This document shows, piece by piece, positions 1-59,507 of a stretch of DNA of 59,507 nt. Within the stretch, counting starts at the first letter, position 1, and each line of letters starts with the position of its first letter. Location of the stretch: the NCBI GenBank assembly GCA_050012075.1, contig JBEKHW010000006.1, positions 1 through 59,507 on the forward strand, written 5' to 3'. Source of the stretch: Candidatus Omnitrophota bacterium (GTDB lineage Bacteria; Omnitrophota; Gorgyraeia; Gygaellales; Profunditerraquicolaceae). The notes beneath the pieces are model-generated. The model was not told the origin of the DNA. It searched no databases and worked only from the letters and a program-made list of their open reading frames with translations. Both the position numbers and the translations under genes were made by a program.

Positions 1-216
1 TTTTCCCCGGACATTAAGGGGGTCCTGGTTATCGGGGATGTTCACCCACATCTCCAGGCCATTGCCGGGCTCCAGGACAACCTCGGTCACAAGCATCCCG
101 CCGCCACCAGGGCTAATGTCGACCATTCTGCCCCAGCCCTCTTTATTAGTGTTTATTTCCAGGAACTTAACCGGAAAATCGATCTTTAAACGCTCAAATG
201 TCCGTCTTTCTTCCAT
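1..216 (-). CDS. PilZ-domain (c-di-GMP receptor) protein, runs off the window edge; not in the ORF track
   Basis: Manual translation MEERRTFERLKIDFPVKF...RMVDISPGGGGMLV has the RxxxR and DxSxxG PilZ motifs; AAGGAG SD upstream. Confidence 0.85.
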   Translation of the reverse strand, partial: MEERRTFERLKIDFPVKFLEINTNKEGWGRMVDISPGGGGMLVTEVVLEPGNGLEMWVNIPDNQDPLNVRGK

Positions 217-270
217 AGCGCTAGTTCTCCTTAGCTGTGCGAATCAATTATAATTGCGCGTTTAGTAAAA

Positions 271-299
271 ATTATATACCGTTTGGGGAGAATTTGCAA
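271..299 (-). promoter_or_regulatory. sigma70-type promoter for the PilZ gene
   Basis: TTGCAA-17 nt-TATAAT on the - strand. Confidence 0.6.
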
Positions 300-353
300 C
301 AGAATTATCCTACCTTAAACAAAAAGACCATTTTACCCGTTAGGCCGCAGGAG

Positions 354-1076
354 TTAGAAAAAGGGGGTTTTTCTTTGATATGTCCTGTACTCTAAAGAGT
401 GCTTTATTAATTTCTCCTCTTCCATTCTTGCCCTTATAATAAGAATTGCTATATACATCGCCGCAAATATAACGGTATGCAGACGTGCCCTTATTAAACA
501 TAAGCCGACCCAGGAAATAAAATATCCGAAGTATATGGGGTGCCTCATATAGCGGTACATCCCGTTTCGTACTATGTCGCCTACTTCTATAAAAATAGAA
601 AAAGAGTTTTTCATATTAAATATGGATATTATCGTAATCAATAAACCAACGATGCAAAAAAATAGCCCAATAAATAAAAGCGGAAACAGGATATTTACCG
701 GCGCCAGGATATGATTATATTTCTGCGGTAGGTATTGGATAAAATTATATAATAAAGGGAAATATACGCCCACGAGGGGGATAGAAATTTCGCGCAGGCG
801 GTCAGGCTTCTCATAAGGCTTCTTTCGAAGGATAAGTTTTCCGGCTACTAATAAATTGAATATGGTGGATAATATTACCCGTAAGGCGGTGGAGATGAAA
901 AACATTTCCGCTAAAACTTCTTTGCCTGATATGATTTTCTTAACAAAATTATAAATTTCTACGCTGTGCGAGGACAGAAAAGCTATGTTCTTGAAAGTAA
1001 AATAAATTATCAGTGCGGAAATAATATACCTCTCTACAAACAGCGCTCCATTGTAGAAAGATTTATATGTTTTCAT
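354..1076 (-). CDS. Isoprenylcysteine carboxylmethyltransferase/PEMT-family membrane protein
   Basis: Multiple TM helices; GMYRYMRHPIYFG and RARMEEEKL...EYRTYQRKTP motifs. Confidence 0.8.
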   Translation of the reverse strand: MKTYKSFYNGALFVERYIISALIIYFTFKNIAFLSSHSVEIYNFVKKIISGKEVLAEMFFISTALRVILSTIFNLLVAGKLILRKKPYEKPDRLREISIPLVGVYFPLLYNFIQYLPQKYNHILAPVNILFPLLFIGLFFCIVGLLITIISIFNMKNSFSIFIEVGDIVRNGMYRYMRHPIYFGYFISWVGLCLIRARLHTVIFAAMYIAILIIRARMEEEKLIKHSLEYRTYQRKTPFF

Positions 1077-1103
1077 CGCAATGCCTTTTTCGAGAGAAAT
1101 ATT

Positions 1104-1154
1104 TGGCTGCCCCTGGTGGAAGAAATCTGTAACTGGCTGTATACGGAATAAGCG
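1104..1154. repeat. att-like scar: tRNA-Gln 3'-end match plus segment shared with 2893-2941
   Basis: TGGCTGCCCC is the reverse complement of GGGGCAG+CCA; 39/49 identity to 2893-2941 by manual alignment. Confidence 0.6.
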
Positions 1155-1161
1155 TTTTCCA

Positions 1162-2814
1162 TTATTTGTTATGGCCCAGGCTAAGCACCTCTTGATATAG
1201 GGGATTGATGCCTAAACCCCTGCTTATGGCCTTATAGTAATAGTTACGCGCTTGGTTGAAATCATTTTTTTTGTAATAAGCCAGTATGATATTGTTGTAT
1301 GCTTCTGTAAATCCGGGATTAAGCTCTATGGCTTTCTGATAGTGCTCGACTGCCTCTGTCATCATTGCCTTACTCACATAAACATTGCCTAAATTATAAT
1401 AAACCAGCCCCAGATTGCGGCGTGCCGTAGTAAAGCTATTCTTGGGATTAATGGGATAAAAATCGCTATTAATTGTTATAAAAAGCACAAAGAGTAGGAC
1501 AAGGCAACCTATTAATTCCCTTTTAAACCCATTCCTTGCTATTAAATAAAAATTGTATACCGCATAAGAAGCGAGCATAATAAGAAAAGGAACTACGGGA
1601 ATACGGTAACGATCGGCTACAAAGAAAATTATTGCATAGAGTATATACGCAAAAATTAAGGCGATAACTAAGTAAGCTTTCTCTTGCTTTTGCGTGAAAA
1701 CAAATATGATGCCCAATATGGAAAATGGGGCTATTAAACCGAAAGAAAACAAAGGGAGTTTCAGGACGGGCAATATGGTGCTACAAAAATAATAATTTAC
1801 GTTCGGGGCAAACTCGACGTTATTCCAAAATAAGATGAATTTCCTCATCACAAGGTCTAAGAATATAAACGGGTGGCTTGCGATAAAACGCAATCCCTTT
1901 TTAGACCAATAAAGGGAAGCCTGAAAGGAATTAAAATCCTTCTTTGCCTCTTTTTCTGCCAATGCAATTGAGTCTTTAACATCGGTGATCGGGACTTTAG
2001 ATATGCCATTTAGCGTCTCATAGATGCCCCTTGCCTGAGGGTTGTTGCCAATATAAAATTTCAGCCCTCCTTGCGCAGGGAAAGGAGAAAAGTTTTTCTC
2101 AATCTTATAGTTTCTCAGGGAAAAAGGTGCCAGAGTGATACATATGCCGAGAACAAGGTATAATAAATTCGTGATCTTTTTACGTGTATCTTTTTTTATA
2201 CCGCTTACGCTCCAGATGACCAGAAATGGCAAGAATATAATCGTATTTGCTGTTATCAGAAACGATAATCCCAGGATCACTCCTGAAAACAGCCAATGAA
2301 CAGGATGTTTTTTAGACATCGTAGGTATAAGTACCCAGATTAATAGGACATTGATAAAAATGGAAAGAGTAACCGCTACAAGAAATCCGGTATAAAGAAT
2401 TGCGAGGCCATAACATGCGTACATGAAGAATGCCAAGAGCGCGATACTTTTTTTATTGAATATCTTTAAACAAATACTGTATAGTAATATGCCTGTCAGG
2501 GCATCAAGGAGAATTTGAATTACTCCTACCGCAATAAGACTGTGCCCAAAAATGTAATATACGATAGATACGAAAAAGGGATAAACGGGATAGGTATATA
2601 GAAAATCCCTGGAGAACAGATTCCCCTTAAGGATTTCTAAAGCGAGCGAGTCATAGGGGTAGGCATCAGCAACAAAGAAACCGGATAAGTGTGATGATTT
2701 CAATTGAATAAGGCAGGCAAACCTTAAGATTAAAGAGACAAGAAGTATCGCTATTAAAAATAAATCGCTTTTCTCTAATCCAATGGTTATTTTTTTGCCT
2801 TTTAACTGTTGCAT
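1162..2814 (-). CDS. GT-C (PMT/ArnT-like) membrane glycosyltransferase with C-terminal TPR repeats
   Basis: Many TM helices, DAYPYD loop, RYRIP motif, TPR ...AVEHYQKAIELNPGFTEAYNN. Confidence 0.75.
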   Translation of the reverse strand: MQQLKGKKITIGLEKSDLFLIAILLVSLILRFACLIQLKSSHLSGFFVADAYPYDSLALEILKGNLFSRDFLYTYPVYPFFVSIVYYIFGHSLIAVGVIQILLDALTGILLYSICLKIFNKKSIALLAFFMYACYGLAILYTGFLVAVTLSIFINVLLIWVLIPTMSKKHPVHWLFSGVILGLSFLITANTIIFLPFLVIWSVSGIKKDTRKKITNLLYLVLGICITLAPFSLRNYKIEKNFSPFPAQGGLKFYIGNNPQARGIYETLNGISKVPITDVKDSIALAEKEAKKDFNSFQASLYWSKKGLRFIASHPFIFLDLVMRKFILFWNNVEFAPNVNYYFCSTILPVLKLPLFSFGLIAPFSILGIIFVFTQKQEKAYLVIALIFAYILYAIIFFVADRYRIPVVPFLIMLASYAVYNFYLIARNGFKRELIGCLVLLFVLFITINSDFYPINPKNSFTTARRNLGLVYYNLGNVYVSKAMMTEAVEHYQKAIELNPGFTEAYNNIILAYYKKNDFNQARNYYYKAISRGLGINPLYQEVLSLGHNK

Positions 2815-2883
2815 ATTTTATCGTTACGGGTAGGTCATACTAGGAAAGATATTTACCCAAACTAAAACTGCGCGTCTCGGCAT

Positions 2884-2941
2884 TAATTATATCTGCCCCC
2901 TATCGGACGGAATCCGCAACTGGCTGTGTACGGAAGAAGCG
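2884..2941. repeat. att-like direct repeat of the tRNA-Gln 3' end and flank
   Basis: TAATTATATCTGCCCCC at 2884-2900 is identical to 3663-3679. Confidence 0.7.
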
Positions 2942-3044
2942 GAAAAACTGTATAAAGAACTGGTTATGATTAATTAAACTGTCCTTTTAGTGCGGTAATC
3001 TTTCACTACCAAAAACAGCACCAAAAATCCCTTGAACTAATTCT

Positions 3045-3602
3045 TTATTTTATGGCAGGCTCATTTTTTGAAGTTTCCCGTATCATAATAAGGGCTTTAC
3101 CCTCTTTACCACTTTCCAATTCTTGTAATACTTCTTTAGCTGCTATCAATCTATCCTCCTCGCCCGGATTTCCTTTAGCCAATTTAATGTATTTCTTGAA
3201 TAATGGGATTGCTTTCTGGTCTTCTCCTATGCGGCAATGGTAATAGGCCATCCAGTAATAAGGAAGCGGAAAGTCGGGTTTTACCTCTACCGATTTTTCT
3301 AGATAATTGTAACCTTCCTGGCTACCTATATTCAATAAGCCTAAACAATACCATGAAAAATAAAGTTTGCTGTCTAATTTTACTGCTTTATTAAGATACA
3401 ACTGGGCGGAAGCCCAATCTCCATTTCTGAAACTATCCAATCCTATTGTTTGGAGAAACTTAGCTTCGTCTTCGGGTGTGCTTTTAAAATTAAAAGCCAC
3501 GGGTGGCTCATAAGGTTTTTCGGGCGCAATTTTTTGCCTGCGAGCATGAGCACATCCGCTAACCAACATTACCAGAATGAATACAAAGATTAGTTTTTTC
3601 AT
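3045..3602 (-). CDS. TPR-repeat lipoprotein
   Basis: Start at MKKLIFVFILVMLVSG-C (lipobox); TPR-like helices. Confidence 0.7.
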   Translation of the reverse strand: MKKLIFVFILVMLVSGCAHARRQKIAPEKPYEPPVAFNFKSTPEDEAKFLQTIGLDSFRNGDWASAQLYLNKAVKLDSKLYFSWYCLGLLNIGSQEGYNYLEKSVEVKPDFPLPYYWMAYYHCRIGEDQKAIPLFKKYIKLAKGNPGEEDRLIAAKEVLQELESGKEGKALIMIRETSKNEPAIK

Positions 3603-3671
3603 ATTGCCTGGATGTTCCCTTGTTTTAGCGATATGCACCGCCAAAAATCACTTCTAATTTAGTAATTATAT

Positions 3672-3742
3672 CTGCCCCCCATGGATTCGAACCATGATTA
3701 ACTGGTCCAGAGCCAGCCGTGCTACCATTGCACTAGAGGGCA
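3672..3742 (-). tRNA. tRNA-Gln(CTG)
   Basis: Cloverleaf; anticodon arm GCTGG-CTCTGGA-CCAGT; T-loop GTTCGAATCC; no encoded CCA. Confidence 0.95.
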
Positions 3743-3754
3743 AAAGATGATTAG

Positions 3755-3783
3755 ATTATATATCGCGCGGGGAGTTCTTTCAA
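3755..3783 (-). promoter_or_regulatory. sigma70-type promoter of tRNA-Gln
   Basis: TTGAAA-17 nt-TATAAT. Confidence 0.6.
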
Positions 3784-3808
3784 TAAAAATCAGGATGTAA
3801 GAGGCGGG

Positions 3809-4882
3809 CTAATTGAAATACCAGGTGAGGCCTGCCAAGAGACCATTCATATAGGTATGGCTGGTTGGCTCAACAACACCAAGCCCTCCGCCTATTGGTA
3901 TGATGTCGGACATTTTAATCCACCAAAAGGTAAAATAAGGAGTGAAATCAAGGGAGATATTTTGCAGTATATAATATTTTATGGGCAACTTAACCTCTAC
4001 TCCCCATACATTGTGCAGCTTAAACTTAAACCCGTCTAAGGTCTCCTTCATCTTTGGCGAATAGGCATACATCAATTCTACGTCTATGCCGGTAGAAAGC
4101 TTAGGGATAAATTCATAGTTAACTCCTGCCCCTCCACCAAAATATATCCAGTGGTATATCTCCTGGCTATCTTGTTTATCTCCTATGTCCGTAGTTATAA
4201 TCTTGTTTTGTCCCCTGACCCATATTCTCCTTCCAGCATCCAGATAACCAAAGAGTTCTCCGTGTTTGCCGTTTAAATCCTGGGAGGCGCCTAATTTAAT
4301 ACCATAACGGTGTATCCTGGCAAGTTCTTCATCAAACTTTACAGGGATGCCGCTCTGAGTTTGGCCGTCATAGGTAATCATATCTGCGGCGCGCCGATAG
4401 TAAAGTTCAACAAATGGCCTTCCTAGCGCCCATTCATAATAATCAGGGCTTCTATATCCGGCATTAACGTAATAGCCGTGCAACGTACCATAGTCTCTAT
4501 CCAAAATATCGCCACTACCGTCAGTGTCGAATTCCTTATAGTGGAGGTGGCTTAAATTGTAACCTCCGGAAACATAAAATCCCGTCCTCTGGATGCCGGT
4601 ATCTGTTGGAGGCGGGCGCATTGCTTTTTCTTTAGGTTTTGTTTTCGCGGGAGGGGGAATTTCTTTTTCGGGCGCTCTTTGCGCCAATGCCTGATTCATC
4701 TTAACATCCCGAAGGGCAGGATTATAAGAAGGCTGCATCTGGCTTGGAACGACGGCCCGCTGTGATTCCAGCCGGGTTAACGTCATGGAAACGATAAGGT
4801 CGCGGGAATCTGCGAGAGCGATAGCAGGCAGAAAAAAGAGCAGTGATGCCAAACACAAAATAATATTCTTCGTTTTATGCAT
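3809..4882 (-). CDS. Outer-membrane beta-barrel protein with Pro-rich N-terminal linker
   Basis: Signal peptide (ALA-D), amphipathic aromatic-rich strands, C-terminal ...GLTWYFN beta-signal. Confidence 0.7.
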   Translation of the reverse strand: MHKTKNIILCLASLLFFLPAIALADSRDLIVSMTLTRLESQRAVVPSQMQPSYNPALRDVKMNQALAQRAPEKEIPPPAKTKPKEKAMRPPPTDTGIQRTGFYVSGGYNLSHLHYKEFDTDGSGDILDRDYGTLHGYYVNAGYRSPDYYEWALGRPFVELYYRRAADMITYDGQTQSGIPVKFDEELARIHRYGIKLGASQDLNGKHGELFGYLDAGRRIWVRGQNKIITTDIGDKQDSQEIYHWIYFGGGAGVNYEFIPKLSTGIDVELMYAYSPKMKETLDGFKFKLHNVWGVEVKLPIKYYILQNISLDFTPYFTFWWIKMSDIIPIGGGLGVVEPTSHTYMNGLLAGLTWYFN

Positions 4883-4952
4883 TGAGATTAATATTATACT
4901 ATATTATCTGGATTGTCAATATTTTTATAACTCGCGTCCGCCTATTGCTTAT

Positions 4953-5804
4953 CTATAGGTCTTTAAAACCAATGGGCTCTATTCTCTCTTCCGTCATTTT
5001 TTTCTTAAGTGCCGGGGAAAGCAGAACCGCCAATTCTTGCTGCCAGTCATACCGCCAATGTTTATAGCTAGGCAATGCGTCTTCTTGGGCGGCCGGGTGA
5101 CAAATAAATTCCGTTGTCGCCAGGGGTATTTCCTTTAGGATGGCCGTAACCGCCTCCAAATCTAGGTGTCCGCTCCTCAATATCCCGGCGCTATAATCAT
5201 TGTATTTTAATCCTGTGCTACGGATATATTTCTTATTGAAGGCGCTAAGAGACTTTAATAAAAGTACTCCCGGCCAACGAAACAATGTATTTTTATCGAA
5301 TAAATGATTTCTTATGGGATATTCATTCGCCAGCCTTATTGCTTTAATGCCATATTTATCTGCCAGGGATATAAACTGCCGAAATAATGGCGGCAGCATA
5401 TGGAGATGGCGGTGGCTATTTAAAAATACGGGTTTAATCCCCGTATCCAATATTTTTTCGATCTGCGCCTTGGCTTCCGATTCTATGTTTTTTAAGGCCT
5501 CTTTTCTTACATACAAAGTTGAAATGAATCCGGGTAAGCTATCTAAAAAACTCCCGCTTTTGCCGACGATAAAAGGTACCTTCTCTGGTCCCAACACCGG
5601 CCTCTCCTCTAAAAAAGTCAAATGCGCCCCTATTTCTAAACCGGTGCTTTTAGCAATCTTTGCCGCATTTTCAAACGAGCCTCCACATGCTGATAATGAT
5701 GCGCACCTTACTATGCCGGCTTTAAATGCTTTCGCTATTCCTGCATTTATCCCCTCGGCTAAACCAAAATCGTCTGCTGTAATAATAAGCCTTTTACTGA
5801 ACAT
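4953..5804 (-). CDS. ChbG/HpnK (YdjC) family carbohydrate deacetylase
   Basis: LIITADDFG, GAHL, NSHRHLH and EFICHP motifs. Confidence 0.9.
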   Translation of the reverse strand: MFSKRLIITADDFGLAEGINAGIAKAFKAGIVRCASLSACGGSFENAAKIAKSTGLEIGAHLTFLEERPVLGPEKVPFIVGKSGSFLDSLPGFISTLYVRKEALKNIESEAKAQIEKILDTGIKPVFLNSHRHLHMLPPLFRQFISLADKYGIKAIRLANEYPIRNHLFDKNTLFRWPGVLLLKSLSAFNKKYIRSTGLKYNDYSAGILRSGHLDLEAVTAILKEIPLATTEFICHPAAQEDALPSYKHWRYDWQQELAVLLSPALKKKMTEERIEPIGFKDL

Positions 5805-5806
5805 AC

Positions 5807-6469
5807 CTATTTCTTACAGATATAGAGGATGTGCGGATATAAACTGCCCCTGCCTAGCTCTATCCGGTTTATCAAGCCAAATCCTGCGCTATCAAGCATA
5901 TCTTTCATTTCCTCCGAACTTAAAACATGGGTCTTGGTGTCTGCATACAATCTCAATAGCTTCATTGCAATGCGGTCCTGAATCTTACAAAACCAGTATT
6001 TTAGTAACGCCTCCCTGCTGATTGTCTTTATCAACAGTATGCCATTTTCTCTGAGGAGGGCGTAGGTGTAGCGGATTGCATCGCACTGCCGGGCAAAGGG
6101 CAAGAAATATAAGCTATCAATCATCGATATGTAATCAAATCGATTTGCGCCTATTGGAACCCCGCCCAGTTCAGAGATATCGCCTGTAACAAATTGGATA
6201 TCCCTTCTTTCTCCTATTGTCCTTCTGGCAATCGCGATGTTGCTTTCTGATATGTCTACGCCGACTGCCTCTATCGAAGATCTGCAGATAGACAGATAGT
6301 TAACAAACATGCCGTTACCGCAACCCAAATCCAATATCCTGATTGAATCCGGGATATGCTCGGCGATCTTTTCGAAAGGACAGGTCTTGGCGCGCAAAAA
6401 AACATGCACCCTTACTTTGTAGCCCTCATTCTTATAGATATCCCTGGCTAAACCTGATACGGATTTCAT
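5807..6469 (-). CDS. Class I SAM-dependent methyltransferase
   Basis: ILDLGCGNG motif I; GVDISE. Confidence 0.85.
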   Translation of the reverse strand: MKSVSGLARDIYKNEGYKVRVHVFLRAKTCPFEKIAEHIPDSIRILDLGCGNGMFVNYLSICRSSIEAVGVDISESNIAIARRTIGERRDIQFVTGDISELGGVPIGANRFDYISMIDSLYFLPFARQCDAIRYTYALLRENGILLIKTISREALLKYWFCKIQDRIAMKLLRLYADTKTHVLSSEEMKDMLDSAGFGLINRIELGRGSLYPHILYICKK

Positions 6470-7203
6470 TCTCTCTCCGTATTAGCGATCTCCGGATAAA
6501 GCTTAACCATTTCGTAAAGGATAATAAGTATTGCCCGAAGGGAAGATAGTTTTGATTTACCGTATTTTCGGGGGAAATAATCCATCTCGATCTCTTCTAT
6601 CCGATACCCTTTTTTTAAGACCTTTGCGATCATTTCGGTATCTATGAAAGGCCCATTAGACTTGAGCTCCAGTTTAGAAAGTATATTCTTCTTGAAAAGC
6701 TTAAAGGAGAAATTTACATCTTTAACTTTAATTTTAAAAACTGCCTTTACGAGGCGATTGTATACTGCGGAATAAATTCTTCTTATTATCCCATACCTGC
6801 GCCTGCGGAATCCAATAAGGCAGTCGGTTTGGGCTAAAGACGGCAGCTTTTGCTTGAGCACTGATATATCGCATGGCAAATCAGAATCGGTGTATAGCAC
6901 AAAATCTTTTGTCGCATGTTGGAAGCCGTATCTTAAGGCGTATCCGTAACCTCTATTCTTAGGATAGCCTATAAGGCGTATTCTTTTATTGAATCCCGCG
7001 ATGGCCCGGACCGCTTCCGCTGAACCATCGCAACTGCCATCATCGCTTACAATAATTTCGTAATCAAGAGGAAGATTAGAGAGCTCTTTGTCGATAGCGC
7101 CTATGGTATGCCTTATGTTTTCTGCTTCATTATACATGGGCAGAACAACAGACAAGCCTACCGAGTTTATCGCTTCTCCTAAATCCTGAGGCATATAACT
7201 CAA
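6466..7203 (-). CDS. GT2 glycosyltransferase (polyprenol-phosphate sugar synthase-like)
   Basis: SVVLPMYNE, DDGS, NRGYG, DSD, FKLF, RKYGKSK. Confidence 0.9.
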   Translation of the reverse strand: MSYMPQDLGEAINSVGLSVVLPMYNEAENIRHTIGAIDKELSNLPLDYEIIVSDDGSCDGSAEAVRAIAGFNKRIRLIGYPKNRGYGYALRYGFQHATKDFVLYTDSDLPCDISVLKQKLPSLAQTDCLIGFRRRRYGIIRRIYSAVYNRLVKAVFKIKVKDVNFSFKLFKKNILSKLELKSNGPFIDTEMIAKVLKKGYRIEEIEMDYFPRKYGKSKLSSLRAILIILYEMVKLYPEIANTERE

Positions 7204-9086
7204 TCTAAAATGCTTATTCTTACCGGGTAAAGGAAAATGCCGTCAATGCGTATTTTACCCTTGACCGGCGCATAGCCTCTGCAAGCTATAATCATTAAGT
7301 TTTCTGCGGTGGGCACAAAATAATTCTGAATTAACGTCCAGTGCGGCTCGCGGATATTGGGTTCTTTCATCGATGCGGCTGCGTAATTACCGTATCGCCA
7401 GTGTCTTTTGTCCCTGATTTCAATCCAGAAGTGGCCATTAAAATCGTCGGACAAATTGACCCGTCCTCCAAATATATAGGGTTGCCCTGGCTTTACTTTT
7501 ATATCTTGCGTCAACTCGACAAAATCACTGCTAACATTGCTCAACGATCCTAAATCTACCTCCACCGATTTCCTGCCGCTAAAGGCTGACTGGTCGGATA
7601 GCAGAACCATTCTTTTAAAATTTACAGTCCACCCCTCAAAGTCTGATTCAAAGCTATTATTTTTTATAAGGTTCTCCCCTGTTTTAAATTGTGCGACGTC
7701 GGCCGCATCCAGCACCTTTATTTGCACATCGCTACGCCCCAACAAATATAACAAACCTTCATAATCTTTTTGCTTAAACTCATCCGTTACGAAGAACATG
7801 GAGTTCTGCTGGGAGAGAGAGGCTTTTTGAAGAATTTGTTTTTTTATGCGAGCGGCCTCCACTATAGATTTAATATCATTCTTAAAATATTTGTAGTCGC
7901 CAAAAGAAATATAAATGGTGTAGCACAGGATTAACGGCATTAAAACCAAGTGCCTAAACAACAATGCGATATTTGAAAAGTATTTTTCCTTATACCATTC
8001 GATTTTAGTTCTATGCGCCAGCAACAGATATAGTTCATTAATAAGTAGATAGACGCTTATGCCTATAAAGACCGAAAGCCCCGTTACGGGCAAGAAGAAA
8101 TAGTGTAACGAAGTTTGTACGCAAAGATTTTTATAAAGGAGCGCCGGAATCAGTGTGATGCCCGACCAAAGAAGGCTGGTTATTTGCCCTTTGTCGCGGA
8201 ATACCGGCAGGCTGAACAGGCTCAAAATAAACAAGGGTAACACCTTGCTATTGATAGAAATAAAGTATTGGGTGTTGAGTAGAAAACATTGTATGCTCAA
8301 TAAATTAGATGCTTTTTCCGCATATGGATTATTCCTGAATAAAAACTGCAAAACTAATGTAGCCGTTAAACCAGCGAAAAGAAGGGCATTCGTTTTCAAT
8401 ATAATTCTTCTCTGCGCAATATTTGATTCTTTCCATTTTAGATAAAAATAAATAATCGGCACTGCAGGCAGGGCGTAGAATGACCACTCCTTAGAAATAA
8501 AAGCCAATAAAGCAAGAAAGATGCCCCAAGACATCCTCTTTTGATCTTCGTTATAATAAGCTGAGAGAAGATTAGCGAGACTAAGACTCATGAAAAAGAG
8601 CATTAAAAAAGTATTGGAATGGGAAAGGAAAGTTAGCAATACTTTATCAAAAGGATAAAACAAAATTAATAAAACGAAGATGCATAAAAAGGCGGGCATC
8701 TTGCCTCTTAGACCGGCCAGATAGTCGGTAATCTTGAATAAGCCATAAAGGGAAATTATAAATAGAAATATCTCTATAACGTGCAGCGGAGTTGGATTCA
8801 GCCCGAACAACATAAAAGAAACTACCCATAAAAGCCGCTCCAGCGGCCTGTAATAATACCACATAAGCATGCGCTGGTTTTTGTAAATCTGGCCGGCCGG
8901 GGCAGAAAGACTGAATACAGAAAAAACATTTCTGCTGAAATATTTTGCCTCCAACAGCATATTTACATCATCCCCGTGGAAATAAACCGGAAATACGTAT
9001 ATGCCGATAAGTATGGAAAGGAACAATGCGATCAACAATATAAAGAAGAATCTGAGCATATTGTAATTGTTATGGTTACACGCCAT
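7200..9086 (-). CDS. Polytopic membrane protein (GT-C-like) with C-terminal CBM4/9-like domain
   Basis: GDD loop, YYRPL, SKE motif, TM helices; C-terminal NLIKNNSFE...IRIDGI. Confidence 0.6.
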   Translation of the reverse strand: MACNHNNYNMLRFFFILLIALFLSILIGIYVFPVYFHGDDVNMLLEAKYFSRNVFSVFSLSAPAGQIYKNQRMLMWYYYRPLERLLWVVSFMLFGLNPTPLHVIEIFLFIISLYGLFKITDYLAGLRGKMPAFLCIFVLLILFYPFDKVLLTFLSHSNTFLMLFFMSLSLANLLSAYYNEDQKRMSWGIFLALLAFISKEWSFYALPAVPIIYFYLKWKESNIAQRRIILKTNALLFAGLTATLVLQFLFRNNPYAEKASNLLSIQCFLLNTQYFISINSKVLPLFILSLFSLPVFRDKGQITSLLWSGITLIPALLYKNLCVQTSLHYFFLPVTGLSVFIGISVYLLINELYLLLAHRTKIEWYKEKYFSNIALLFRHLVLMPLILCYTIYISFGDYKYFKNDIKSIVEAARIKKQILQKASLSQQNSMFFVTDEFKQKDYEGLLYLLGRSDVQIKVLDAADVAQFKTGENLIKNNSFESDFEGWTVNFKRMVLLSDQSAFSGRKSVEVDLGSLSNVSSDFVELTQDIKVKPGQPYIFGGRVNLSDDFNGHFWIEIRDKRHWRYGNYAAASMKEPNIREPHWTLIQNYFVPTAENLMIIACRGYAPVKGKIRIDGIFLYPVRISILD

Positions 9087-9302
9087 TTCTTAGAAATTTA
9101 TTAATGAACCGTGTTTAACAATAAAATAGCATAGTTAAAATAGTTAATCAATCGAATTATGCGCTTCCTGCTGAGCGGGGGAGTGAATCGAACGTCCGCT
9201 TATTGCTAATTCCTCTTCGCATAATTTAATATTCTTAACTTACGATTAATATCTCGCTGCGCCTAAACTCAGGCTGGAATATCTACATAATTATCCACAA
9301 AC

Positions 9303-9331
9303 AAAAATCCCCGTAACTGTATACGGGGACT
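9303..9331 (-). terminator. Rho-independent terminator after tRNA-Asp
   Basis: TCCCCGTA...TACGGGGA stem followed by a T run on the - strand. Confidence 0.7.
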
Positions 9332-9342
9332 CATGTTTTAAG

Positions 9343-9418
9343 CGGGCCCGACGAGATTTGAACTCGCGGTCTTCAGATCGACAATCTGACGTGCTAAACC
9401 AGACTGCACCACGGGCCC
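9343..9418 (-). tRNA. tRNA-Asp(GTC)
   Basis: Cloverleaf; anticodon arm TCAGA-TTGTCGA-TCTGA. Confidence 0.95.
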
Positions 9419-9423
9419 TTATT

Positions 9424-9533
9424 TAGTTCGTAGTTCTTGGCTCATAGCTGTTGGCAAGAAATATATTCTACTAGATTTAATAATAATTGCAACTAGTTCC
9501 TGCCATGAACTATCAACTATGAACAATGAACCA
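9424..9533. repeat. Inverted pair of degenerate heptamer (ATGAACT-type) tandem arrays
   Basis: Left arm 9424-9460 and right arm 9497-9533 are 26/37 complementary. Confidence 0.7.
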
Positions 9534-9537
9534 GGTA

Positions 9538-9614
9538 TGGTGGGCGATAGAGGACTTGAACCCCTGACCTTCTGAATGTAAGTCAGACGCTCTAACCAGC
9601 TGAGCTAATCGCCC
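9538..9614 (-). tRNA. tRNA-Val(TAC)
   Basis: Cloverleaf; anticodon arm TCTGA-CTTACAT-TCAGA; encoded CCA. Confidence 0.95.
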
Positions 9615-9626
9615 GATTTCAATTTC

Positions 9627-10292
9627 TTAATAAAATAAAGATTCAACGGCCTTTATTGGATCGGCGGCTTCCAATATGGGCCTGCCTACCACGATATAAT
9701 CTGCCCCTGCTTTAATGGCTTCCTGCGCAGTAGCCGTCCTTTTCTGGTCATCTGCTTTTGTGTCTTTAGGCCGTATCCCCGGGGTAATAATCAAAAAATT
9801 ATTTTTTATTTTTCCTCTTAACAAAGAAATTTCTTTCGCAGAACAGACAACTCCGTCTAATCCGCAGCTAATCCCTCTTTTTGCTAATTGTAAAATTTCA
9901 CCTGGATGGGCTTTTTGACTGGTTAACACCGTAACCCCTATTAAAAGCGGCCGTTTCATCTTTAACCGGGCTGCTTCCTCCCTGCCGGCTTTAACTGCTG
10001 CCTTAAGCATCTCGTCTGCGCCCTGGATATGTAGTGTCAGCATTTTCACTTTAAGCCGCACCGCGCTCTTTACGGCATTGGCAACGGTATTGGGTATATC
10101 AAAGAATTTCAGGTCCAGGAACACTTCTCTTTTCTTTTTCAGGATATACCTGATAATTTCTGGGCCGCACTCAGTAAAAAGCTGCGCGCCTATTTTGAAT
10201 ATCCGGACACAAGGAGAAAGCTTATTGACAAAGTATTTTGCTTTCTTAGTATCACCCACATCCAGGGCTACTATAACCCTATCCTTTAACAT
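9627..10292 (-). CDS. pyrF: Orotidine-5'-phosphate decarboxylase
   Basis: VIVALD, FLDLKFFDIPNTV, TPGIR, VVGRPI. Confidence 0.97.
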   Translation of the reverse strand: MLKDRVIVALDVGDTKKAKYFVNKLSPCVRIFKIGAQLFTECGPEIIRYILKKKREVFLDLKFFDIPNTVANAVKSAVRLKVKMLTLHIQGADEMLKAAVKAGREEAARLKMKRPLLIGVTVLTSQKAHPGEILQLAKRGISCGLDGVVCSAKEISLLRGKIKNNFLIITPGIRPKDTKADDQKRTATAQEAIKAGADYIVVGRPILEAADPIKAVESLFY

Positions 10293-11235
10293 TCAAGCTC
10301 CCGACGATATCTTTAATATCATTTATTTTATTGCTGACAAGATAATCTTTTATGCCCGCGACAATTTCTACTGATACGGCGGGGTGAATGAAGTTCGCCG
10401 TTCCCACGCTTACAGCGCTTGCTCCGGCGATAATAAATTCCAGGGCGTTTGAAGTGTCCATTATACCACCCATACCGATAATAGGGATTTTTACTTTCTG
10501 ATAAACTTCCCAGACCATGCGCACCGCGATAGGCCTTATGCTCGGCCCGCTCAGTCCTGCGGTAACCGTAGAAATTTTCGGGGTTCTTCTTTTTACGTCT
10601 ATCCCCATACCCAACAATGTATTAACTAAACTTACGGCATCGCTACCTGCCTTTTCCGCAGACAGGGCAATTTCAGTAATATCCGTTACATTCGGGGATA
10701 ATTTTGTGATGATTGGCTTACCCGTATACTTGCGCACCATCTTTACCGTTTCGAAAGTAGCGGCTGCATCCTGCGAAATTAGGCGTGTGACTTTGTGACT
10801 TTGTGACTTTGTGACTTTTATATTGGGGCAGGAAATATTCAGCTCCAGCGCAGCGACGCCAGAAAGCCTGCCCAGTTTCCTGGAGAGCTCAATAAACTCT
10901 TCGGGGTCGCTCTCTGCAGAAATACTTACAATTATCGGCACGCCTATTTTTACCAAAAAAGGTAACTTTTTCTTTATGAATTCATCTATCCCCGGATTCT
11001 CCAGGCCTATGGAGTTTAGCATCCCCGACGGAGTTTCACAGGTGCGCGGCGGGGGATTACCTTGGCGCGGCTTCAAGGTAATGGTCTTGGTAACTATCGC
11101 GCCTAACTCTTTTAGGCGTATAAAACTACTGAACTCCTCGGCATAACCAAAGGTTCCCGAAGCAACCATAACCGGGTTTTGCAATCTGAGGCTTCCTATT
11201 TTAACAGAAAGTTTCGGCTGCATATTATTTCCCAA
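10279..11235 (-). CDS. pyrD: Dihydroorotate dehydrogenase 1B, catalytic subunit (alternative start 11223)
   Basis: NPVMVASGTFG, MLNSIGLENPG, ELNISCPN, KLSPNVTDI. Confidence 0.95.
   Translation of the reverse strand: MGNNMQPKLSVKIGSLRLQNPVMVASGTFGYAEEFSSFIRLKELGAIVTKTITLKPRQGNPPPRTCETPSGMLNSIGLENPGIDEFIKKKLPFLVKIGVPIIVSISAESDPEEFIELSRKLGRLSGVAALELNISCPNIKVTKSQSHKVTRLISQDAAATFETVKMVRKYTGKPIITKLSPNVTDITEIALSAEKAGSDAVSLVNTLLGMGIDVKRRTPKISTVTAGLSGPSIRPIAVRMVWEVYQKVKIPIIGMGGIMDTSNALEFIIAGASAVSVGTANFIHPAVSVEIVAGIKDYLVSNKINDIKDIVGSLNVKG
10787..10818 (-). repeat. (AAAGTCAC)x4 inside pyrD
   Basis: GTGACTTT x4 on the + strand; encodes [11 protein letters not shown]. Confidence 0.95.
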
Positions 11236-11584
11236 GGATCATATAAACTGCTATGGCTAATAGATACATTCCGAATATTTTCTTAAGCAGCGGGTCAGAG
11301 ATATGGTGCACAAATTGCGCGCCAAAAAGGCCTCCGATAAAAAAACCAAGGCAGACAAGCCCTGCAATCCCTAATTTTACATTTCCTGCCTGCCAGTAGC
11401 GCCAGGCAGCTAAAAGGCCGATAGGCGGAACCAGTATTGCCAGGGTTGTGCCTTGCGCCTGATGCTGGGTTAAACCAAACAGATACACCAGCGCAGGAAT
11501 AAGAATCGTCCCGCCTCCGATACCGAACAGCCCGCCGAATATTCCGGCTACTAACCCTAAAATTATATAAAATATCTGGCTCAT
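11225..11584 (-). CDS. Half-size TSUP (TauE/SafE) family membrane protein
   Basis: GLFGIGGGTILIP...HQAQGTTL; start MSQIFY has a GGAGG SD. Confidence 0.8.
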   Translation of the reverse strand: MSQIFYIILGLVAGIFGGLFGIGGGTILIPALVYLFGLTQHQAQGTTLAILVPPIGLLAAWRYWQAGNVKLGIAGLVCLGFFIGGLFGAQFVHHISDPLLKKIFGMYLLAIAVYMILGK

Positions 11585-11604
11585 AAACCCTCCCGCATAA
11601 ACGC

Positions 11605-12756
11605 TTAAAAACTCGGCTCTATGCACAAAACCTTATATTTCTTAAAATCCTTTAAGCCCCCCTGGATAAAACTCAGGTTCGTCAGGTATTTCATCTTGCA
11701 CCAAACCCAGAATTTATCCTTGGGCTCCATGCCAAAGTTCCATTTGACGTATTGATAGGCGAAGTAAGCTGCCGATAAAATGGTTATTAGGGTAAAAATC
11801 TTCATACCAATTCCGGCCAGCACAAAACTTAAAATCAATCCAATGACAGCAAGGGCTAGAAAAAAATGCATTAGATGAAAATTGCCCAGATAGGCAAAAC
11901 CCCTGAGTGGAAAAGGCAATATAAAAGAAGGGCCTCCCTTGATGAACTGCAATATAACTTCAAGCCCTTTCCTCTTGACATACTTATCAATTAAGGGCAG
12001 GTGCGCCTGTCCGTATGTCACCCATACTTTTCTTAACGCCTTTAGGTCCGCCCTGTGCATATGGTCGACTTTTGCCTTGGGAGCAAAATAAAATTTAAAC
12101 CCGGATCTTCTACATTCGTAGCTTAAATTCATATCCTCACCGGTAGGCCTTTCCCAGAATTTTAAATTGAGCTTATCCAGGGCAGCCTTTCTATACGCGA
12201 CATTGCAGGTGCCGAAAAAATACCCTTTGTGGCCGCCGATGTCAGAGGGTTTGGGGTCTCCCGGGAAATCCGGATAATACCCTTCTTTAATAAAACCGTA
12301 ACGGGGGGAAACCATGTTGAAACGGAAATGCTGGCACCAGGCCTCGACTAAATTATTCGGGTCAACCTTTAAGGTATAAACCTCTCCTCCCACAGCGGCG
12401 ATGCCAGGGTCATTGTCAAAATGTTTAAGTATCTCATTAATCCATTCCCGGCAGGGCGCGCAATCGGCGTCGGTGAAAAATAAGAAATCCCCCTTAACCA
12501 CCTCCAGGGCTTTATTACGCGCATATCCCGGAGAGGGGCAGTTGGGTATCTCCACGAGCTTTATAAAAGGGTACTTCTTTTGCCAATTCCTGATTATTGG
12601 AACGGTTTTATCGGTAGAGCCGCCGTCTGCGATAACCCACTCCCAGGCATTGTGGGGATAATCAACGTTCAGCAGATATTCAAATGTCCTTTCAATGGTG
12701 CGCTCAAAATTCTTTACCGGTATGATTATGGAAACAAAAGGTTTTTCGGACATCAT
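11605..12756 (-). CDS. GT2 glycosyltransferase with C-terminal TM helices
   Basis: SIIIPVKN, DGGSTD, DAD, GED motifs. Confidence 0.85.
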   Translation of the reverse strand: MMSEKPFVSIIIPVKNFERTIERTFEYLLNVDYPHNAWEWVIADGGSTDKTVPIIRNWQKKYPFIKLVEIPNCPSPGYARNKALEVVKGDFLFFTDADCAPCREWINEILKHFDNDPGIAAVGGEVYTLKVDPNNLVEAWCQHFRFNMVSPRYGFIKEGYYPDFPGDPKPSDIGGHKGYFFGTCNVAYRKAALDKLNLKFWERPTGEDMNLSYECRRSGFKFYFAPKAKVDHMHRADLKALRKVWVTYGQAHLPLIDKYVKRKGLEVILQFIKGGPSFILPFPLRGFAYLGNFHLMHFFLALAVIGLILSFVLAGIGMKIFTLITILSAAYFAYQYVKWNFGMEPKDKFWVWCKMKYLTNLSFIQGGLKDFKKYKVLCIEPSF

Positions 12757-12765
12757 CGTCCTCCC

Positions 12766-12826
12766 TTAAAATAAGCCATGCCTCTGGCGTTTATGGCTTA
12801 TTTTACTCCGCACTATGTGCGGAGCT
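12766..12826. repeat. Double-hairpin intergenic element, copy 1
   Basis: 57/61 identical to the reverse complement of 42832-42892. Confidence 0.9.
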
Positions 12827-12834
12827 AGGTTCAG

Positions 12835-13614
12835 CTATCTTTCCGTCCATATTATATCATCCGCAGCAAAAACCGGGCCGTCTTTACATACCCTCTTATA
12901 ACCATCCCTTGTATCTATAACACAACCAAGGCAGGCCCCTATGCCGCAGGCCATATGTTCTTCCAGGGAAAACTGCGCTGGAATATTGTTTTTCTTAGAA
13001 ATACGGGATACCTCTTTAAGCATAGGCCTTGGTCCGCAGGCGTATATAGTTGATGGTTCATAGTTCATGGTGGATAGTAAATAGTTTAATAATTCTGTAA
13101 TTTTACCCTTAAACCCTCTTGACCCATCGTCAGTTGCTATTTTAACATCGCAGCCAATGCTTTTAAACTCTTTTTCGCAAAGAGTCTGGCTTTTTGTTTT
13201 GGCGCCAAGAAGAACCGAAGGTTTACTATGAACCATTTTTTCTGCAAGAAAAACTAACGGCGCGACACCCATGCCTCCGGCAACAATAATTGCTTTCCCT
13301 TTTAATAAATTAAACCCGTTCCCGAGCGGGCCGATTACATCTAAATATTCCCCGGTTTTCTTTTGTGACAGGATTTTGGTGCCCCTGCCGACTATTTCAC
13401 AAAGGATATCAAAATTGCCTGCTTTAACCCGATGTATACCCAGGGGCCTGCGTAAAAACGGGCCATCCTCATTTACAACTTCTATTTCCACAAACTGTCC
13501 CGGCCGGGCAAAAGAAGCGATTTTACGGCTATCAATAGTCAACTTAAAATATTCTTTCCCTATTTTTTGTTTGCCTACAATATGACATTTTTCCTGAAAG
13601 ATTTTTTCTCTCAT
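12835..13614 (-). CDS. pyrK: Dihydroorotate dehydrogenase electron-transfer subunit
   Basis: PGQF, LRRP, GPLGNGF, GGMGVAP, MACGIGACLGC...CKDGPVF. Confidence 0.95.
   Translation of the reverse strand: MREKIFQEKCHIVGKQKIGKEYFKLTIDSRKIASFARPGQFVEIEVVNEDGPFLRRPLGIHRVKAGNFDILCEIVGRGTKILSQKKTGEYLDVIGPLGNGFNLLKGKAIIVAGGMGVAPLVFLAEKMVHSKPSVLLGAKTKSQTLCEKEFKSIGCDVKIATDDGSRGFKGKITELLNYLLSTMNYEPSTIYACGPRPMLKEVSRISKKNNIPAQFSLEEHMACGIGACLGCVIDTRDGYKRVCKDGPVFAADDIIWTER
13046..13086 (-). repeat. Heptamer tandem array inside pyrK
   Basis: AACTATT TACTATC CACCATG AACTATG AACCATC AACTAT on the sense strand; encodes NYLLSTMNYEPSTI. Confidence 0.8.
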
Positions 13615-14189
13615 TTCCCTAACAATGCCCAGATTTTAATTAAAAATACAAAAGCAGCTGCTGTCAAAAAAGAAGGGAGTTCGGGCTTAGCCCAGGATAG
13701 TTGAAATTTAATCCCGGAATCCAGGCGCATCAAGCTTCTTATCCCTGGGAAAAACCTTGGGGTATTTTTGCAGTAATCCCCAAATGAGCCCCCGAAAAAA
13801 TCGCGCAGCTTTTTTTCTTCAATCCTAATCTGCGGGATATAAATTGAAAGGTATATTATCAAAAAAATTAAGCTGCCCCACCACCATCTTAAGATTAGAA
13901 TGATTATCCCCAGGCCTACAAGAAGCGTGCCTAAATACATCGGGTTTCGTGTTAAAGCATACGGCCCTTTTGTAACAAGGGTTTTCCCGTCAGGGTTCAA
14001 CTGGGCCTTATAACCCCTTGCGGCCATCCTTAAAAAATAACCCGACAGGAATAAGGTCAGGCCTATCAGGTCAAGAATAATTTTGGCAATACTGCCATCC
14101 GGTCCTGGCAATAAATATTTGTGAAAAGCTGCCAGCATAACAACAGCTAAAAATATCAGGAACCCTTGGATTTTTATTCTTTTCTTCAT
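13611..14189 (-). CDS. ICMT/PEMT-family membrane methyltransferase
   Basis: LVTKGPYALTRNPMYLG, EEKKL...YCKNTPRF; TAATG coupling with mutM. Confidence 0.8.
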   Translation of the reverse strand: MKKRIKIQGFLIFLAVVMLAAFHKYLLPGPDGSIAKIILDLIGLTLFLSGYFLRMAARGYKAQLNPDGKTLVTKGPYALTRNPMYLGTLLVGLGIIILILRWWWGSLIFLIIYLSIYIPQIRIEEKKLRDFFGGSFGDYCKNTPRFFPGIRSLMRLDSGIKFQLSWAKPELPSFLTAAAFVFLIKIWALLGK

Positions 14190-14989
14190 TATTTCTGGCA
14201 ACGCGGGCAGAAATAAGTTCCCCTACCGCCTAAGCTAATTCTTTTAACCGGCATCTTGCAGATCGGGCAGGGCTTACCTTCCCGGCCATACACTTTATGA
14301 TGCTTTGCATAATCGCCCTGCTCTCCTGACAGTTGAACATATTGGTCTATCGAAGAACCCTTATATTCAATCGCTTCTTTCAGGGTTTCAATGAGCTCTT
14401 TAAAAAGCAGCTCTTTTTCTTTATCACTTAAAGACACCGCCGGCCGTGCGGGATCAATTTTTGCGCGAAAAAGTACCTCGGCAGCATACAGATTGCCCAC
14501 GCCGGAAATAAATGTCTGGTCCATTAAAAGCGGCTTTATCTTGGTTTTCTTCTTATCCAGCATCTCCTTAAATCTTCCCGCGTCAATATCAAAGGGTTCG
14601 GGGCCAAGCCCCTTAATGAATTTCAAATCGCGCCAATCATTGATTAAGCGCAATTCAGCAAATAAGCGGCGGTCATTAAAATCCATCTGTTTGCCATCGG
14701 AAAGCTTAAAAGTAACTCTGCTTGCTTTGCCGTCTCCGGGATAAATTAATTGCCCGGTCATCTTAAGGTGAATTGCCAGGGCCTTTCCGTTAGAAAATTC
14801 CATAATTAAAAGCTTGGCTTTTCTTAAAATATTTTTGACTATCGCGCCCTTTAATCCTTTAACAAAATCTTCCTTTTCCGGCTCACGGATGACTTTGGGG
14901 TTATGAACGATTACATCGACAATCTTCTTGCCCAAAATCGCCTTTTCTAATTCTCTTTTTATTGTTTCTACTTCGGGCAGTTCCGGCAT
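14189..14989 (-). CDS. mutM: Formamidopyrimidine-DNA glycosylase
   Basis: MPELPEVE, HLKMTG, GVGNLYAAE, C-terminal Zn finger. Confidence 0.97.
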   Translation of the reverse strand: MPELPEVETIKRELEKAILGKKIVDVIVHNPKVIREPEKEDFVKGLKGAIVKNILRKAKLLIMEFSNGKALAIHLKMTGQLIYPGDGKASRVTFKLSDGKQMDFNDRRLFAELRLINDWRDLKFIKGLGPEPFDIDAGRFKEMLDKKKTKIKPLLMDQTFISGVGNLYAAEVLFRAKIDPARPAVSLSDKEKELLFKELIETLKEAIEYKGSSIDQYVQLSGEQGDYAKHHKVYGREGKPCPICKMPVKRISLGGRGTYFCPRCQK

Positions 14990-15385
14990 TTAACACTCCA
15001 GGGCTTTTACCCACACTTCTCTTACGCGTGGCCCGTCTGCTTCACATAAATATATTCCCTGCCAGGTTCCTAAGGCGAGCTGTCCTTCCTCTACAAATAT
15101 AGTAAGTGACGAACCCAGAAGGGAAGATTTCACGTGGCTATCTGCATTACCCTCTGCATGCGCATATCCGGCATTCTCCGGGATTAATTTGTTTAAGGTG
15201 TTTATTATATCCTTCCTTACTGAAGGGTCTGCGTTTTCGTTAATGGTAAGGCCTGCGGTAGTGTGGGGGGAAAAGATAAAACAGGCGCCTTCTTTGATTT
15301 TTGTTTTGCTGACTACATCTTGCACCTGGGATGTAATATCTATCAACTCTGCGCGCTTGCCTGTCTTTATTGTTATTTTCTCCAT
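14990..15385 (-). CDS. yjbQ: YjbQ/UPF0047 family protein
   Basis: [32 protein letters not shown]. Confidence 0.92.
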
Positions 15386-18300
15386 CTCTTGACTTGTGAC
15401 TTTGTGACTTTGTGACTTTGTGACTTTTTATGATACTGCTGCAAGGGCTTTACTTCCAGCCTGTGCTTAATCAATGCCTCAACTCCCTTTACACAAGCTT
15501 CTGCCCCCGGCAAAGTAGTCACTACCGGCACGCCGAAAGCGATTGCCGTAGAACGTATTTTTATCTCATCCTGGCGCGGGATTTTCCCGGAGGTGGTATT
15601 AATAATTAAATTCACTTTATTCGTCCGGATTAAATCCAGCAGGTTTGGCTTACCCTCGCTTACCCGCTGGATGGTGCATACAGAAATCTTATTCCCCTGC
15701 AAAAACCGGGCAGTGCCCACGGTAGAAATAATCTCAAACCCCAGGCCCAATAATTTCCTGGCAACCGCCGCAATAACCGGATTTTTATCCTTATCTTTGA
15801 CACTTAAAAAAACCGCGCCCTTGACAGGGAGATTCTGGTACGCTGCCAGCTGGCTCTTGGCATAGGCCTTGGCAAAATCCATATCTATACCCATTACCTC
15901 ACCCGTCGACTTCATCTCCGGGCCCAGGGTTATATCTATGCCGGGGAATTTAACAAAAGGCAGCACCGATTCCTTCACCGCGATATGCCGGGGGATAATT
16001 TCTTTTGTAAACCCGAGGTCCTTCAGTTTTTTCCCCGCCATTACCTTTGCTGCTAATTTTGCGAGGGGCACTCCGATAGCCTTAGAAACAAAAGGAACGG
16101 TGCGGCTTGCCCGGGGGTTAACCTCTAATATATATACGGTGCCATTCTTAACCGCGTACTGCACATTCATAAGGCCTACGACACCAAGCTCGCGCGCGAG
16201 GGAATAGGTATATTGCCGGATCTTATTGATAGTCCCCTGGGGCAGCGTATGCGCAGGTATTACCATTGCTGCGTCTCCTGAGTGCACACCCGCTTCTTCG
16301 ATATGTTCTAATATTCCGCCGATAACAAAGGTCTTGCCGTCTGCGACCATATCTACGTCAACCTCAATCGCATCCTCGATAAATCTATCCACCAGGACAG
16401 GCCGTTCCGGAGAAGCCCATACCGCATGCTGCATATAGTATTCTAGCGTCTTTTCATCATAGACTATCTCCATCGCCCTTCCGCCCAACACATATGAAGG
16501 CCTGACCAAAACCGGATAACCTATCTTTTTAGCTACTGCTTTTGCCTCCTGTACGGTCACCGCTGTTCCGTTAACAGGTTGCATTAATCCCAGTTTCTCC
16601 ACTAATTCCGAGAATCGTTTTCTGTCCTCTGCGCGGTCAATGGCATCGGGAGAAGTGCCGATAATATTGACCCCCGCTTTTTCAAGAGGGACCGCCAGAT
16701 TAAGGGGCGTCTGGCCGCCAAGCTGCACTATCACGCCGTCCGGCTTTTCCTTATCAATAATATTTAAGACATCCTCTTTGGTCAACGGTTCAAAATACAA
16801 TTTATCCGAGGTATCGTAATCAGTGGAGACGGTTTCGGGGTTGGAATTTACCATTATCGTCTCATATCCCAACTCTTTAAGCGCGAAAGACGCGTGGACG
16901 CAGCAGTAATCAAATTCTATTCCCTGGCCGATACGATTAGGCCCGCCTCCGAGTATCATAATTTTTTTCTTTTTGCTCTGCCTTGTCTCATTGTCCGTTG
17001 TTTTTACTGCCCCGGCGGTAAAAGGCGTCTCATATGTAGAATAATAGTATGGCGTGTAGGCCTCGAATTCGGCAGCACAGGTATCCACCAGCTTATATAC
17101 CGCCTCAATCCCGCAGGACTTACGTAAAGACCTTATCTTGTCTTCATCGCTATTTAATGCTTTGGCAATCTGGCTGTCGCTAAAACCAAGCTGTTTTGCC
17201 TGTAAAATATTCTTCTGGCTAATCTTTCCTTCAAACTCAATTATTTCTTTTAAGTTCTCTAAAAACCACCTGTCAATCCTAGTTAACGCGTACAGCTTAT
17301 CTATCGGATAATTCTCCTTCAGGGCCTCGTACAGGTAAAATAGCCGTTCCGCATTAGGGGTCTTTAGTTTTCTCTCGAGCTCTTCTTTGTCTTTATATTT
17401 TATCCCGTCGAGGCCGTTACGTTTTATCTCAAGGCCACGGATACCTTTTTGCAGCGCCTCTTTAAAGGTGCGCCCGATAGCCATTACCTCTCCTACGGAT
17501 TTCATCTGTATGGTCAGGGAGTTCTCTGCTGTGGGAAATTTTTCAAAGGCAAAACGCGGGATTTTTACCACGCAGTAATCTATTGTCGGCTCAAAAGAAG
17601 CGGGCGTTTCCCTGGTAATATCATTGGGTATTTCATCTAAAGTGTAACCTATCGCTAATTTGGCCGCTATTTTGGCTATCGGAAAACCCGTGGCCTTGGA
17701 AGCAAGGGCCGAAGAACGCGATACCCGCGGGTTCATTTCAATAATGACCATCCTGCCGTTGTCCGGGTTTATGGCAAACTGTATATTTGAACCTCCGGTT
17801 TCAACTCCGATCTCTCTTATGCAGGCAATGGCGGCGTCGCGCATAAGCTGATATTCCCTGTCGGTCAAGGTCTGCGCAGGCGCAACTGTAATGGAATCCC
17901 CTGTATGCACACCCATCGGGTCAAAGTTTTCGATGGAACAGATAATTACTACATTGTCTTTCTTATCCCGCATCACCTCGAGCTCAAACTCCTTCCAGCC
18001 GATAACCGACTCTTCGATGAGAATCTCTGAAATCATGCTGGATTCAAGTCCGCGCAAAGCAATTGCCTCAAATTCTTCCTTGTTATAAGCAGCCCCGCCT
18101 CCGGTTCCGCCTAAAGTAAAAGAGGGCCGGATAATCACGGGAAACCCTATCCGCTGGGCAACCTTACGCGCTTCTTTAATATTGTAGGCGAGGCCGCTTC
18201 TGGGCAGGTCAAGGCCAATCTTTTGCATCGCCTTTTTAAATAGCCTGCGGTCTTCGGCCTTTTTAATTGCCTTTCTGTCTGCGCCGATCATCTGCACCTT

Positions 18301-18633
18301 GTATTTATCAAGGGTACCTCTTTCGGCAAGCTGCATACTTACATTAAGGCCGGTCTGTCCACCTAGGGTAGGCAGAAGCGCGTCCGGGCGCTCTTTAGCA
18401 ATTATCTTTTCTAATATCTCGGGGGTAATCGGTTCAATATAGGTTCTATACGCCATCTCCGGGTCAGTCATAATGGTCGCGGGGTTGGAATTAACCAGGA
18501 TAACTTTAAAACCCTCTTCTTTCAGGGCCTTACAAGCCTGGGTGCCGGAATAATCAAACTCGCAGGCCTGGCCTATAATAATAGGGCCAGAGCCAATGAT
18601 TAAAATCTTTTTTATGTCTTTACGTTTAGGCAT
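15373..18633 (-). CDS. carB: Carbamoyl-phosphate synthase large subunit
   Basis: MPKRKDI...[17 protein letters not shown]; two ATP-grasp domains; MGS domain. Confidence 0.98.
15396..15427 (-). repeat. (AAAGTCAC)x4 at the carB 3' end
   Basis: GTGACTTT x4 on the + strand; encodes [11 protein letters not shown]. Confidence 0.95.
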
Positions 18634-19726
18634 ATTTATCCATTAAATCCGTAAACTTTTTAAAAAGGTAGCCGGCGTCATGCGGCCCGGGGCCTGCCTC
18701 AGGATGGTATTGCACGCTGAATAATTTTAACTTTTTATTTTCCAGCCCTTCGGCGGTGTTATCGTATAAATTAACGTGCGTCAAAACCGTCCCTTTCTGC
18801 GGGATACTCTCCAAATCAACACAAAATCCGTGGTTTTGGGCGGTGATAGCAACCCTGCCTGTTTTTAAATCCTTGACCGGATGGTTTCCTCCGTGATGGC
18901 CGAATTTCAACTTGTAGGTTTCTCCGCCCATGGCAAGCCCCAACATCTGATGCCCCAGGCAAATACCGAATATAGGCAGCTTTCCTATTAAATCCCGCGT
19001 GCTCTGTATAACATAGTTTACCGCTGCCGGGTCCCCCGGACCGTTAGACAAGAGAAGCCCGTCGGGTTTTAGTTTAAGGATCTCTGCTGGGCTGGTCTTG
19101 GCGGGTACAATTTGAACTTTGCACCCTGCCCGGGCAAGATTACGCAATATATTGAATTTCACCCCGCAATCTAAAACTACGACTTTGTATTTTGCCCTGG
19201 TTTTCTGCTTTACAAATTTATCTTTCCACTCATAGGGTTCTTTGCAGGTTACTTTTCCTACCAGGTCGACACCGACTAACCGCGGCGCTGCCTGAAGTTT
19301 TTTCATAAGGCTATCTTTATCAAAATCTTTTGTGGAGATAGCTGCCTGCATTGCGCCCTTAAGCCGTATATGGCGGGTTAAAGCGCGGGTATCAATACCC
19401 TCTATCCCAGCGACATTGCTTCTCTCCAGATATTCACCGAGGTCTAGGGTCGAACGCCAGTTGGAGCGGATAATACTTAATTCTTTTACGATAAAACCCT
19501 CAAGCCAGGGCCTGCGGGATTCTACATCCTCCTGGTTTACCCCATAATTTCCGATTAAGGGGTAAGTCATGGTAACCATCTGCCCTTTATATGAGGGGTC
19601 AGTAATTATCTCCTGGTAGCCGGTAATAGAGGTATTAAAAACTACTTCCCCAAAAACTTCACCTTCTGCCCCGAAACCCTCTCCCTCAAAAACTGTTCCA
19701 TCCTCTAAAAACAATACCGCTTTCAT
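18626..19726 (-). CDS. carA: Carbamoyl-phosphate synthase small subunit
   Basis: [26 protein letters not shown]. Confidence 0.98.
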
Positions 19727-20175
19727 TCAAGCACTTCCTTTACTTTACTGACCGCCTCTTCAACTGTTTTGACTTTAAAAACGCCGGGTATATCCCAAGA
19801 GCCTAAGCTTATTACCGGTATCCCAAGCTGCAGGCAATAGGCAATTTCAGAAAGAGTTCCTGCTTCACCTGTAAGCGCAACCACTACATCTGCGCTCTTT
19901 ACCACCAGCACATTTCTAGCTAATCCTAGGCCCGTAGGAACTACTATATCCACATATTTATTGGCATTGTTTTTGTCGTAACCCGGTAGGATACCAATGG
20001 TTATGCCGTTTTCGGCTTTAAAACCTTTACAGACTGCCTCCATTACTCCACTTAGCCCACCACAAACTAGATAATTAACCACTTTAGCTAGTTTTTTACC
20101 TAGTTTATGGGCAATTTGCTCCACTTCTACTGTACACTTGTGCCCACCTATAACACCAACTATTTTCTCTCTCAT
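19723..20175 (-). CDS. TIGR00725-like SLOG/LOG family protein
   Basis: VCGGLSGVMEA, GLGLARN, GTLSEI. Confidence 0.85.
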   Translation of the reverse strand: MREKIVGVIGGHKCTVEVEQIAHKLGKKLAKVVNYLVCGGLSGVMEAVCKGFKAENGITIGILPGYDKNNANKYVDIVVPTGLGLARNVLVVKSADVVVALTGEAGTLSEIAYCLQLGIPVISLGSWDIPGVFKVKTVEEAVSKVKEVLE

Positions 20176-20264
20176 ATGATTCCCCTAAATAAGCCTGCTC
20201 TCTTTCGGGGGACATCTCTTTTCCCCCACACCCCCTAAGGTTCGCTTCCTTACAGCTAACCAAG

Positions 20265-20336
20265 TGCGCCTGGCGGGAATCGAACCTGCACCACTGGCTC
20301 CGGAGGCCAGTGCTCTATCCGTTGAGCTACAGGCGC
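20265..20336 (-). tRNA. tRNA-Arg(CCG)
   Basis: Cloverleaf; anticodon arm CTGGC-CTCCGGA-GCCAG. Confidence 0.95.
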
Positions 20337-20368
20337 ATCTATTGTGTGTATCCGCCGTATCTTAAAGA

Positions 20369-20860
20369 TTAATCAAAAGGCAGGCTCAACTTTTCTTTTA
20401 TTTTTGCAGCCACAGCTCCTGCATCCGAAACCTTAGACTGCTGTATACTAAAGTGCTCGCATTTAGTGGCGCCCTTGTTCAACAAGGCTTTTTTCATGTA
20501 GACAAGACAGCGTCCATTGCCGACGCCGCTGCCGTAAGTAGTAAATAGCACCACCTCTTTACCTTCAAGACCGCTACAGTTATCTAAAAAAGTATTTACT
20601 GCCGGCGCAGGCGCAAAAGCCCAAACCGGACTCCCAAGACACACCACGTCATATCCTGAAAGATCAGAATTAACCGGCTCGATCTTAGCCCGCACCTTAG
20701 AGAATGCCCTGCGGCACTGCTTTATAAAGGATGCTGATTCATCTTGCGCCTTCAATTCGGTGACAACGACTTCTCCTTTTGTCCGTAACAACTCCTCTAG
20801 GGCTAAGGCAACTTTCTTAGTATTGCCGCTATAAGAATAATAAACTACCAAGCTTTTCAT
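20369..20860 (-). CDS. Flavodoxin-family protein
   Basis: VVYYSYSGNT, GSPVW, FTTYG. Confidence 0.85.
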   Translation of the reverse strand: MKSLVVYYSYSGNTKKVALALEELLRTKGEVVVTELKAQDESASFIKQCRRAFSKVRAKIEPVNSDLSGYDVVCLGSPVWAFAPAPAVNTFLDNCSGLEGKEVVLFTTYGSGVGNGRCLVYMKKALLNKGATKCEHFSIQQSKVSDAGAVAAKIKEKLSLPFD

Positions 20861-20879
20861 TATTGCGCCTTACGTTTCA

Positions 20880-21164
20880 TTAATACGCGGTCTCCGGATA
20901 TATCTCGCACCTGAGCATCTCCTTTATTTGATCGCTGTAATCTAGCTCCTCGATTTTTTGCTCAAAGTAGCGGGATTGCATGGCGGGGAAACCGTTTATC
21001 ACAAGAACCGCGTTTGCTGCGGGTGTATTATTTAAGAAAAGTACGATTCTAAAGGCTACGGCATTGTAGTTTTTGTTGGTAAGGTTCTGTATTTCTCCTT
21101 CAACGTTTAACCAGTTACCCGCGGCATCCTTTGTAAATCTTATGTTGCTGTAAGTGAAATTCAT
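20880..21164 (-). CDS. Small Ig-like (FxLYD-like) hypothetical protein
   Basis: VEGEIQN...AFRIVLF pattern; same strand as neighbours. Confidence 0.5.
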   Translation of the reverse strand: MNFTYSNIRFTKDAAGNWLNVEGEIQNLTNKNYNAVAFRIVLFLNNTPAANAVLVINGFPAMQSRYFEQKIEELDYSDQIKEMLRCEIYPETAY

Positions 21165-21180
21165 TTTCTTTTATGTCTTA

Positions 21181-22419
21181 TTAAAACAAATTTAACTGTT
21201 TTTCTCCTGCGGGCTCCTTATCTTTTTCGTCAAAAATAGAAACTACCCCGTATTCACCGTCGTAACCGGCGGCTATGTTCACCTTGCCTTCACGCATGCG
21301 TAAAATCCCCTGGGCAACTTTAGGAGGAAGATGCTTTTGTAACTCTGCGCCGGAGGCCTTCAGCAGAATATCAAACTCTGTCCCGAATTTCGCGATATAA
21401 CTTAGATAGTCCCGCTCAACAGAAACGCTTGTCTTGCCCACCCCCTTGGTCTCTGCAATAATTTCATCCAGGGGGATAAGACTGCGGAACGGTATGCGCT
21501 CTTGCGGTTTAAATCCTTCGGGCCTGTCTGCGAGCTGTTCCACTCGGTTCATAACGCCGACGGTGACGGGCTTTCCGCATTTAGGGCAGCGGCCGTTATG
21601 CTGTTTGGTCTCGCTCGGCGATAAACGCACCCCACAAAGCCTGTGCCCGTCAAAATGATATTTGCCCTCTTCGGGAAAGAATTCTATCGTATATAAGAAT
21701 CTCTTTCTGTCTTTTGTGCGCAAAACCTCTCTTATGGTCTTGTAATCTAGCTCACAGTCAAAAACGTTGGCTTCCCTTCCTATCTTATGCGGGCTGTGGC
21801 TGTCAGAATTGCTGATAAGGGTAAATTTATCCAACGCGCTTAATCGCCAGTTCATCGCCGGGTCAGATGACAATCCTGTCTCCAGGGCGAAAATCTTGGG
21901 CGACTGCTCTTCGAAACAGTCCTCGATTTTGTCAAAACCGGACATCGAACCAAAAAGAGAGAACCATGGCGTCCAGATGTGACCAGGGACAATCATACAG
22001 TTTTCATCAATATCAAAAACTATGCGCGCCAGTTCCGCCGCATCAAGACCCAGTATCGGCCTGCCATCGCTGGCAAGATTTCCTATCCTGCCTAGCCGGT
22101 CATTTATCTTATCTACGGTTTCAAAAGAAGGGCTGAAAATCATATTGTGAATGCGGTAGGTTTTTCCTTTCTTAGAATAGATACTACTTACCTCGCTTGT
22201 CAGTATAAAATTTATATCGTTATATTTTAAAATACCATTACCGCAATCTTGAAGCGTGTGCTTTAATTCCTCAAGCCAGAGATGATGGGTAAAATCCCCC
22301 GTGCCCATTAGGCTGATACCCTTGAGCTTCGCCCAATCGGCCAAGTGCTTGGTGTCCATATCCTTTGAGGTGGCGCGGGAGTATTTGGAATGAATATGAA
22401 AATCAGCTATAAATTCCAT
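21181..22419 (-). CDS. Endonuclease Q family protein (PHP domain plus Zn ribbon)
   Basis: ADFHIHSKYSRATS, GTGDFTH, SDSHS, GKYHFDGHR, CPKCG, GYDGEYG. Confidence 0.9.
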   Translation of the reverse strand: MEFIADFHIHSKYSRATSKDMDTKHLADWAKLKGISLMGTGDFTHHLWLEELKHTLQDCGNGILKYNDINFILTSEVSSIYSKKGKTYRIHNMIFSPSFETVDKINDRLGRIGNLASDGRPILGLDAAELARIVFDIDENCMIVPGHIWTPWFSLFGSMSGFDKIEDCFEEQSPKIFALETGLSSDPAMNWRLSALDKFTLISNSDSHSPHKIGREANVFDCELDYKTIREVLRTKDRKRFLYTIEFFPEEGKYHFDGHRLCGVRLSPSETKQHNGRCPKCGKPVTVGVMNRVEQLADRPEGFKPQERIPFRSLIPLDEIIAETKGVGKTSVSVERDYLSYIAKFGTEFDILLKASGAELQKHLPPKVAQGILRMREGKVNIAAGYDGEYGVVSIFDEKDKEPAGEKQLNLF

Positions 22420-22864
22420 CGATCTCCTTCAAGAGCTTCTCAACATTTCCCCAGTGAGTTCCCTGCCAGTATATGCGGCTGCATGCTGGGCAGGTAACAA
22501 ACTTTTCTTGTGTGGCAAAGACGTATGTGGGAACCCTATCTTTTACTTTCTCTTTTGCGGCGGCCACCAGGGGTTCGTTGCAGAGTATGCAGCGCGTAAA
22601 CATCATACCAGATACCGGCTTAATCTGCAATATCTTTAGGGTTGCCGCCAACTCCTCTTTTAGTTTATCGGCCTTTATTACTACAATTCGCGCGCCGGTA
22701 GGTTTAGGTAAATGACGGTTGCGCGTAACAATTATTCTTTCCTGCCGCAGGGATTCAATGATTAAGGAGCTTGCGTTTTGGCCCCTGAAATAAGCGGTGT
22801 CTAGCCCCAATATCCTAAGCCACTTTACGAGCCTTCCCAGCTCCGCGGTAAGAAGCAGCTTCAT
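22403..22864 (-). CDS. Mut7-C RNase (PIN-like plus Zn ribbon) domain protein
   Basis: LGRLVKWLRILG, TRCILCN, CPACSRIYWQGTH; start MKLLL. Confidence 0.88.
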   Translation of the reverse strand: MKLLLTAELGRLVKWLRILGLDTAYFRGQNASSLIIESLRQERIIVTRNRHLPKPTGARIVVIKADKLKEELAATLKILQIKPVSGMMFTRCILCNEPLVAAAKEKVKDRVPTYVFATQEKFVTCPACSRIYWQGTHWGNVEKLLKEIDGIYS

Positions 22865-22887
22865 CCTGGCTTCCTTTACGACACCCG

Positions 22888-24183
22888 CTACCCGTTGGTA
22901 GTCAAAGCAGAGTAGGCAATTTTCCCAGAACAGACAGTATGCTCGACTTTGCCTTTTAGCTTTCTGCCTATAAAGGGGGAGTTTTTCGACTTGGAAACAA
23001 ACTCCCTTTTCTCTACAAGCCATTCTTCTGCGGGAGAGACCACTATGATGTCGGCAGCCTTGCCGGGAGTCAAGGTTCCCTTGTCTATACCCAAAACCCT
23101 TGCCGGGTTAAGCGCTAATTTTCCTACTAATGCCGGCCAGGTAAGCAACTCTTTTTTAACGAGCGCGGTTATGCTCACGGCAAGAATGGTCTCAAGGCCT
23201 ATTATGCCAAATTGCGCACGCTCAAACTCTATCTCTTTTTCACTCTCTGTATGCGGTGCATGGTCTGAAGCAATGACATCTATGACGCCTTCTCTTAACC
23301 CCTGTTGTATGGCCAGCATATCGGACTCTGCGCGCAAAGGCGGGTTCATCTTCATATTGGGGTCATAGCCTAAAACCGCCTCTTCATTCAAAGAAAAATA
23401 ATGCGGGGCTGTCTCACAGCTTACGTTTATACCTTTTGCCTTTGCCTTGGCGATAAGCTCTACCGATTCAGCGCAGCTTATATGCGCGATATGCAGTTTT
23501 GCGCCAGTTTTTTCGGCAAGGCCGATATCCCTCTTTACCCTGAGATATTCCGATTCCCTGGAAATACCGCGCAGGCCCATACGTGTAGCTATAAAACCGC
23601 CGTTCACCACTCCGTTTCCGGAAAGCTTCTTATCTTCACAATGGGCAATAACCAACAGATTCCCGTCTTTTGCCTGTTTAAGCGCTTCATACATAATTGT
23701 TTCATCTTCTATGGATGAGCCGTCGTCGGTGATAGCAATTGCGCCCGATTCTTTCAGTTTCTTTACCTCTACCAATTCATTGCCTTGCCTGCCTTTGGTA
23801 ATTGCTGCGGCAATAAAAACATTTGCTTTGGCAGAGCGGCCGATAATATCCTTAAGCAAGCTAACGGTCTGCGGGCTATCGATAGCGGGGTCGGTATTCG
23901 GCATGGCCAACACGCTTGTAACTCCACCCTTAAGCGCTGCTCCTGTCCCGGTTTCTACTGTTTCCTTGTCTTCCCTGCCTGGCTCCCTAAGATGCACATG
24001 CATGTCTACAAGGCCTGGTAAAACAATTTTATCAGTGGCGTCAATGAGTATCGCGCCATCGGCTTTAATATCTTTGCCCACTTTTGCTATTTTAGCGTCC
24101 TGGATAAGAATATCGCTTATCATATCCAGGTTATTCGCGGGGTCAATAACCCTGCCATTTTTAATCAGTAATTTTTGCCCCAT
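22888..24183 (-). CDS. pyrC: Dihydroorotase
   Basis: DMHVHLREPG, MPNT, KMNPPLR, ASDHAPH. Confidence 0.96.
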   Translation of the reverse strand: MGQKLLIKNGRVIDPANNLDMISDILIQDAKIAKVGKDIKADGAILIDATDKIVLPGLVDMHVHLREPGREDKETVETGTGAALKGGVTSVLAMPNTDPAIDSPQTVSLLKDIIGRSAKANVFIAAAITKGRQGNELVEVKKLKESGAIAITDDGSSIEDETIMYEALKQAKDGNLLVIAHCEDKKLSGNGVVNGGFIATRMGLRGISRESEYLRVKRDIGLAEKTGAKLHIAHISCAESVELIAKAKAKGINVSCETAPHYFSLNEEAVLGYDPNMKMNPPLRAESDMLAIQQGLREGVIDVIASDHAPHTESEKEIEFERAQFGIIGLETILAVSITALVKKELLTWPALVGKLALNPARVLGIDKGTLTPGKAADIIVVSPAEEWLVEKREFVSKSKNSPFIGRKLKGKVEHTVCSGKIAYSALTTNG

Positions 24184-25114
24184 TATTGTCCTTTGCCTGA
24201 GCAACCAAAAATAATACGCTCATGCGTACGGCGATACCATTAGTAACCTGCTCTAAAATCACGGAGTTGGCTCCGTCGGCAATTTCACTGGATATCTCAA
24301 CGCCCCTGTTTATGGGCCCTGGATGCATGACAAGAATGTTTTTCTTTGCTTTGTTAAGACGGCTCTCGGTAATACCATATTGTTTAAAATATTCCAGCTG
24401 CTGGGGAAACGCCGCTTTTTCATCCCGCTCAAACTGCATGCGCAGGACGTTCACCGCATCCGCTTGTCTTAGCGCCTCCTCAATATCATAAGTCACATTG
24501 GCGCCCATCTTTTCTATTCCTTCCGGTATAAGCATCTTCGGGGCGCATACCGTCACCTTGGCGCCGAGTTTAGTGAGCCCCCAGATGTTTGAACGCGCCA
24601 CGCGCGAATGCGCTATGTCGCCGACTATACTTACGTGCAACCCCTCAATGCGGCCGAGCTTCTCTTTTAAGGTAAAGATATCCAGGAGTGCCTGGGTAGG
24701 ATGCTCGTGCCATCCATCCCCTGCGTTAACCACGCTGATATCAAGGCACCTGGCAAGCATGGTAGCTGCCCCGGAACAGTTGTGCCGCATAACAATTACA
24801 TCAGCCTTCAACGCCTGTATGTTTTTGCCTGTATCAATAAGCGTCTCTCCCTTGCGGACGCTAGAAGTTTCCGTAGCAATATTAATGACATCTGCGGAAA
24901 GCCGTTTTGCCGCTACTTCAAAAGAAACGCGAGTCCTTGTGGATGGCTCATAGAATAAATTAACCACGGTTTTGCCCCTTAGCGCGGGGACCTTTTTGAT
25001 TTCACGCGTAGTCACTTCTTTAAAGGACTCCGCGGTTGCCAAAATCAATTCTATCTCTTCTTTGGTTAACTCTTCCAGGCCCAGGAGGTCTTTTCTTGCC
25101 CAGTTACCCGCCAT
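24161..25114 (-). CDS. pyrB: Aspartate carbamoyltransferase catalytic subunit
   Basis: FYEPSTRT, HPTQALLD, MHPGP. Confidence 0.97.
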   Translation of the reverse strand: MAGNWARKDLLGLEELTKEEIELILATAESFKEVTTREIKKVPALRGKTVVNLFYEPSTRTRVSFEVAAKRLSADVINIATETSSVRKGETLIDTGKNIQALKADVIVMRHNCSGAATMLARCLDISVVNAGDGWHEHPTQALLDIFTLKEKLGRIEGLHVSIVGDIAHSRVARSNIWGLTKLGAKVTVCAPKMLIPEGIEKMGANVTYDIEEALRQADAVNVLRMQFERDEKAAFPQQLEYFKQYGITESRLNKAKKNILVMHPGPINRGVEISSEIADGANSVILEQVTNGIAVRMSVLFLVAQAKDNNGAKITD

Positions 25115-25117
25115 AAT

Positions 25118-25752
<635 letters not shown>

Positions 25753-25763
25753 ATAATCCGCTC

Positions 25764-25868
25764 AAAAAAATACCCTTGGTTTTTCTACCAAGGGTCAAAT
25801 TTTCCTGCTATTTTGCCGCACTTCATCTTTTCTTTCCTTGCTGGCTTCTCTGAGCCAGCTTAAAGGTT
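25764..25868 (-). promoter_or_regulatory. PyrR-binding loop and attenuator terminator
   Basis: CCTTTAA-GCTGGCTCAGAGAAGCCAGC-AAGG resembles the PyrR anti-antiterminator; then ACCCTTGGT...ACCAAGGGT plus T7. Confidence 0.85.
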
Positions 25869-25883
25869 GTCTGATTCGTAATA

Positions 25884-25912
25884 AATATATCATCAAAGCG
25901 CAGGAATGTCAA
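25884..25912 (-). promoter_or_regulatory. pyr leader promoter
   Basis: TTGACA-17 nt-TATATT. Confidence 0.65.
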
Positions 25913-25913
25913 G

Positions 25914-26567
25914 TTAAATAATAATAACAAATTCTCCGCGCGGCCTTTCTCTTCTAAGGGCAGCCAGGATAAGAGAAGATGAACCACGCTTTACCTCCTC
26001 AAACTTTTTGGTGAGTTCTCTGGCGACAACGATTTCTTTTTCGCCAAATATTGTATGCATATCCTCCAGGGTGGCTAGGATTCTGTGGCAGGATTCATAA
26101 ATAATGACGGTGCACGGTGATTGAGCAAGCTCTTTAAGCCGGTTACGGCGGGCCTGGGCCCTGTTGGGCAGGAACCCTTCAAAGAAAAATCTGTGTGCGG
26201 GCTTGCCGGATAAAACCAAGGCATTTACCAACGCCGTGGGACCCGGAATCACGGTTAGCGCGATATTGTGTTTTATAGCCAGGTTGATGATATTGTAGCC
26301 GGGGTCAAGAATCCCAGGCATACCAGCATCTGAAACTAAAGCTATGGATTTACCGTTTTGTAATAAACCTAGGAGCTGCTGGGCTTTTACAATACGGTTG
26401 TGTTGAAAGAAGCTTGTTGTGGGCGTCGTAATCCCGTAGTGGGTTAGCAATATTTTGGTGTGCCGGGTGTCTTCGCAGGCAATCAGGTCTACGGACTTTA
26501 ACGCCTCTATTGCACGCATGGTTATATCTTTTAGGTTACCTATGGGGGTTGCAACTATATATAGCAT
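25914..26567 (-). CDS. rsmI: 16S rRNA C1402 2'-O-methyltransferase
   Basis: LYIVATPIGNL, CEDTR, VSDAG, ARELTK. Confidence 0.96.
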   Translation of the reverse strand: MLYIVATPIGNLKDITMRAIEALKSVDLIACEDTRHTKILLTHYGITTPTTSFFQHNRIVKAQQLLGLLQNGKSIALVSDAGMPGILDPGYNIINLAIKHNIALTVIPGPTALVNALVLSGKPAHRFFFEGFLPNRAQARRNRLKELAQSPCTVIIYESCHRILATLEDMHTIFGEKEIVVARELTKKFEEVKRGSSSLILAALRRERPRGEFVIII

Positions 26568-28402
26568 TATTCTACGGTTACTGACTTTGCGAGGTTCCTC
26601 GGCTGGTCTACATCGCAGCCGCGTTTAACCGCGATGTGATAAGCTAATAACTGCAGGGGCAACGCTATGATTAACGGAGAGAAAAATTCTTCAATCTTAG
26701 GCGTGTAGATGACTTCACCCGTCATCTCTTTCATCCCTTCGTCGGCCTCGGATGCGATGGCAATGATCTTGCCGTGCCGGGAATGTATCTCCTGTATATT
26801 AGAGATCATCTTTTCATATATCTTTGACTGGGGGGCAATGCAAACGACAGCGCGGTACTCGTCAATGAGCGCGATAGGGCCGTGTTTCATCTCCCCTGCG
26901 GCATAACCCTCTGCCGGAATATAGGAAATTTCTTTTAATTTTAACGCGCCCTCTAACGCTGAAGGATAATTGATATTCCTTCCCAGATACAGGAATGAAC
27001 CGAAGTGCGAATGCCTGCGGGCTATGCGGGCTATTTCACCCTGATCCTTTAAAACCTTTTCCATAAGGAGCGGGACGCGGTTTAATTCATCGATAAATTT
27101 ATTTCTCCTTCCATTAGCCAGCGTATTCCTTACTCCGGCAAAATAAAACGCGAACAGGTAAAGCGCGGTTAACTGCGCGGTATATGCCTTGGTGGAGGCA
27201 ACCCCTATTTCTGGCCCTGCATGAGTATAAATGACGCCATCGGATTCGCGGGTTAACGTGGAACCCAGAACGTTACATATTGAAAGCACCGCGGCTTGCC
27301 GTTTGCGCGCCTCGCGCGCCCCTGCCAAGGTATCTGCAGTCTCCCCTGACTGGCTTATGGCAATTACCAATGTATCCCTGTCAATCAAGAGGTCGCGGTA
27401 GCGGAATTCGCTTGAGACATCCACTGCAATCGGCACTGCGCAGAGCGCTTCTAAAATATATTTGCCTACCAAGCCTGCGTGATATGCCGTGCCGCAGGCG
27501 ACTATGGATATATTCTTTATGCTTTTTAGCTTTTCTTCGCTTATGTTCTGATCGGGGAAACCTATCTTGTTCTCTCTTTGGACATACAAATTAAGCAGGC
27601 CCTTGATAATAGCCGGCTGCTCATTAATCTCTTTGAGCATGAAATGTTTATAGCCCTGCTTCTGCGCCTGGGCTATATCCCAGGATATATGCGTTGGCTT
27701 TTTGGTTACGGGTTTTCCGTCTAGGTCAGTTACCTTACAGGCGTCTTTAGAAAGAATTACTACTTCATTCTCGTCTAAAAAAATTATCTCCTTCGTGTAT
27801 TCCAAGACAGCCGGCACATCTGAAGCAAGAAAATTTTCCTCTTTTCCTAAGCCGACGATTAAGGGGCTGCCCGAACGCGCTCCCACAAGCTTTGCCGGCT
27901 CCCTTGTGGATATTACGCCTATGGCAAAAGAGCCAACTAATAGTTTCAGGGCACGGCGCACCGCATCTTCTAATGGGACGTTTTGATAGAATTTTTCAAT
28001 CAGATGGGCAATTACTTCGGTATCGGTCTGACTGGTAAACCTATGCCCTTCTTTAATCAGGGTATTTTTGAGGGTTTCGTAATTCTCAATAATCCCGTTA
28101 TGCACTATTGCGATTTCTCCGCTGCAATCGCTGTGCGGATGGGCGTTATCTAGCGTCGGAGCCCCATGCGTTGCCCAGCGGGTATGGGCTATACCAGTGT
28201 TACCTGTGAGGGGTTTTGTTTTAAGAAGTTTCTCTAACGCTTTAATTTTGCCGGGGGTCTTACGTATGGAGAGGCTGTTCTTCTTGGTAAGTATTACTGC
28301 CATACCGCTTGAATCGTAACCGCGGTATTCAAGGCGCTTCAATCCTCCTAACAGTATTGGCTGGGCGGGTTTTTCGCCTATGTATCCTACTATACCGCAC
28401 AT
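26567..28402 (-). CDS. glmS: Glutamine-fructose-6-phosphate aminotransferase
   Basis: True start MCGIVG (Ntn Cys); C-terminal PRNLAKSVTVE. Confidence 0.98.
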   Translation of the reverse strand: MCGIVGYIGEKPAQPILLGGLKRLEYRGYDSSGMAVILTKKNSLSIRKTPGKIKALEKLLKTKPLTGNTGIAHTRWATHGAPTLDNAHPHSDCSGEIAIVHNGIIENYETLKNTLIKEGHRFTSQTDTEVIAHLIEKFYQNVPLEDAVRRALKLLVGSFAIGVISTREPAKLVGARSGSPLIVGLGKEENFLASDVPAVLEYTKEIIFLDENEVVILSKDACKVTDLDGKPVTKKPTHISWDIAQAQKQGYKHFMLKEINEQPAIIKGLLNLYVQRENKIGFPDQNISEEKLKSIKNISIVACGTAYHAGLVGKYILEALCAVPIAVDVSSEFRYRDLLIDRDTLVIAISQSGETADTLAGAREARKRQAAVLSICNVLGSTLTRESDGVIYTHAGPEIGVASTKAYTAQLTALYLFAFYFAGVRNTLANGRRNKFIDELNRVPLLMEKVLKDQGEIARIARRHSHFGSFLYLGRNINYPSALEGALKLKEISYIPAEGYAAGEMKHGPIALIDEYRAVVCIAPQSKIYEKMISNIQEIHSRHGKIIAIASEADEGMKEMTGEVIYTPKIEEFFSPLIIALPLQLLAYHIAVKRGCDVDQPRNLAKSVTVE

Positions 28403-28501
28403 TGAGCACACTCCTGTGCTTGGCCTAAAGGCCAAGCACATTTAGCGAAATCCCGCAAGCAGCCATTGTTTAAAGTTGAGCTGCGAAACGGGACTGAGCA
28501 C
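28403..28501. repeat. Structured glmS leader bounded by a TGAGCAC direct repeat
   Basis: Perfect hairpin TGTGCTTGGCCT-AA-AGGCCAAGCACA (28415-28440); TGAGCAC at 28403 and 28495. Confidence 0.55.
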
Positions 28502-28512
28502 CTTAAGTGTAA

Positions 28513-28587
28513 TGTCCCCAACGAGATTTGAACTCGTGTCGAGAGCTTGAAAAGCTCTTGTCCTAGACCAGGCTAGACGATGGGGAC
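28513..28587 (-). tRNA. tRNA-Glu(TTC)
   Basis: Cloverleaf; anticodon arm AGAGC-TTTTCAA-GCTCT. Confidence 0.95.
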
Positions 28588-28591
28588 AAAG

Positions 28592-31024
28592 CTATTCTTC
28601 TTCCTCGGCAATAACAGGGGCTACGCAGGAAACCCTGTCTTTCTCCTGTAACTTAATCAGGCGCACACCCTGAGAGGAACGACCTGTCTCGCGGATGTCC
28701 TTGACCGCGCAACGTAAGAAAATACCGTTTTGCGTAATAACCATCAGCTCGTCATTGTCGTTAACAGTCTTTAAACTGACTGCTTGCCCATTTTTATCGG
28801 TAACTTTAATGTTTATCACGCCTTTTCCGCCCCTGCTGGTCAGGCGATACTCATCAACGGTAGTCCGCTTAGCGAATCCGAGTTCCGTAACGGTGAGTAT
28901 TGCCGCTTCTTTCTTGGCAATAACCATATCTATAACTTCATCCTTTTTCCCCAAGGTTATCCCGCGCACACCCTTAGCAGATCTGCCCATATCGCGCACC
29001 TTGGTTTCGGAAAATCTGACTGCCTTGCCCTGACGGGTGCCGATTAAGAGTTCCTGGTGGCCGTCGGTAAGATCAACGCCTATTAATTCATCGTCTTTAT
29101 CAAGAGTGATACTGATAATCCCGCCTTTTCTGGGATTACCGTAAGCATCGAGTTTTGTCTTCTTAATAACGCCCTTTTTGGTAACCATAACCAGGTATTT
29201 ATCCGGGGCGAATTCCTTGACCGGAATCGTTGAGCTGATTTTTGAACCCTGCTCAATCTGAATAAGGTTAATTATTGCTTTGCCCTTTGATATCTTTGAC
29301 GCCTGAGGTATTTCATAAACCTTAAGCCAGTGCACCTGCCCTTTGCCGGTAAAAATAAGCAGGTAATCCTTTGTGGAAGCGACAAACAGGTGTTCAACAA
29401 AATCCTCTTCCTTAACTTCCGCTCCGGTCGTGCCCCTGCCCCCGCGTTTTTGTTTGCGATAGGCGCTTACGGGCAGGCGCTTTATATAGCCGCCGTGGCT
29501 GATAGTAACCACGACATCCTCTTCGGCAATCAAATCCTCTACTTCCAGTTCCTCTACTTCCCCGACGATATCGGTCCTGCGTTCATCTCCGTATTTCTTC
29601 TTCAACTCCTCTAGTTCCTCCTTGATAATCGCCTCTATCTTCTTTTCAGAAGCAAGTATTGCTTTGCATATCTCTATTTTCTTAAGTAACTCTGCGTATT
29701 CCGCATCAAGCTTATCCCGTTCAAGCGCGGTAAGGCGCTGCAGCTGCATTTCCAGGATCGCCTGGGACTGGATCTCCGATAAGTCAAATTCTTTCATCAG
29801 GCGCTCTTTTGCCTGCTCTGTATTCTTGGAAGTCTTGATTGTTTTTATGATGCGGTCGATAAACTTCAGGGCGATCTTTAATCCCTCTAAAATATGCGCG
29901 CGCTTTAATGCCTTGTCCAGCTCGAATTGGGTACGCCGACGGATAATCACCTTGCGGTGTTCTATATAATATTCGAGCACCTGCCGTAAATTCAACACCC
30001 GCGGCCGGTTCTCTACCAACGCCAGCATTATTATGCCAAAGGTGGTCTCCAGCTGCGTATGCTTAAAAAGCTGGTTTAAAATAATCTGGGGCTCGACATC
30101 GCGCTTAAGCTCTACTACGATACGCATCCCCTCTTTATCAGATTCATCGCGGATATCGGATATCCCCTCTATCTTTTTGTCGTCTACTAAAGAGGCTATT
30201 GCTTCAATAAGCGATGCCTTTTGCACCTGATAGGGGATCTCGGTGATTACAATCATATCTTTACCGTTCTTCTGGTGCTCCACGGTTGCCCGTGCGCGCA
30301 CAGTAACCTTGCCCCTCCCTGTCGTAAACGCTTCTTTTATGCCGCCCTTGCCGCAAATCACCCCGCCCGTCGGAAAATCAGGACCCTTCATATAACGCAT
30401 CAAATCCTTTATTTCTGCGCCGGGATTATCCAGGATATAAATAATGGCATCCGCTACTTCATTCAAATTATGCGGCGGGATATTTGTAGCCATGCCTACG
30501 GCGATACCCGATGAGCCGTTTACCAACAAGTTAGGGAGACACGCCGGCAATAGGAGCGGTTCTTTCAAAGAGGCATCGAAGTTGGGGCCGAAATTTACCG
30601 TCTCCTTATCTATGTCTCCGAGTATGTCATCGGAGACAGATGCCAGGCGCGCCTCGGTATAACGCATAGCTGCGGCGGCATCTCCGTCGACAGAGCCGAA
30701 GTTCCCCTGGCCATCCACTAACGGATAACGCAGGGAGAAATCCTGTGCCATTCTTACCAGCGTATCGTAAACCGCGACATCTCCGTGCGGATGGTATTTA
30801 CCTAAAACTTCTCCGACAATACGCGCGCATTTCTTATAGGGCTTGGAATGTTCCAGGCCCAACTCTTGCATGGCAAAGAGGATGCGGCGATGTACCGGCT
30901 TTAGGCCGTCACGCACATCCGGAAGAGCGCGGCCGACAATTACGCTCATGGCGTAATTAAGATAGGAATCCTTTACTTCGTCCTCAATATTAACCGGTAT
31001 TATTTTTTCGTTGCGGGTATACAT
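28592..31024 (-). CDS. gyrA: DNA gyrase subunit A
   Basis: YHPHGD, AAMRYTE, GyrA-box QKRGGRG. Confidence 0.98.
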
Positions 31025-31028
31025 GTTT

Positions 31029-31085
31029 TAGTTCATGATTCATGGTTCATGGTTGATAGTACTATGAACTATCCACTATGAACTA
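31029..31085. repeat. Head-to-head heptamer arrays forming a hairpin in the gyrB-gyrA spacer
   Basis: TAGTTCATGATTCATGGTTCATGGTTGATAGT|ACTATGAACTATCCACTATGAACTA. Confidence 0.85.
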
Positions 31086-31086
31086 G

Positions 31087-33612
<2,526 letters not shown>

Positions 33613-33621
33613 CTACCTTGC

Positions 33622-33900
33622 CTACCCTAACCTGAAACGTATATCTTTAATCTTATCTGTTTTATAACGTAACTGTGAAAGCAGGTGCTCTTTCTTGAGA
33701 TTAAAGTTATACAGCCAGCTTGAAGAATCAACGCTGACACCCATGACGCCTTTTTTAAAATACTTAAATTTTATATGTTGCCGCTCCCTGTTTGTCAAGG
33801 TATTTTTTAACAGCGCCTCCGGGCTTGCTGTTGGGGCACCTTCTTTTTTACCGGCTAAATCCTGCATTATCCCGGCGATGGTTTCCTTGATTTTTTCCAT
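33622..33900 (-). CDS. DUF721/DciA-family helicase-loader-like protein
   Basis: Position between dnaN and gyrB; VSVDSSSWLYNF...IKDIRF. Confidence 0.7.
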   Translation of the reverse strand: MEKIKETIAGIMQDLAGKKEGAPTASPEALLKNTLTNRERQHIKFKYFKKGVMGVSVDSSSWLYNFNLKKEHLLSQLRYKTDKIKDIRFRLG

Positions 33901-34991
33901 TAACTTAAGCGCATGGGTAAAACCACGTATATATAACCATTTGTGCGGATCGCTCCGGGCTTCTCGCTATCCGTAACCTCGAATTCCACACTGCTATCGG
34001 AAAGGTTTTTCAGCACATCGATTAAATAATAGGGGTTAAATCCGATAACCAGCTCTCTGCCCGCGTACTCTACGTTTATTTCCTCGTGTGATTCCCCTAC
34101 GTCGGGCGTGGCCTTGGAAATAACCACCTTGTTTTTAAATAACTCCATCTTAACTGCCTGATAGTCGGGAGTTGACAGAAGCGCCGCGCGCTTTACCGCT
34201 AACAGAAACTGTTCACGGTTAATGCGCATTTTTTCGTTGGAAACCGCCGGGATTACCTGGCGGTAATCAGGGAATTCTCCTTCTATGAGCCGGGATATTA
34301 TCACAATACCCCCTAAATCGAACAGGGCTTGGTTATTCCCCAAAATTATCGAAACGCTTCCCTCCTCTTTAAGATTGCGGCTTAGTTCATGGATAGTCTT
34401 AATAGGTACGATTATAGAGATATTGTTGTCGGCTTCCGGGTTTATTTTTTTCTCTACCAGCGCCAAGCGCTTTCCGTCGGTTGCAACCAAAGTAAGAATC
34501 TGTTTTTCGATTTTAAAAAGGGTGCCGTTAAAAATATAACGCGCCTCATCCGTGGAAACAGCAAACGAGGTTAAATCCAGCATTTCTTTTAATTCTGCCT
34601 GCTCTATACGGATAACCTCTTTATCTTTAAATTCCGGTAGTTTTGGAAACTCTTCGCGCGCTAAGCCCATAATCTTAAACTGGCATGATTCCGCATCAAT
34701 TGTTACTAGGTTGTTTTTTTTGGTAACGATAGTCACCTTCTCTGCGGGTAATTCTTTAATAATATCGCTAAACCTTTTGGCGGGAACTGTTATCGCCCCC
34801 TGTTCCTGGATTTCTACAGGTATTACACAGCTTATCCCCACATCTAAATCCGTGGCTGTAAATTTAAGTTTATCCTGCTGGGTTTCTATAAGGATATTAG
34901 ACAGAATAGGTAAGGCGGATTTTGAAGTAATGACATTCTGCACTATTTGAATGCCGGATAATAAAACATTTTTTTCTGCGGTTAATTTCAT
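33900..34991 (-). CDS. dnaN: DNA polymerase III beta clamp
   Basis: LPILSN, ATDL, VATDGKRL, EFPDY, VLPMRL. Confidence 0.98.
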   Translation of the reverse strand: MKLTAEKNVLLSGIQIVQNVITSKSALPILSNILIETQQDKLKFTATDLDVGISCVIPVEIQEQGAITVPAKRFSDIIKELPAEKVTIVTKKNNLVTIDAESCQFKIMGLAREEFPKLPEFKDKEVIRIEQAELKEMLDLTSFAVSTDEARYIFNGTLFKIEKQILTLVATDGKRLALVEKKINPEADNNISIIVPIKTIHELSRNLKEEGSVSIILGNNQALFDLGGIVIISRLIEGEFPDYRQVIPAVSNEKMRINREQFLLAVKRAALLSTPDYQAVKMELFKNKVVISKATPDVGESHEEINVEYAGRELVIGFNPYYLIDVLKNLSDSSVEFEVTDSEKPGAIRTNGYIYVVLPMRLS

Positions 34992-35135
34992 TGTTTCCTT
35001 CCTTTCTATTAATAATAACTATTAAATACTTATATCGTAATAGAAATAAAGCGGTTCCGTTTCTGTGGAAAACGCCGTAACCCCATAAAACAGGTTATTA
35101 GTTTGATATTCATAACAACTGGATAACCTTTTAAT
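34992..35135. other. dnaA-dnaN spacer, candidate oriC part (AT-rich tract plus DnaA-box-like sites)
   Basis: AT-rich 35005-35050; TGTGGAAAA at 35064-35072; degenerate ACTGGATAA at 35118-35126. Confidence 0.55.
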
Positions 35136-36473
35136 TTACTGTTTAATGATTTGTATAATCCGTTCTACCTTTTCTTTTAACACAAAATCCGAAGTTATAG
35201 CCCCTTTTATTTTATTATATGAATGTAATACTGTAGTATGATCCTTACCCCCAAAAAATCCCCCTATTTCCGGAAAAGATAAATCCGTCAATTCCCTGCT
35301 TAGATACATGGCGGTTTGACGGGGCAAAACAACCGTTTTATTCCTGCGCTTAGTTTTAATTTCCTGTACAGATATACCGAATTCTTCAGCTACGCAATGC
35401 TGGATAAAATCCACAGTAATTAATTTTTTCGGCTCTTTTAATAGATCTTTTAAAACCTCTTTTGTTAAATCCAGGCTGATGGGTTTCTCTTCGAGAAGCG
35501 AATAGGCGATGGTGCGTATTAAGGCGCCCTCCAGCTCCCGGATATTGGTTTTAATCAGTTGCGCAATAAAAACAATTACTTCGTCCGGTACGGTAACGGG
35601 CTCCCGCTCTATTTTCTTCTTTAAAATAGCCACGCGCGTCTCAAAATCGGGCGGCTGTATATCGGTAGTCAGCCCCCAGCCGAAACGGGATATAAGCCGT
35701 TCCTGTAAATTGGCAATTTCCTTCGGCGGCCTGTCCGAGGAGAGTACGATTTGTTTGTGCGCATCATAAAGGGTATTAAAGGTATGAAAGAATTCTTCCT
35801 GGGTAGACTCTTTGCCGGCGATAAAATGCACGTCATCGATAACCAGCATATCCATATTCCTGTATTTCTGGCGGAAACCGGCGGTAGAATGGTGTTGTAT
35901 GGCATCAATAAGCTCGTTAGTAAAGCGTTCGGAAGATATATAACATATGTTCAGATTATTTTGAGATTGTTTTTTTACGTGATGGCAGATCGCCTGAATC
36001 AGGTGGGTCTTGCCCAGCCCCACCCCGCCGTAAATAAATAATGGGTTATATGTTTTTGCCGGTGCTGCGGCGACAGCCAGAGAATAAGCGTGGGCATGTT
36101 TATTAGAGGAGCCGATCACGAAGTTCTCAAATGTGTAGCGGTCGTTGAGGTTCGATGTTTTCACTGGTTCCGCCGTCCTGCCGTGTGGCGGGGTTGGAAA
36201 AGGTTCTGCCGGGGGTTGGCTGCCCGAGTCTGTTTCTAGATACAGGGGGATATTATTGGCGCCACCCACAGAAGCAATGGTTTCACTAATAAGCCCTTTA
36301 TAGTGTTTTTCCACCCAATCTTTAAAGAAGTTATCAGGCGCCTCTAAGAATAAGCCTTCCTTCTGAGACGGCTTTACCTGAAGCGGCTGGATCCAGGTTT
36401 CAAAGACAGACTGCCCGAGCCTGTCTTTTAAGATAACTTTTGCCTGCTCCCAGATGTCCCCTAGATTAACCAT
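35136..36473 (-). CDS. dnaA: Chromosomal replication initiator
   Basis: YTFENFV, GGVGLGKTHL, NIRELEGAL, KDHTTVLH. Confidence 0.99.
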   Translation of the reverse strand: MVNLGDIWEQAKVILKDRLGQSVFETWIQPLQVKPSQKEGLFLEAPDNFFKDWVEKHYKGLISETIASVGGANNIPLYLETDSGSQPPAEPFPTPPHGRTAEPVKTSNLNDRYTFENFVIGSSNKHAHAYSLAVAAAPAKTYNPLFIYGGVGLGKTHLIQAICHHVKKQSQNNLNICYISSERFTNELIDAIQHHSTAGFRQKYRNMDMLVIDDVHFIAGKESTQEEFFHTFNTLYDAHKQIVLSSDRPPKEIANLQERLISRFGWGLTTDIQPPDFETRVAILKKKIEREPVTVPDEVIVFIAQLIKTNIRELEGALIRTIAYSLLEEKPISLDLTKEVLKDLLKEPKKLITVDFIQHCVAEEFGISVQEIKTKRRNKTVVLPRQTAMYLSRELTDLSFPEIGGFFGGKDHTTVLHSYNKIKGAITSDFVLKEKVERIIQIIKQ

Positions 36474-36720
36474 AAAAGGCCTGTTTGGCTGTTATTCACA
36501 GGTTATTCACACCGTGCATAATTCTGTGGAAAAAGAAAACGCTGAAAAATGTGGCGCAGTAACGCTATTATAACAGGAATAAAACAAGTTGCAAGAAAAA
36601 AAGATAAACGCGCATTATTATACAATGTTTTTTTCAGGCGTCAACAAAATTTGAAGAAAAAAATCTAAGCGGAGGTCTTTCTGTCTAAGCTGTGGAGAAC
36701 TTCTATATCATAGTAAAGCG
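36474..36720. other. oriC region upstream of dnaA with a DnaA-box cluster
   Basis: TTATTCACA at 36492 and 36503, TGTGGAAAA at 36525, TGTGGAGAA at 36691; gene orientation switches here. Confidence 0.75.
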
Positions 36721-36728
36721 AATTTAAC

Positions 36729-36821
36729 TTGACCGGAAAAATTTTCTGTGATAGAATTCCCTCTCATCGCATTATAGGCAAGACCAAAGCCATTGACTTG
36801 GAAAACAGCTTTTGTTATAAT
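36729..36821 (+). promoter_or_regulatory. Tandem sigma70 promoters for rpmH
   Basis: TTGACC-17-TAGAAT (36729-36757) and TTGACT-17-TATAAT (36793-36821). Confidence 0.7.
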
Positions 36822-36854
36822 AAACCCTCATTATAGGAAGGGCCCAAAAACCAA

Positions 36855-36992
36855 ATGAAAAAAAACTTAAAAACGCCAACAAACATCGTCGGAAAACGGC
36901 GACACGGTTTTCGTAGCAAAATGGCAACCAGAGGCGGCCGCCGGGTGCTTAAGCGCCGCCGGCACAAGGGAAGAAAACGCCTAGCTTTTTAA
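36855..36992 (+). CDS. rpmH: 50S ribosomal protein L34; not in the ORF track
   Basis: [45 protein letters not shown]. Confidence 0.95.
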
Positions 36993-37207
36993 TGTTAGAA
37001 AGCATAGCGCTTAACTTGATTAAGGGCTACCAAAACTACATACGCATTTATATACCCTGCCATTGCCGCTTCAGCCCCTCTTGTTCCGAATATGCGTACC
37101 AGGCAATTGCAAGGCATGGTTTTATTAAAGGGTGTATAAAAGCGGGCAGGCGGTTGCTGCGTTGCCACCCCTTGTCTAAAAGATCAGGCTACGATCCACT
37201 GGTATAA
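36992..37207 (+). CDS. yidD: Membrane protein insertion efficiency factor
   Basis: CRFSPSCSEY, RLLRCHP, GYDP. Confidence 0.95.
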   Translation: MLESIALNLIKGYQNYIRIYIPCHCRFSPSCSEYAYQAIARHGFIKGCIKAGRRLLRCHPLSKRSGYDPLV

Positions 37208-37211
37208 AATT

Positions 37212-38729
37212 ATGGAAAAACGTCTCATTTTAGCTATTGTTTTGTCATTAATAATTTTGCTGAGCTGGTCTGCTATAATCTCACGCACGCATCCCCTTGA
37301 TAACAAAGGAGTTATAACAGACAACCTTTCTAAAGCCCCCCAGACAATTAACCAGGAAAAAGTATTACCAACAACGCCTCCAGAGGAAACCCTGCCCACT
37401 GTTATTTTTGAGCAGGATAAGATTAAAGTAGGGTTTATTGAATCTCAAGCAGCAATTAAAGAGGTATTTTTTAAGAATTATCCTAAGGGAGATCTTATTT
37501 TAAGAAATGGCTTTGCTATAAACAGTCCCCCTCTCAATTTCAAAAAAATAAGGAGCACAGATAATTCTATAACTTTTCAGCACCTAGATGCCAATAAAAA
37601 GATTGTAAAAGAATTTATTTTTTCTAACACCGGATACGAGTTATGGTTAGAAATAAATGTCCAAAATGAATCTTCTTCTTCTCTCCAAATAGATCTTCCT
37701 TTGTGGTTGGGTATTTTGGATTTTGCTCCGGCTGGAACTTCTTCTCAGTTTCAAGATATCATTGTGCAGACCAAAGAAAAGACGCTGCACCTTACAGCTA
37801 GAAAGGACCAGGAGTTTGCGCAGCTCCAATTTATCGCCTTAAGGAATCGTTATTTTTGCGCTATTCTACAGCCAGAAAAAATAGATACTACGGGGCTGTT
37901 AAGAAAAGTAGATGCAGGCAAATTACAAGCCGGGATATCACCAAATGCGTTCAGTCTACTCCCAGGCGCTCAAATGACAGAAAAATTCCATATCTATTTG
38001 GGACCACAAGAGTTGCATCTGATAAATTCCATTAATCCACAATGGTCTACAGTGGTATATTATGGCACTTTTGATTTTATTTCTCAAATACTCTTGCGAA
38101 CACTGGAATTCATTCATCGATTAGTGCACAATTGGGGAGCAGCCGTAATAATTCTCAGCTTCTTAGTATATTTATTTCTTTTTCCGCTTACCCTGAAACA
38201 AATGCGTTCAATGAAGGAAATGCAACTGTTACAGCCAAAAATAGAACGATTGCGTACTACTTACAAAGATAACCCTCAGCGGCTAAACAAAGAAATAATG
38301 GAATTATATAAGGAGCATAAGGTAAATCCTTTTGGCGGGTGTTTACCCCTTATCTTACAGATACCTATATTTTTTGCTCTTTACCAGGCGCTTATGCGCT
38401 CGACAACTCTTAAAGGTGCTAACTTTCTGTGGATAAAGGATTTATCTGAACCAGACCGGTTATTTACTCTAAAATTCTCTTTGCCAGCTTTGGGCAATGA
38501 ATTTAATATCCTTCCGATCTTGATGGCTATCGGGATGTTTATTCAACAGAAGATATCTTCTGTTGGTGCTACTAGCAGCACCACGGCCGAGCAGCAAAAA
38601 ATGATGACAATAATTATGCCTATTTTATTCGGGTTCATCTTTTATCATATGCCATCTGGTTTGGTTCTTTATTGGTTCGTGAACAGTATGCTTATGTTAG
38701 CCTACCAATTTCGGATAAGAGTAAAATGA
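37212..38729 (+). CDS. yidC: Membrane protein insertase
   Basis: MEKRLILAI, YLGP, NWG, VNPFGGCLP, GLVLYW. Confidence 0.96.
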   Translation: MEKRLILAIVLSLIILLSWSAIISRTHPLDNKGVITDNLSKAPQTINQEKVLPTTPPEETLPTVIFEQDKIKVGFIESQAAIKEVFFKNYPKGDLILRNGFAINSPPLNFKKIRSTDNSITFQHLDANKKIVKEFIFSNTGYELWLEINVQNESSSSLQIDLPLWLGILDFAPAGTSSQFQDIIVQTKEKTLHLTARKDQEFAQLQFIALRNRYFCAILQPEKIDTTGLLRKVDAGKLQAGISPNAFSLLPGAQMTEKFHIYLGPQELHLINSINPQWSTVVYYGTFDFISQILLRTLEFIHRLVHNWGAAVIILSFLVYLFLFPLTLKQMRSMKEMQLLQPKIERLRTTYKDNPQRLNKEIMELYKEHKVNPFGGCLPLILQIPIFFALYQALMRSTTLKGANFLWIKDLSEPDRLFTLKFSLPALGNEFNILPILMAIGMFIQQKISSVGATSSTTAEQQKMMTIIMPILFGFIFYHMPSGLVLYWFVNSMLMLAYQFRIRVK

Positions 38730-38926
38730 CAATAAAGACTAGTATAGAAGTAGAAGGTAACACCGTTGAAGAAGCGGTAAAAAAGGCGCTAAGGGAATTA
38801 AAAATTCCTCGTAATAAAGTTAAAATCGAAGTACTTTCTGAAGAGACAAGGGGTCTTTTTGGAATGCCTGGCGCTAAACCGGCAAAGGTGCGGGTGACTA
38901 CGCTAAAAAGTAAAGAAAATACTTGA
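38726..38926 (+). CDS. Jag N-terminal-domain-only protein
   Basis: GNTVEEAVKKALREL...IEVL...GLFG...AKVRV; ATGA overlap with yidC; no KH or R3H domain. Confidence 0.85.
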   Translation: MTIKTSIEVEGNTVEEAVKKALRELKIPRNKVKIEVLSEETRGLFGMPGAKPAKVRVTTLKSKENT

Positions 38927-38970
38927 CAAACAGGCATTTTTCAAGATAATAAAATTGATACTATTAAGCA

Positions 38971-38986
38971 TGTTTCACGTGGAACA
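38971..38986. promoter_or_regulatory. parS site
   Basis: TGTTTCACGTGGAACA, matching the parS consensus, just upstream of parA. Confidence 0.9.
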
Positions 38987-39008
38987 TTACATAACTGTAT
39001 GAAATACA

Positions 39009-39806
39009 ATGGGTAAGATAATCACAGTTTGTAATCAGAAAGGCGGCACAGGTAAAACCACCTCGGCGATTAATATCGCCACTGCTTTAGGCTTTTTAGA
39101 TAAGAAGATAATGCTTATTGATTTAGACCCCCAGGCAAATGCTACGAGCGGGATCGGCCTTAATAAGCATAATGTAAAGAAGAGTACTTATCATGTTCTT
39201 CTGGAAGAAACAGAAATACAAGAAATCTTGCAGCCTACTGCGGTACCTAATCTTTCTATAGCGCCTTCAAATCTCGATTTAACCGGGGCAGAAGTAGAGC
39301 TGGTGGCGGTTTTGGGGAGAGAGTATCGTTTGAAAAGAGCTTTACAAAAAGAAAAAGATAACTTTGATTTTATTATAATTGATTCCCCGCCATCGTTAGG
39401 TATTTTGACTATTAATGGTTTATGCGCCGCCGACTCAGTTTTAATTCCTGTGCAATGCGAATATTATGCGCTAGAAGGATTGACGCAACTCATTAGTACT
39501 GTTAAACTTGTGAAAGATAATCTTAATCCGAATCTTACGATTGAAGGAGTTCTTTTAACGATGGCAGATTATCGTACTAACCTCACAAAAGAAGTAATCC
39601 AGGAAGCCAGGAATTACTTTAAAGATAAAGTTTATCAAACAGTTATTCCCAGGAATATTCGCCTTACCGAAGCACCCAGTTTTGGCAAGCCCATTGCGCT
39701 TTATGATAAGGAATCACTGGGGGCGCAGAAATACGAAGATCTGGCCAAAGAGATTTTAGGGATACCTATTACTCGTAATCATCCCATACCGCAAGGAGAA
39801 AAATAA
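39009..39806 (+). CDS. parA: ParA/Soj ATPase
   Basis: NQKGGTGKTT, DLDPQAN, PVQCEYYALEG, EAPSFG. Confidence 0.96.
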   Translation: MGKIITVCNQKGGTGKTTSAINIATALGFLDKKIMLIDLDPQANATSGIGLNKHNVKKSTYHVLLEETEIQEILQPTAVPNLSIAPSNLDLTGAEVELVAVLGREYRLKRALQKEKDNFDFIIIDSPPSLGILTINGLCAADSVLIPVQCEYYALEGLTQLISTVKLVKDNLNPNLTIEGVLLTMADYRTNLTKEVIQEARNYFKDKVYQTVIPRNIRLTEAPSFGKPIALYDKESLGAQKYEDLAKEILGIPITRNHPIPQGEK

Positions 39807-40666
39807 TGGAAAGAAAAGCGTTAGGTAAAGGACTCAGCGCTTTAATACCCGAGCGAGAATCAATCGGTACAGAAAAAGAGGGGGTTCTTTATTTACCAAT
39901 AGACCAGATTAAACCAAATCCTTTTCAGCCCCGCGAAGATTTTAATCAAGAAACCATTCAAGGGTTGGCTCAGTCAATAAAAGAAAAGGGGATAATCCAG
40001 CCGCTTCTGGTAAGAAGAAAAGGAGATTCTTTTGAGCTGATTGCCGGGGAACGCAGGTTGCGCGCTGCTAACCTATTGAAACTAAAAGAGTTACCGGTTA
40101 TAGTTAAGAATGTAGAAGATGAAGATTCTCTGGAGATAGCCCTGATTGAAAATATCCAGCGCCAGGAGTTAAACGCCATTGAAGAGGCGCATGCTTTTCA
40201 ACACCTGATTGATAAATTTTCTGTGACGCAAGAAAGGATAGGCGAGGTTTTAGGGAAGTCCCGCGTATCCGTTACGAATATACTGCGCCTTTTAAAGCTT
40301 CCCCATGAAATTCAGGATGAACTTAAAAAAGGGCGCATCTCTTTCGGCCACGCAAGAGCGTTATTAGAGGTTGAAGACGCCAATTATCAACGAAAGCTCG
40401 CCCAGGAAACAATCTCTAAGGATTTATCCGTGCGCGAGCTGGAGAATTTAATTAAATCGCAGCGGCCAAAAATCCCCAAGAGACGAATCTCCGCTTCCGG
40501 CCGCGAGCCGCTTTTAGCAGTATTAGAAGAAGAGCTTCGGCACGCCCTTGCTACCAAAGTAAGAATCGCAAAACGCGCAAAGCGCGGCCACATTTTGATA
40601 GAATTTTATTCGCCTGAAGAGTTGCAGCGGATAGTAACATTAATCAAAGAAAGGACAAAGGCATGA
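39806..40666 (+). CDS. parB: ParB/Spo0J
   Basis: LGKGL, PNPFQPR, IAGERRLRA, ENIQR. Confidence 0.96.
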   Translation: MERKALGKGLSALIPERESIGTEKEGVLYLPIDQIKPNPFQPREDFNQETIQGLAQSIKEKGIIQPLLVRRKGDSFELIAGERRLRAANLLKLKELPVIVKNVEDEDSLEIALIENIQRQELNAIEEAHAFQHLIDKFSVTQERIGEVLGKSRVSVTNILRLLKLPHEIQDELKKGRISFGHARALLEVEDANYQRKLAQETISKDLSVRELENLIKSQRPKIPKRRISASGREPLLAVLEEELRHALATKVRIAKRAKRGHILIEFYSPEELQRIVTLIKERTKA

Positions 40667-41166
40667 ATCAGGCGGTTTTAGTTCTGATTAAGCCAGACGG
40701 CCTGAAGAAATCTTTAACAGGCAATATTCTCACCAGGTTATCCGAGACAAAGCTTGAAATTGTAGCGGCCAAGATGGTGCGGGTCCCTAAGGAGCTGGCA
40801 GAAGAGCATTACAGGCATTTAAAAGACAAGCCCTTTTTCGATGATTTAATAAAATATCTCCGCGGGGAATTACATGACCGCAGAAAAGTTATGGCCCTGA
40901 TTTACTGGGGTAAGGACGCCATAAAAAAGTGCAGGGATTTAGCCGGCTCAACTAATCCCGAAGAGGCAGAAGCCACGACCATACGCGGCTCTTACGGGAG
41001 GATTACTACTTCGGGGGTATACGAAAACGTAATCCATGTGTCTTCGAATGAAGAAGAGGCCGAGCGGGAGATAAAACTATGGTTTAGCCCGGATGAAATC
41101 ATCGTAGATTTGTATCCGAAAAAAGAAGCTGTGGAGAAAGAACACAAGAGAAAGGTGTGGGCATAG
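40663..41166 (+). CDS. ndk: Nucleoside-diphosphate kinase
   Basis: LIKPDG, HY, TIRG, NVIHVS. Confidence 0.92.
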   Translation: MNQAVLVLIKPDGLKKSLTGNILTRLSETKLEIVAAKMVRVPKELAEEHYRHLKDKPFFDDLIKYLRGELHDRRKVMALIYWGKDAIKKCRDLAGSTNPEEAEATTIRGSYGRITTSGVYENVIHVSSNEEEAEREIKLWFSPDEIIVDLYPKKEAVEKEHKRKVWA

Positions 41167-41169
41167 GCG

Positions 41170-41997
41170 ATGATTTTTAGCATGACAGGCTTTGGCAGTA
41201 AGCAGAAGGCGACAGCGTTACTCGGTAAGGCCTCCGTGGAGATAAAGAGCACAAATCACAGGTTTTTGGAAACAGTCTTTCATCTGCCTGATAACCTGCT
41301 GTATTTAGAAGACAGGCTAAGAAAAGAGATTGAGGCAAAAGTAAAGAGGGGGCGCCTGGTCTGCGTAATCTCCGTTAGCGGCCATAAGGCGCACCATATA
41401 CGCATAAATAAAACACTCCTTAAAGAGTATATCTCGGTATTTAAAAATATTAAAAATAGCTTTGGTATTAAAGATGAGGTAAGCATAAATACCGTGGTGA
41501 ATATGCCCGGGGTCTTATCAATAGAAGAAAACAAGGGCGCGGGGCTAGATATATGGCCTACGCTTAAGCCATTAGTAAGCGGGGCGCTCGGGGATCTGCT
41601 TTCTATGCGCTCAAAGGAAGGCAGGGCGCTAGAAAGGTTTTTGCACAGAAGAGCCGGCTTTTTAAAAAACAACCTGGAACTGGTAAAATCAAGATTTAAG
41701 AAGGCGCTGAAGATAAAACTGGCCAGGATAAATACCGATGAAGAGCGCTCCGCTTTTCTTAAAGACACCGATGTCAGTGAAGAAGTGGAGCGGCTGAGTT
41801 TTCACGTGCATAATTTTAAAGGTAAGTTAACCGCAAAGGGGCCGGTGGGTAAGGAGTTGGATTTTATCGCCCAGGAGATGCAGCGGGAAGCAAATACTTT
41901 GGCAGCAAAATCTTTTGATGCCCGCATATCGGGAATGGTTGTGCAGATAAAAAGCCAGATCGAGAAGATCCGTGAACAGGTGCAGAATATAGAGTGA
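41170..41997 (+). CDS. yicC: YicC/YloC family endoribonuclease
   Basis: SMTGFG, NHRFLE, GKELDFIAQEMQREANT, REQVQNIE. Confidence 0.92.
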   Translation: MIFSMTGFGSKQKATALLGKASVEIKSTNHRFLETVFHLPDNLLYLEDRLRKEIEAKVKRGRLVCVISVSGHKAHHIRINKTLLKEYISVFKNIKNSFGIKDEVSINTVVNMPGVLSIEENKGAGLDIWPTLKPLVSGALGDLLSMRSKEGRALERFLHRRAGFLKNNLELVKSRFKKALKIKLARINTDEERSAFLKDTDVSEEVERLSFHVHNFKGKLTAKGPVGKELDFIAQEMQREANTLAAKSFDARISGMVVQIKSQIEKIREQVQNIE

Positions 41998-42623
41998 GCA
42001 AAACGCACGACGCAAAACGCACGGCGCAAAACGCAAAGGGTTTAATCTTTGTTATATCCGGGCCATCGGGCTCAGGAAAGACCACTCTGCGGGACAGGCT
42101 TTTAGAGGATAAAATATTGCGAAAGAGATTGGCTAAGCCGATCTCTTTTACCACCCGGCCCAAAAGGTCCAAAGAGCAAAACGGCCGGGATTATTATTTT
42201 ATTAACAGGGTCCAGTTTGAAGCGAAGAAACGCGCTAAGAAAATTCTTGAATGGACCAGGTATTTAGGATATTATTACGCCACCCCGAAAGATTACGTGC
42301 AACACCAACTTCGCCGGGGCAGGGATGTCGTGCTCTGCACGGACTTAAAGGGGGTAGCTAATATAAAAAGATTATACCCCTTTAATAATGTAAGTATTTT
42401 TGTCAGGCCCCCATCCTTAGGGGCATTGGAAAAAAGGATAACAGGGCGTTGCCACAAAACAGGCAAGAAGGAAATAAAGAAACGCATCGGCCTGGCAGAG
42501 AAAGAATTGCGCAAGGCCTCAAGCTGTGATTATCAAGTTTTGAACAAAAGGCTTTCCTATGCGCTGGCCAGGTTAAAAGGCATCGTTGTTAAACATACAA
42601 CGCAAAAGAATAGGCGAGGTTAA
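41994..42623 (+). CDS. gmk: Guanylate kinase
   Basis: SGPSGSGKTT, TTRPKR, GRDYYF. Confidence 0.93.
   Translation: MSKTHDAKRTAQNAKGLIFVISGPSGSGKTTLRDRLLEDKILRKRLAKPISFTTRPKRSKEQNGRDYYFINRVQFEAKKRAKKILEWTRYLGYYYATPKDYVQHQLRRGRDVVLCTDLKGVANIKRLYPFNNVSIFVRPPSLGALEKRITGRCHKTGKKEIKKRIGLAEKELRKASSCDYQVLNKRLSYALARLKGIVVKHTTQKNRRG
42000..42034 (+). repeat. Heptamer array in the gmk N-terminus
   Basis: AAAACGC ACGACGC AAAACGC ACGGCGC AAAACGC. Confidence 0.8.
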
Positions 42624-42625
42624 AG

Positions 42626-42820
42626 ATGGAAAATGTTCCGCTGGAGAAACTGCTTGATAAAAGCAACGGCTCTGTGTATAAGCTGGTGATTTTGGCTTCC
42701 AAGCGAGCCCTGGAGATAGCCGAAGGCCAGCCAAAGTTAGTAGAGGTCCCTAGCTCAGTCAAGCCCTCTACTGTTGCGCTGCGCGAGATTGCCGGTAATA
42801 AAGTGTACTGCAAAAAGTAA
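42626..42820 (+). CDS. rpoZ: RNA polymerase omega subunit
   Basis: SVYKLVILASKRA...KPSTVALREIA; follows gmk. Confidence 0.93.
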   Translation: MENVPLEKLLDKSNGSVYKLVILASKRALEIAEGQPKLVEVPSSVKPSTVALREIAGNKVYCKK

Positions 42821-42831
42821 AGATAAGGTAA

Positions 42832-42892
42832 AGCTCCGCGCATAGCGCGGAGTAAAATAAGCCATATACGCCAGCGGCATGGCTTATTTTAA
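42832..42892. repeat. Double-hairpin intergenic element, copy 2
   Basis: AGCTCCGCGCATAGCGCGGAGT AAAATAAGCCAT ATACGCCAGCGGC ATGGCTTATTTTAA. Confidence 0.9.
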
Positions 42893-42902
42893 AGGAAGAT
42901 AA

Positions 42903-43442
42903 GTGGCAAGAAAAAAACAGGTCATACTTGGCGTGACCGCCAGTATTGCGATATATAAGGCATGCGATATAGTGCGCAGGCTACAGGATGCGGGTTTTTC
43001 TGTCGTCGTGGCTATGACGGCCGAAGCCGAGGAGTTAATTAAGCCCATTGTTTTTCAGAGCTTATCCGGCCAGAAAGTTTATCGTGGCCTTTTTGAAGAA
43101 CCCGAAAATTGGGAGATCGAGCATGTTTCGTTAGCCGATAAGGCGGATGTAGTTCTGGTTGCCCCTGCCACCGCCAATATCATCGGCAAAGTTGCTTGCG
43201 GCATTTCTGACGACCTGCTGACCTGCGTGATTTCTGCTACAAAAGCGCCGGTATTATTTGCACCGGCAATGAATGAAAATATGTATAAGAATAAAATCAC
43301 ACAGGAGAATATCAGGAAACTAAAGTCATTCGGCTATAAATTTATAGAACCGAGGATAGGCAAACTTGCCTGCGGAAAAGAAGGCATAGGCTGTTTGGCG
43401 GATACCGAAACTATCGTTAAAGAAGTCAAAAGAAATCTTTGA
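42903..43442 (+). CDS. coaC: Phosphopantothenoylcysteine decarboxylase (CoaC domain only)
   Basis: GVTASIAIYK, APATAN, PAMN, LACG..GIG; ends before any CoaB domain. Confidence 0.85.
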   Translation: MARKKQVILGVTASIAIYKACDIVRRLQDAGFSVVVAMTAEAEELIKPIVFQSLSGQKVYRGLFEEPENWEIEHVSLADKADVVLVAPATANIIGKVACGISDDLLTCVISATKAPVLFAPAMNENMYKNKITQENIRKLKSFGYKFIEPRIGKLACGKEGIGCLADTETIVKEVKRNL

Positions 43443-43447
43443 TAACC

Positions 43448-43522
43448 GGCGGCATAGCCAAGAGGAAAGGCAGCTGTCTGCAAAACAGCTATTCAGCGGT
43501 TCGATTCCGCTTGCCGCCTCCA
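43448..43522 (+). tRNA. tRNA-Cys(GCA)
   Basis: Cloverleaf; GCTGT-CTGCAAA-ACAGC; encoded CCA. Confidence 0.95.
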
Positions 43523-43543
43523 TTAAAATTTTCCCACTATTAC

Positions 43544-43626
43544 GGGCAAGTGGTGGAATGGCATACACGACAGACTTAAAATCTGTTGGCCGCAAGGTCG
43601 TGAGGGTTCAACTCCCTCCTTGCCCA
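43544..43626 (+). tRNA. tRNA-Leu(TAA)
   Basis: Cloverleaf with long variable arm; ACAGA-CTTAAAA-TCTGT. Confidence 0.95.
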
Positions 43627-43722
43627 CTTTAATTTTGCGCCAAGCAAAATTAAAGTGCACTCAAGCGAGCGTAAAAAACCGCGACAAGCGGTTTAGCGAG
43701 CGAACGCTGCGTGGAGCACAGA

Positions 43723-43962
43723 ATGACAGAAGACAATTTTAAACCAATTTTTGAAACATATAATTCGGCCGACATCGCTTTCTTAAAATCAATATTAAAC
43801 TCAAAAGGCATTAATTTTGTTATAGAGAATGAAAATTATGCTGAGGTTCGTCCCCTTGCAGGCGTGCCTATGGTAGTAAAAGTGCGCACGAACCAGCTGG
43901 ATGAGGCCAAAAAGTTACTCAGCGATTTCAAGGGCGGTAAATTTGGGCAGGGGCAAGTTTAA
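43723..43962 (+). CDS. DUF2007-like small protein
   Basis: [15 protein letters not shown]...VKV...DEAKKLL pattern; GGAG SD before ATG 43723. Confidence 0.7.
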
Positions 43963-43979
43963 TTACAATCAATAGCTTC

Positions 43980-44053
43980 GGGCTCATAGCTCAGTTGGTT
44001 AGAGCGTTGCGTTGACATCGCAAAGGTCTGAGGTTCAAGTCCTCATGGGCCCA
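43980..44053 (+). tRNA. tRNA-Val(GAC)
   Basis: Cloverleaf; TTGCG-TTGACAT-CGCAA. Confidence 0.95.
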
Positions 44054-44112
44054 TTAAAATAAAATTTGCCTCTGGCGTATAAATTTTATTTTACGCCGAG
44101 CGATGCGAGGCG
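44054..44112. repeat. Double-hairpin intergenic element, divergent copy 3
   Basis: TTAAAATAA-AATTT-GCCTCTGGCGTAT-AAATT-TTATTTTAC; same loop and spacing as 12766. Confidence 0.75.
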
Positions 44113-44128
44113 GAAACAGAAGGTGTTT

Positions 44129-45856
44129 ATGGATCTAAATACTTTAAGACATTCTTGTTCACACGTAATGGCTCAGGCGGTAAAAGAAATGTGGCCGTGG
44201 GCAAAGCTCAGCATTGGTCCTGCGATCGAAGGTGGATTTTATTACGACTTCGATTTTAAAGACCGGCCTATCTCTGAAGATGCGCTTACGGGCATAGAAG
44301 ACAGGATGCGGGCAATCATTGAAAGAAACGAAGCTTTCACTAAAGAAGAATTGTCAAGGGAAGATGCAGAAAAGCTGTTTTATAATTTAGGCGAGATGTA
44401 TAAAGTAAGCTTAATTCGCGATAATATAGCAGACAAGAAAGTAACAATTTATCGTACAGGCAAAGATTTTACAGACCTCTGCCGCGGGCCGCATATAAAA
44501 TCTACAGGTGAAATCAAGGCCTTTAAGCTTCTATCGGTAGCAGGGGCATATTGGCATGGGATTGAAACAAATCCGATGTTGCAACGTATTTACGGCACCT
44601 GCTTTGAGACGCAAAAAGAGTTAGATGAGTATTTAAATAATTTAGAAGAGGCAAAGAAGCGCGACCACAGGAAATTAGGCCCTGCCTTAGGATTGTTTGA
44701 CATTTATCATGAAGAAGCAGGAGCGGGACTGGTGTTTTATCATCCAAGGGGGGCAATCTTACGTAAAATCATAGAAGATTACGAGAAAACAGAGCATTTA
44801 AAACGCGGGTATGAAATGGTGATTACCCCGCATATCATGCAGGCAGAACTCTGGAAGACAAGCGGGCACTACGACTATTATAAAGAGAATATGTACACTT
44901 TTAAGATAGAAGAAAGAGAGTTTGTGCTTAAGCCGATGAATTGCCCCGGCCATATCTTGATTTATAAATCCAAGACCAGGAGTTATAAGGAATTACCCGT
45001 AAGGTTTTTTGAGCTGGGCACGGTCTACCGCCATGAAAAAGCAGGGGTTTTGCACGGGCTTTTGCGCGTGCGCGGCTTTACGCAGGACGATGCCCATATA
45101 TTTTGCTTACCCGAACAGCTGAGGACGGAAATAAAAAGCGTCATAGATTTTGTATTTGATACGATGAAGGCATTTGGTTTTAACGAGGTAAGCATTGAAC
45201 TTAGCACGCGGCCGGAAAAATATATCGGCTCAACGGATGACTGGCAGGCTGCTACAGAGGCGCTGGAAGGCGCCCTGAAAGAAAAGGGACTTAGATACGA
45301 GATCAATGAAGGAGAAGGCGCATTTTACGGGCCAAAGATAGACATAAAATTAAAAGATGCGCTGAAGAGGTCCTGGCAATGCGCTACGATCCAGTGTGAT
45401 TTTGCGCTGCCAAAACGATTTAACCTCGAATATAACGACAGCGACGGGAAAGCAAAGCAGCCAATAATGCTGCACAGGGTTTTACTGGGCAGCCTTGAGC
45501 GGTTTATCGGGGCGCTGACAGAACATTATAATGGAGAATTTCCCTTGTGGCTGGCGCCAGTGCAGGTCGAGATTATTACCATCAAAGATTCGCTCGGAGA
45601 ATATGCCGGAAAGCTCAAGACCCTTCTAGAGGAACATTCCATACGCGTAGAGCTTGACGGCCGTAGCGATACCCTGGATAAAAAAATACGCAACGCAGAA
45701 ATTAACAAAATACCTTACTGCCTGGTTGTAGGTGAGCGCGAGGCAGCGGCCGGTACAGTGTCAGTACGCAGGAAAGGCAAGGGTAATATCGGGACTGTGC
45801 CTTGCGACGAATTTGTAAAAAATATAAGAGAAGAGATAGATAAAAGGGTTATCTGA
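44129..45856 (+). CDS. thrS: Threonine-tRNA ligase lacking the N-terminal TGS domain
   Basis: Start MDLNTLRHSCSH; DLCRGPH, KPMNCP, FYGPKID. Confidence 0.97.
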   Translation: MDLNTLRHSCSHVMAQAVKEMWPWAKLSIGPAIEGGFYYDFDFKDRPISEDALTGIEDRMRAIIERNEAFTKEELSREDAEKLFYNLGEMYKVSLIRDNIADKKVTIYRTGKDFTDLCRGPHIKSTGEIKAFKLLSVAGAYWHGIETNPMLQRIYGTCFETQKELDEYLNNLEEAKKRDHRKLGPALGLFDIYHEEAGAGLVFYHPRGAILRKIIEDYEKTEHLKRGYEMVITPHIMQAELWKTSGHYDYYKENMYTFKIEEREFVLKPMNCPGHILIYKSKTRSYKELPVRFFELGTVYRHEKAGVLHGLLRVRGFTQDDAHIFCLPEQLRTEIKSVIDFVFDTMKAFGFNEVSIELSTRPEKYIGSTDDWQAATEALEGALKEKGLRYEINEGEGAFYGPKIDIKLKDALKRSWQCATIQCDFALPKRFNLEYNDSDGKAKQPIMLHRVLLGSLERFIGALTEHYNGEFPLWLAPVQVEIITIKDSLGEYAGKLKTLLEEHSIRVELDGRSDTLDKKIRNAEINKIPYCLVVGEREAAAGTVSVRRKGKGNIGTVPCDEFVKNIREEIDKRVI

Positions 45857-45896
45857 TAAGTTCAGGCAATCCTTCAAAGACAGGGAGGTGGTCACC

Positions 45897-46403
45897 ATAA
45901 AAAAGTTTATCCGCATTAACGAGAGAATCAGGGTGCCGCAGGTGCGACTTATCGGGCCTGAAGGTAACCAGCTGGGGGTTGTGCCAGTGCAGAAGGCGCT
46001 TGAGATGGCCAATCAACATGAGCTTGATTTGGTAGAAGTCGCAGCCAGCGCAAGTCCACCGGTATGCCGGATAATCGATTACAGCAAGTTCAAATACGAC
46101 CAGGAGAAGAAGGAGCGGGAGGCCAAGAAGCACCAGAAACAGGGGCGCCTCAAAGAAATACGCCTGAAGCCAAACATCGACGAGCATGATTATATCACCA
46201 AGGTCAAACAGGCCACCGAGTTCCTCAAAAGAAAAGATAAGGTAAAGGTAAATCTTTTCTTCCGCGGCAGGCAGATGGAGCACGTGGATTTAGGAAGAAA
46301 AATTGTGGATAGATTTATTCTGGATACTCAGACCGAGGCGCTGTTGGAGAAGTCGCCAGGTATGGAAGGCAGGATAATGAGCTTTGTGCTTGCCCCGAAA
46401 TAA
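45897..46403 (+). CDS. infC: Translation initiation factor IF-3, probable ATA start
   Basis: RINERIR..VRLIG, DLVEV, FRGRQ; GGAGG lies 8 nt before an in-frame ATA. Confidence 0.93.
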   Translation: MKKFIRINERIRVPQVRLIGPEGNQLGVVPVQKALEMANQHELDLVEVAASASPPVCRIIDYSKFKYDQEKKEREAKKHQKQGRLKEIRLKPNIDEHDYITKVKQATEFLKRKDKVKVNLFFRGRQMEHVDLGRKIVDRFILDTQTEALLEKSPGMEGRIMSFVLAPK

Positions 46404-46434
46404 TATATAAAAAAAGAACAGGAGCTAAGGTCAA

Positions 46435-46635
46435 ATGGGAAAATTGAAAACAAAGAAAGGTGTTGCCAAAAGGTTCAAGCTGACCAAGAAAGGTAAAGTT
46501 AGTTATCATCACGGCGGCAAGAGCCATCTGGCCTCGAGCAAGAAAACCAGCCGTCTACGTAAACTTCGCCGGCCGGATACTATCGGAGACAGAAAGACAA
46601 AACGGTTTCTAAAAAGCATGTTACCGTACGGGTAA
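46435..46635 (+). CDS. rpmI: 50S ribosomal protein L35
   Basis: KLKTKKGVAKRFKLT; infC-rpmI-rplT order. Confidence 0.96.
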   Translation: MGKLKTKKGVAKRFKLTKKGKVSYHHGGKSHLASSKKTSRLRKLRRPDTIGDRKTKRFLKSMLPYG

Positions 46636-46647
46636 AAAGGAGTATTT

Positions 46648-46998
46648 ATGGCAAAAGCAAAACACAGTGTAGCTACGCGTAGAAGAAAGAAAAGGGTATT
46701 AAAACAGGCCAAGGGTTTCTGGGGGGACAGGAGCAAGCAGTTCCAACAGGCCCGCCGGGCCCTGATGCATGCCTTAACTTACGCCTATCGCGACAGGCGC
46801 GTAAAGAAAAGGGAATTCCGCAGGCTTTGGATAGTCCGCATAAACGCCGCCTGTAGAGAGACAGGTATAACTTACAGCGCTTTTATAAAGGGCTTAAAAG
46901 ACGCCAAGATAAACCTTGACAGAAAAATTCTGGCAGAGCTGGCGGTCAATGACCAGCACGCATTTAAAAAACTGGTAGAGCTCGTAAGAAAAAAGTAA
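46648..46998 (+). CDS. rplT: 50S ribosomal protein L20
   Basis: [28 protein letters not shown]. Confidence 0.97.
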
Positions 46999-47007
46999 GA
47001 CAAGTTC

Positions 47008-47652
47008 ATGTATGTAATTATAGTAGGTTGCGGCAGGGTCGGCTCAGAACTGGCAAAACTCCTTTCCGGAGAAGGCCATAATGTGGTGATAATTGACCGC
47101 AACCGCGATTCTTTCGACCGCCTCGGAGGGGCATTTAATGGCTTGACCCTGGCCGGAGAAGGTTTTGATTTAGAGCTGCTAAAACAGGCAGGCATTGAAA
47201 AAGCAGACGCATTCTGCGCCCTCACTAACGGCGACAACACCAATCTCATATCTGCACAGGTAGCCAAAAAGATTTTTAATGTCCCCAAAGTATTTGCGCG
47301 CGTTTATGACCCGCAGCGGGCGCATATTTATTCTGCCTTGGGTCTCGATATAATCAGCGGGACGATTCTTTTTGCCGCTATGCTTAGGGATAAAATCATT
47401 GAAAGCCGGTTTTCCAGTTATCTTATCGAAACAAAAGAGCTCGGCGTTATAGAAATAGAAGTCAAGAATGACCTTATTGGAAAGAGTGTCCAGGAGATAA
47501 ATAGCCCGGGAGATTTACTGGTAGCGGCCATCAGGAGATTAGACGGCGTAATTATCCCTGAAGCCGCTACGCTCTTAAAAGCAAAAGATACGCTGATGGC
47601 GGTAGTTAAAGTAGCCAGCTTAAAGAAAATAAAAGAGAAATTTAATATTTAA
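47008..47652 (+). CDS. trkA: TrkA-family K+ uptake regulatory (RCK) subunit 1
   Basis: IIVGCGRVG Rossmann fold; RCK_C domain. Confidence 0.9.
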   Translation: MYVIIVGCGRVGSELAKLLSGEGHNVVIIDRNRDSFDRLGGAFNGLTLAGEGFDLELLKQAGIEKADAFCALTNGDNTNLISAQVAKKIFNVPKVFARVYDPQRAHIYSALGLDIISGTILFAAMLRDKIIESRFSSYLIETKELGVIEIEVKNDLIGKSVQEINSPGDLLVAAIRRLDGVIIPEAATLLKAKDTLMAVVKVASLKKIKEKFNI

Positions 47653-47655
47653 AAG

Positions 47656-48318
47656 ATGTATATAATTATCGTCGGCGCAGGTAAAATAGGTTATTTTCTG
47701 GCAAAGCGGCTTTCAGCAGGGCAACACACGGTTATCGTGGTAGATAAGGATAAAAATCTCTGCGAGGAGCTGGCAAAAGAGCTAGAAGTGCTGGTTATCC
47801 ACGGCGACGGGTGCGACCCGAAGATCCTTGAGGAAGCCGGCATAGGCCGCGCTGATGTGTTGGCAGCGGTCACAGGAGAAGATGAAGACAACCTGATTAT
47901 CTGCCAGCTAGCCAAGGAGAAATTCAATGTCCAGCGCACTGTAGGGCGGGTGAATAATCCCAGCAACGAGCATACTTTCGCAGAACTCGGTATAGATGTC
48001 CCGGTAGACTCCACAAAGATTATTGCCAAAATCATTGAAGAGGAAGTTTCCTTTTCTGACTTTGTAAACCTGATGAGTTTCAAGCGCGGGAAACTGGCGA
48101 TTGTGCGCGTAGACCTTCCCGCGGATTCCCCGGTAATAAATAAGGCGATACAGGAGATCTCGTTCCCTGAGAATTCTGTGTTGGTTTCTATACTGCGGCA
48201 AGAAGAGGTGATTATCCCTAAAGGAAACACCGTCCTTAAGCCGGGCGATGACATCATTGCCCTGACTCTTATTGGCAATGAACCCCAGTTATTAAATTTG
48301 TTGGTCGGTAAACTCTGA
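47656..48318 (+). CDS. trkA: TrkA-family K+ uptake regulatory (RCK) subunit 2
   Basis: IIVGAGKIG, GDG, DEDNL, IPKGNTVL. Confidence 0.9.
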   Translation: MYIIIVGAGKIGYFLAKRLSAGQHTVIVVDKDKNLCEELAKELEVLVIHGDGCDPKILEEAGIGRADVLAAVTGEDEDNLIICQLAKEKFNVQRTVGRVNNPSNEHTFAELGIDVPVDSTKIIAKIIEEEVSFSDFVNLMSFKRGKLAIVRVDLPADSPVINKAIQEISFPENSVLVSILRQEEVIIPKGNTVLKPGDDIIALTLIGNEPQLLNLLVGKL

Positions 48319-48434
48319 TGAAAACAAGAATCCTCCTTTGCGCAGCATTGGGCATTTCTTCGGAAATCATTTATGCCCTAGGTATAGCCCTCTGCGCATT
48401 TTTAATTTGCCTCGCATTATCCTTTAAAATATGA
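48318..48434 (+). CDS. 38-aa hydrophobic membrane peptide; not in the ORF track
   Basis: MKTRILLCAALGISSEIIYALGIALCAFLICLALSFKI; TGATG overlap with trkA2 and ATGA overlap with trkH. Confidence 0.7.
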   Translation: MKTRILLCAALGISSEIIYALGIALCAFLICLALSFKI

Positions 48435-49936
48435 TCCTTAAGCCCCGCCTCAAAGAAGCCAAAGCAATAGGGTATTATCTTGGTAAAATCATTTTCGGCC
48501 TAAGCCTTACCATGCTAATCCCCATTTTATTCGGCCTAGCGACAAGAGAGGTTAATCCCGCATTGGACTTTTTTGTGGGGATGGAGATATCCCTGCTCTT
48601 CGGTTTAATCCTGACAAAGCTATGTTATACTGAGCAGGACTTGAACTGGATGCAGGGGATGATTGTAGTTTCTCTTTCCTGGATAGCGGCGATGGTGCTT
48701 GGGGCGATACCGCTTTATCTTAGCAGGCACTACGGTTCGTTTCTGGACACCTGTTTTGAAACCATGTCCGGTTTTACTACTACAGGACTTACCTTGGTGC
48801 AGGATTTGGACCACCTGTCATATACGCATAATTTATGGCGGCATTTAGGCCCGTTTATAGGGGGTCAGGGGATTGCCATCGTCGCGCTTTCATTTTTTGT
48901 GAAAGGCACCTCCGGCGCATTTAAAATATACGTAGGCGAGGCGCGCGAAGAAAAATTGTTGCCCAATGTGGTCCACACCTCCAGATTTATCTGGGCAATA
49001 AGCATCGCTTATTTAATTTTAGGCACACTTGCCTTGGGGGCAGTCGGTATCCAGATTGGCATGAGGCCGGGGAATTCTTTTTTTCACGGTGCCTGCGTGT
49101 TTATGGCGGGTTTTGACACCGCGGGCTTTGCACCGCAATCGCAAAATATACTTTATTACCATAGCCTGCTTTTTGAGGTGGTAACAATCGTAATAATGAT
49201 TTTAGGCGCGCTTAATTTTAACTTCCATTATCAGGTTTGGGCCGGGAACCGCAAAGAGGCGCTTAAAAACATAGAGACGCGGGCATTTTTTATCAGCGTA
49301 ACGCTCTTATTTTTTATTACCGCCATCGGTTTAAGCAAATTTGGTGTATATCAGAAGGCGATAGTGCTATTCCGTAAGGGGTTTTTCCAGCTCATATCAG
49401 GGCATACCACTACCGGCTACATGACCGTATACAGCCAACAATTTATCAATGAGTGGGGAGACCTGGCTTTGTTCGCTTTAATCTGCGCTATGGCGCTAGG
49501 CGGATGTATCTGTTCTACCGCAGGCGGTATTAAGATGCTGCGCATCGGCATTATTTTTAAAGCACTTTTAGAGGATATAAAAAGGATAATTTTGCCTGAG
49601 CAGGCTATTGTGGTGCAGAAGTTTCATCATATAAAAGAAATATTCCTGGAAGACAAACAGGTCAGGGGAGCACTCCTTATTACCATATCCTACATTGTTC
49701 TTTATGGCTTGGGCGCGGCCATTGGTATCTTCTTTGGATATCCATTCCTTAATTCCTTGTTTGAGTCTACTTCTGCTGCGGCAAATGTCGGGCTTTCCTG
49801 CGGCGTAACTTCGCCTGGCATGCCTATCGCGCTAAAGATTACCTATATAATCCAAATGTGGGCGGGTAGGCTTGAGTTTATCTCCATATTTACTTTAATC
49901 GGCTTTTTCGTAGCTGCGGTAAAAGGAAAAAAATAA
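48431..49936 (+). CDS. trkH: TrkH-family K+ channel subunit
   Basis: Four pore loops SGFTTTG/AGFDTAG/SGHTTTG/SAAANVG; STAGGIK; GRLE. Confidence 0.93.
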   Translation: MILKPRLKEAKAIGYYLGKIIFGLSLTMLIPILFGLATREVNPALDFFVGMEISLLFGLILTKLCYTEQDLNWMQGMIVVSLSWIAAMVLGAIPLYLSRHYGSFLDTCFETMSGFTTTGLTLVQDLDHLSYTHNLWRHLGPFIGGQGIAIVALSFFVKGTSGAFKIYVGEAREEKLLPNVVHTSRFIWAISIAYLILGTLALGAVGIQIGMRPGNSFFHGACVFMAGFDTAGFAPQSQNILYYHSLLFEVVTIVIMILGALNFNFHYQVWAGNRKEALKNIETRAFFISVTLLFFITAIGLSKFGVYQKAIVLFRKGFFQLISGHTTTGYMTVYSQQFINEWGDLALFALICAMALGGCICSTAGGIKMLRIGIIFKALLEDIKRIILPEQAIVVQKFHHIKEIFLEDKQVRGALLITISYIVLYGLGAAIGIFFGYPFLNSLFESTSAAANVGLSCGVTSPGMPIALKITYIIQMWAGRLEFISIFTLIGFFVAAVKGKK

Positions 49937-50475
49937 TGAGAAAAGTTCATGGTTTCCTCCGGAAGCGGATCAGCCTACGGCTGACATTGTTCATAGTTAA
50001 TAGTATAGTGTTTTTTTTGGCGCTATGCCTTATGCGTTACGCTACAAGCCCTTGTTACGCGCAGACCATCTCCAGCACGGATTTGATTAATCATGCACGG
50101 GAATACGATGGGAAAACGGTGGTCTATACAGGAGAAGTTATTGGTGATATAATGAAACGTGGAGAGTTTGCCTGGTTAAATGTCAATGACGGCTTAAACG
50201 CGATAGGTATCTGGACGAGCTTATCCCAGATTAAAGATTTGACGGCTACGGGTGGTTATAAAAGAATCGGAGATGAAGTAGAGGTTACAGGCGTATTTCA
50301 TCGCGCTTGCCCTGAGCATGGAGGAGATCTGGATATTCATGCTCAAGCGCTGCGTAAGCTTGCTGCTGGAAGACGGTTGCAGGAACGCCTGAATATTGAT
50401 GAAATACGTTTTGTAATTATTTTATTGGGGATATTAGGAGCGGTATGGATATTAACGCTATTAGGCAAGAAGTAG
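49936..50475 (+). CDS. Exported OB-fold-like protein with C-terminal TM anchor
   Basis: Signal-like N-terminus, YTGEVIGD...GDEVEVTGVF, C-terminal hydrophobic helix; TAATG-coupled to trkH. Confidence 0.65.
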   Translation: MRKVHGFLRKRISLRLTLFIVNSIVFFLALCLMRYATSPCYAQTISSTDLINHAREYDGKTVVYTGEVIGDIMKRGEFAWLNVNDGLNAIGIWTSLSQIKDLTATGGYKRIGDEVEVTGVFHRACPEHGGDLDIHAQALRKLAAGRRLQERLNIDEIRFVIILLGILGAVWILTLLGKK

Positions 50476-51458
50476 AACTGGAAGCAAAAGGGATAAATTC
50501 CCCCGAGTCGCTGGAGGGTTTTCGGAATAAATACCTGTCCAGAAAAGGCATACTTGCCCAATTAACCGGTGCTATACCGGGATTGCCGCAACAGGAGCGT
50601 GCCGGTTTCGGCAGGGAAGTCAATATCCTGAAGAGCCAGATATTATCCATAATTGAAGAGAGGCAAAAGGTTTTCGGCGCTAGATCTGGGAGGAGTTCTT
50701 CGGAAGGTATTGATATAGGTATGCCTGGTATTGCCCAGCCGCTCGGCCATCTGCACCCCATCACGCAAATTACGAACGAGATAAGCGATATATTTATACG
50801 CATGGGTTTTTCGGTCGTAGAGGGGCCGGAGGTAGAGACAGAATACAATAATTTTACGGGTTTAAATATACCCCTGGACCATCCTTCCCGGGATGCCTTT
50901 GATACTTTTTATCTTAAAGGTTATAATAAGCTGCTATTGCGCAGCCACACTTCTCCTGTCCAGGTGCGCGCAATGAAATCCCGCAAACCGCCTCTTGCAA
51001 TAATAGTGCCTGGCCGCGTATATAGGCCCGATGCAGTGGATGCAAGCCACTTATTTATGTTCCATCAGATAGAGGGATTCATGGTGGATGAAAATATAAG
51101 GTTCTCGGATTTAAAGGGGATCCTCGAGTTATTTGCAAAAGCAGTCTTCGGCAGCGAAATTAAGATGCGCTTCCGGCCGCATTTTTTCCCTTTTACAGAG
51201 CCATCGGCAGAAGTGGATATATCCTGCATAATCTGCAAAGGAAGAGGCTGTTCTGTGTGCGGCAGGAAAGGTTGGCTTGAGATTCTGGGTTCAGGTATGA
51301 TTCACCCCAATGTTTTTAAAAATGTCGGCTACGACTCCAAGAAATATACCGGCTTTGCCTTTGGGATGGGGATAGAGAGAATCGCGATGCTTAAATACGG
51401 CATAAATGATATCAGGCTGTTTTTCGAAAACGACTTAAGATTCCTGCAACAATTCTAA
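50445..51458 (+). CDS. pheS: Phenylalanine-tRNA ligase alpha subunit
   Basis: HPSRDAFDTFY, RSHTSPVQ, FPFTEPS, FAFGMGIER. Confidence 0.98.
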   Translation: MDINAIRQEVELEAKGINSPESLEGFRNKYLSRKGILAQLTGAIPGLPQQERAGFGREVNILKSQILSIIEERQKVFGARSGRSSSEGIDIGMPGIAQPLGHLHPITQITNEISDIFIRMGFSVVEGPEVETEYNNFTGLNIPLDHPSRDAFDTFYLKGYNKLLLRSHTSPVQVRAMKSRKPPLAIIVPGRVYRPDAVDASHLFMFHQIEGFMVDENIRFSDLKGILELFAKAVFGSEIKMRFRPHFFPFTEPSAEVDISCIICKGRGCSVCGRKGWLEILGSGMIHPNVFKNVGYDSKKYTGFAFGMGIERIAMLKYGINDIRLFFENDLRFLQQF

Positions 51459-51462
51459 AACT

Positions 51463-53496
51463 ATGAGGCTAACTTATAACTGGTTAAAAGATTTTGTAGA
51501 GATTAAGCTAGAGCCAGAACTACTTGCAGATAAGCTGACGATGGCAGGCATTGAAGTGAAGGCCCTGGAAGAAGTAGGGGGAGACACTGTTTTTGAAATC
51601 GAGATCACCTCTAACCGGCCGGACCTTTTAAGTGTTATAGGTATTGCCAGGGAGATAGCTGCAATCACAGGGAAGAAGTTGATTCTTCCAAAGTCACAAA
51701 GTCACAAAGTCACAAAGTCACAAGCTCATAAAGGGTTCTCTGTAAGCATAGAAAATAAAAAGGATTGCCCGCTGTATACTGCCAAGATTATAGAGGGGGT
51801 AAAAGTCGCTCCTTCTCCTGCCTGGCTCAAAAATAGATTAGAGCTTATCGGCTGCCGCAGTATAAACAATATCGTCGATATTACAAACTATATCCTCTTT
51901 ACTTACGGCGAGCCATTGCATGCTTTTGATTTGGATAGATTGTCTCCTGGGGGTATTTTTGTGCGTAGGGCTCGGCAGGGTGAGCGTATTGTAACCATTG
52001 ACGCAGCAGAGCGTTCTCTCGATAAAGATATACTGGTTATCGCAGATAATCAGAAAACCGTGGCCTTAGCAGGCATAATGGGAGGCAAGGATAGCGAAGT
52101 ATCGCCTTATACAAAGAATATACTTTTAGAGGCAGCAATATTTAGCCCTGCTTTAACAAGGAAGGCGCGTCAGAAGCTGGGCATGCAGACAGATTCCTCT
52201 TACCGTTTTGAAAGAGGGATGAGCCCGCATACAGCGCAAAATGCGTCTATTGCGGCAACAGATTTAATTTTGCAGTTGGCCGGCGGCAAACTCACGCTGG
52301 CAAAAAGCGCAGGCGCTCTTAAGGCCAAACCTAAGAGCGTGCGGGTAGAGCTCGCCTCTGCGCGCCGAATATTGGGTGCTAGCATTACCGCGAAAGAGAC
52401 AAAGAAAATCCTCGTCAACTTAGGCCTGAACGTAAAAGCGTCGGGTAAAGATGCCTTTCGCGCAGGTATCCCCTCCTTCCGCAGTGATATATCTTACGAA
52501 ATAGATATAGTTGAGGAGATAGCCAGAATCCGCGGCTACGATTCAATGCCGACAACTTTACCCAAAATAACGCCGTGGCCGCCTTCTTTAGAGAAAAGGG
52601 ATTTAGTCGGCCTGGTAAAGCAGGCGCTTGTATCATTGGGGCTGAATGAAGTCATTACCTACAGCCTGATTAACCGCGCTTTACTGGAACCCTTTGCCGA
52701 TGAGAAAGATCCCCATCTTGTGGAGATACAGAATCCCTTAAGCAGTGAACAGGAAGTTTTAAGGGCAAGTTTATTGCCCAGCCTCATTAAATGCGTCGCC
52801 CACAACCACAATCAGAAACAAGAATATGTTAACATCTTTGAAGTTGCCAATGTTTTTACAGAAGATAAGGGCCAGGTTAAAGAGGAGCTGCATTTAGCCA
52901 TTGCCTTAAGCGGGATAAGGCCTCTGTTTATTGAAGAAACAGTGATAAAGGATAAGGCGGGGTTACTCCATTTAAAAGGTATTTGTGAAGCGCTTTTTGG
53001 GAAACTAGGGATAAACAAATACGAATTTCAGGATAGCGGTAATGGCAGGGTGAATATATCGGTTGCCGGAGAAAACACGGGGCTTCTTATCAGGGTGGCA
53101 AGCAGGATATCGGAGCGTTTCGATATCAAGAATCAGGATGTGGTAGCTGCGGAGCTATCTTTAGAGAAGGCATTCGTGCAAAGCAATTTTTCCAGGAAGT
53201 TCTCTAGCCTGCCTAGGTTTCCCGCGATAAGCAGGGATATAAGCTTTATTTTGAAAGATGAAATCCCTATACGGGAGGTCTTGGCAGCATTGGAAGAAAA
53301 AGGCAAGCCCCTTTTAGCCGGGGCGTGTGTCACCGACTATTATAAAGGTAAGCAAATACCGCAGGGGTGCCGCGGCATAACCGTTTCCTGCGTATATCGT
53401 TTGGAAGAGCGTACCCTGACAGAGGAAGAGGTAAATCCTGTTCACTCGGCGCTGCGCAGTCTTTTAGAGGCGCATTTTCAGGCAAAGATACGTTAG
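51463..53496 (+). CDS. pheT: Phenylalanine-tRNA ligase beta subunit, short form without the B2 OB domain
   Basis: ITSNRPDLLS, GEPLHAFD, RFERG, RDISF FDX-ACB; 677 aa. Confidence 0.95.
   Translation: MRLTYNWLKDFVEIKLEPELLADKLTMAGIEVKALEEVGGDTVFEIEITSNRPDLLSVIGIAREIAAITGKKLILPKSQSHKVTKSQAHKGFSVSIENKKDCPLYTAKIIEGVKVAPSPAWLKNRLELIGCRSINNIVDITNYILFTYGEPLHAFDLDRLSPGGIFVRRARQGERIVTIDAAERSLDKDILVIADNQKTVALAGIMGGKDSEVSPYTKNILLEAAIFSPALTRKARQKLGMQTDSSYRFERGMSPHTAQNASIAATDLILQLAGGKLTLAKSAGALKAKPKSVRVELASARRILGASITAKETKKILVNLGLNVKASGKDAFRAGIPSFRSDISYEIDIVEEIARIRGYDSMPTTLPKITPWPPSLEKRDLVGLVKQALVSLGLNEVITYSLINRALLEPFADEKDPHLVEIQNPLSSEQEVLRASLLPSLIKCVAHNHNQKQEYVNIFEVANVFTEDKGQVKEELHLAIALSGIRPLFIEETVIKDKAGLLHLKGICEALFGKLGINKYEFQDSGNGRVNISVAGENTGLLIRVASRISERFDIKNQDVVAAELSLEKAFVQSNFSRKFSSLPRFPAISRDISFILKDEIPIREVLAALEEKGKPLLAGACVTDYYKGKQIPQGCRGITVSCVYRLEERTLTEEEVNPVHSALRSLLEAHFQAKIR
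51690..51721 (+). repeat. (AAAGTCAC)x4 inside pheT
   Basis: Four exact copies; encodes [11 protein letters not shown]. Confidence 0.95.
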
Positions 53497-53507
53497 GCAA
53501 GAGGGGG

Positions 53508-53536
53508 TTGACTTGGCTTTAGCCATGTGCTATACT
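53508..53536 (+). promoter_or_regulatory. Promoter upstream of 6S RNA
   Basis: TTGACT-17 nt-TATACT with extended -10 TG. Confidence 0.7.
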
Positions 53537-53566
53537 TTAAATACAAGAAGGACAAAATGCTCTTTT

Positions 53567-53722
53567 AAAGTCCCTGCGGTGCGCGTTGGAAATTGTGAGA
53601 TGTTGAACCAACATCAACTAACAGGGAGCTCGTGTTCGTTAACGCTTTGGCGTTAAAGACAGAGCACCCACCTGTAACCTACGGTTCAGATTATCATTCC
53701 AACGGCACATTGCGGGGATTTT
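53567..53722 (+). ncRNA. ssrS: 6S RNA
   Basis: Long closing stem TCCCTGCGGTG/CATTGCGGGGA; TGAACC...GGTTCA and GGGAGC...GCACCCACCTG motifs; pheT/ygfA neighbourhood. Confidence 0.85.
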
Positions 53723-53761
53723 TTTATTGAGGCCACAACTTACGGAACAAAGTGAACGCAA

Positions 53762-55099
53762 ATGGAGCTATTCGAAGAAAAAAAGATAGATAATAAAAAT
53801 CTGCCGCTGGCAGTGCGCATGCGGCCGGTCTCCTTAGAAGAGTTTGTCGGCCAAGAGCATCTATTGGGCAAGGGTAAACTCCTGCGCCGTGCCATTGAAG
53901 CAGACCGGTTAAGCTCGCTTATCCTCTACGGGCCTCCGGGCACAGGTAAAACGTCTCTTGCCTGGTGCGTAGCCAATATTACCAAGTCATACTACGCGGC
54001 AATAAACGCCACCACATCCAATGTCGAAGAGTTGCGTAAGGTTATTGCCCAGGCAAAGCTGCGGGCCGTAAACAGCGGTCAAAAAACAACCCTTTTTATC
54101 GACGAGATACATCGTTTCAATAAAGCGCAGCAGGATGTGTTGTTGCCTGACGTGGAAGAGGGAAATCCTGTTCTTATCGGTGCTACCGTCCACAATCCTT
54201 TTTTCTCGATCGCCTCGCCCCTTGTTTCGCGCTCGCTAGTCTGCGAGTTAAAACCCCTTAAAGAGGGAGAGGTCCTGCGGATTCTTGAGCGCGCTTTAAA
54301 GGATAAAGAGAGAGGCCTCGGGAATATAAAAATCGAAACAGAAAAAAAGGCGCTTTCGTTCTTAAGCAAGATATGCGAAGGGGATGCCAGGCGCGCATTA
54401 AGTGCCCTGGAAATAGGAGCACTGACCACGCCTAAATCCAAGGACGGCGTCGTTAATATTACTCTGGAGGTTGCTTCCGAGTCCATCCAGAAGAAGGCTA
54501 TCTTGTACGACAAGGATGAAGACGCTCATTATGACAGCGCCTCGGCGTTCATTAAGTCCATGCGTGGCTCAGACCCGGACGCAGCTATTTATTGGATGGC
54601 CAAGATGCTTTCTGCCGGAGAGGATCACCGTTTTATTGCCCGCAGGATTTGTATCCTGGCCGCAGAGGATGTGGGTAATGCCGACCCCTTGGCGCTTGTG
54701 TTAGCTAATGCGGCAATGCAGATTTCAGAATTTGTAGGCATGCCTGAGGCGCGCATTCCTCTGGCGCAGGCAACCCTGTATGTCTCCTGTGCCCCCAAAT
54801 CCAACGCCAGTTATCTGGCAGTAGAAAAGGCCTACCAGGATATCGAGAATGAAAAAATACAGGAGGTACCCGACCACCTTAAAGACGCTTCCTACCCCGG
54901 AGCCCAAACCTTAGGCCGCGGCGCGGGGTACAAATACGCCCACGATTACGAAGGCCATTATGTCAAACAGAAATACACAAGAAGGAAAGTAAAATATTAT
55001 GAGCCTACGGAAATAGGCTATGAAGCCAAGATAAAACAGCGCCTGGAAAAACTGCGCAAAGAAAACAACCCGCTTAAGGGCGCAAGAGAGAAAACCTAA
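53762..55099 (+). CDS. rarA: Replication-associated recombination protein A (MgsA/RarA)
   Basis: PLAVRMRP, GPPGTGKT, DEIHRFNKAQQD, KSMRGSDPDAA. Confidence 0.96.
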   Translation: MELFEEKKIDNKNLPLAVRMRPVSLEEFVGQEHLLGKGKLLRRAIEADRLSSLILYGPPGTGKTSLAWCVANITKSYYAAINATTSNVEELRKVIAQAKLRAVNSGQKTTLFIDEIHRFNKAQQDVLLPDVEEGNPVLIGATVHNPFFSIASPLVSRSLVCELKPLKEGEVLRILERALKDKERGLGNIKIETEKKALSFLSKICEGDARRALSALEIGALTTPKSKDGVVNITLEVASESIQKKAILYDKDEDAHYDSASAFIKSMRGSDPDAAIYWMAKMLSAGEDHRFIARRICILAAEDVGNADPLALVLANAAMQISEFVGMPEARIPLAQATLYVSCAPKSNASYLAVEKAYQDIENEKIQEVPDHLKDASYPGAQTLGRGAGYKYAHDYEGHYVKQKYTRRKVKYYEPTEIGYEAKIKQRLEKLRKENNPLKGAREKT

Positions 55100-58000
55100 A
55101 TGATTATATTTTTTGAAATACTTATGGCTATCGGTGGACTAATGGTTCTTTACGCCGTCGCCGGTATCTTTTTCCCTACGGGGGCACTTCGGAAAGCAAA
55201 ACCTACAAAGAGCGGCGGTTTTTTTGGCCCAGGAAAAGCAAGGATTGACCCCAGAGAGCAAAAAGTTCAGCAGCTGGAAGGTAAAATTGCCGCTGGAGAG
55301 GCGGAGCTGGTTAAAATAAGAGGCGACAATAGCAGGATGGAAGGGGAATTGGCGCTCATTAAGGAACGCGAAACATCTTTACAGGAGGAGCTTAGGCGCA
55401 GGGAAGAATGGGTTGCCAAATCAGAGAGTTCAGTAGAGAAAGTAAAAGAAGAAAATCTCTCTTTAAAACAGAATTATCTGGCCAAAGAGAAAGAATTACA
55501 GGAAGAGTACAGCAAAAAAGTAAGCCTTGAACAAGAGGTGCGCAAATTACAGGAGCGCATAACCGCGCTTGAGAATGAAGTAAAGGAAAAGGTCGATAAA
55601 ACCGAAGCCCAAAAGCACCTTTTGGAAAAAGCAGCAGCCGAAATAAAAACAAATTTAACCAGTATCACAGAACACAAGAAGCGCGAGGCGCAGAGTGAAT
55701 GGGTGCCTAAGGGCGATTTCAATAAACTTAACGAGGAATATTCGGAACTGGAGAAAGAGCTGGAACGTAACGAAGAGAAGCTGCAATCTTTTGCTAAGGA
55801 GATTGCCCAATTAAAGAGTCAGCTTGTCCAGAAAGAATTCTGGGAAAAGAGCGCTTCTCAGAAAGCGGCTATTGAGTCCGATGAAGAAATCCCTTCAGGG
55901 ATTCCTAAAGAGAAAGAAGTCGAACTCCAGCCTCAGGCAGAAGCCCCAGTTCCCGAACCGCAGGCGCCCGTAGAGGAAAAGGCAATAGAGGAGCCCCCGA
56001 AAGAAGAAAAAATAGAAGAGAAAACAGAAGAGGAAGAACCCGCGCCTGCCCCGGCAGCGGAAAAGGCGGAAAAGAAGGAAAAAGGAGAACGGCCCAAGCC
56101 GCCGATAGAGATGGGCCATATACGCAATATAGGTATCATGGCGCATATCGATGCCGGCAAGACCACCCTTTCTGAACGTATACTTTTCTATACGGGGAAA
56201 ACCCACAAGATAGGAGAGGTTCATGAGGGCGCAGCGCAGATGGATTGGATGAAGCAGGAAAGGGAGCGGGGCATAACCATTACAGCTGCGGCTACTACTT
56301 GTTTCTGGAAAGGCTACAGGATTAATCTGATTGATACGCCGGGCCATGTGGATTTTACCGTGGAGGTAGAAAGGAGCCTGCGCGTCCTAGACGGTGCAGT
56401 GGCTGTGTTCTGCGCTGTCGGAGGCGTTGAGCCGCAGTCAGAGACCGTCTGGCATCAGTCAAATAAATACAACGTCCCAAAAATCGCCTTTATAAACAAG
56501 ATGGACAGGACCGGCGCGGATTTCTTTGCGGTAGTCAAGGGCATTGAAGATATCCTCGCGGCCAATGCGGTTTGTTTGGAGATCCCTATTGGCCAGGAGG
56601 AGAATTTTAAAGGGGTCATAGACCTCCTGGAGATGAAGGCAAATTTTTACGAAGATGAATCCCAGGGTAAAGAGATACGCGTGGAAGAAATTCCTGCCGA
56701 ATTCCTGGATCAGGCAAAGAAATACCGGCATAATATGATTGAAAAGGCGGCTTCGCAAGACGAAGGCCTTACGAAAAAATACCTGGAGGAAGAGTCTGCA
56801 ATTACACAGGAGGAGTTGATACAGGCATTGCGCCGGGCTACTATCGCCAATAAAATCGTGCCTGTTCTCTGCGGCGCAGCCCTGAAAAATAAAGGAGTAC
56901 AAAAGCTCCTGGATGCCGTAACTCTTTATCTTCCTTCGCCGGCGGATCTACCTGCCGTAAAAGGTCATTCTCCTGACGATGAAAATGTCATTGTGGAAAG
57001 AAAAGCGGATACGCAGGAACCTTTTGCAGGCCTTGCTTTCAAGGTGCAGGCAGATCCCCATATGGGTAAGCTTGTTTATGCCAGGGTCTACTCCGGCGTT
57101 CTTGAAACAGGCACGTATGTCCTTAATTCCAGTAAAAATAAAAAAGAGCGCGTAGGCCGTATTGTGCTTATGCATGCTAACCAGAGGGAAAATATAGAGA
57201 ACGCTTTTGCGGGAGATATCATTGCCTTAATCGGGCTGAATAATACGGTAACAGGGCATACGCTTTGCGACCCTGATGAGCCGGTTGTTTTAGAGGCGAT
57301 GCGTTTTCCGACGCCGGTAGTTTCTTTAAGCGTCTCACCAAAAAGCCGCAGTGACCAGGATAAGCTTGGAAAGGCCCTGGGCCGGCTTACGGAGGAGGAT
57401 CCCACATTCGTGGTTAATTCTGACGAGGAGACAAAGGAGACCATTCTTACCGGCATGGGCGAATTACACCTTGAGATTATCGTGGACAGGCTTAAGACCG
57501 AGTTTGGCGTTGAAGCGATTGTGGGTCAGCCAAAGGTCGCTTTCCGGGAGACGATTTTACAATCCTGCGGCGCAGAAGGTAAATATATCCGACAGACAGG
57601 CGGCCGCGGCCAGTATGGCCATGTAGTGATTGAAATCGCACCTGCCAAGCCCGGAGAAGGGTTTCAGTTTACCAACAGTATCAAGGGAGGCGCTATCCCC
57701 GCCTCTTTTATTCCCTCGATTGAGAAAGGCATTATCGAAGCGATGGATAAAGGAGTGTTCGCGGGGTATCCTGTGGTAGATACAAAGGTCGATCTTGTTG
57801 ACGGCTCTTTCCATGAAGTAGATTCATCGGAGTTGGCCTTTAAGATTGCCGGGAGCATTGCTTTTAAAGAGGCATTTTTGAAGGCGCAGCCGGTTTTACT
57901 GGAGCCATATATGTCCCTTGTGGTAACTACTCCCGAAGAGTTCGTAAACAGTATCGTCGGATATATCTGTTCGCGCCGCGGAAAAATTATCAATATCGAT

Positions 58001-58198
58001 GCCAAGGCAAAACAAAAGGAGATCTCTGCCGAGGTCCCGCTTTCTGAGATGTTCGGGTATACCACCAATATCCGCTCCCTAAGTAGCGGCAGGGCAGCTG
58101 CCTCGATGGAATTTAACAAATACCTGCAGGTGCCGCAAGAGATAGCCCAGAAGATCGTAGAAGAAAAGAAAGCCAGGGAAGCAAAAAAACGCTCTTGA
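55100..58198 (+). CDS. fusA: Elongation factor G with a 337-aa N-terminal extension (TM helix, coiled coil, acidic/Pro linker)
   Basis: [52 protein letters not shown] after Met338; N-terminal hydrophobic helix. Confidence 0.9.
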
Positions 58199-58232
58199 GC
58201 CGCAGGCCAAAATGTGTTAAAATTTCTCTACT

Positions 58233-58889
58233 ATGATTATTACAGAGCAGAAACCATTTCAGCAGATCCTAGAATACCTTAAGGGTTATAATAAGATATT
58301 CCTTGTGGGCTGCGGGGAGTGCGCGACGACCTGTAAGAGCGGCAGCGAAACAGAGTTGCTTGCGATAAAACAGCTTTTGGAAGGAGAAGGTAAGCAGGTG
58401 CTGGGTATGTGTATACCTTCCGCGCCCTGTGTGGCAAGCCAGATAAAAACAGAGCTGGCAAAAAACTCCAAGCTGTTACGCCAGGCAGAAGCGGTTCTGG
58501 TTTTGGCATGCGGCCTGGGAGTTCAGTCAGTCAAGGATAACGATAGGATGAATTTAGCGGTGTTGCCGGCGTTAAATACTATATGCGGGGCCGTGATGGA
58601 TGCTAGGGGTGATTTCTACGAGAAATGCTCTATGTGCGGGGAGTGCGTCTTAGCTGTCACGGGGGGCATCTGTCCCGTAACAATTTGTCCAAAGGGGCTG
58701 TTAAACGGCCCTTGCGGCGGCATGGATAAAGGTAAATGCGAGGTAGATAAAGAAAAGGATTGTGCCTGGGTTCTTATTTATAAGGAGTTTGAAAAGAAAG
58801 CGGGGCAGGCCGCCTTAAAAGAAGTCCTCCCGCCAAGAGACCACAAGAAAGCAGGGAGGCCGCATAGATTTATCACGGCACCAAAATAA
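58233..58889 (+). CDS. Methylenetetrahydrofolate reductase C-terminal-domain (MetV-like) Cys-rich protein
   Basis: GCGECATTC, ACGLGVQ, CSMCGEC...CPKGLLNGPCGG...CEVD...CAW. Confidence 0.85.
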   Translation: MIITEQKPFQQILEYLKGYNKIFLVGCGECATTCKSGSETELLAIKQLLEGEGKQVLGMCIPSAPCVASQIKTELAKNSKLLRQAEAVLVLACGLGVQSVKDNDRMNLAVLPALNTICGAVMDARGDFYEKCSMCGECVLAVTGGICPVTICPKGLLNGPCGGMDKGKCEVDKEKDCAWVLIYKEFEKKAGQAALKEVLPPRDHKKAGRPHRFITAPK

Positions 58890-58891
58890 AT

Positions 58892-59320
58892 ATGGACCCG
58901 TTGCCTTATAGCGAAAAAGTGATGGACCATTTTACCAACCCGCGCAATGTCGGAGAGATCGCTGATGCCAGCGGTATCGGTACAGTGGGTAACCCCATAT
59001 GCGGCGACGTAATGAAGATGTTCCTTAAGATAGAAAACGGCATAATTGTAGATGCGAAATTCAAAACTTTCGGCTGCGGCGCGGCTGTGGCGACTAGCTC
59101 CATGGTTACAGAGATGGTTAAAGGTAAAACCATAGAGGAGGCACTCCGGATTTCTAATAAAGCAGTTGCCGAGGCCCTAGGAGGGCTGCCCCCTATAAAA
59201 ATGCACTGTTCTGTCCTGGCTGAAGAGGCGCTGCGCTCTGCCCTTGCGGATTATTACCGCAAACAGGGTAAAGAGGTGCCGTTTAAGGAGAAGCCCGCAG
59301 GACATGAACACAGCCATTAA
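58892..59320 (+). CDS. nifU: Fe-S cluster scaffold, NifU/IscU-like
   Basis: YSEKVMDHF.NPRNVG, NPICGD, FGCG, KMHCS. Confidence 0.92.
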   Translation: MDPLPYSEKVMDHFTNPRNVGEIADASGIGTVGNPICGDVMKMFLKIENGIIVDAKFKTFGCGAAVATSSMVTEMVKGKTIEEALRISNKAVAEALGGLPPIKMHCSVLAEEALRSALADYYRKQGKEVPFKEKPAGHEHSH

Positions 59321-59333
59321 GTTCTTACGAGCA

Positions 59334-59507
59334 ATGTTGACAAAAGAAGAAATACGTAGTAAAATCTTGGTTAGGTTAAAAACACAGAAGGAGGATGACC
59401 GAGACCGTAAAAGTAAGGTAATAAAAAATAAACTTTTCAGGAACCCGGTTTTTAAAAAGGCAAAAATAGTGATGTTTTACATCTCAATCGGTGGTGAAGT
59501 AGATACC
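59334..59507 (+). CDS. 5-formyltetrahydrofolate cyclo-ligase, partial
   Basis: MLTKEEIRSKIL...FKKAKIVMFYISIGGEVDT, the typical YgfA N-terminus. Confidence 0.8.
   Translation, partial: MLTKEEIRSKILVRLKTQKEDDRDRKSKVIKNKLFRNPVFKKAKIVMFYISIGGEVDT

Follow-up and report, generated by a model that had tools for sequence, protein, structure and literature searches.

The window, i.e. the whole stretch of 59,507 nt that was analysed, contains three perfect (AAAGTCAC)x4 arrays, at 10787-10818 (minus strand), 15396-15427 (minus strand) and 51690-51721 (plus strand). An earlier note had reported the same four-copy octamer array at three loci, and it was found at exactly these positions. The arrays, their host genes and a further repeat of the same class are:

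10279..11235, minus strand: pyrD, class 1B-type dihydroorotate dehydrogenase, host gene (NCBIfam NF005574, 386.8 bits)
10786..10818, minus strand: pyrD array, (AAAGTCAC)x4.1 with four GTCAC cores, encodes PyrD residues about 141-151
15373..18633, minus strand: carB, carbamoyl-phosphate synthase large subunit, host gene (NCBIfam NF003671, 1716.7 bits)
15394..15427, minus strand: carB array with four GTCAC cores at the 3' end of the gene, CarB residues 1070-1081 of 1086
31029..31090, unstranded: intergenic inverted pair of heptamer arrays (GTTCATG-type and ACTATGA-type) forming a hairpin, same class
51463..53496, plus strand: pheT, phenylalanine-tRNA ligase beta subunit, host gene (NCBIfam TIGR00472, 594.7 bits)
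51689..51723, plus strand: pheT array with four GTCAC cores, encodes PheT residues about 77-87

The two-unit pattern AAAGTCACAAAGTCAC was searched across the window and gave nine matches, which correspond to the three arrays. None of 100 dinucleotide-preserving shuffles contained a match and the chance expectation was 0. Maximal perfect periodicity extends over 10786-10818 (33 nt), 15394-15427 (34 nt) and 51689-51723 (35 nt). All three arrays have the sense orientation of their host gene (pyrD and carB on the minus strand, pheT on the plus strand) and their translations are permutations of KVTKSQSH, as the earlier note had predicted for any frame. The RNA of the three arrays is structure-free (0 to -0.7 kcal/mol), with 195-200 of 200 shuffles folding at least as well. 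For the intergenic hairpin at 31029-31090, a fold of -23.2 kcal/mol (z -4.97) was obtained on the plus strand. Rfam at gathering thresholds returned eight tRNAs and one 6S RNA for the whole window, and no match on the arrays.

In an alignment to DHOD B of L. lactis (1EP1), the pyrD array is located in the loop right after the NISCPN motif. An alignment of orthologues for empty sites, as proposed earlier, showed a net insertion of 8 aa (24 nt) in PyrD relative to five of five orthologues; loops of purM and lysA are also empty in some orthologues. The empty pyrD site of the congeneric genome G001 reads AAA AGG ACA AAG, which resembles about 1.5 units, and the gain is exactly three units. The pheT array occupies a variable linker, with AREIAAITG on one side and KDCPLYT on the other. 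Two of the arrays lie within their genes as first described, but the carB copy lies beyond the conserved C-terminus: the profile match ends at residue 1068, before the array-encoded residues 1070-1081, and CarB of relatives ends at ..YHK, YHSQ, YHS or other tails. The carB array sits in the short junction before the ATG of the next gene (15385) and is therefore best described as a read-through C-terminal tail and not as an internal insert.

The source genome (G000, 1.72 Mb) contains 26 arrays with at least three GTCAC cores at a period of 8 nt: 21 with four cores, five with three and none with five or more. This count by copy number, orientation and genic position, which the earlier note had called for, placed 19 of the 21 four-core arrays in sense within ORFs of at least 168 aa, nearly all encoding core enzymes. 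Hosts are gltB, hisH, pyrD, carB, pheT, dapF, lysA, folC (two arrays), leuC, aroA, aroK, purL, purM, purD, cmk, lpxK, a heptosyltransferase gene, mnmA and others, and the arrays lie anywhere from 1% to 98% of the host gene length. The host frame stays open across all 21 four-core arrays. No antisense ORF crosses any of the 26 arrays, which bears out the claim that only the sense orientation is compatible with coding; the reverse complement has a TGA in every frame, hence the sense-only orientation. Perfect AAAGTCAC arrays of 29-35 nt, with nearly the same boundaries, occur 14 times in unrelated genes and use the three frames 5, 7 and 2 times. Since all three frames are in use, the underlying process works on the DNA and not on the reading frame. 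With TRF, the AAAGTCAC family comprised 29 arrays, 18 genic (18/18 in sense) and 11 in spacers. In about ten GTCAC elements, 3-4 cores are joined through a short loop to cores in inverted orientation. A second, 33-nt module was seen nested in arrays at one fixed phase (GTCA/C).

The phenomenon, first described for three genes, is confirmed in pyrD, carB and pheT but is not limited to them, as the GTCAC octamers are one family within a larger population. TRF detected 194 non-overlapping period-7/8 arrays in the source genome, with a length mode of 32 nt and a copy-number peak at 4-5 for heptamers and at 4 for octamers. ORFs of at least 150 aa contained 78 of the 194 arrays, compared to 88% of 3000 random windows; spacers between genes are filled by such arrays too, often as inverted pairs. 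Where a family has stops in both orientations, its arrays are mostly found between genes, and stop-free families are genic; genic copies of AAAACGC (6/6) and AACGCAC (4/4) are all in sense. Of 123 arrays between two crude genes, only two lie in spacers of divergent genes, whereas about 15 were expected from the 12% length share of these spacers. Giant genes (>2000 aa; 7.3% of crude coding DNA) contain none of 69 genic arrays, with about five expected, which is odd for random insertion.

Variant GTCACNNN arrays were found in 9 of 41 genomes of relatives. In these and in contigs of Planctomycetota, the GTCAC core is constant and the 3-nt spacer varies (AAA, AAG, CAA, CAG, CAC, AAT). The 21 arrays fetched from relatives all have exactly four cores and an open frame, and 20 of the 21 are in sense in long ORFs; their hosts include rnfC, trmD, thrC, topA, pheS, lnt, leuS, lpxK, waaA, ispD, purH, purL and fumA. 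The hosts of the source genome had looked rich in biosynthesis, but a regulon of anabolic genes is opposed by topA, leuS, pheS, lnt, rnfC and fumA in the relatives, which share no common pathway. The same 32-mer as in the AAAGTCAC array occurs in trmD and a ushA-like gene of another genus. The congeneric G001, in contrast, has no GTCACNNN x4 array, though the same genes are kept, and a 188-kb sample of it contained only six weak period-7/8 arrays, compared to an expectation of about 21 from the array density of the source genome. Array content is thus burst-like between the two congeners.

At orthologous sites, arrays recur far above control segments drawn from the same genes. A period-7/8 array is present in the pheT linker of 11 of 30 orthologues (controls 1/284), and clear arrays are present at the sites in hisH (2/12; controls 0/171), purM (3/15; 0/172) and lysA (3/14; 0/241), the source genome being included in each case. 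Among relatives, the loops of pheT, purM, lysA, hisH, lpxK and purL are either empty or re-used by differing, lineage-specific arrays. Thus, hisH of G008 has a GTCTACR heptamer array where the source genome has its own, and purM and lysA show empty, array-bearing and decayed states at one loop. The lpxK arrays of the source genome (GTCACAAG x4) and of G002 (GTCACCAA x4) occupy one and the same position, with 54% identity between the two proteins; in purL (G000, G022) and queC (G000, G002), too, the two genomes have the array site in common. Between G000 and G005, 30 of 32 nt of the pheT array match, compared to 65% identity of the flanking protein. Net gains relative to the shortest orthologues are +24 nt in pyrD, +21 nt in hisH (+7 aa relative to 27-aa orthologues), +21 nt in purM and about +15 nt in lysA. 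A general rule of one unit becoming four (+24 nt) fits pyrD and is contradicted by the other three genes; as gains vary from +15 to +24 nt, a single fixed inserted piece is not established. Likewise, the idea that the pheT unit of each relative represents a genome-wide family holds for G008, where AGACCAC occurs at about 11 loci, but fails for G020 (CAAGACA x4) and G004 (GTATCAA x4), whose perfect pheT arrays have units found nowhere else in these genomes with up to one mismatch.

The arrays are probably (rough probability 0.6) copies of a short, non-autonomous repeat module at the DNA level, on which selection acts as a filter and whose translation gives a tolerated peptide. With a total length of about 32-35 nt, the module would have four GTCAC cores, one every 8 nt, and would be one family among the genome-wide ~32-nt hepta- and octanucleotide arrays, which appear to form a large part of the spacers of co-directional genes, often as hairpin-forming inverted pairs. 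On the DNA, copies would be newly made or refreshed in two ways, through tandem amplification in place and through copying from one array or array-like site to another. Within genes, selection would act on orientation, as a stop-free sequence is needed (GTCAC is open in three frames, GTGAC gives a TGA in every frame within 24 nt), on length, as the net change must equal a multiple of three, and on the site, which should be a tolerant loop, linker or tail. Judging from the open frames, an array inside a gene would be translated as a hydrophilic insert of 8-11 residues, reading the KVTKSQSH cycle in any frame; this peptide is presumably neutral and switching presumably absent.

Four other explanations were weighed against this module. 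That the arrays are artefacts of assembly or chimera formation is hardly credible. Logan contigs of the probable source run do break at the pyrD and carB arrays (10813/10794 and 15421/15402), as expected for a repeat close to the assembler word length. Yet every gene carries its array in frame and in sense, independently assembled relatives carry arrays at orthologous sites, and AAAGTCAC arrays occur with other flanks in contigs of other studies, at 119 metagenome loci and in named MAGs. In one contig of another study, about 91% alike, 26 gap letters bridge the end of carB, possibly owing to a shorter array or none. Among 118 untruncated perfect AAAGTCAC runs in metagenome contigs, the number of cores was 3 (63 runs), 4 (40), 5 (8), 6 (2), 8 (3), 9 (1) or 12 (1). 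Such variable run length, together with the frame shift caused by an 8-nt unit, would suit contingency loci in which gain or loss of a unit switches pyrD, pheT and other genes. Phase variation is nevertheless highly improbable, as the host genes encode core enzymes and tRNA ligases and are present in single copy, their frame is open at all 21 four-core arrays of the source genome and at 21/21 in relatives, and length differences between paralogues are multiples of three units (6 and 18 units in paralogous ORFs of G030, a difference of 12). Separate origin of each array in a lysine-rich loop of low complexity, through local slippage during replication or through tandem duplication, with an unusually slippage-prone unit accounting for identical copies, we consider very unlikely. 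The earlier note had judged independent slippage insufficient, which agrees with 14 perfect arrays of the same 8-mer with nearly the same boundaries in unrelated genes and with the identical 32-mer in non-orthologous genes of another genus; moreover, essential genes would stay in frame only if one unit became four in a single step, and gains of +15 and +21 nt do not correspond to a whole number of octamers. That judgement was too strict in one respect, since local amplification also occurs: the pheT units of G020 and G004 are unique to that locus, paralogues differ in length (2 and 4 cores in the amtB-glnB spacers; the G030 ORFs) and the empty pyrD site of G001 already resembles the unit, with a gain of exactly three.

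The arrays might also be functional cis-elements. On the DNA, a protein would bind to a platform of four GTCAC motifs at even spacing; on the mRNA, an unstructured, single-stranded (AAAGUCAC)4 tract would be bound. Many housekeeping genes would thereby be joined in one circuit of regulation or processing, with S1, Csp, CsrA or IHF/HU-type binders as candidates from the literature. The constant core with its variable spacer in relatives and Planctomycetota contigs, the core number of strictly four in the source genome and its relatives, the conservation of array DNA far beyond its flanks (pheT of G000 and G005), the structure-free RNA and the depletion between divergent genes all fit. The same depletion is reported in the available part of Rehm et al. 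(PMC4692102), and regulator binding has been proposed for like arrays in the accessible text of Aklujkar et al. (PMC2700814) and MacGregor (PMC4679880). Against this stand the sister species G001, which keeps the same genes without such arrays, the same loops being empty or carrying unrelated units in other genera, hosts with no shared pathway and with arrays at any position along the gene, and the search results, with no Rfam match and no binding protein identified. On balance, a cis-regulatory role is rather unlikely.

For the repeat module, passive insertion and filtering alone leaves three observations unaccounted for: the core number of exactly four, the constancy of the GTCAC core next to a variable 3-nt spacer across genera and even phyla, and the far better agreement between G000 and G005 in the pheT array than in the flanking protein. 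A dedicated trans-acting process that writes arrays, measuring ~32 nt with a 7- or 8-nt unit and copying a short lineage-specific template, is a speculative idea of low probability. It could repeatedly re-write the same loops and spacers, and would account for the strict four cores, the constant core with free spacer, the identical dispersed copies, the lpxK switch (AAG x4 versus CAA x4) and the fixed phase of the 33-nt module. If true, dedicated array writing would be an undescribed DNA-writing activity common to many bacterial phyla.

No mobilising enzyme or master copy of the arrays was found in the source genome. The small gene family flanked by arrays that the earlier note had envisaged did not appear around the GIY-YIG genes or the Y1 transposase gene. 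For a GIY-YIG/Ssn-type nuclease, four PF01541 matches were obtained (C16, C39, C1, C27), and the surrounding stretches inspected contained no GTCAC/GTGAC array. Two of these four matches seem to stem from a single larger gene that is split over overlapping contig ends. Y1_Tnp occurs once (C1:105254-105729); this gene, a RAYT candidate, is flanked by the unrelated inverted repeat TAGGGACGGTTCT/AGAACCGTCCCTA and not by arrays. Regarding MITEs, solo arrays are without inverted ends, no duplication was evident at the filled and empty pyrD site and no parent IS was seen.

This order of Omnitrophota offers an unusually clean natural experiment, with empty, filled, decayed and re-filled loops in universal enzymes across about 40 genomes, array-rich and array-poor species within one genus and one copy in an active-site loop of the assayable PyrD. 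Thus, it is testable whether the arrays are signal or passenger, how they are copied and why there are four units. In practice, array inserts lead to distorted gene models and to breaks in short-read assemblies, and give unrelated proteins identical peptides.

Among known repeats, Rickettsia palindromic elements are palindromes of roughly 100-150 bp, selfish-looking repeats which are kept in frame in housekeeping genes as tolerated peptide inserts. The analogy to these elements drawn in the earlier note holds for behaviour, i.e. tolerated, in-frame persistence in conserved protein genes, but not for structure, as the arrays are direct repeats of 33-35 nt without a fold of their own and are not palindromic. 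REPs are imperfect, extragenic palindromes, and REP/BIME are associated with RAYT transposases. Similar to the arrays, they have a module of ~30-35 nt, inverted pairs in co-directional spacers and species-specific sequence at conserved positions, and are targets for other elements; in contrast, each arm in the source genome is a tandem array, solo arrays are direct repeats and no RAYT gene flanked by them was found. The open literature (subscription journals not covered) yielded no paper tying Omnitrophota to such repeats and none on the GTCAC octamer family.

Closer likenesses are found among hepta- and octanucleotide tandem arrays, which, with about four units preferred, have been on record in several phyla since the cyanobacterial STRR; the STRR comparison of the earlier note was apt. 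For Geobacter metallireducens, the available text of Aklujkar et al. (2009, PMC2700814) describes 49 copies of four-heptanucleotide GGGACCG elements (Gmet_H4##) and paired four-octanucleotide GTTGCTYN elements with the pairs on opposite strands, interpreted as regulator-binding or RNA elements. As there, the source genome has four tandem units of 7 or 8 nt in dozens of copies, dispersed within and between genes and with opposite-strand pairs. ISGme8/9 lie at a fixed distance from the Geobacter arrays, as does the 33-nt core in the source genome, but the Geobacter units are different and GC-rich, in a different phylum. TAACTGA heptamer direct repeats of Beggiatoaceae, cyanobacteria and Bacteroidetes, with 2-6 copies, are patchily distributed across phyla according to the accessible part of MacGregor (2015, PMC4679880). 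In one orientation the repeat carries a stop in every frame; such copies overlap the upstream stop codon and immediately precede the next start. Copies in the opposite orientation are read through in ORFs as a repeat peptide. Tandem units, orientation-dependent stops, read-through copies and patchy spread are thus common to TAACTGA repeats and the arrays. In that same part of the paper, however, most ORF copies belong to hypothetical proteins or lie at protein ends, and the TAACTGA copy number is not fixed at four; the source genome has its arrays also in internal loops of core enzymes, including the active-site loop of PyrD. A further likeness is to the GGGNATC-type heptamer arrays of Xanthomonas and Nostoc and to the cyanobacterial STRR heptamers (Rehm et al. 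2015, PMC4692102); what sets them apart, as far as the available portion goes, cannot apply to AAAGTCAC, since it is without G-tracts. By analogy with Geobacter, Beggiatoaceae and Xanthomonas/Nostoc, the arrays of the source genome appear to belong to a known kind of bacterial repeat.

The two-unit pattern AAAGTCACAAAGTCAC matched the window nine times, and the matches fell into three arrays of the octamer AAAGTCAC. The arrays and their host ORFs (NCBIfam names) are as follows:

10787-10818, minus strand, pyrD array (AAAGTCACAAAGTCAC pattern matches)
10279-11235, minus strand, ORF named PyrD
15396-15427, minus strand, carB array (AAAGTCACAAAGTCAC pattern matches)
15373-18633, minus strand, ORF named CarB
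51690-51721, plus strand, pheT array (AAAGTCACAAAGTCAC pattern matches)
51463-53496, plus strand, ORF named PheT

Tandem Repeats Finder reported 100%, 96% and 100% matches for the pyrD, carB and pheT arrays, respectively, with 4.1-4.9 copies. No AAAGTCACAAAGTCAC match occurred in 100 dinucleotide-preserving shuffles of the window; the arrays described from the sequence in an earlier note are real. In the frames of their hosts, they would translate into permutations of KVTKSQSH. That coding is possible in one orientation only was likewise borne out: GTGACTTT, the reverse complement of AAAGTCAC, contains TGA in all frames within 24 nt, and no open antisense frame was found across any array of the GTCAC family (a constant GTCAC core followed by a 3-nt spacer) in the whole genome. 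As RNA, the three octamer arrays were structure-free upon folding and no Rfam family covered them. Directly downstream of pheT, at 53568-53722, Rfam RF00013 identified a 6S RNA gene (70.9 bits).

All three arrays had been placed within genes, and for carB this placement needs a correction. The carB array comprises residues 1070-1081 of 1086, whereas the CarB profile match stops at residue 1068; relatives end in ..YHK, ..YHSQ, ..YHS or other short tails, and the ATG of the following gene lies 10 nt past the array. The carB copy is thus a junction array, which would be read through as a tail.

The earlier note described the octamer in three genes; counting across the whole Candidatus Omnitrophota assembly (G000; 1,723,986 bases in 46 contigs, the window being contig C6) revealed a genome-wide family. 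AAAGTCAC-periodic stretches of ≥ 12 nt numbered 48 (15 of 29-35 nt, seven of 19-22 nt, the others ≤ 17 nt); none in G000 exceeded 35 nt. Stop-to-stop ORFs of 168-1527 aa contain 14 perfect AAAGTCAC arrays in sense orientation, distributed over the three frames as 5, 7 and 2. With the family defined as at least three GTCAC cores at an 8-nt period and any 3-nt spacer, 26 arrays were obtained in G000, of which 21 have exactly four cores and the other five have three, four being the maximum. Homogeneous variants are GTCACAAG x4, GTCACCAC x4 and GTCACCAA x4. The arrays are hosted by gltB, hisH, pyrD, carB, pheT, dapF, lysA, folC (two arrays), leuC, aroA, aroK, purL, purM, purD, cmk, lpxK, mnmA, and genes for a heptosyltransferase, a QueG-like protein, an AmmeMemoRadiSam B/A fusion and one unnamed membrane protein. 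On contig C1 (89900-93500), two adjoining ORFs that resemble, by eye, ammonium-transporter and PII genes are duplicated in tandem; the spacers are 79% identical and carry four versus two GTCAC cores, a 15-nt two-unit duplication.

Three architectures were distinguished in G000. Solo homogeneous arrays lie inside genes. In about ten palindromic elements of ~75 nt, mostly at gene ends, a short and often GTAAAATCTTT-like loop separates three or four mixed GTCACnnn units from the inverted ones. In seven composites, a 33-nt GC-rich hairpin-like piece, GTGCGNAGCGAAGCGAAGCCTCCCCGGAGGGGR, splits the GTCAC array at precisely one point, after GTCA and before C (contig:positions in G000):

C9:22703-22757, composite
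C12:37867-37914, composite
C12:38848-38880, composite
C12:39562-39608, composite
C29:134-200, composite
C37:745-811, composite
C43:2071-2134, composite

The piece is on the stop-free (sense) strand of the array in 7/7 composites, and taking it out leaves a continuous array of about four cores. Judged by eye from the flank peptides, the hosts are folC, valS (three copies), a prmC-like gene, folP and queC, of which a family search confirmed folC only. The variable N of GTGCGNAGCGAAGCGAAGCCTCCCCGGAGGGGR avoids TAG in one frame, and a metagenome contig (L401) carries a shorter tandem version of the piece.

The GTCAC arrays belong to a more extensive population of hepta- and octanucleotide arrays. 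The Tandem Repeats Finder scan of all repeats, which covered one whole genome (G000), gave 770 rows, in which period 7 (207 rows, copy-number peak at 4-5) and period 8 (106 rows, peak at 4) predominate. Non-overlapping period-7/8 arrays of ≥ 3.3 copies numbered 194, and 32 nt was their most frequent length; the largest families are AACTATG (68), AAAGTCAC (29) and AACCATG (23). Only 78 of the 194 lie inside ORFs of ≥ 150 aa, compared with 88% of 3000 random 32-nt windows; intergenic positions prevail in families with stops both ways and genic positions in stop-free families. According to crude ORF calls, 69 arrays are genic, 117, four and two are in co-directional, convergent and divergent spacers (82%, 6% and 12% of total spacer length, respectively), and two are at contig ends. 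None of the 69 genic arrays is in a gene of > 2000 aa, such genes representing 7.3% of coding DNA by the same calls. Among AACTATG-type arrays in co-directional spacers, 33/53 start -19 to +5 nt from the stop codon of the preceding gene, and ~35-45 nt further on there is an inverted second arm. The CATAGTT/AACCATG heptamer families (91 arrays) build spacers between co-directional genes, for instance at window positions 9505-9531, 13046-13086 and 31029-31090; the arms of the last differ, and its hairpin has -23.2 kcal/mol on the plus strand versus -14.9 on the other. A mixed heptamer array, GCAAAAC/GCACGAC, is found at window 41998-42037; the AAAACGC family, which includes it, is genic in 6/6 G000 copies, in the stop-free orientation each time.

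Alignment of orthologues, the check proposed for empty sites, revealed such sites in pyrD (e.g. in the congeneric relative G001) and purM (relatives G009, G003, G026 and G029). PyrD of G000 has eight additional residues (24 nt) at the array compared to 5/5 orthologues, and the empty allele of G001, AAA AGG ACA AAG, already resembles one and a half units. In an alignment to L. lactis DHOD B (1EP1), the insert directly follows the NISCPN motif, and its loop adjoins the catalytic cysteine. The pheT site is a variable linker of 41-53 residues in 30/30 orthologues; a clear period-7/8 array was present in 11 of the 30 (including G000) versus 1/284 control segments from these genes. The unit depends on the lineage: AARGTCAC (G005), CAAGACA (G020), GTATCAA (G004), AGACCAC (G008), GTTTCAA-like (G022) and CGCTAWN (G027), and the G035 linker holds a complete in-frame hairpin of two heptamer arms. 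AGACCAC is a genome-wide family of ~11 loci in G008; the units of G020 and G004 were not found elsewhere in their own genomes. HisH of G000 has 7 aa more than the 27-aa orthologues, and a GTCTACR array occupies the same spot in G008. In purM, arrays with other units, CACATTA (G002), AACTTGCR (G004) and AACGCTA-like (G027), occur, and further orthologues have non-repetitive inserts of similar length in this loop. In lysA, AGGTYGCA x4 of G001 stands at the place of AAGTCACA x4 of G000; these units are related and differ in concert. LpxK carries GTCACAAG x4 in G000 and GTCACCAA x4 in G002 at an identical position, the proteins being 54% identical. The purL site is common to G000 and G022, and the queC site to G000 (composite) and G002 (array). 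At the latter locus (L253), the ORF starts as QueC (residues 5-133), followed by ~290 residues that match intein-containing proteins; queC of G002 may therefore contain an intein.

The exact 24-mer was found in two of the 41 genomes searched, G000 and G002, which belong to different genera. GTCACNNN x4 occurred in nine of the 41 (G030, 28; G000, 21; G002, 16; G005, 3; G022, G023 and G039, 2 each; G018 and G037, 1 each), and a reversed control pattern gave no match in any. No GTCACNNN x4 was found in the congeneric G001, of which a 188-kb sample contained six weak period-7/8 arrays versus ~21 expected at G000 density. Four cores, no more and no fewer, were counted in each of 21 arrays taken for a close look from G002, G005, G022 and G023, and 20 of these arrays are in sense orientation within long ORFs. 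Their hosts are rnfC, trmD, a heptosyltransferase gene, thrC, queC, topA (two contigs with identical flanks, possibly one gene), pheS, lnt (two contigs), leuS, an ushA-like gene, lpxK, vorB, waaA, ispD, comEB, purH, purL and fumA.

Four cores are no absolute limit, because two paralogous large ORFs of G030 carry 18 (L403:3371-3511) and 6 (L404:2662-2706) GTCAC-type units at the same position, a difference of 12 units and thus a multiple of three, and metagenome runs reach 12 cores. Among the matches listed, 118 perfect AAAGTCAC runs in metagenome contigs were complete, with 3, 4, 5, 6, 8, 9 and 12 cores in 63, 40, 8, 2, 3, 1 and 1 runs. A conserved hairpin, CCCCGACGCTTCGGTCGGGG, lies beside both G030 arrays. 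Again among the matches listed, GTCACNNN arrays occur in species genomes of many phyla, GTCACCCT/CCTT arrays in Chloroflexota and Planctomycetota, and GTCACAAR arrays in three MAGs titled Omnitrophota and in Planctomycetota contigs. In freshwater metagenome contigs, TTACCACGRA recurs in front of three AAAGTCAC units, after which the sequence becomes unrelated; this junction seems to belong to another element with the same octamer at its end (among the matches listed: loci L285, L288, L302, L310, L312, L313, L320, L334, L342, L350 and L355).

Judged from the sequences, two processes are visible. Local tandem amplification is shown by units unique to one site (pheT of G020 and G004) and by paralogous spacers with two versus four cores, as well as the 6 versus 18 units in G030. 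Spread or homogenisation between loci is shown by three observations: unrelated genes share identical 32-mers, another genus carries the array module in genes that are not orthologous, and units at orthologous sites differ in concert. The earlier proposal of dispersal instead of independent slippage agrees with the identical 32-mers; local amplification is seen too. No mobiliser, such as the proposed small gene family flanked by arrays, was found in the surroundings of GIY-YIG genes or at the flanks of the Y1 transposase gene of G000. The latter, a single IS200/RAYT-like gene (C1:105254-105729), has inverted-repeat flanks (TAGGGACGGTTCT / AGAACCGTCCCTA) unrelated to the arrays. Selection accounts for the rest of the pattern in the earlier note: the sense-only orientation, given the stops in reverse, as well as the open frames and the placement in loops, linkers and tails. 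Array length is ~32 nt for 7-nt and 8-nt units alike, the GTCAC core is constant and its spacer free, and the same loops are re-used across lineages. Taking amplification, spread and selection together, the arrays are probably a DNA repeat module of the non-autonomous sort, whose translation product would be a tolerated passenger.

A literature search, with subscription journals outside its range, returned no paper on such arrays in Omnitrophota. The reading of GGGNATC-type heptamers by Rehm et al. 2015 (PMC4692102) cannot hold for AAAGTCAC, which is without G-tracts. For Geobacter metallireducens, Aklujkar et al. 2009 (PMC2700814) report GGGACCG heptamers, four in tandem, at 49 places within and between genes; GTTGCTYN octamers, likewise in fours, form pairs of sites on opposite strands, and IS elements stand at a fixed distance from some of these. 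TAACTGA repeats, as described by MacGregor 2015 (PMC4679880), overlap upstream stop codons in one orientation and are read through as peptide, mainly at protein ends, in the other. From this likeness to published arrays, the Omnitrophota octamer arrays would join an already known kind of repeat, alongside the Geobacter, TAACTGA and Xanthomonas/Nostoc types.

Follow-up and report, generated by a model that had tools for sequence, protein, structure and literature searches.

Elongation factor G (EF-G) is the textbook freely diffusing factor, which visits the ribosome once per codon. The EF-G1/EF-G2 pairs of spirochaetes, P. aeruginosa and mitochondria are likewise soluble, and their members split translocation and recycling between them; a GTPase-deficient EF-G2 of Bacteroides has reportedly been described as well (work ascribed to Han et al. 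2023, EMBO J). Tethering of a working domain to the membrane is familiar from other bacterial proteins, such as RNase Y and ZipA, in which an N-terminal transmembrane (TM) helix is followed by a coiled-coil or charged region and, in ZipA, by a linker rich in Pro and Gln that leads to a globular domain in the cytoplasm. In open-licence PMC and bioRxiv papers, supplementary tables aside, we found no description of a membrane-anchored EF-G, which agrees with the remark of a first-pass annotation that it knew of no description of the architecture presented here. The gene in question, from a 59,507-nucleotide stretch of a Candidatus Omnitrophota genome (hereafter the window), encodes a real, single-chain membrane-tethered EF-G.

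The gene is a single uninterrupted open reading frame (ORF; Table 1) whose ATG abuts the TAA stop of an upstream rarA/MgsA gene (...cctaa atg...), an arrangement already noted in the first-pass annotation and confirmed by translation and by the Pfam match of the neighbour. A rarA match lies immediately upstream in 57/80 related loci and is hence a conserved left neighbour. The gene stands outside the rpsL-rpsG-fusA-tuf operon, as had been claimed; that slot is held by a canonical EF-G of 698 aa, between rpsG and tuf on contig C3. Long EF-G homologues with an N-terminal TM helix, a search for which had been proposed, turned out to be numerous. Among 41 related genomes, 21 of 23 near-full-length orthologues are open frames of 1009-1137 aa; across the 80 loci, anchor, stalk and the EF-G G1 motif share one open frame in 65, of which 62 are complete; and 62 of the 105 module-bearing genomes in a sample of 401 Omnitrophota genomes carry fused open frames of at least 990 aa, with two further genomes fused and cut by contig ends (at least 64/105). 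At least 18 long proteins matching residues 1-340 all possess EF-G Pfam domains and go by the source names 'elongation factor G' or 'small GTP-binding protein'. Separate ORFs, the finding that had been expected to speak against a fusion, do exist among the relatives, but 62/80 loci keep one complete ORF and none of the split forms has anchor-stalk and EF-G as adjacent genes, and these separate forms look secondary. Alignment A1 left out L010 (masked run, frame change), L017 (contig end), L024 (interrupted) and L025 (masked X); A3 or the stand-alone set left out the masked L079 and L085 and the 3'-truncated L033, L058, L072 and L084.

The EF-G part is complete, as had been read from the sequence at the outset with its G motifs, RGITI and domain IV loops intact. 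Pfam places GTP_EFTU at 341-613 (the G domain with the G' insert), domain II at 641-724, III at 736-809, IV at 811-930 and the C-terminal domain (V) at 932-1018, with GTP_EFTU, EF-G_D2/GTP_EFTU_D2, EFG_III, EFG_IV and EFG_C all exceeding their cut-offs. Against TIGR00484 it scores 1047.9 bits (cut-off 659.4), with residues 337-1024 aligned to model positions 6-690 of 691; the six-frame genome search gives 1049.7 bits, and the canonical copy obtains 1027.1 bits on the same model. Among solved structures it scores 872.8 bits to 1dar and about 870 to 2rdo/4v7d, and the AF2 model shows the EF-G fold from 338, with a pLDDT mostly of 70-93 over 338-1032. The GTPase motifs G1-G4 including the catalytic His416 ([19 protein letters not shown] + NKMD) are intact in the 62 fused homologues: AHIDAGKTT (348-356), RGITI (390-394), DTPGH (412-416) and NKMD (466-469) are invariant, as are Q832, GGRGQYGH (834-841), H905 and VDSS (907-910), and T833 varies (T in 6, S in 11 of 17). 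At the tips of the domain IV loops, which touch the decoding centre, G834-H841, H905 and V907-E911 are invariant in 17/17 members of the tethered clade and in 22-24 of 24 of the canonical clade. Only 21 fixed differences, mostly conservative, separate the two clades, and their branch lengths in the tree are similar. The EF-G2 and EF-G-like models scored below their cut-offs (NF009377, 522.9 vs 890; NF058620, 486.6 vs 1000), as did the Tet ribosomal protection model NF012153 (381.3 vs 775). The EF-G part is, by its motifs and scores, catalytically intact and orthodox. A GTPase-dead docking domain was considered and rejected on the intact motifs.

The proposed N-terminal hydrophobic helix is borne out by a 19-residue Kyte-Doolittle mean of 2.40 and by an AF2 helix at residues 2-24; the same mean is at least 2.0 in 79/80 related loci, the sole exception being masked. 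Lys and Arg are nearly absent ahead of the helix (median 0, maximum 1 in 62 homologues) and frequent in the 20 aa that follow it (median 5, minimum 2), with net charge higher on the C side in 52/62 homologues. The anchor, which has no basic n-region, is accordingly predicted to be an uncleaved signal-anchor in the inner membrane, and hydropathy and the positive-inside charge distribution would place the stalk and the EF-G in the cytoplasm. An extracytoplasmic coiled coil, which had been named as a possible objection to a tethered EF-G, runs counter to this charge distribution. An exported EF-G was likewise rejected, as both the charge bias and the requirement for GTP and ribosomes argue against it.

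Both AF2 and residue periodicity support the coiled coil expected from the first reading, although at about 190 aa it is slightly shorter than the ~200 aa then given. Over residues 48-198 the hydrophobic periodicity power is 2.5 at 3.5 residues as against 0.04 at 3.6, and the 3.5-residue periodicity of the stalk was reached by 0/500 shuffles. AF2 breaks the helix at 200-203, just before a nearly invariant Pro203, within the most conserved motif of the stalk, in which K204, F207, L210, N211, E213, Y214, L217, E218 and K219 are invariant and S199, E200, W201 and P203 nearly so across 62 sequences. A homodimer model of the stalk scores 0.45, against 0.00 for the best of three controls, at a mark reached by 20/30 proteins solved as one-chain pairs and by 1/23 solved as single chains, with the proviso that the stalk is a generic coiled coil, and that chains of this class may be paired by the model from their likeness to solved structures. 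The model runs share at least 79% of their contacts, with a partner pLDDT of at least 77, and the contacts join the same residue of each chain (150:150, 157:157 and so on) over 50-214. The stalk is thus predicted to form a parallel, in-register homodimer. The acidic linker that follows was also correctly recognized, and is by AF2 somewhat longer than the ~80 aa first estimated; in 62 homologues it ranges from 59 to 188 aa (median 93.5), with 26% acidic residues and 15% Pro.

Table 1. Features of the tethered EF-G gene and its upstream neighbour (window coordinates)
Feature	Residues	Position	Strand	Basis
Upstream rarA/mgsA (AAA+ ATPase)		53762..55099	+	Pfam MgsA_C 7.2e-67
Whole gene, membrane-tethered EF-G (TGA stop included in coordinates)	1032 aa	55100..58198	+	Same single frame in relatives
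N-terminal transmembrane signal-anchor helix; predicted N-out, C-cytoplasmic	2-24	55103..55171	+	Kyte-Doolittle, AF2, charge
Juxtamembrane segment, basic and disordered	25-51	55172..55252	+	AF2 pLDDT <50 for 25-50; Lys/Arg-rich in alignments
Coiled-coil segment 1, invariant W104 (motif RRxEWVAKSE)	52-199	55253..55696	+	AF2 single helix, periodicity, predicted dimer contacts
Most conserved stalk motif ([24 protein letters not shown])	199-222	55694..55765	+	62-sequence alignment; AF2 helix break
Coiled-coil segment 2	204-241	55709..55822	+	AF2 helix; 3.5-residue periodicity, 0/500 shuffles reach
Linker, acidic Pro/Glu/Lys/Ala-rich, disordered	242-337 (96 aa)	55823..56110	+	AF2 pLDDT 31-40; no periodicity
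Complete EF-G	338-1032	56111..58195	+	Pfam, TIGR00484, PDB match, invariant motifs

The first-pass annotation had spoken of a second EF-G and suggested locating the canonical fusA and building a tree. The tethered protein is indeed additional to the canonical one, with which it shares 54% identity, and the tethered copies form a separate clade; the count, however, was low, as the genome has three EF-G-like genes. The third reads DxPGY at G3 (His to Tyr) in 9/9 orthologues and falls short of the cut-off of the Bacteroides EF-G2 model (503.8 vs 1000), which puts it outside that family. Both the tethered and canonical paralogues are about as similar to solved EF-Gs of the Thermus and E. coli types as to each other. 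The tethered EF-G is an accessory factor alongside the soluble EF-G of the str operon, since four of the five stand-alone-module genomes searched yielded the canonical type only; the fifth gave no EF-G match of any kind.

These genomes point to a second aspect of the locus, namely that the anchor-stalk has a life of its own. It occurs as complete stand-alone ORFs of 248-412 aa in 14/80 loci, and, in other families of the Omnitrophota, as ~220-250-aa proteins, which are 23-32% identical, lie in a different gene context and were accepted as homologues on the strength of both shared Trp motifs. The module is mostly single copy per genome. In a subclade of one genus the EF-G part has been deleted and the module kept, along with canonical EF-G only, whereas genome G039 has a tethered-type EF-G orthologue that is unfused, lacks the anchor and begins at the equivalent of codon 338; neither part, therefore, strictly needs the other. 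Purifying selection acts on both forms, with a median dN/dS of 0.157 for the stand-alone modules (11 usable of 55 pairs, L071 and L098 being left out for their other gene context) and of 0.114 for the fused anchor-stalks (42 usable of 1830 pairs), most pairs being saturated in either set. Residues 1-340 matched no Pfam/NCBIfam family; a PDB profile search with the anchor-stalk found generic coiled coils only (best E 0.056), and the protein Atlas hypothetical-protein clusters only, at 0.91-0.93. Its profile against 1.84 billion representatives gave 303 matches at E up to 0.001, marking it as rare and adding no new architecture. These matches are mostly fragments of 60-460 aa with one 1040-aa representative, long ones being few because the fused proteins collapse into few 50% clusters. 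By these sequence comparisons the anchor-stalk is an autonomous Omnitrophota protein family, newly defined here, and more than a tether. The anatomy of the earlier tether reading, anchor, stalk and EF-G, consequently stands, and the notion of a mere tether does not, given that the module survives alone under purifying selection. It would seem to be an older autonomous membrane protein to which an EF-G paralogue was fused. The new family thus consists of a TM helix and a two-tryptophan coiled coil, with the fusion as its only functional clue, in the Rosetta-stone sense.

Before turning to function, two explanations that would dissolve the fusion have to be weighed. That it reflects a misassembly, two genes run together by an overlooked stop or frameshift, or a decaying pseudogene could draw on the G005 copy, whose G domain is interrupted by an in-frame TAG after about 66 residues, and on G022, in which masked sequence and a shift of frame separate anchor and stalk. 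Yet dozens of genomes assembled independently of one another show the same unbroken frame, far more than chance would allow, the identity of the EF-G part between genera is 68-86% and the stalk has a dN/dS of about 0.11. Coverage across 55900-56200, which the first-pass annotation had singled out for checking, is also in order: a 4340-base contig of run X1 covers the whole gene with 0 differences (X1 may be the source and is hence not independent), and a 245-base contig from X2, an independent pond run, extends across the junction of linker and EF-G (55949-56193) with 2 differences. We consider an artefact refuted for practical purposes. Very unlikely, too, is that the gene also, or chiefly, gives rise to a soluble EF-G initiated internally, at or close to Met338, with the tethered form minor or non-functional. 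The ATG at codon 338, exactly where the EF-G begins, and the equivalent beginning of the unfused G039 orthologue would fit such a start, but this Met is unique to the window protein (1/62 homologues; Leu in 57/62), so that no internal start is conserved. A start-type codon occupies the column in only 6/62 (1 ATG, 5 TTG), and none of the six has an SD-like word before it, which bears out the original statement that Met338 lacks a well-spaced SD. Met occurs anywhere within 25 residues upstream of RNIG in 6/62 homologues. With anchor and stalk under purifying selection in the fused genes, the Met338 product is unlikely to be the sole form expressed.

The reading that we favor, with a probability of roughly 60%, is that of an anchored dimeric rod bearing intact EF-G heads, which acts as an accessory translocase or recycling factor near the membrane; the first-pass proposal of a factor for membrane-bound ribosomes is thereby kept as an inference. 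The signal-anchor would sit in the inner membrane with the remainder of the protein in the cytoplasm. The heptad coiled coil, of about 150 + 40 residues, would form the rod as a parallel in-register dimer, extending about 22 + 6 nm at the coiled-coil rise of 0.148 nm per residue. Beyond it, a disordered acidic linker of 60-190 residues would carry the orthodox EF-G, giving two heads per dimer. These heads would most likely drive ordinary translocation at the expense of GTP, or recycle ribosomes together with RRF, or both, wherever a ribosome lies no more than a few tens of nanometres from the membrane; as between translocation, recycling and rescue, the current facts favor none. Candidate substrates are ribosomes held by nascent membrane or secreted chains and possibly by very long membrane-associated proteins. 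Among long Omnitrophota proteins, 46% (422/916) are predicted to be TM-anchored with a cytoplasmic bulk, according to a preprint (bioRxiv 10.64898/2026.06.07.730766). An open frame in this genome runs to at least 26,219 aa, although any connection with giant genes is speculative. The role at membrane-proximal ribosomes and the reach of the heads are both putative. EF-G must bind and leave the ribosome in each cycle, which a tethered factor may or may not do efficiently. Most Omnitrophota cells are described as being about 0.2 µm in size (PMC10066038). By simple arithmetic, a stalk and linker reaching about 30-60 nm would sweep between about two thirds and seven eighths of the cytoplasm in a 200-nm cell; because this is most of the cytoplasm, a 'membrane-proximal specialization' may be physically meaningless.

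The autonomy of the module invites the converse view, that the scaffold came first: the anchor-stalk would have its own role in a membrane domain, division or envelope structure, with the EF-G as a recruited passenger that docks ribosomes or polysomes. Its stand-alone occurrence in 14/80 loci and in other families, mostly as a single copy, the purifying selection that persists after EF-G deletion (median dN/dS 0.157) and a strongly conserved stalk motif, unusual for a mere spacer, all speak in its favor. We nevertheless hold it to be unlikely, as the EF-G has lost none of its catalytic residues and its rate of evolution is as low as that of the canonical copy, which is unexpected of a docking domain; moreover, the Pfam, PDB profile and Atlas searches provide no family or partner for the module, and the neighbors of the tethered EF-G loci (rarA, a cyclophilin, a UvrD-like helicase and IscU) give no hint of a membrane machine. 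A bolder and improbable reading would make the anchor-stalk an Omnitrophota-specific membrane scaffold for translation, through which the inner membrane becomes a fixed 'factor pool' and works much as a membrane-embedded ribosomal stalk would, with two EF-G heads on a ~30 nm dimeric rod plus flexible arms. If so, much or all elongation would occur on membrane-served ribosomes, notably in the hours-long synthesis of giant membrane-anchored proteins, the acidic tail retained after EF-G loss would still recruit soluble translation GTPases, and this would be the first spatially hard-wired elongation in a bacterium. Distinctly improbable, finally, is that a reserve EF-G is held inactive at the membrane and freed by linker cleavage or by a change of state such as host attachment or exit from dormancy. 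Such sequestration would make sense of a long, protease-accessible disordered linker and of the accessory status of the gene, and E. coli LepA/EF4 is reported to be stored at the membrane. The free-living and attached states of an Omnitrophota epibiont are also described as differing in ribosome content (PMC10066038). However, the linker has no conserved cleavage motif and varies freely in sequence and length (59-188 aa), the only conserved residues at the junction, P334 and L338, belong to the N-terminal peptide of the EF-G itself, no protease gene is adjacent, and a rigid 190-residue dimeric rod exceeds what sequestration needs.

Should the anchored accessory translocase or recycling factor be the correct reading, a conserved and catalytically intact EF-G, covalently anchored to the membrane in much of a large bacterial phylum, would demonstrate that a stationary factor can serve elongation or recycling. 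As a natural system, it would lend itself to questions about the diffusion range that translation factors require, the supply of membrane-bound ribosomes, and the organization of protein synthesis in ultra-small cells that have few ribosomes and giant genes. All of its parts are expressible and assayable by standard methods.

Against the known systems, the tethered EF-G shares with canonical FusA (TIGR00484) the five domains, the G motifs, the catalytic His and the domain IV loops, and departs from it in its 337-aa N-terminal anchor, stalk and linker, its position beside rarA and its dispensability in some lineages. As in the EF-G1/EF-G2 pairs, there is more than one complete EF-G per genome, which suggests a division of labor, but here the second factor is set apart by its predicted location and not by sequence divergence. 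PDB entries named 'Elongation factor G 1', 'Elongation factor G 2', mitochondrial EF-G and 'Ribosome-releasing factor 2' are among its matches; it scores 592 bits against mitochondrial EF-G1, 500 against RRF2mt and about 870 against canonical EF-G. The EF-G2 of Bacteroides bears only on the third paralogue, with its DxPGY, the tethered EF-G having kept DTPGH. With tethers of the RNase Y/ZipA type it has in common the N-out/C-in anchor, the extended or flexible spacer and the cytoplasmic working domain, yet Pfam and PDB profile searches detected no sequence relationship, and its cargo is a translation GTPase. A counterpart to the fusion itself is the L9-EF-G chimera of ribosome crystal structures (4wpo, 4wqf, 4wqu, 4wqy, 5hau, 6ucq), in which the EF-G part starts near chain residue 75-78; as this chimera was solved on the ribosome, an N-terminal fusion is compatible with ribosome binding. 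That construct is engineered and ties EF-G to a ribosomal protein, whereas the Omnitrophota protein is a natural fusion predicted to tie it to the membrane.

The gene for the tethered EF-G is a single open reading frame of 1032 codons, and its ATG abuts the TAA stop of the upstream neighbour, rarA/mgsA (Pfam MgsA_C, 7.2e-67). Pfam places all five EF-G domains within aa 341-1018 and returns no match on aa 1-340, while the NCBIfam equivalog TIGR00484 covers aa 337-1024 at 1047.9 bits (cut-off 659.4). From 62 homologues, AlphaFold2 gave a model of mean pLDDT 73.9 that resolves the remaining parts listed in the table. The first-pass annotation had described an uninterrupted 1032-aa frame with a hydrophobic helix, coiled coil, linker and complete EF-G. 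Every motif that it had listed, including HEVDSS, occurs in the translation, and the linker is present, though at 96 aa instead of about 80; the description was otherwise right apart from small numbers. The locus is framed in many relatives by pheT and rarA on the left and by an MTHFR_C-like gene and IscU on the right; both right-hand neighbours, a Cys-rich protein with an MTHFR C-terminal domain (DUF5981, 5.7e-32) and an IscU/NifU-N scaffold (1.2e-50), are conserved.

Locations of the features discussed (G, genome, G000 being that of the window; C, contig of G000; L, locus with its own local numbering; aa, residue of the tethered EF-G)
Feature	Location	Basis
Tethered EF-G gene	window 55100-58198 (+)	
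Anchor helix	aa 2-24	AlphaFold2
Basic disordered segment	aa 25-51	AlphaFold2
Long helix, uninterrupted	aa 52-199	AlphaFold2
Four-residue helix break	between aa 199 and 204	AlphaFold2
Second stalk helix	aa 204-241	AlphaFold2
Disordered linker	aa 242-337	AlphaFold2, pLDDT 31-40
EF-G fold	from aa 338	AlphaFold2
Cys-rich MTHFR_C-like gene	window 58233-58889 (+)	
IscU/NifU-N gene	window 58892-59320 (+)	
Canonical fusA, G000	L002:1465-3558 (-)	
Third paralogue, G000	C9:25470-27389 (-); L003:1483-3438 (-)	
Unfused EF-G, G039	L115:2826-4916 (+)	
Damaged copy, G005	L116:1387-4512 (+)	
Damaged copy, G022	L010:244-620	
Stand-alone anchor-stalk-linker genes	L029, L045, L054, L056, L060, L062, L065, L066, L069, L073, L078, L085; about 3950-5240 in each	
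Anchor-stalk proteins, other families	L109-L114, L118	
Giant open frame, G000	C1 (-), from contig end	
4345-aa open frame, G000	C33	

The fused frame recurs among relatives of the genome holding the window (1.72 Mb, 46 contigs, 93% complete). An orthologue of the tethered-type EF-G at >=65% identity is present in 27 of 41 related genomes; 23 of these are near full-length, and 21 of the 23 lie in open frames of 1009-1137 aa, the two exceptions being a copy cut by a contig end (G018) and an unfused one (G039). A stalk-motif pattern scan, with one genome per species, matched 189 stretches, of which 95 encode relatives and 80 were kept; this locus set shares genomes with the 41-genome set, and the two counts are not independent. 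Anchor, stalk and EF-G G1 motif share one frame at 65 of the 80 loci (complete in 62), one further locus breaks off where EF-G begins, and 14 carry complete stand-alone anchor-stalk ORFs. A profile built from the first 340 residues finds matches in 105 of 401 sampled Omnitrophota genomes, all labelled as the window's class or closer, and in 59 of the 60 genomes of its own family. By tabulated count, the open frame reaches 990 aa or more in 62 of the 105, and two of the shorter frames are fused genes cut by contig ends. In a public run that is possibly the source of the assembly, one contig covers the gene from end to end with 0 differences, and the linker/EF-G junction, where the first-pass annotation had asked for a read check, is spanned by a 245-base contig from an independent pond run with 2 differences. 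That the fused gene is an artefact we regard as vanishingly improbable. A few copies are damaged: in G005 a TAG interrupts the frame ~66 residues into the G domain, and in G022 a masked run and frame change lie between anchor and stalk. In either case sequencing or masking may be to blame, or the decay may be real.

A soluble EF-G might also be made from an internal start at Met338. In an alignment of 62 full-length proteins, however, this column holds Met in the window alone and Leu in 57; a start-type codon occurs there in six (one ATG, five TTG), none with a Shine-Dalgarno-like word ahead, compared with such a word ahead of the N-terminal start in 25 of the 62. This agrees with the earlier observation that Met338 lacks a well-spaced Shine-Dalgarno sequence and leaves the internal start very improbable. 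The junction residues, P-x-x-x-L-E-K-x-RNIGI, form the N-terminal peptide of EF-G itself, also seen in the canonical copies (MRKIPLEKIRNIGI...), so the linker was joined practically at the EF-G start codon.

The hydrophobic helix (19-residue Kyte-Doolittle mean >=2.0) is found at 79 of the 80 loci, the remaining one being masked. Lys and Arg number a median of 0 and a maximum of 1 ahead of it, and a median of 5 and a minimum of 2 in the 20 aa that follow. By the positive-inside rule, we infer an uncleaved N-out/C-in signal anchor, which would place the stalk and EF-G in the cytoplasm, contrary to the extracytoplasmic coiled coil that the first-pass annotation had weighed; the same placement is also required because EF-G needs GTP and ribosomes. 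Conserved hydrophobic positions across aa 48-198 have a power of 2.5 at a 3.5-residue period versus 0.04 at 3.6, equalled in 0 of 500 shuffles, the hallmark of a heptad coiled coil; the same analysis finds no heptad periodicity in the linker. For aa 48-245, a parallel, in-register homodimer is predicted (contacts 150:150, 157:157 and so on) with a score of 0.45, against 0.00 for the best of three controls, and with at least 79% contact agreement between runs and pLDDT >=77. Of 30 proteins solved as one-chain pairs, 20 attain this mark, and of 23 solved as single chains, one does; the prediction thus supports a putative stalk dimer, though coiled coils may pass through likeness to solved ones. 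An α-helix rises ~0.148 nm per residue, giving estimated lengths of ~22 nm and ~6 nm for the two stalk helices. The linker spans 59-188 aa (median 93.5); acidic residues make up 26% of it and proline 15%.

By each sequence criterion applied, the C-terminal 695 residues belong to the EF-G family; membership in the EF-G2, Tet or RF3 families was ruled out with NCBIfam models. The tethered domain scores 872.8 bits with the solved 1dar-type EF-G and about 870 bits with the solved 2rdo/4v7d type, versus 867.7 and about 825 bits for the canonical copy. It also matches the solved mitochondrial EF-G1 (592 bits) and RRF2mt (500 bits) and the EF-G homologue 1wdt (404 bits), none of which is among the matches listed for the canonical copy. 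The first-pass annotation had placed the gene outside the str operon, as a second EF-G besides a canonical fusA. The operon place between rpsG and tuf is indeed taken by a canonical 698-aa copy (TIGR00484, 1027.1 bits; 54% identity to the tethered domain, 366/684), and the count alone needs amending, since a 652-aa third paralogue brings the EF-G-like genes to three. In a quick IQ-TREE maximum-likelihood tree (LG+G4) of 50 Omnitrophota sequences, the 17 tethered-type, 24 canonical and nine third-paralogue proteins each form one clade with SH-aLRT 100, and branch lengths are alike in the tethered-type and canonical clades. Only 21 positions are fixed differences between these two, mostly conservative, with seven in domain III. 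The EF-G part is orthodox, accessory and in a clade of its own.

Its paralogues have peculiarities of their own. The canonical fusA has the domain IV loop GGHGQYGH in this genus, whereas GGRGQYGH occurs in 22 of 24 canonical and 17 of 17 tethered-type copies, the tethered copy being the more orthodox at that residue. The third paralogue (G1 motif GHAQSGKTT) scores under the cut-offs of the EF-G2 models. In its G3 motif, all 9 orthologues examined have Tyr in place of the catalytic His (DxPGY), which points to a GTPase-deficient EF-G.

Both halves of the protein also occur apart. Of the 14 stand-alone loci, 12 read pheT, rarA, anchor-stalk-linker, secreted cyclophilin, UvrD-like helicase, MTHFR_C-like Cys-rich gene and IscU; the nearest fused loci have the identical order with EF-G still attached, so the stand-alone form is a clean deletion of the EF-G part alone. 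Fused and stand-alone forms are found inside one GTDB genus, and in the tree three of the stand-alone genomes have canonical EF-Gs that group next to that of a fused genome of the same genus, evidence that the loss is derived. Four of five stand-alone genomes searched have only a canonical-type EF-G (57-59% identity) and the fifth gave no EF-G match, the completeness of these five not being established; the third paralogue, queried separately, was not found in the searched genomes that had lost the tethered EF-G part. Median dN/dS is 0.157 for the orphaned module (11 usable of 55 pairs, most being saturated) and 0.114 for fused genes (42 of 1830, likewise mostly saturated), and the module without EF-G remains under purifying selection. 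Conversely, the tethered-type orthologue of G039, 697 aa long and 68% identical, is unfused and has a normal N-terminus; an unrelated Cys-rich ORF lies upstream of it, and no anchor-stalk module is nearby. The fusion is present in another genus of the family to which G039 belongs. The anchor, coiled coil and both Trp motifs (EW..., SEW[VI]xK..[FY]) recur in short proteins (~220-250 aa) of other Omnitrophota families, in gene contexts unlike the rarA locus. The module has no match in Pfam, NCBIfam or PDB families, and only hypothetical-protein clusters in the protein Atlas. The anchor-stalk is, on these comparisons, an autonomous family, and module and EF-G can each persist alone. Seven loci in other families, encoding anchor-stalk proteins of ~220-350 aa, are flanked by a large multi-pass membrane protein (motif FVHDDxVFIQNNP) on one side and an aminotransferase-like gene on the other.

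At the level of sequence, the architecture is well established as a conserved single chain of membrane-type helix, coiled-coil rod, disordered arm and EF-G with intact catalytic motifs, in which the EF-G is evidently accessory and the module evidently autonomous. We propose that the protein would form a parallel dimer in the inner membrane and project two EF-G heads by about 30-60 nm into the cytoplasm, where they would do ordinary work on nearby ribosomes, namely translocation and/or RRF-aided recycling; the natural clients would be ribosomes whose nascent membrane or secreted chains hold them at the membrane. By arithmetic, a reach of 30-50 nm takes in about 66-88% of a sphere of 100-nm radius, and a cell size of about 0.2 um is reported for most Omnitrophota (PMC10066038). 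This large reach, and the dispensability of both parts in some lineages, count against a purely 'local' role. Alternatively, the module, which persists by itself, could have a primary membrane function of its own, with EF-G docking ribosomes there, a reading that we consider unlikely; that EF-G is stored at the membrane for regulated release has but a slim chance.

Returning to heads at work on membrane-held ribosomes, a 2026 preprint reports TM helices or signal peptides in 94% of 916 long Omnitrophota proteins, 46% being predicted as TM-anchored with a cytoplasmic bulk (10.64898/2026.06.07.730766). In the window's genome itself, one open frame runs for at least 26,219 aa, its 5' end cut by the contig end, a giant gene like those reported from Omnitrophota; another has 4345 aa. 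One idea is that a ribosome on such a giant protein would make a very long stay at the membrane, which might tie these genes to the tethered EF-G.

In public sources these proteins are named simply 'elongation factor G'. Searches of open papers and preprints yielded no description of a membrane-anchored EF-G, in line with the first-pass annotation, which knew of none for this architecture. An engineered likeness is the L9-EF-G chimera, with ribosomal protein L9 fused ahead of EF-G; its solved ribosome complexes indicate that an N-terminal fusion is compatible with ribosome binding. RNase Y and ZipA are bitopic tethers, and while their kinship with the tethered EF-G is undetectable, the design works alike in all three.
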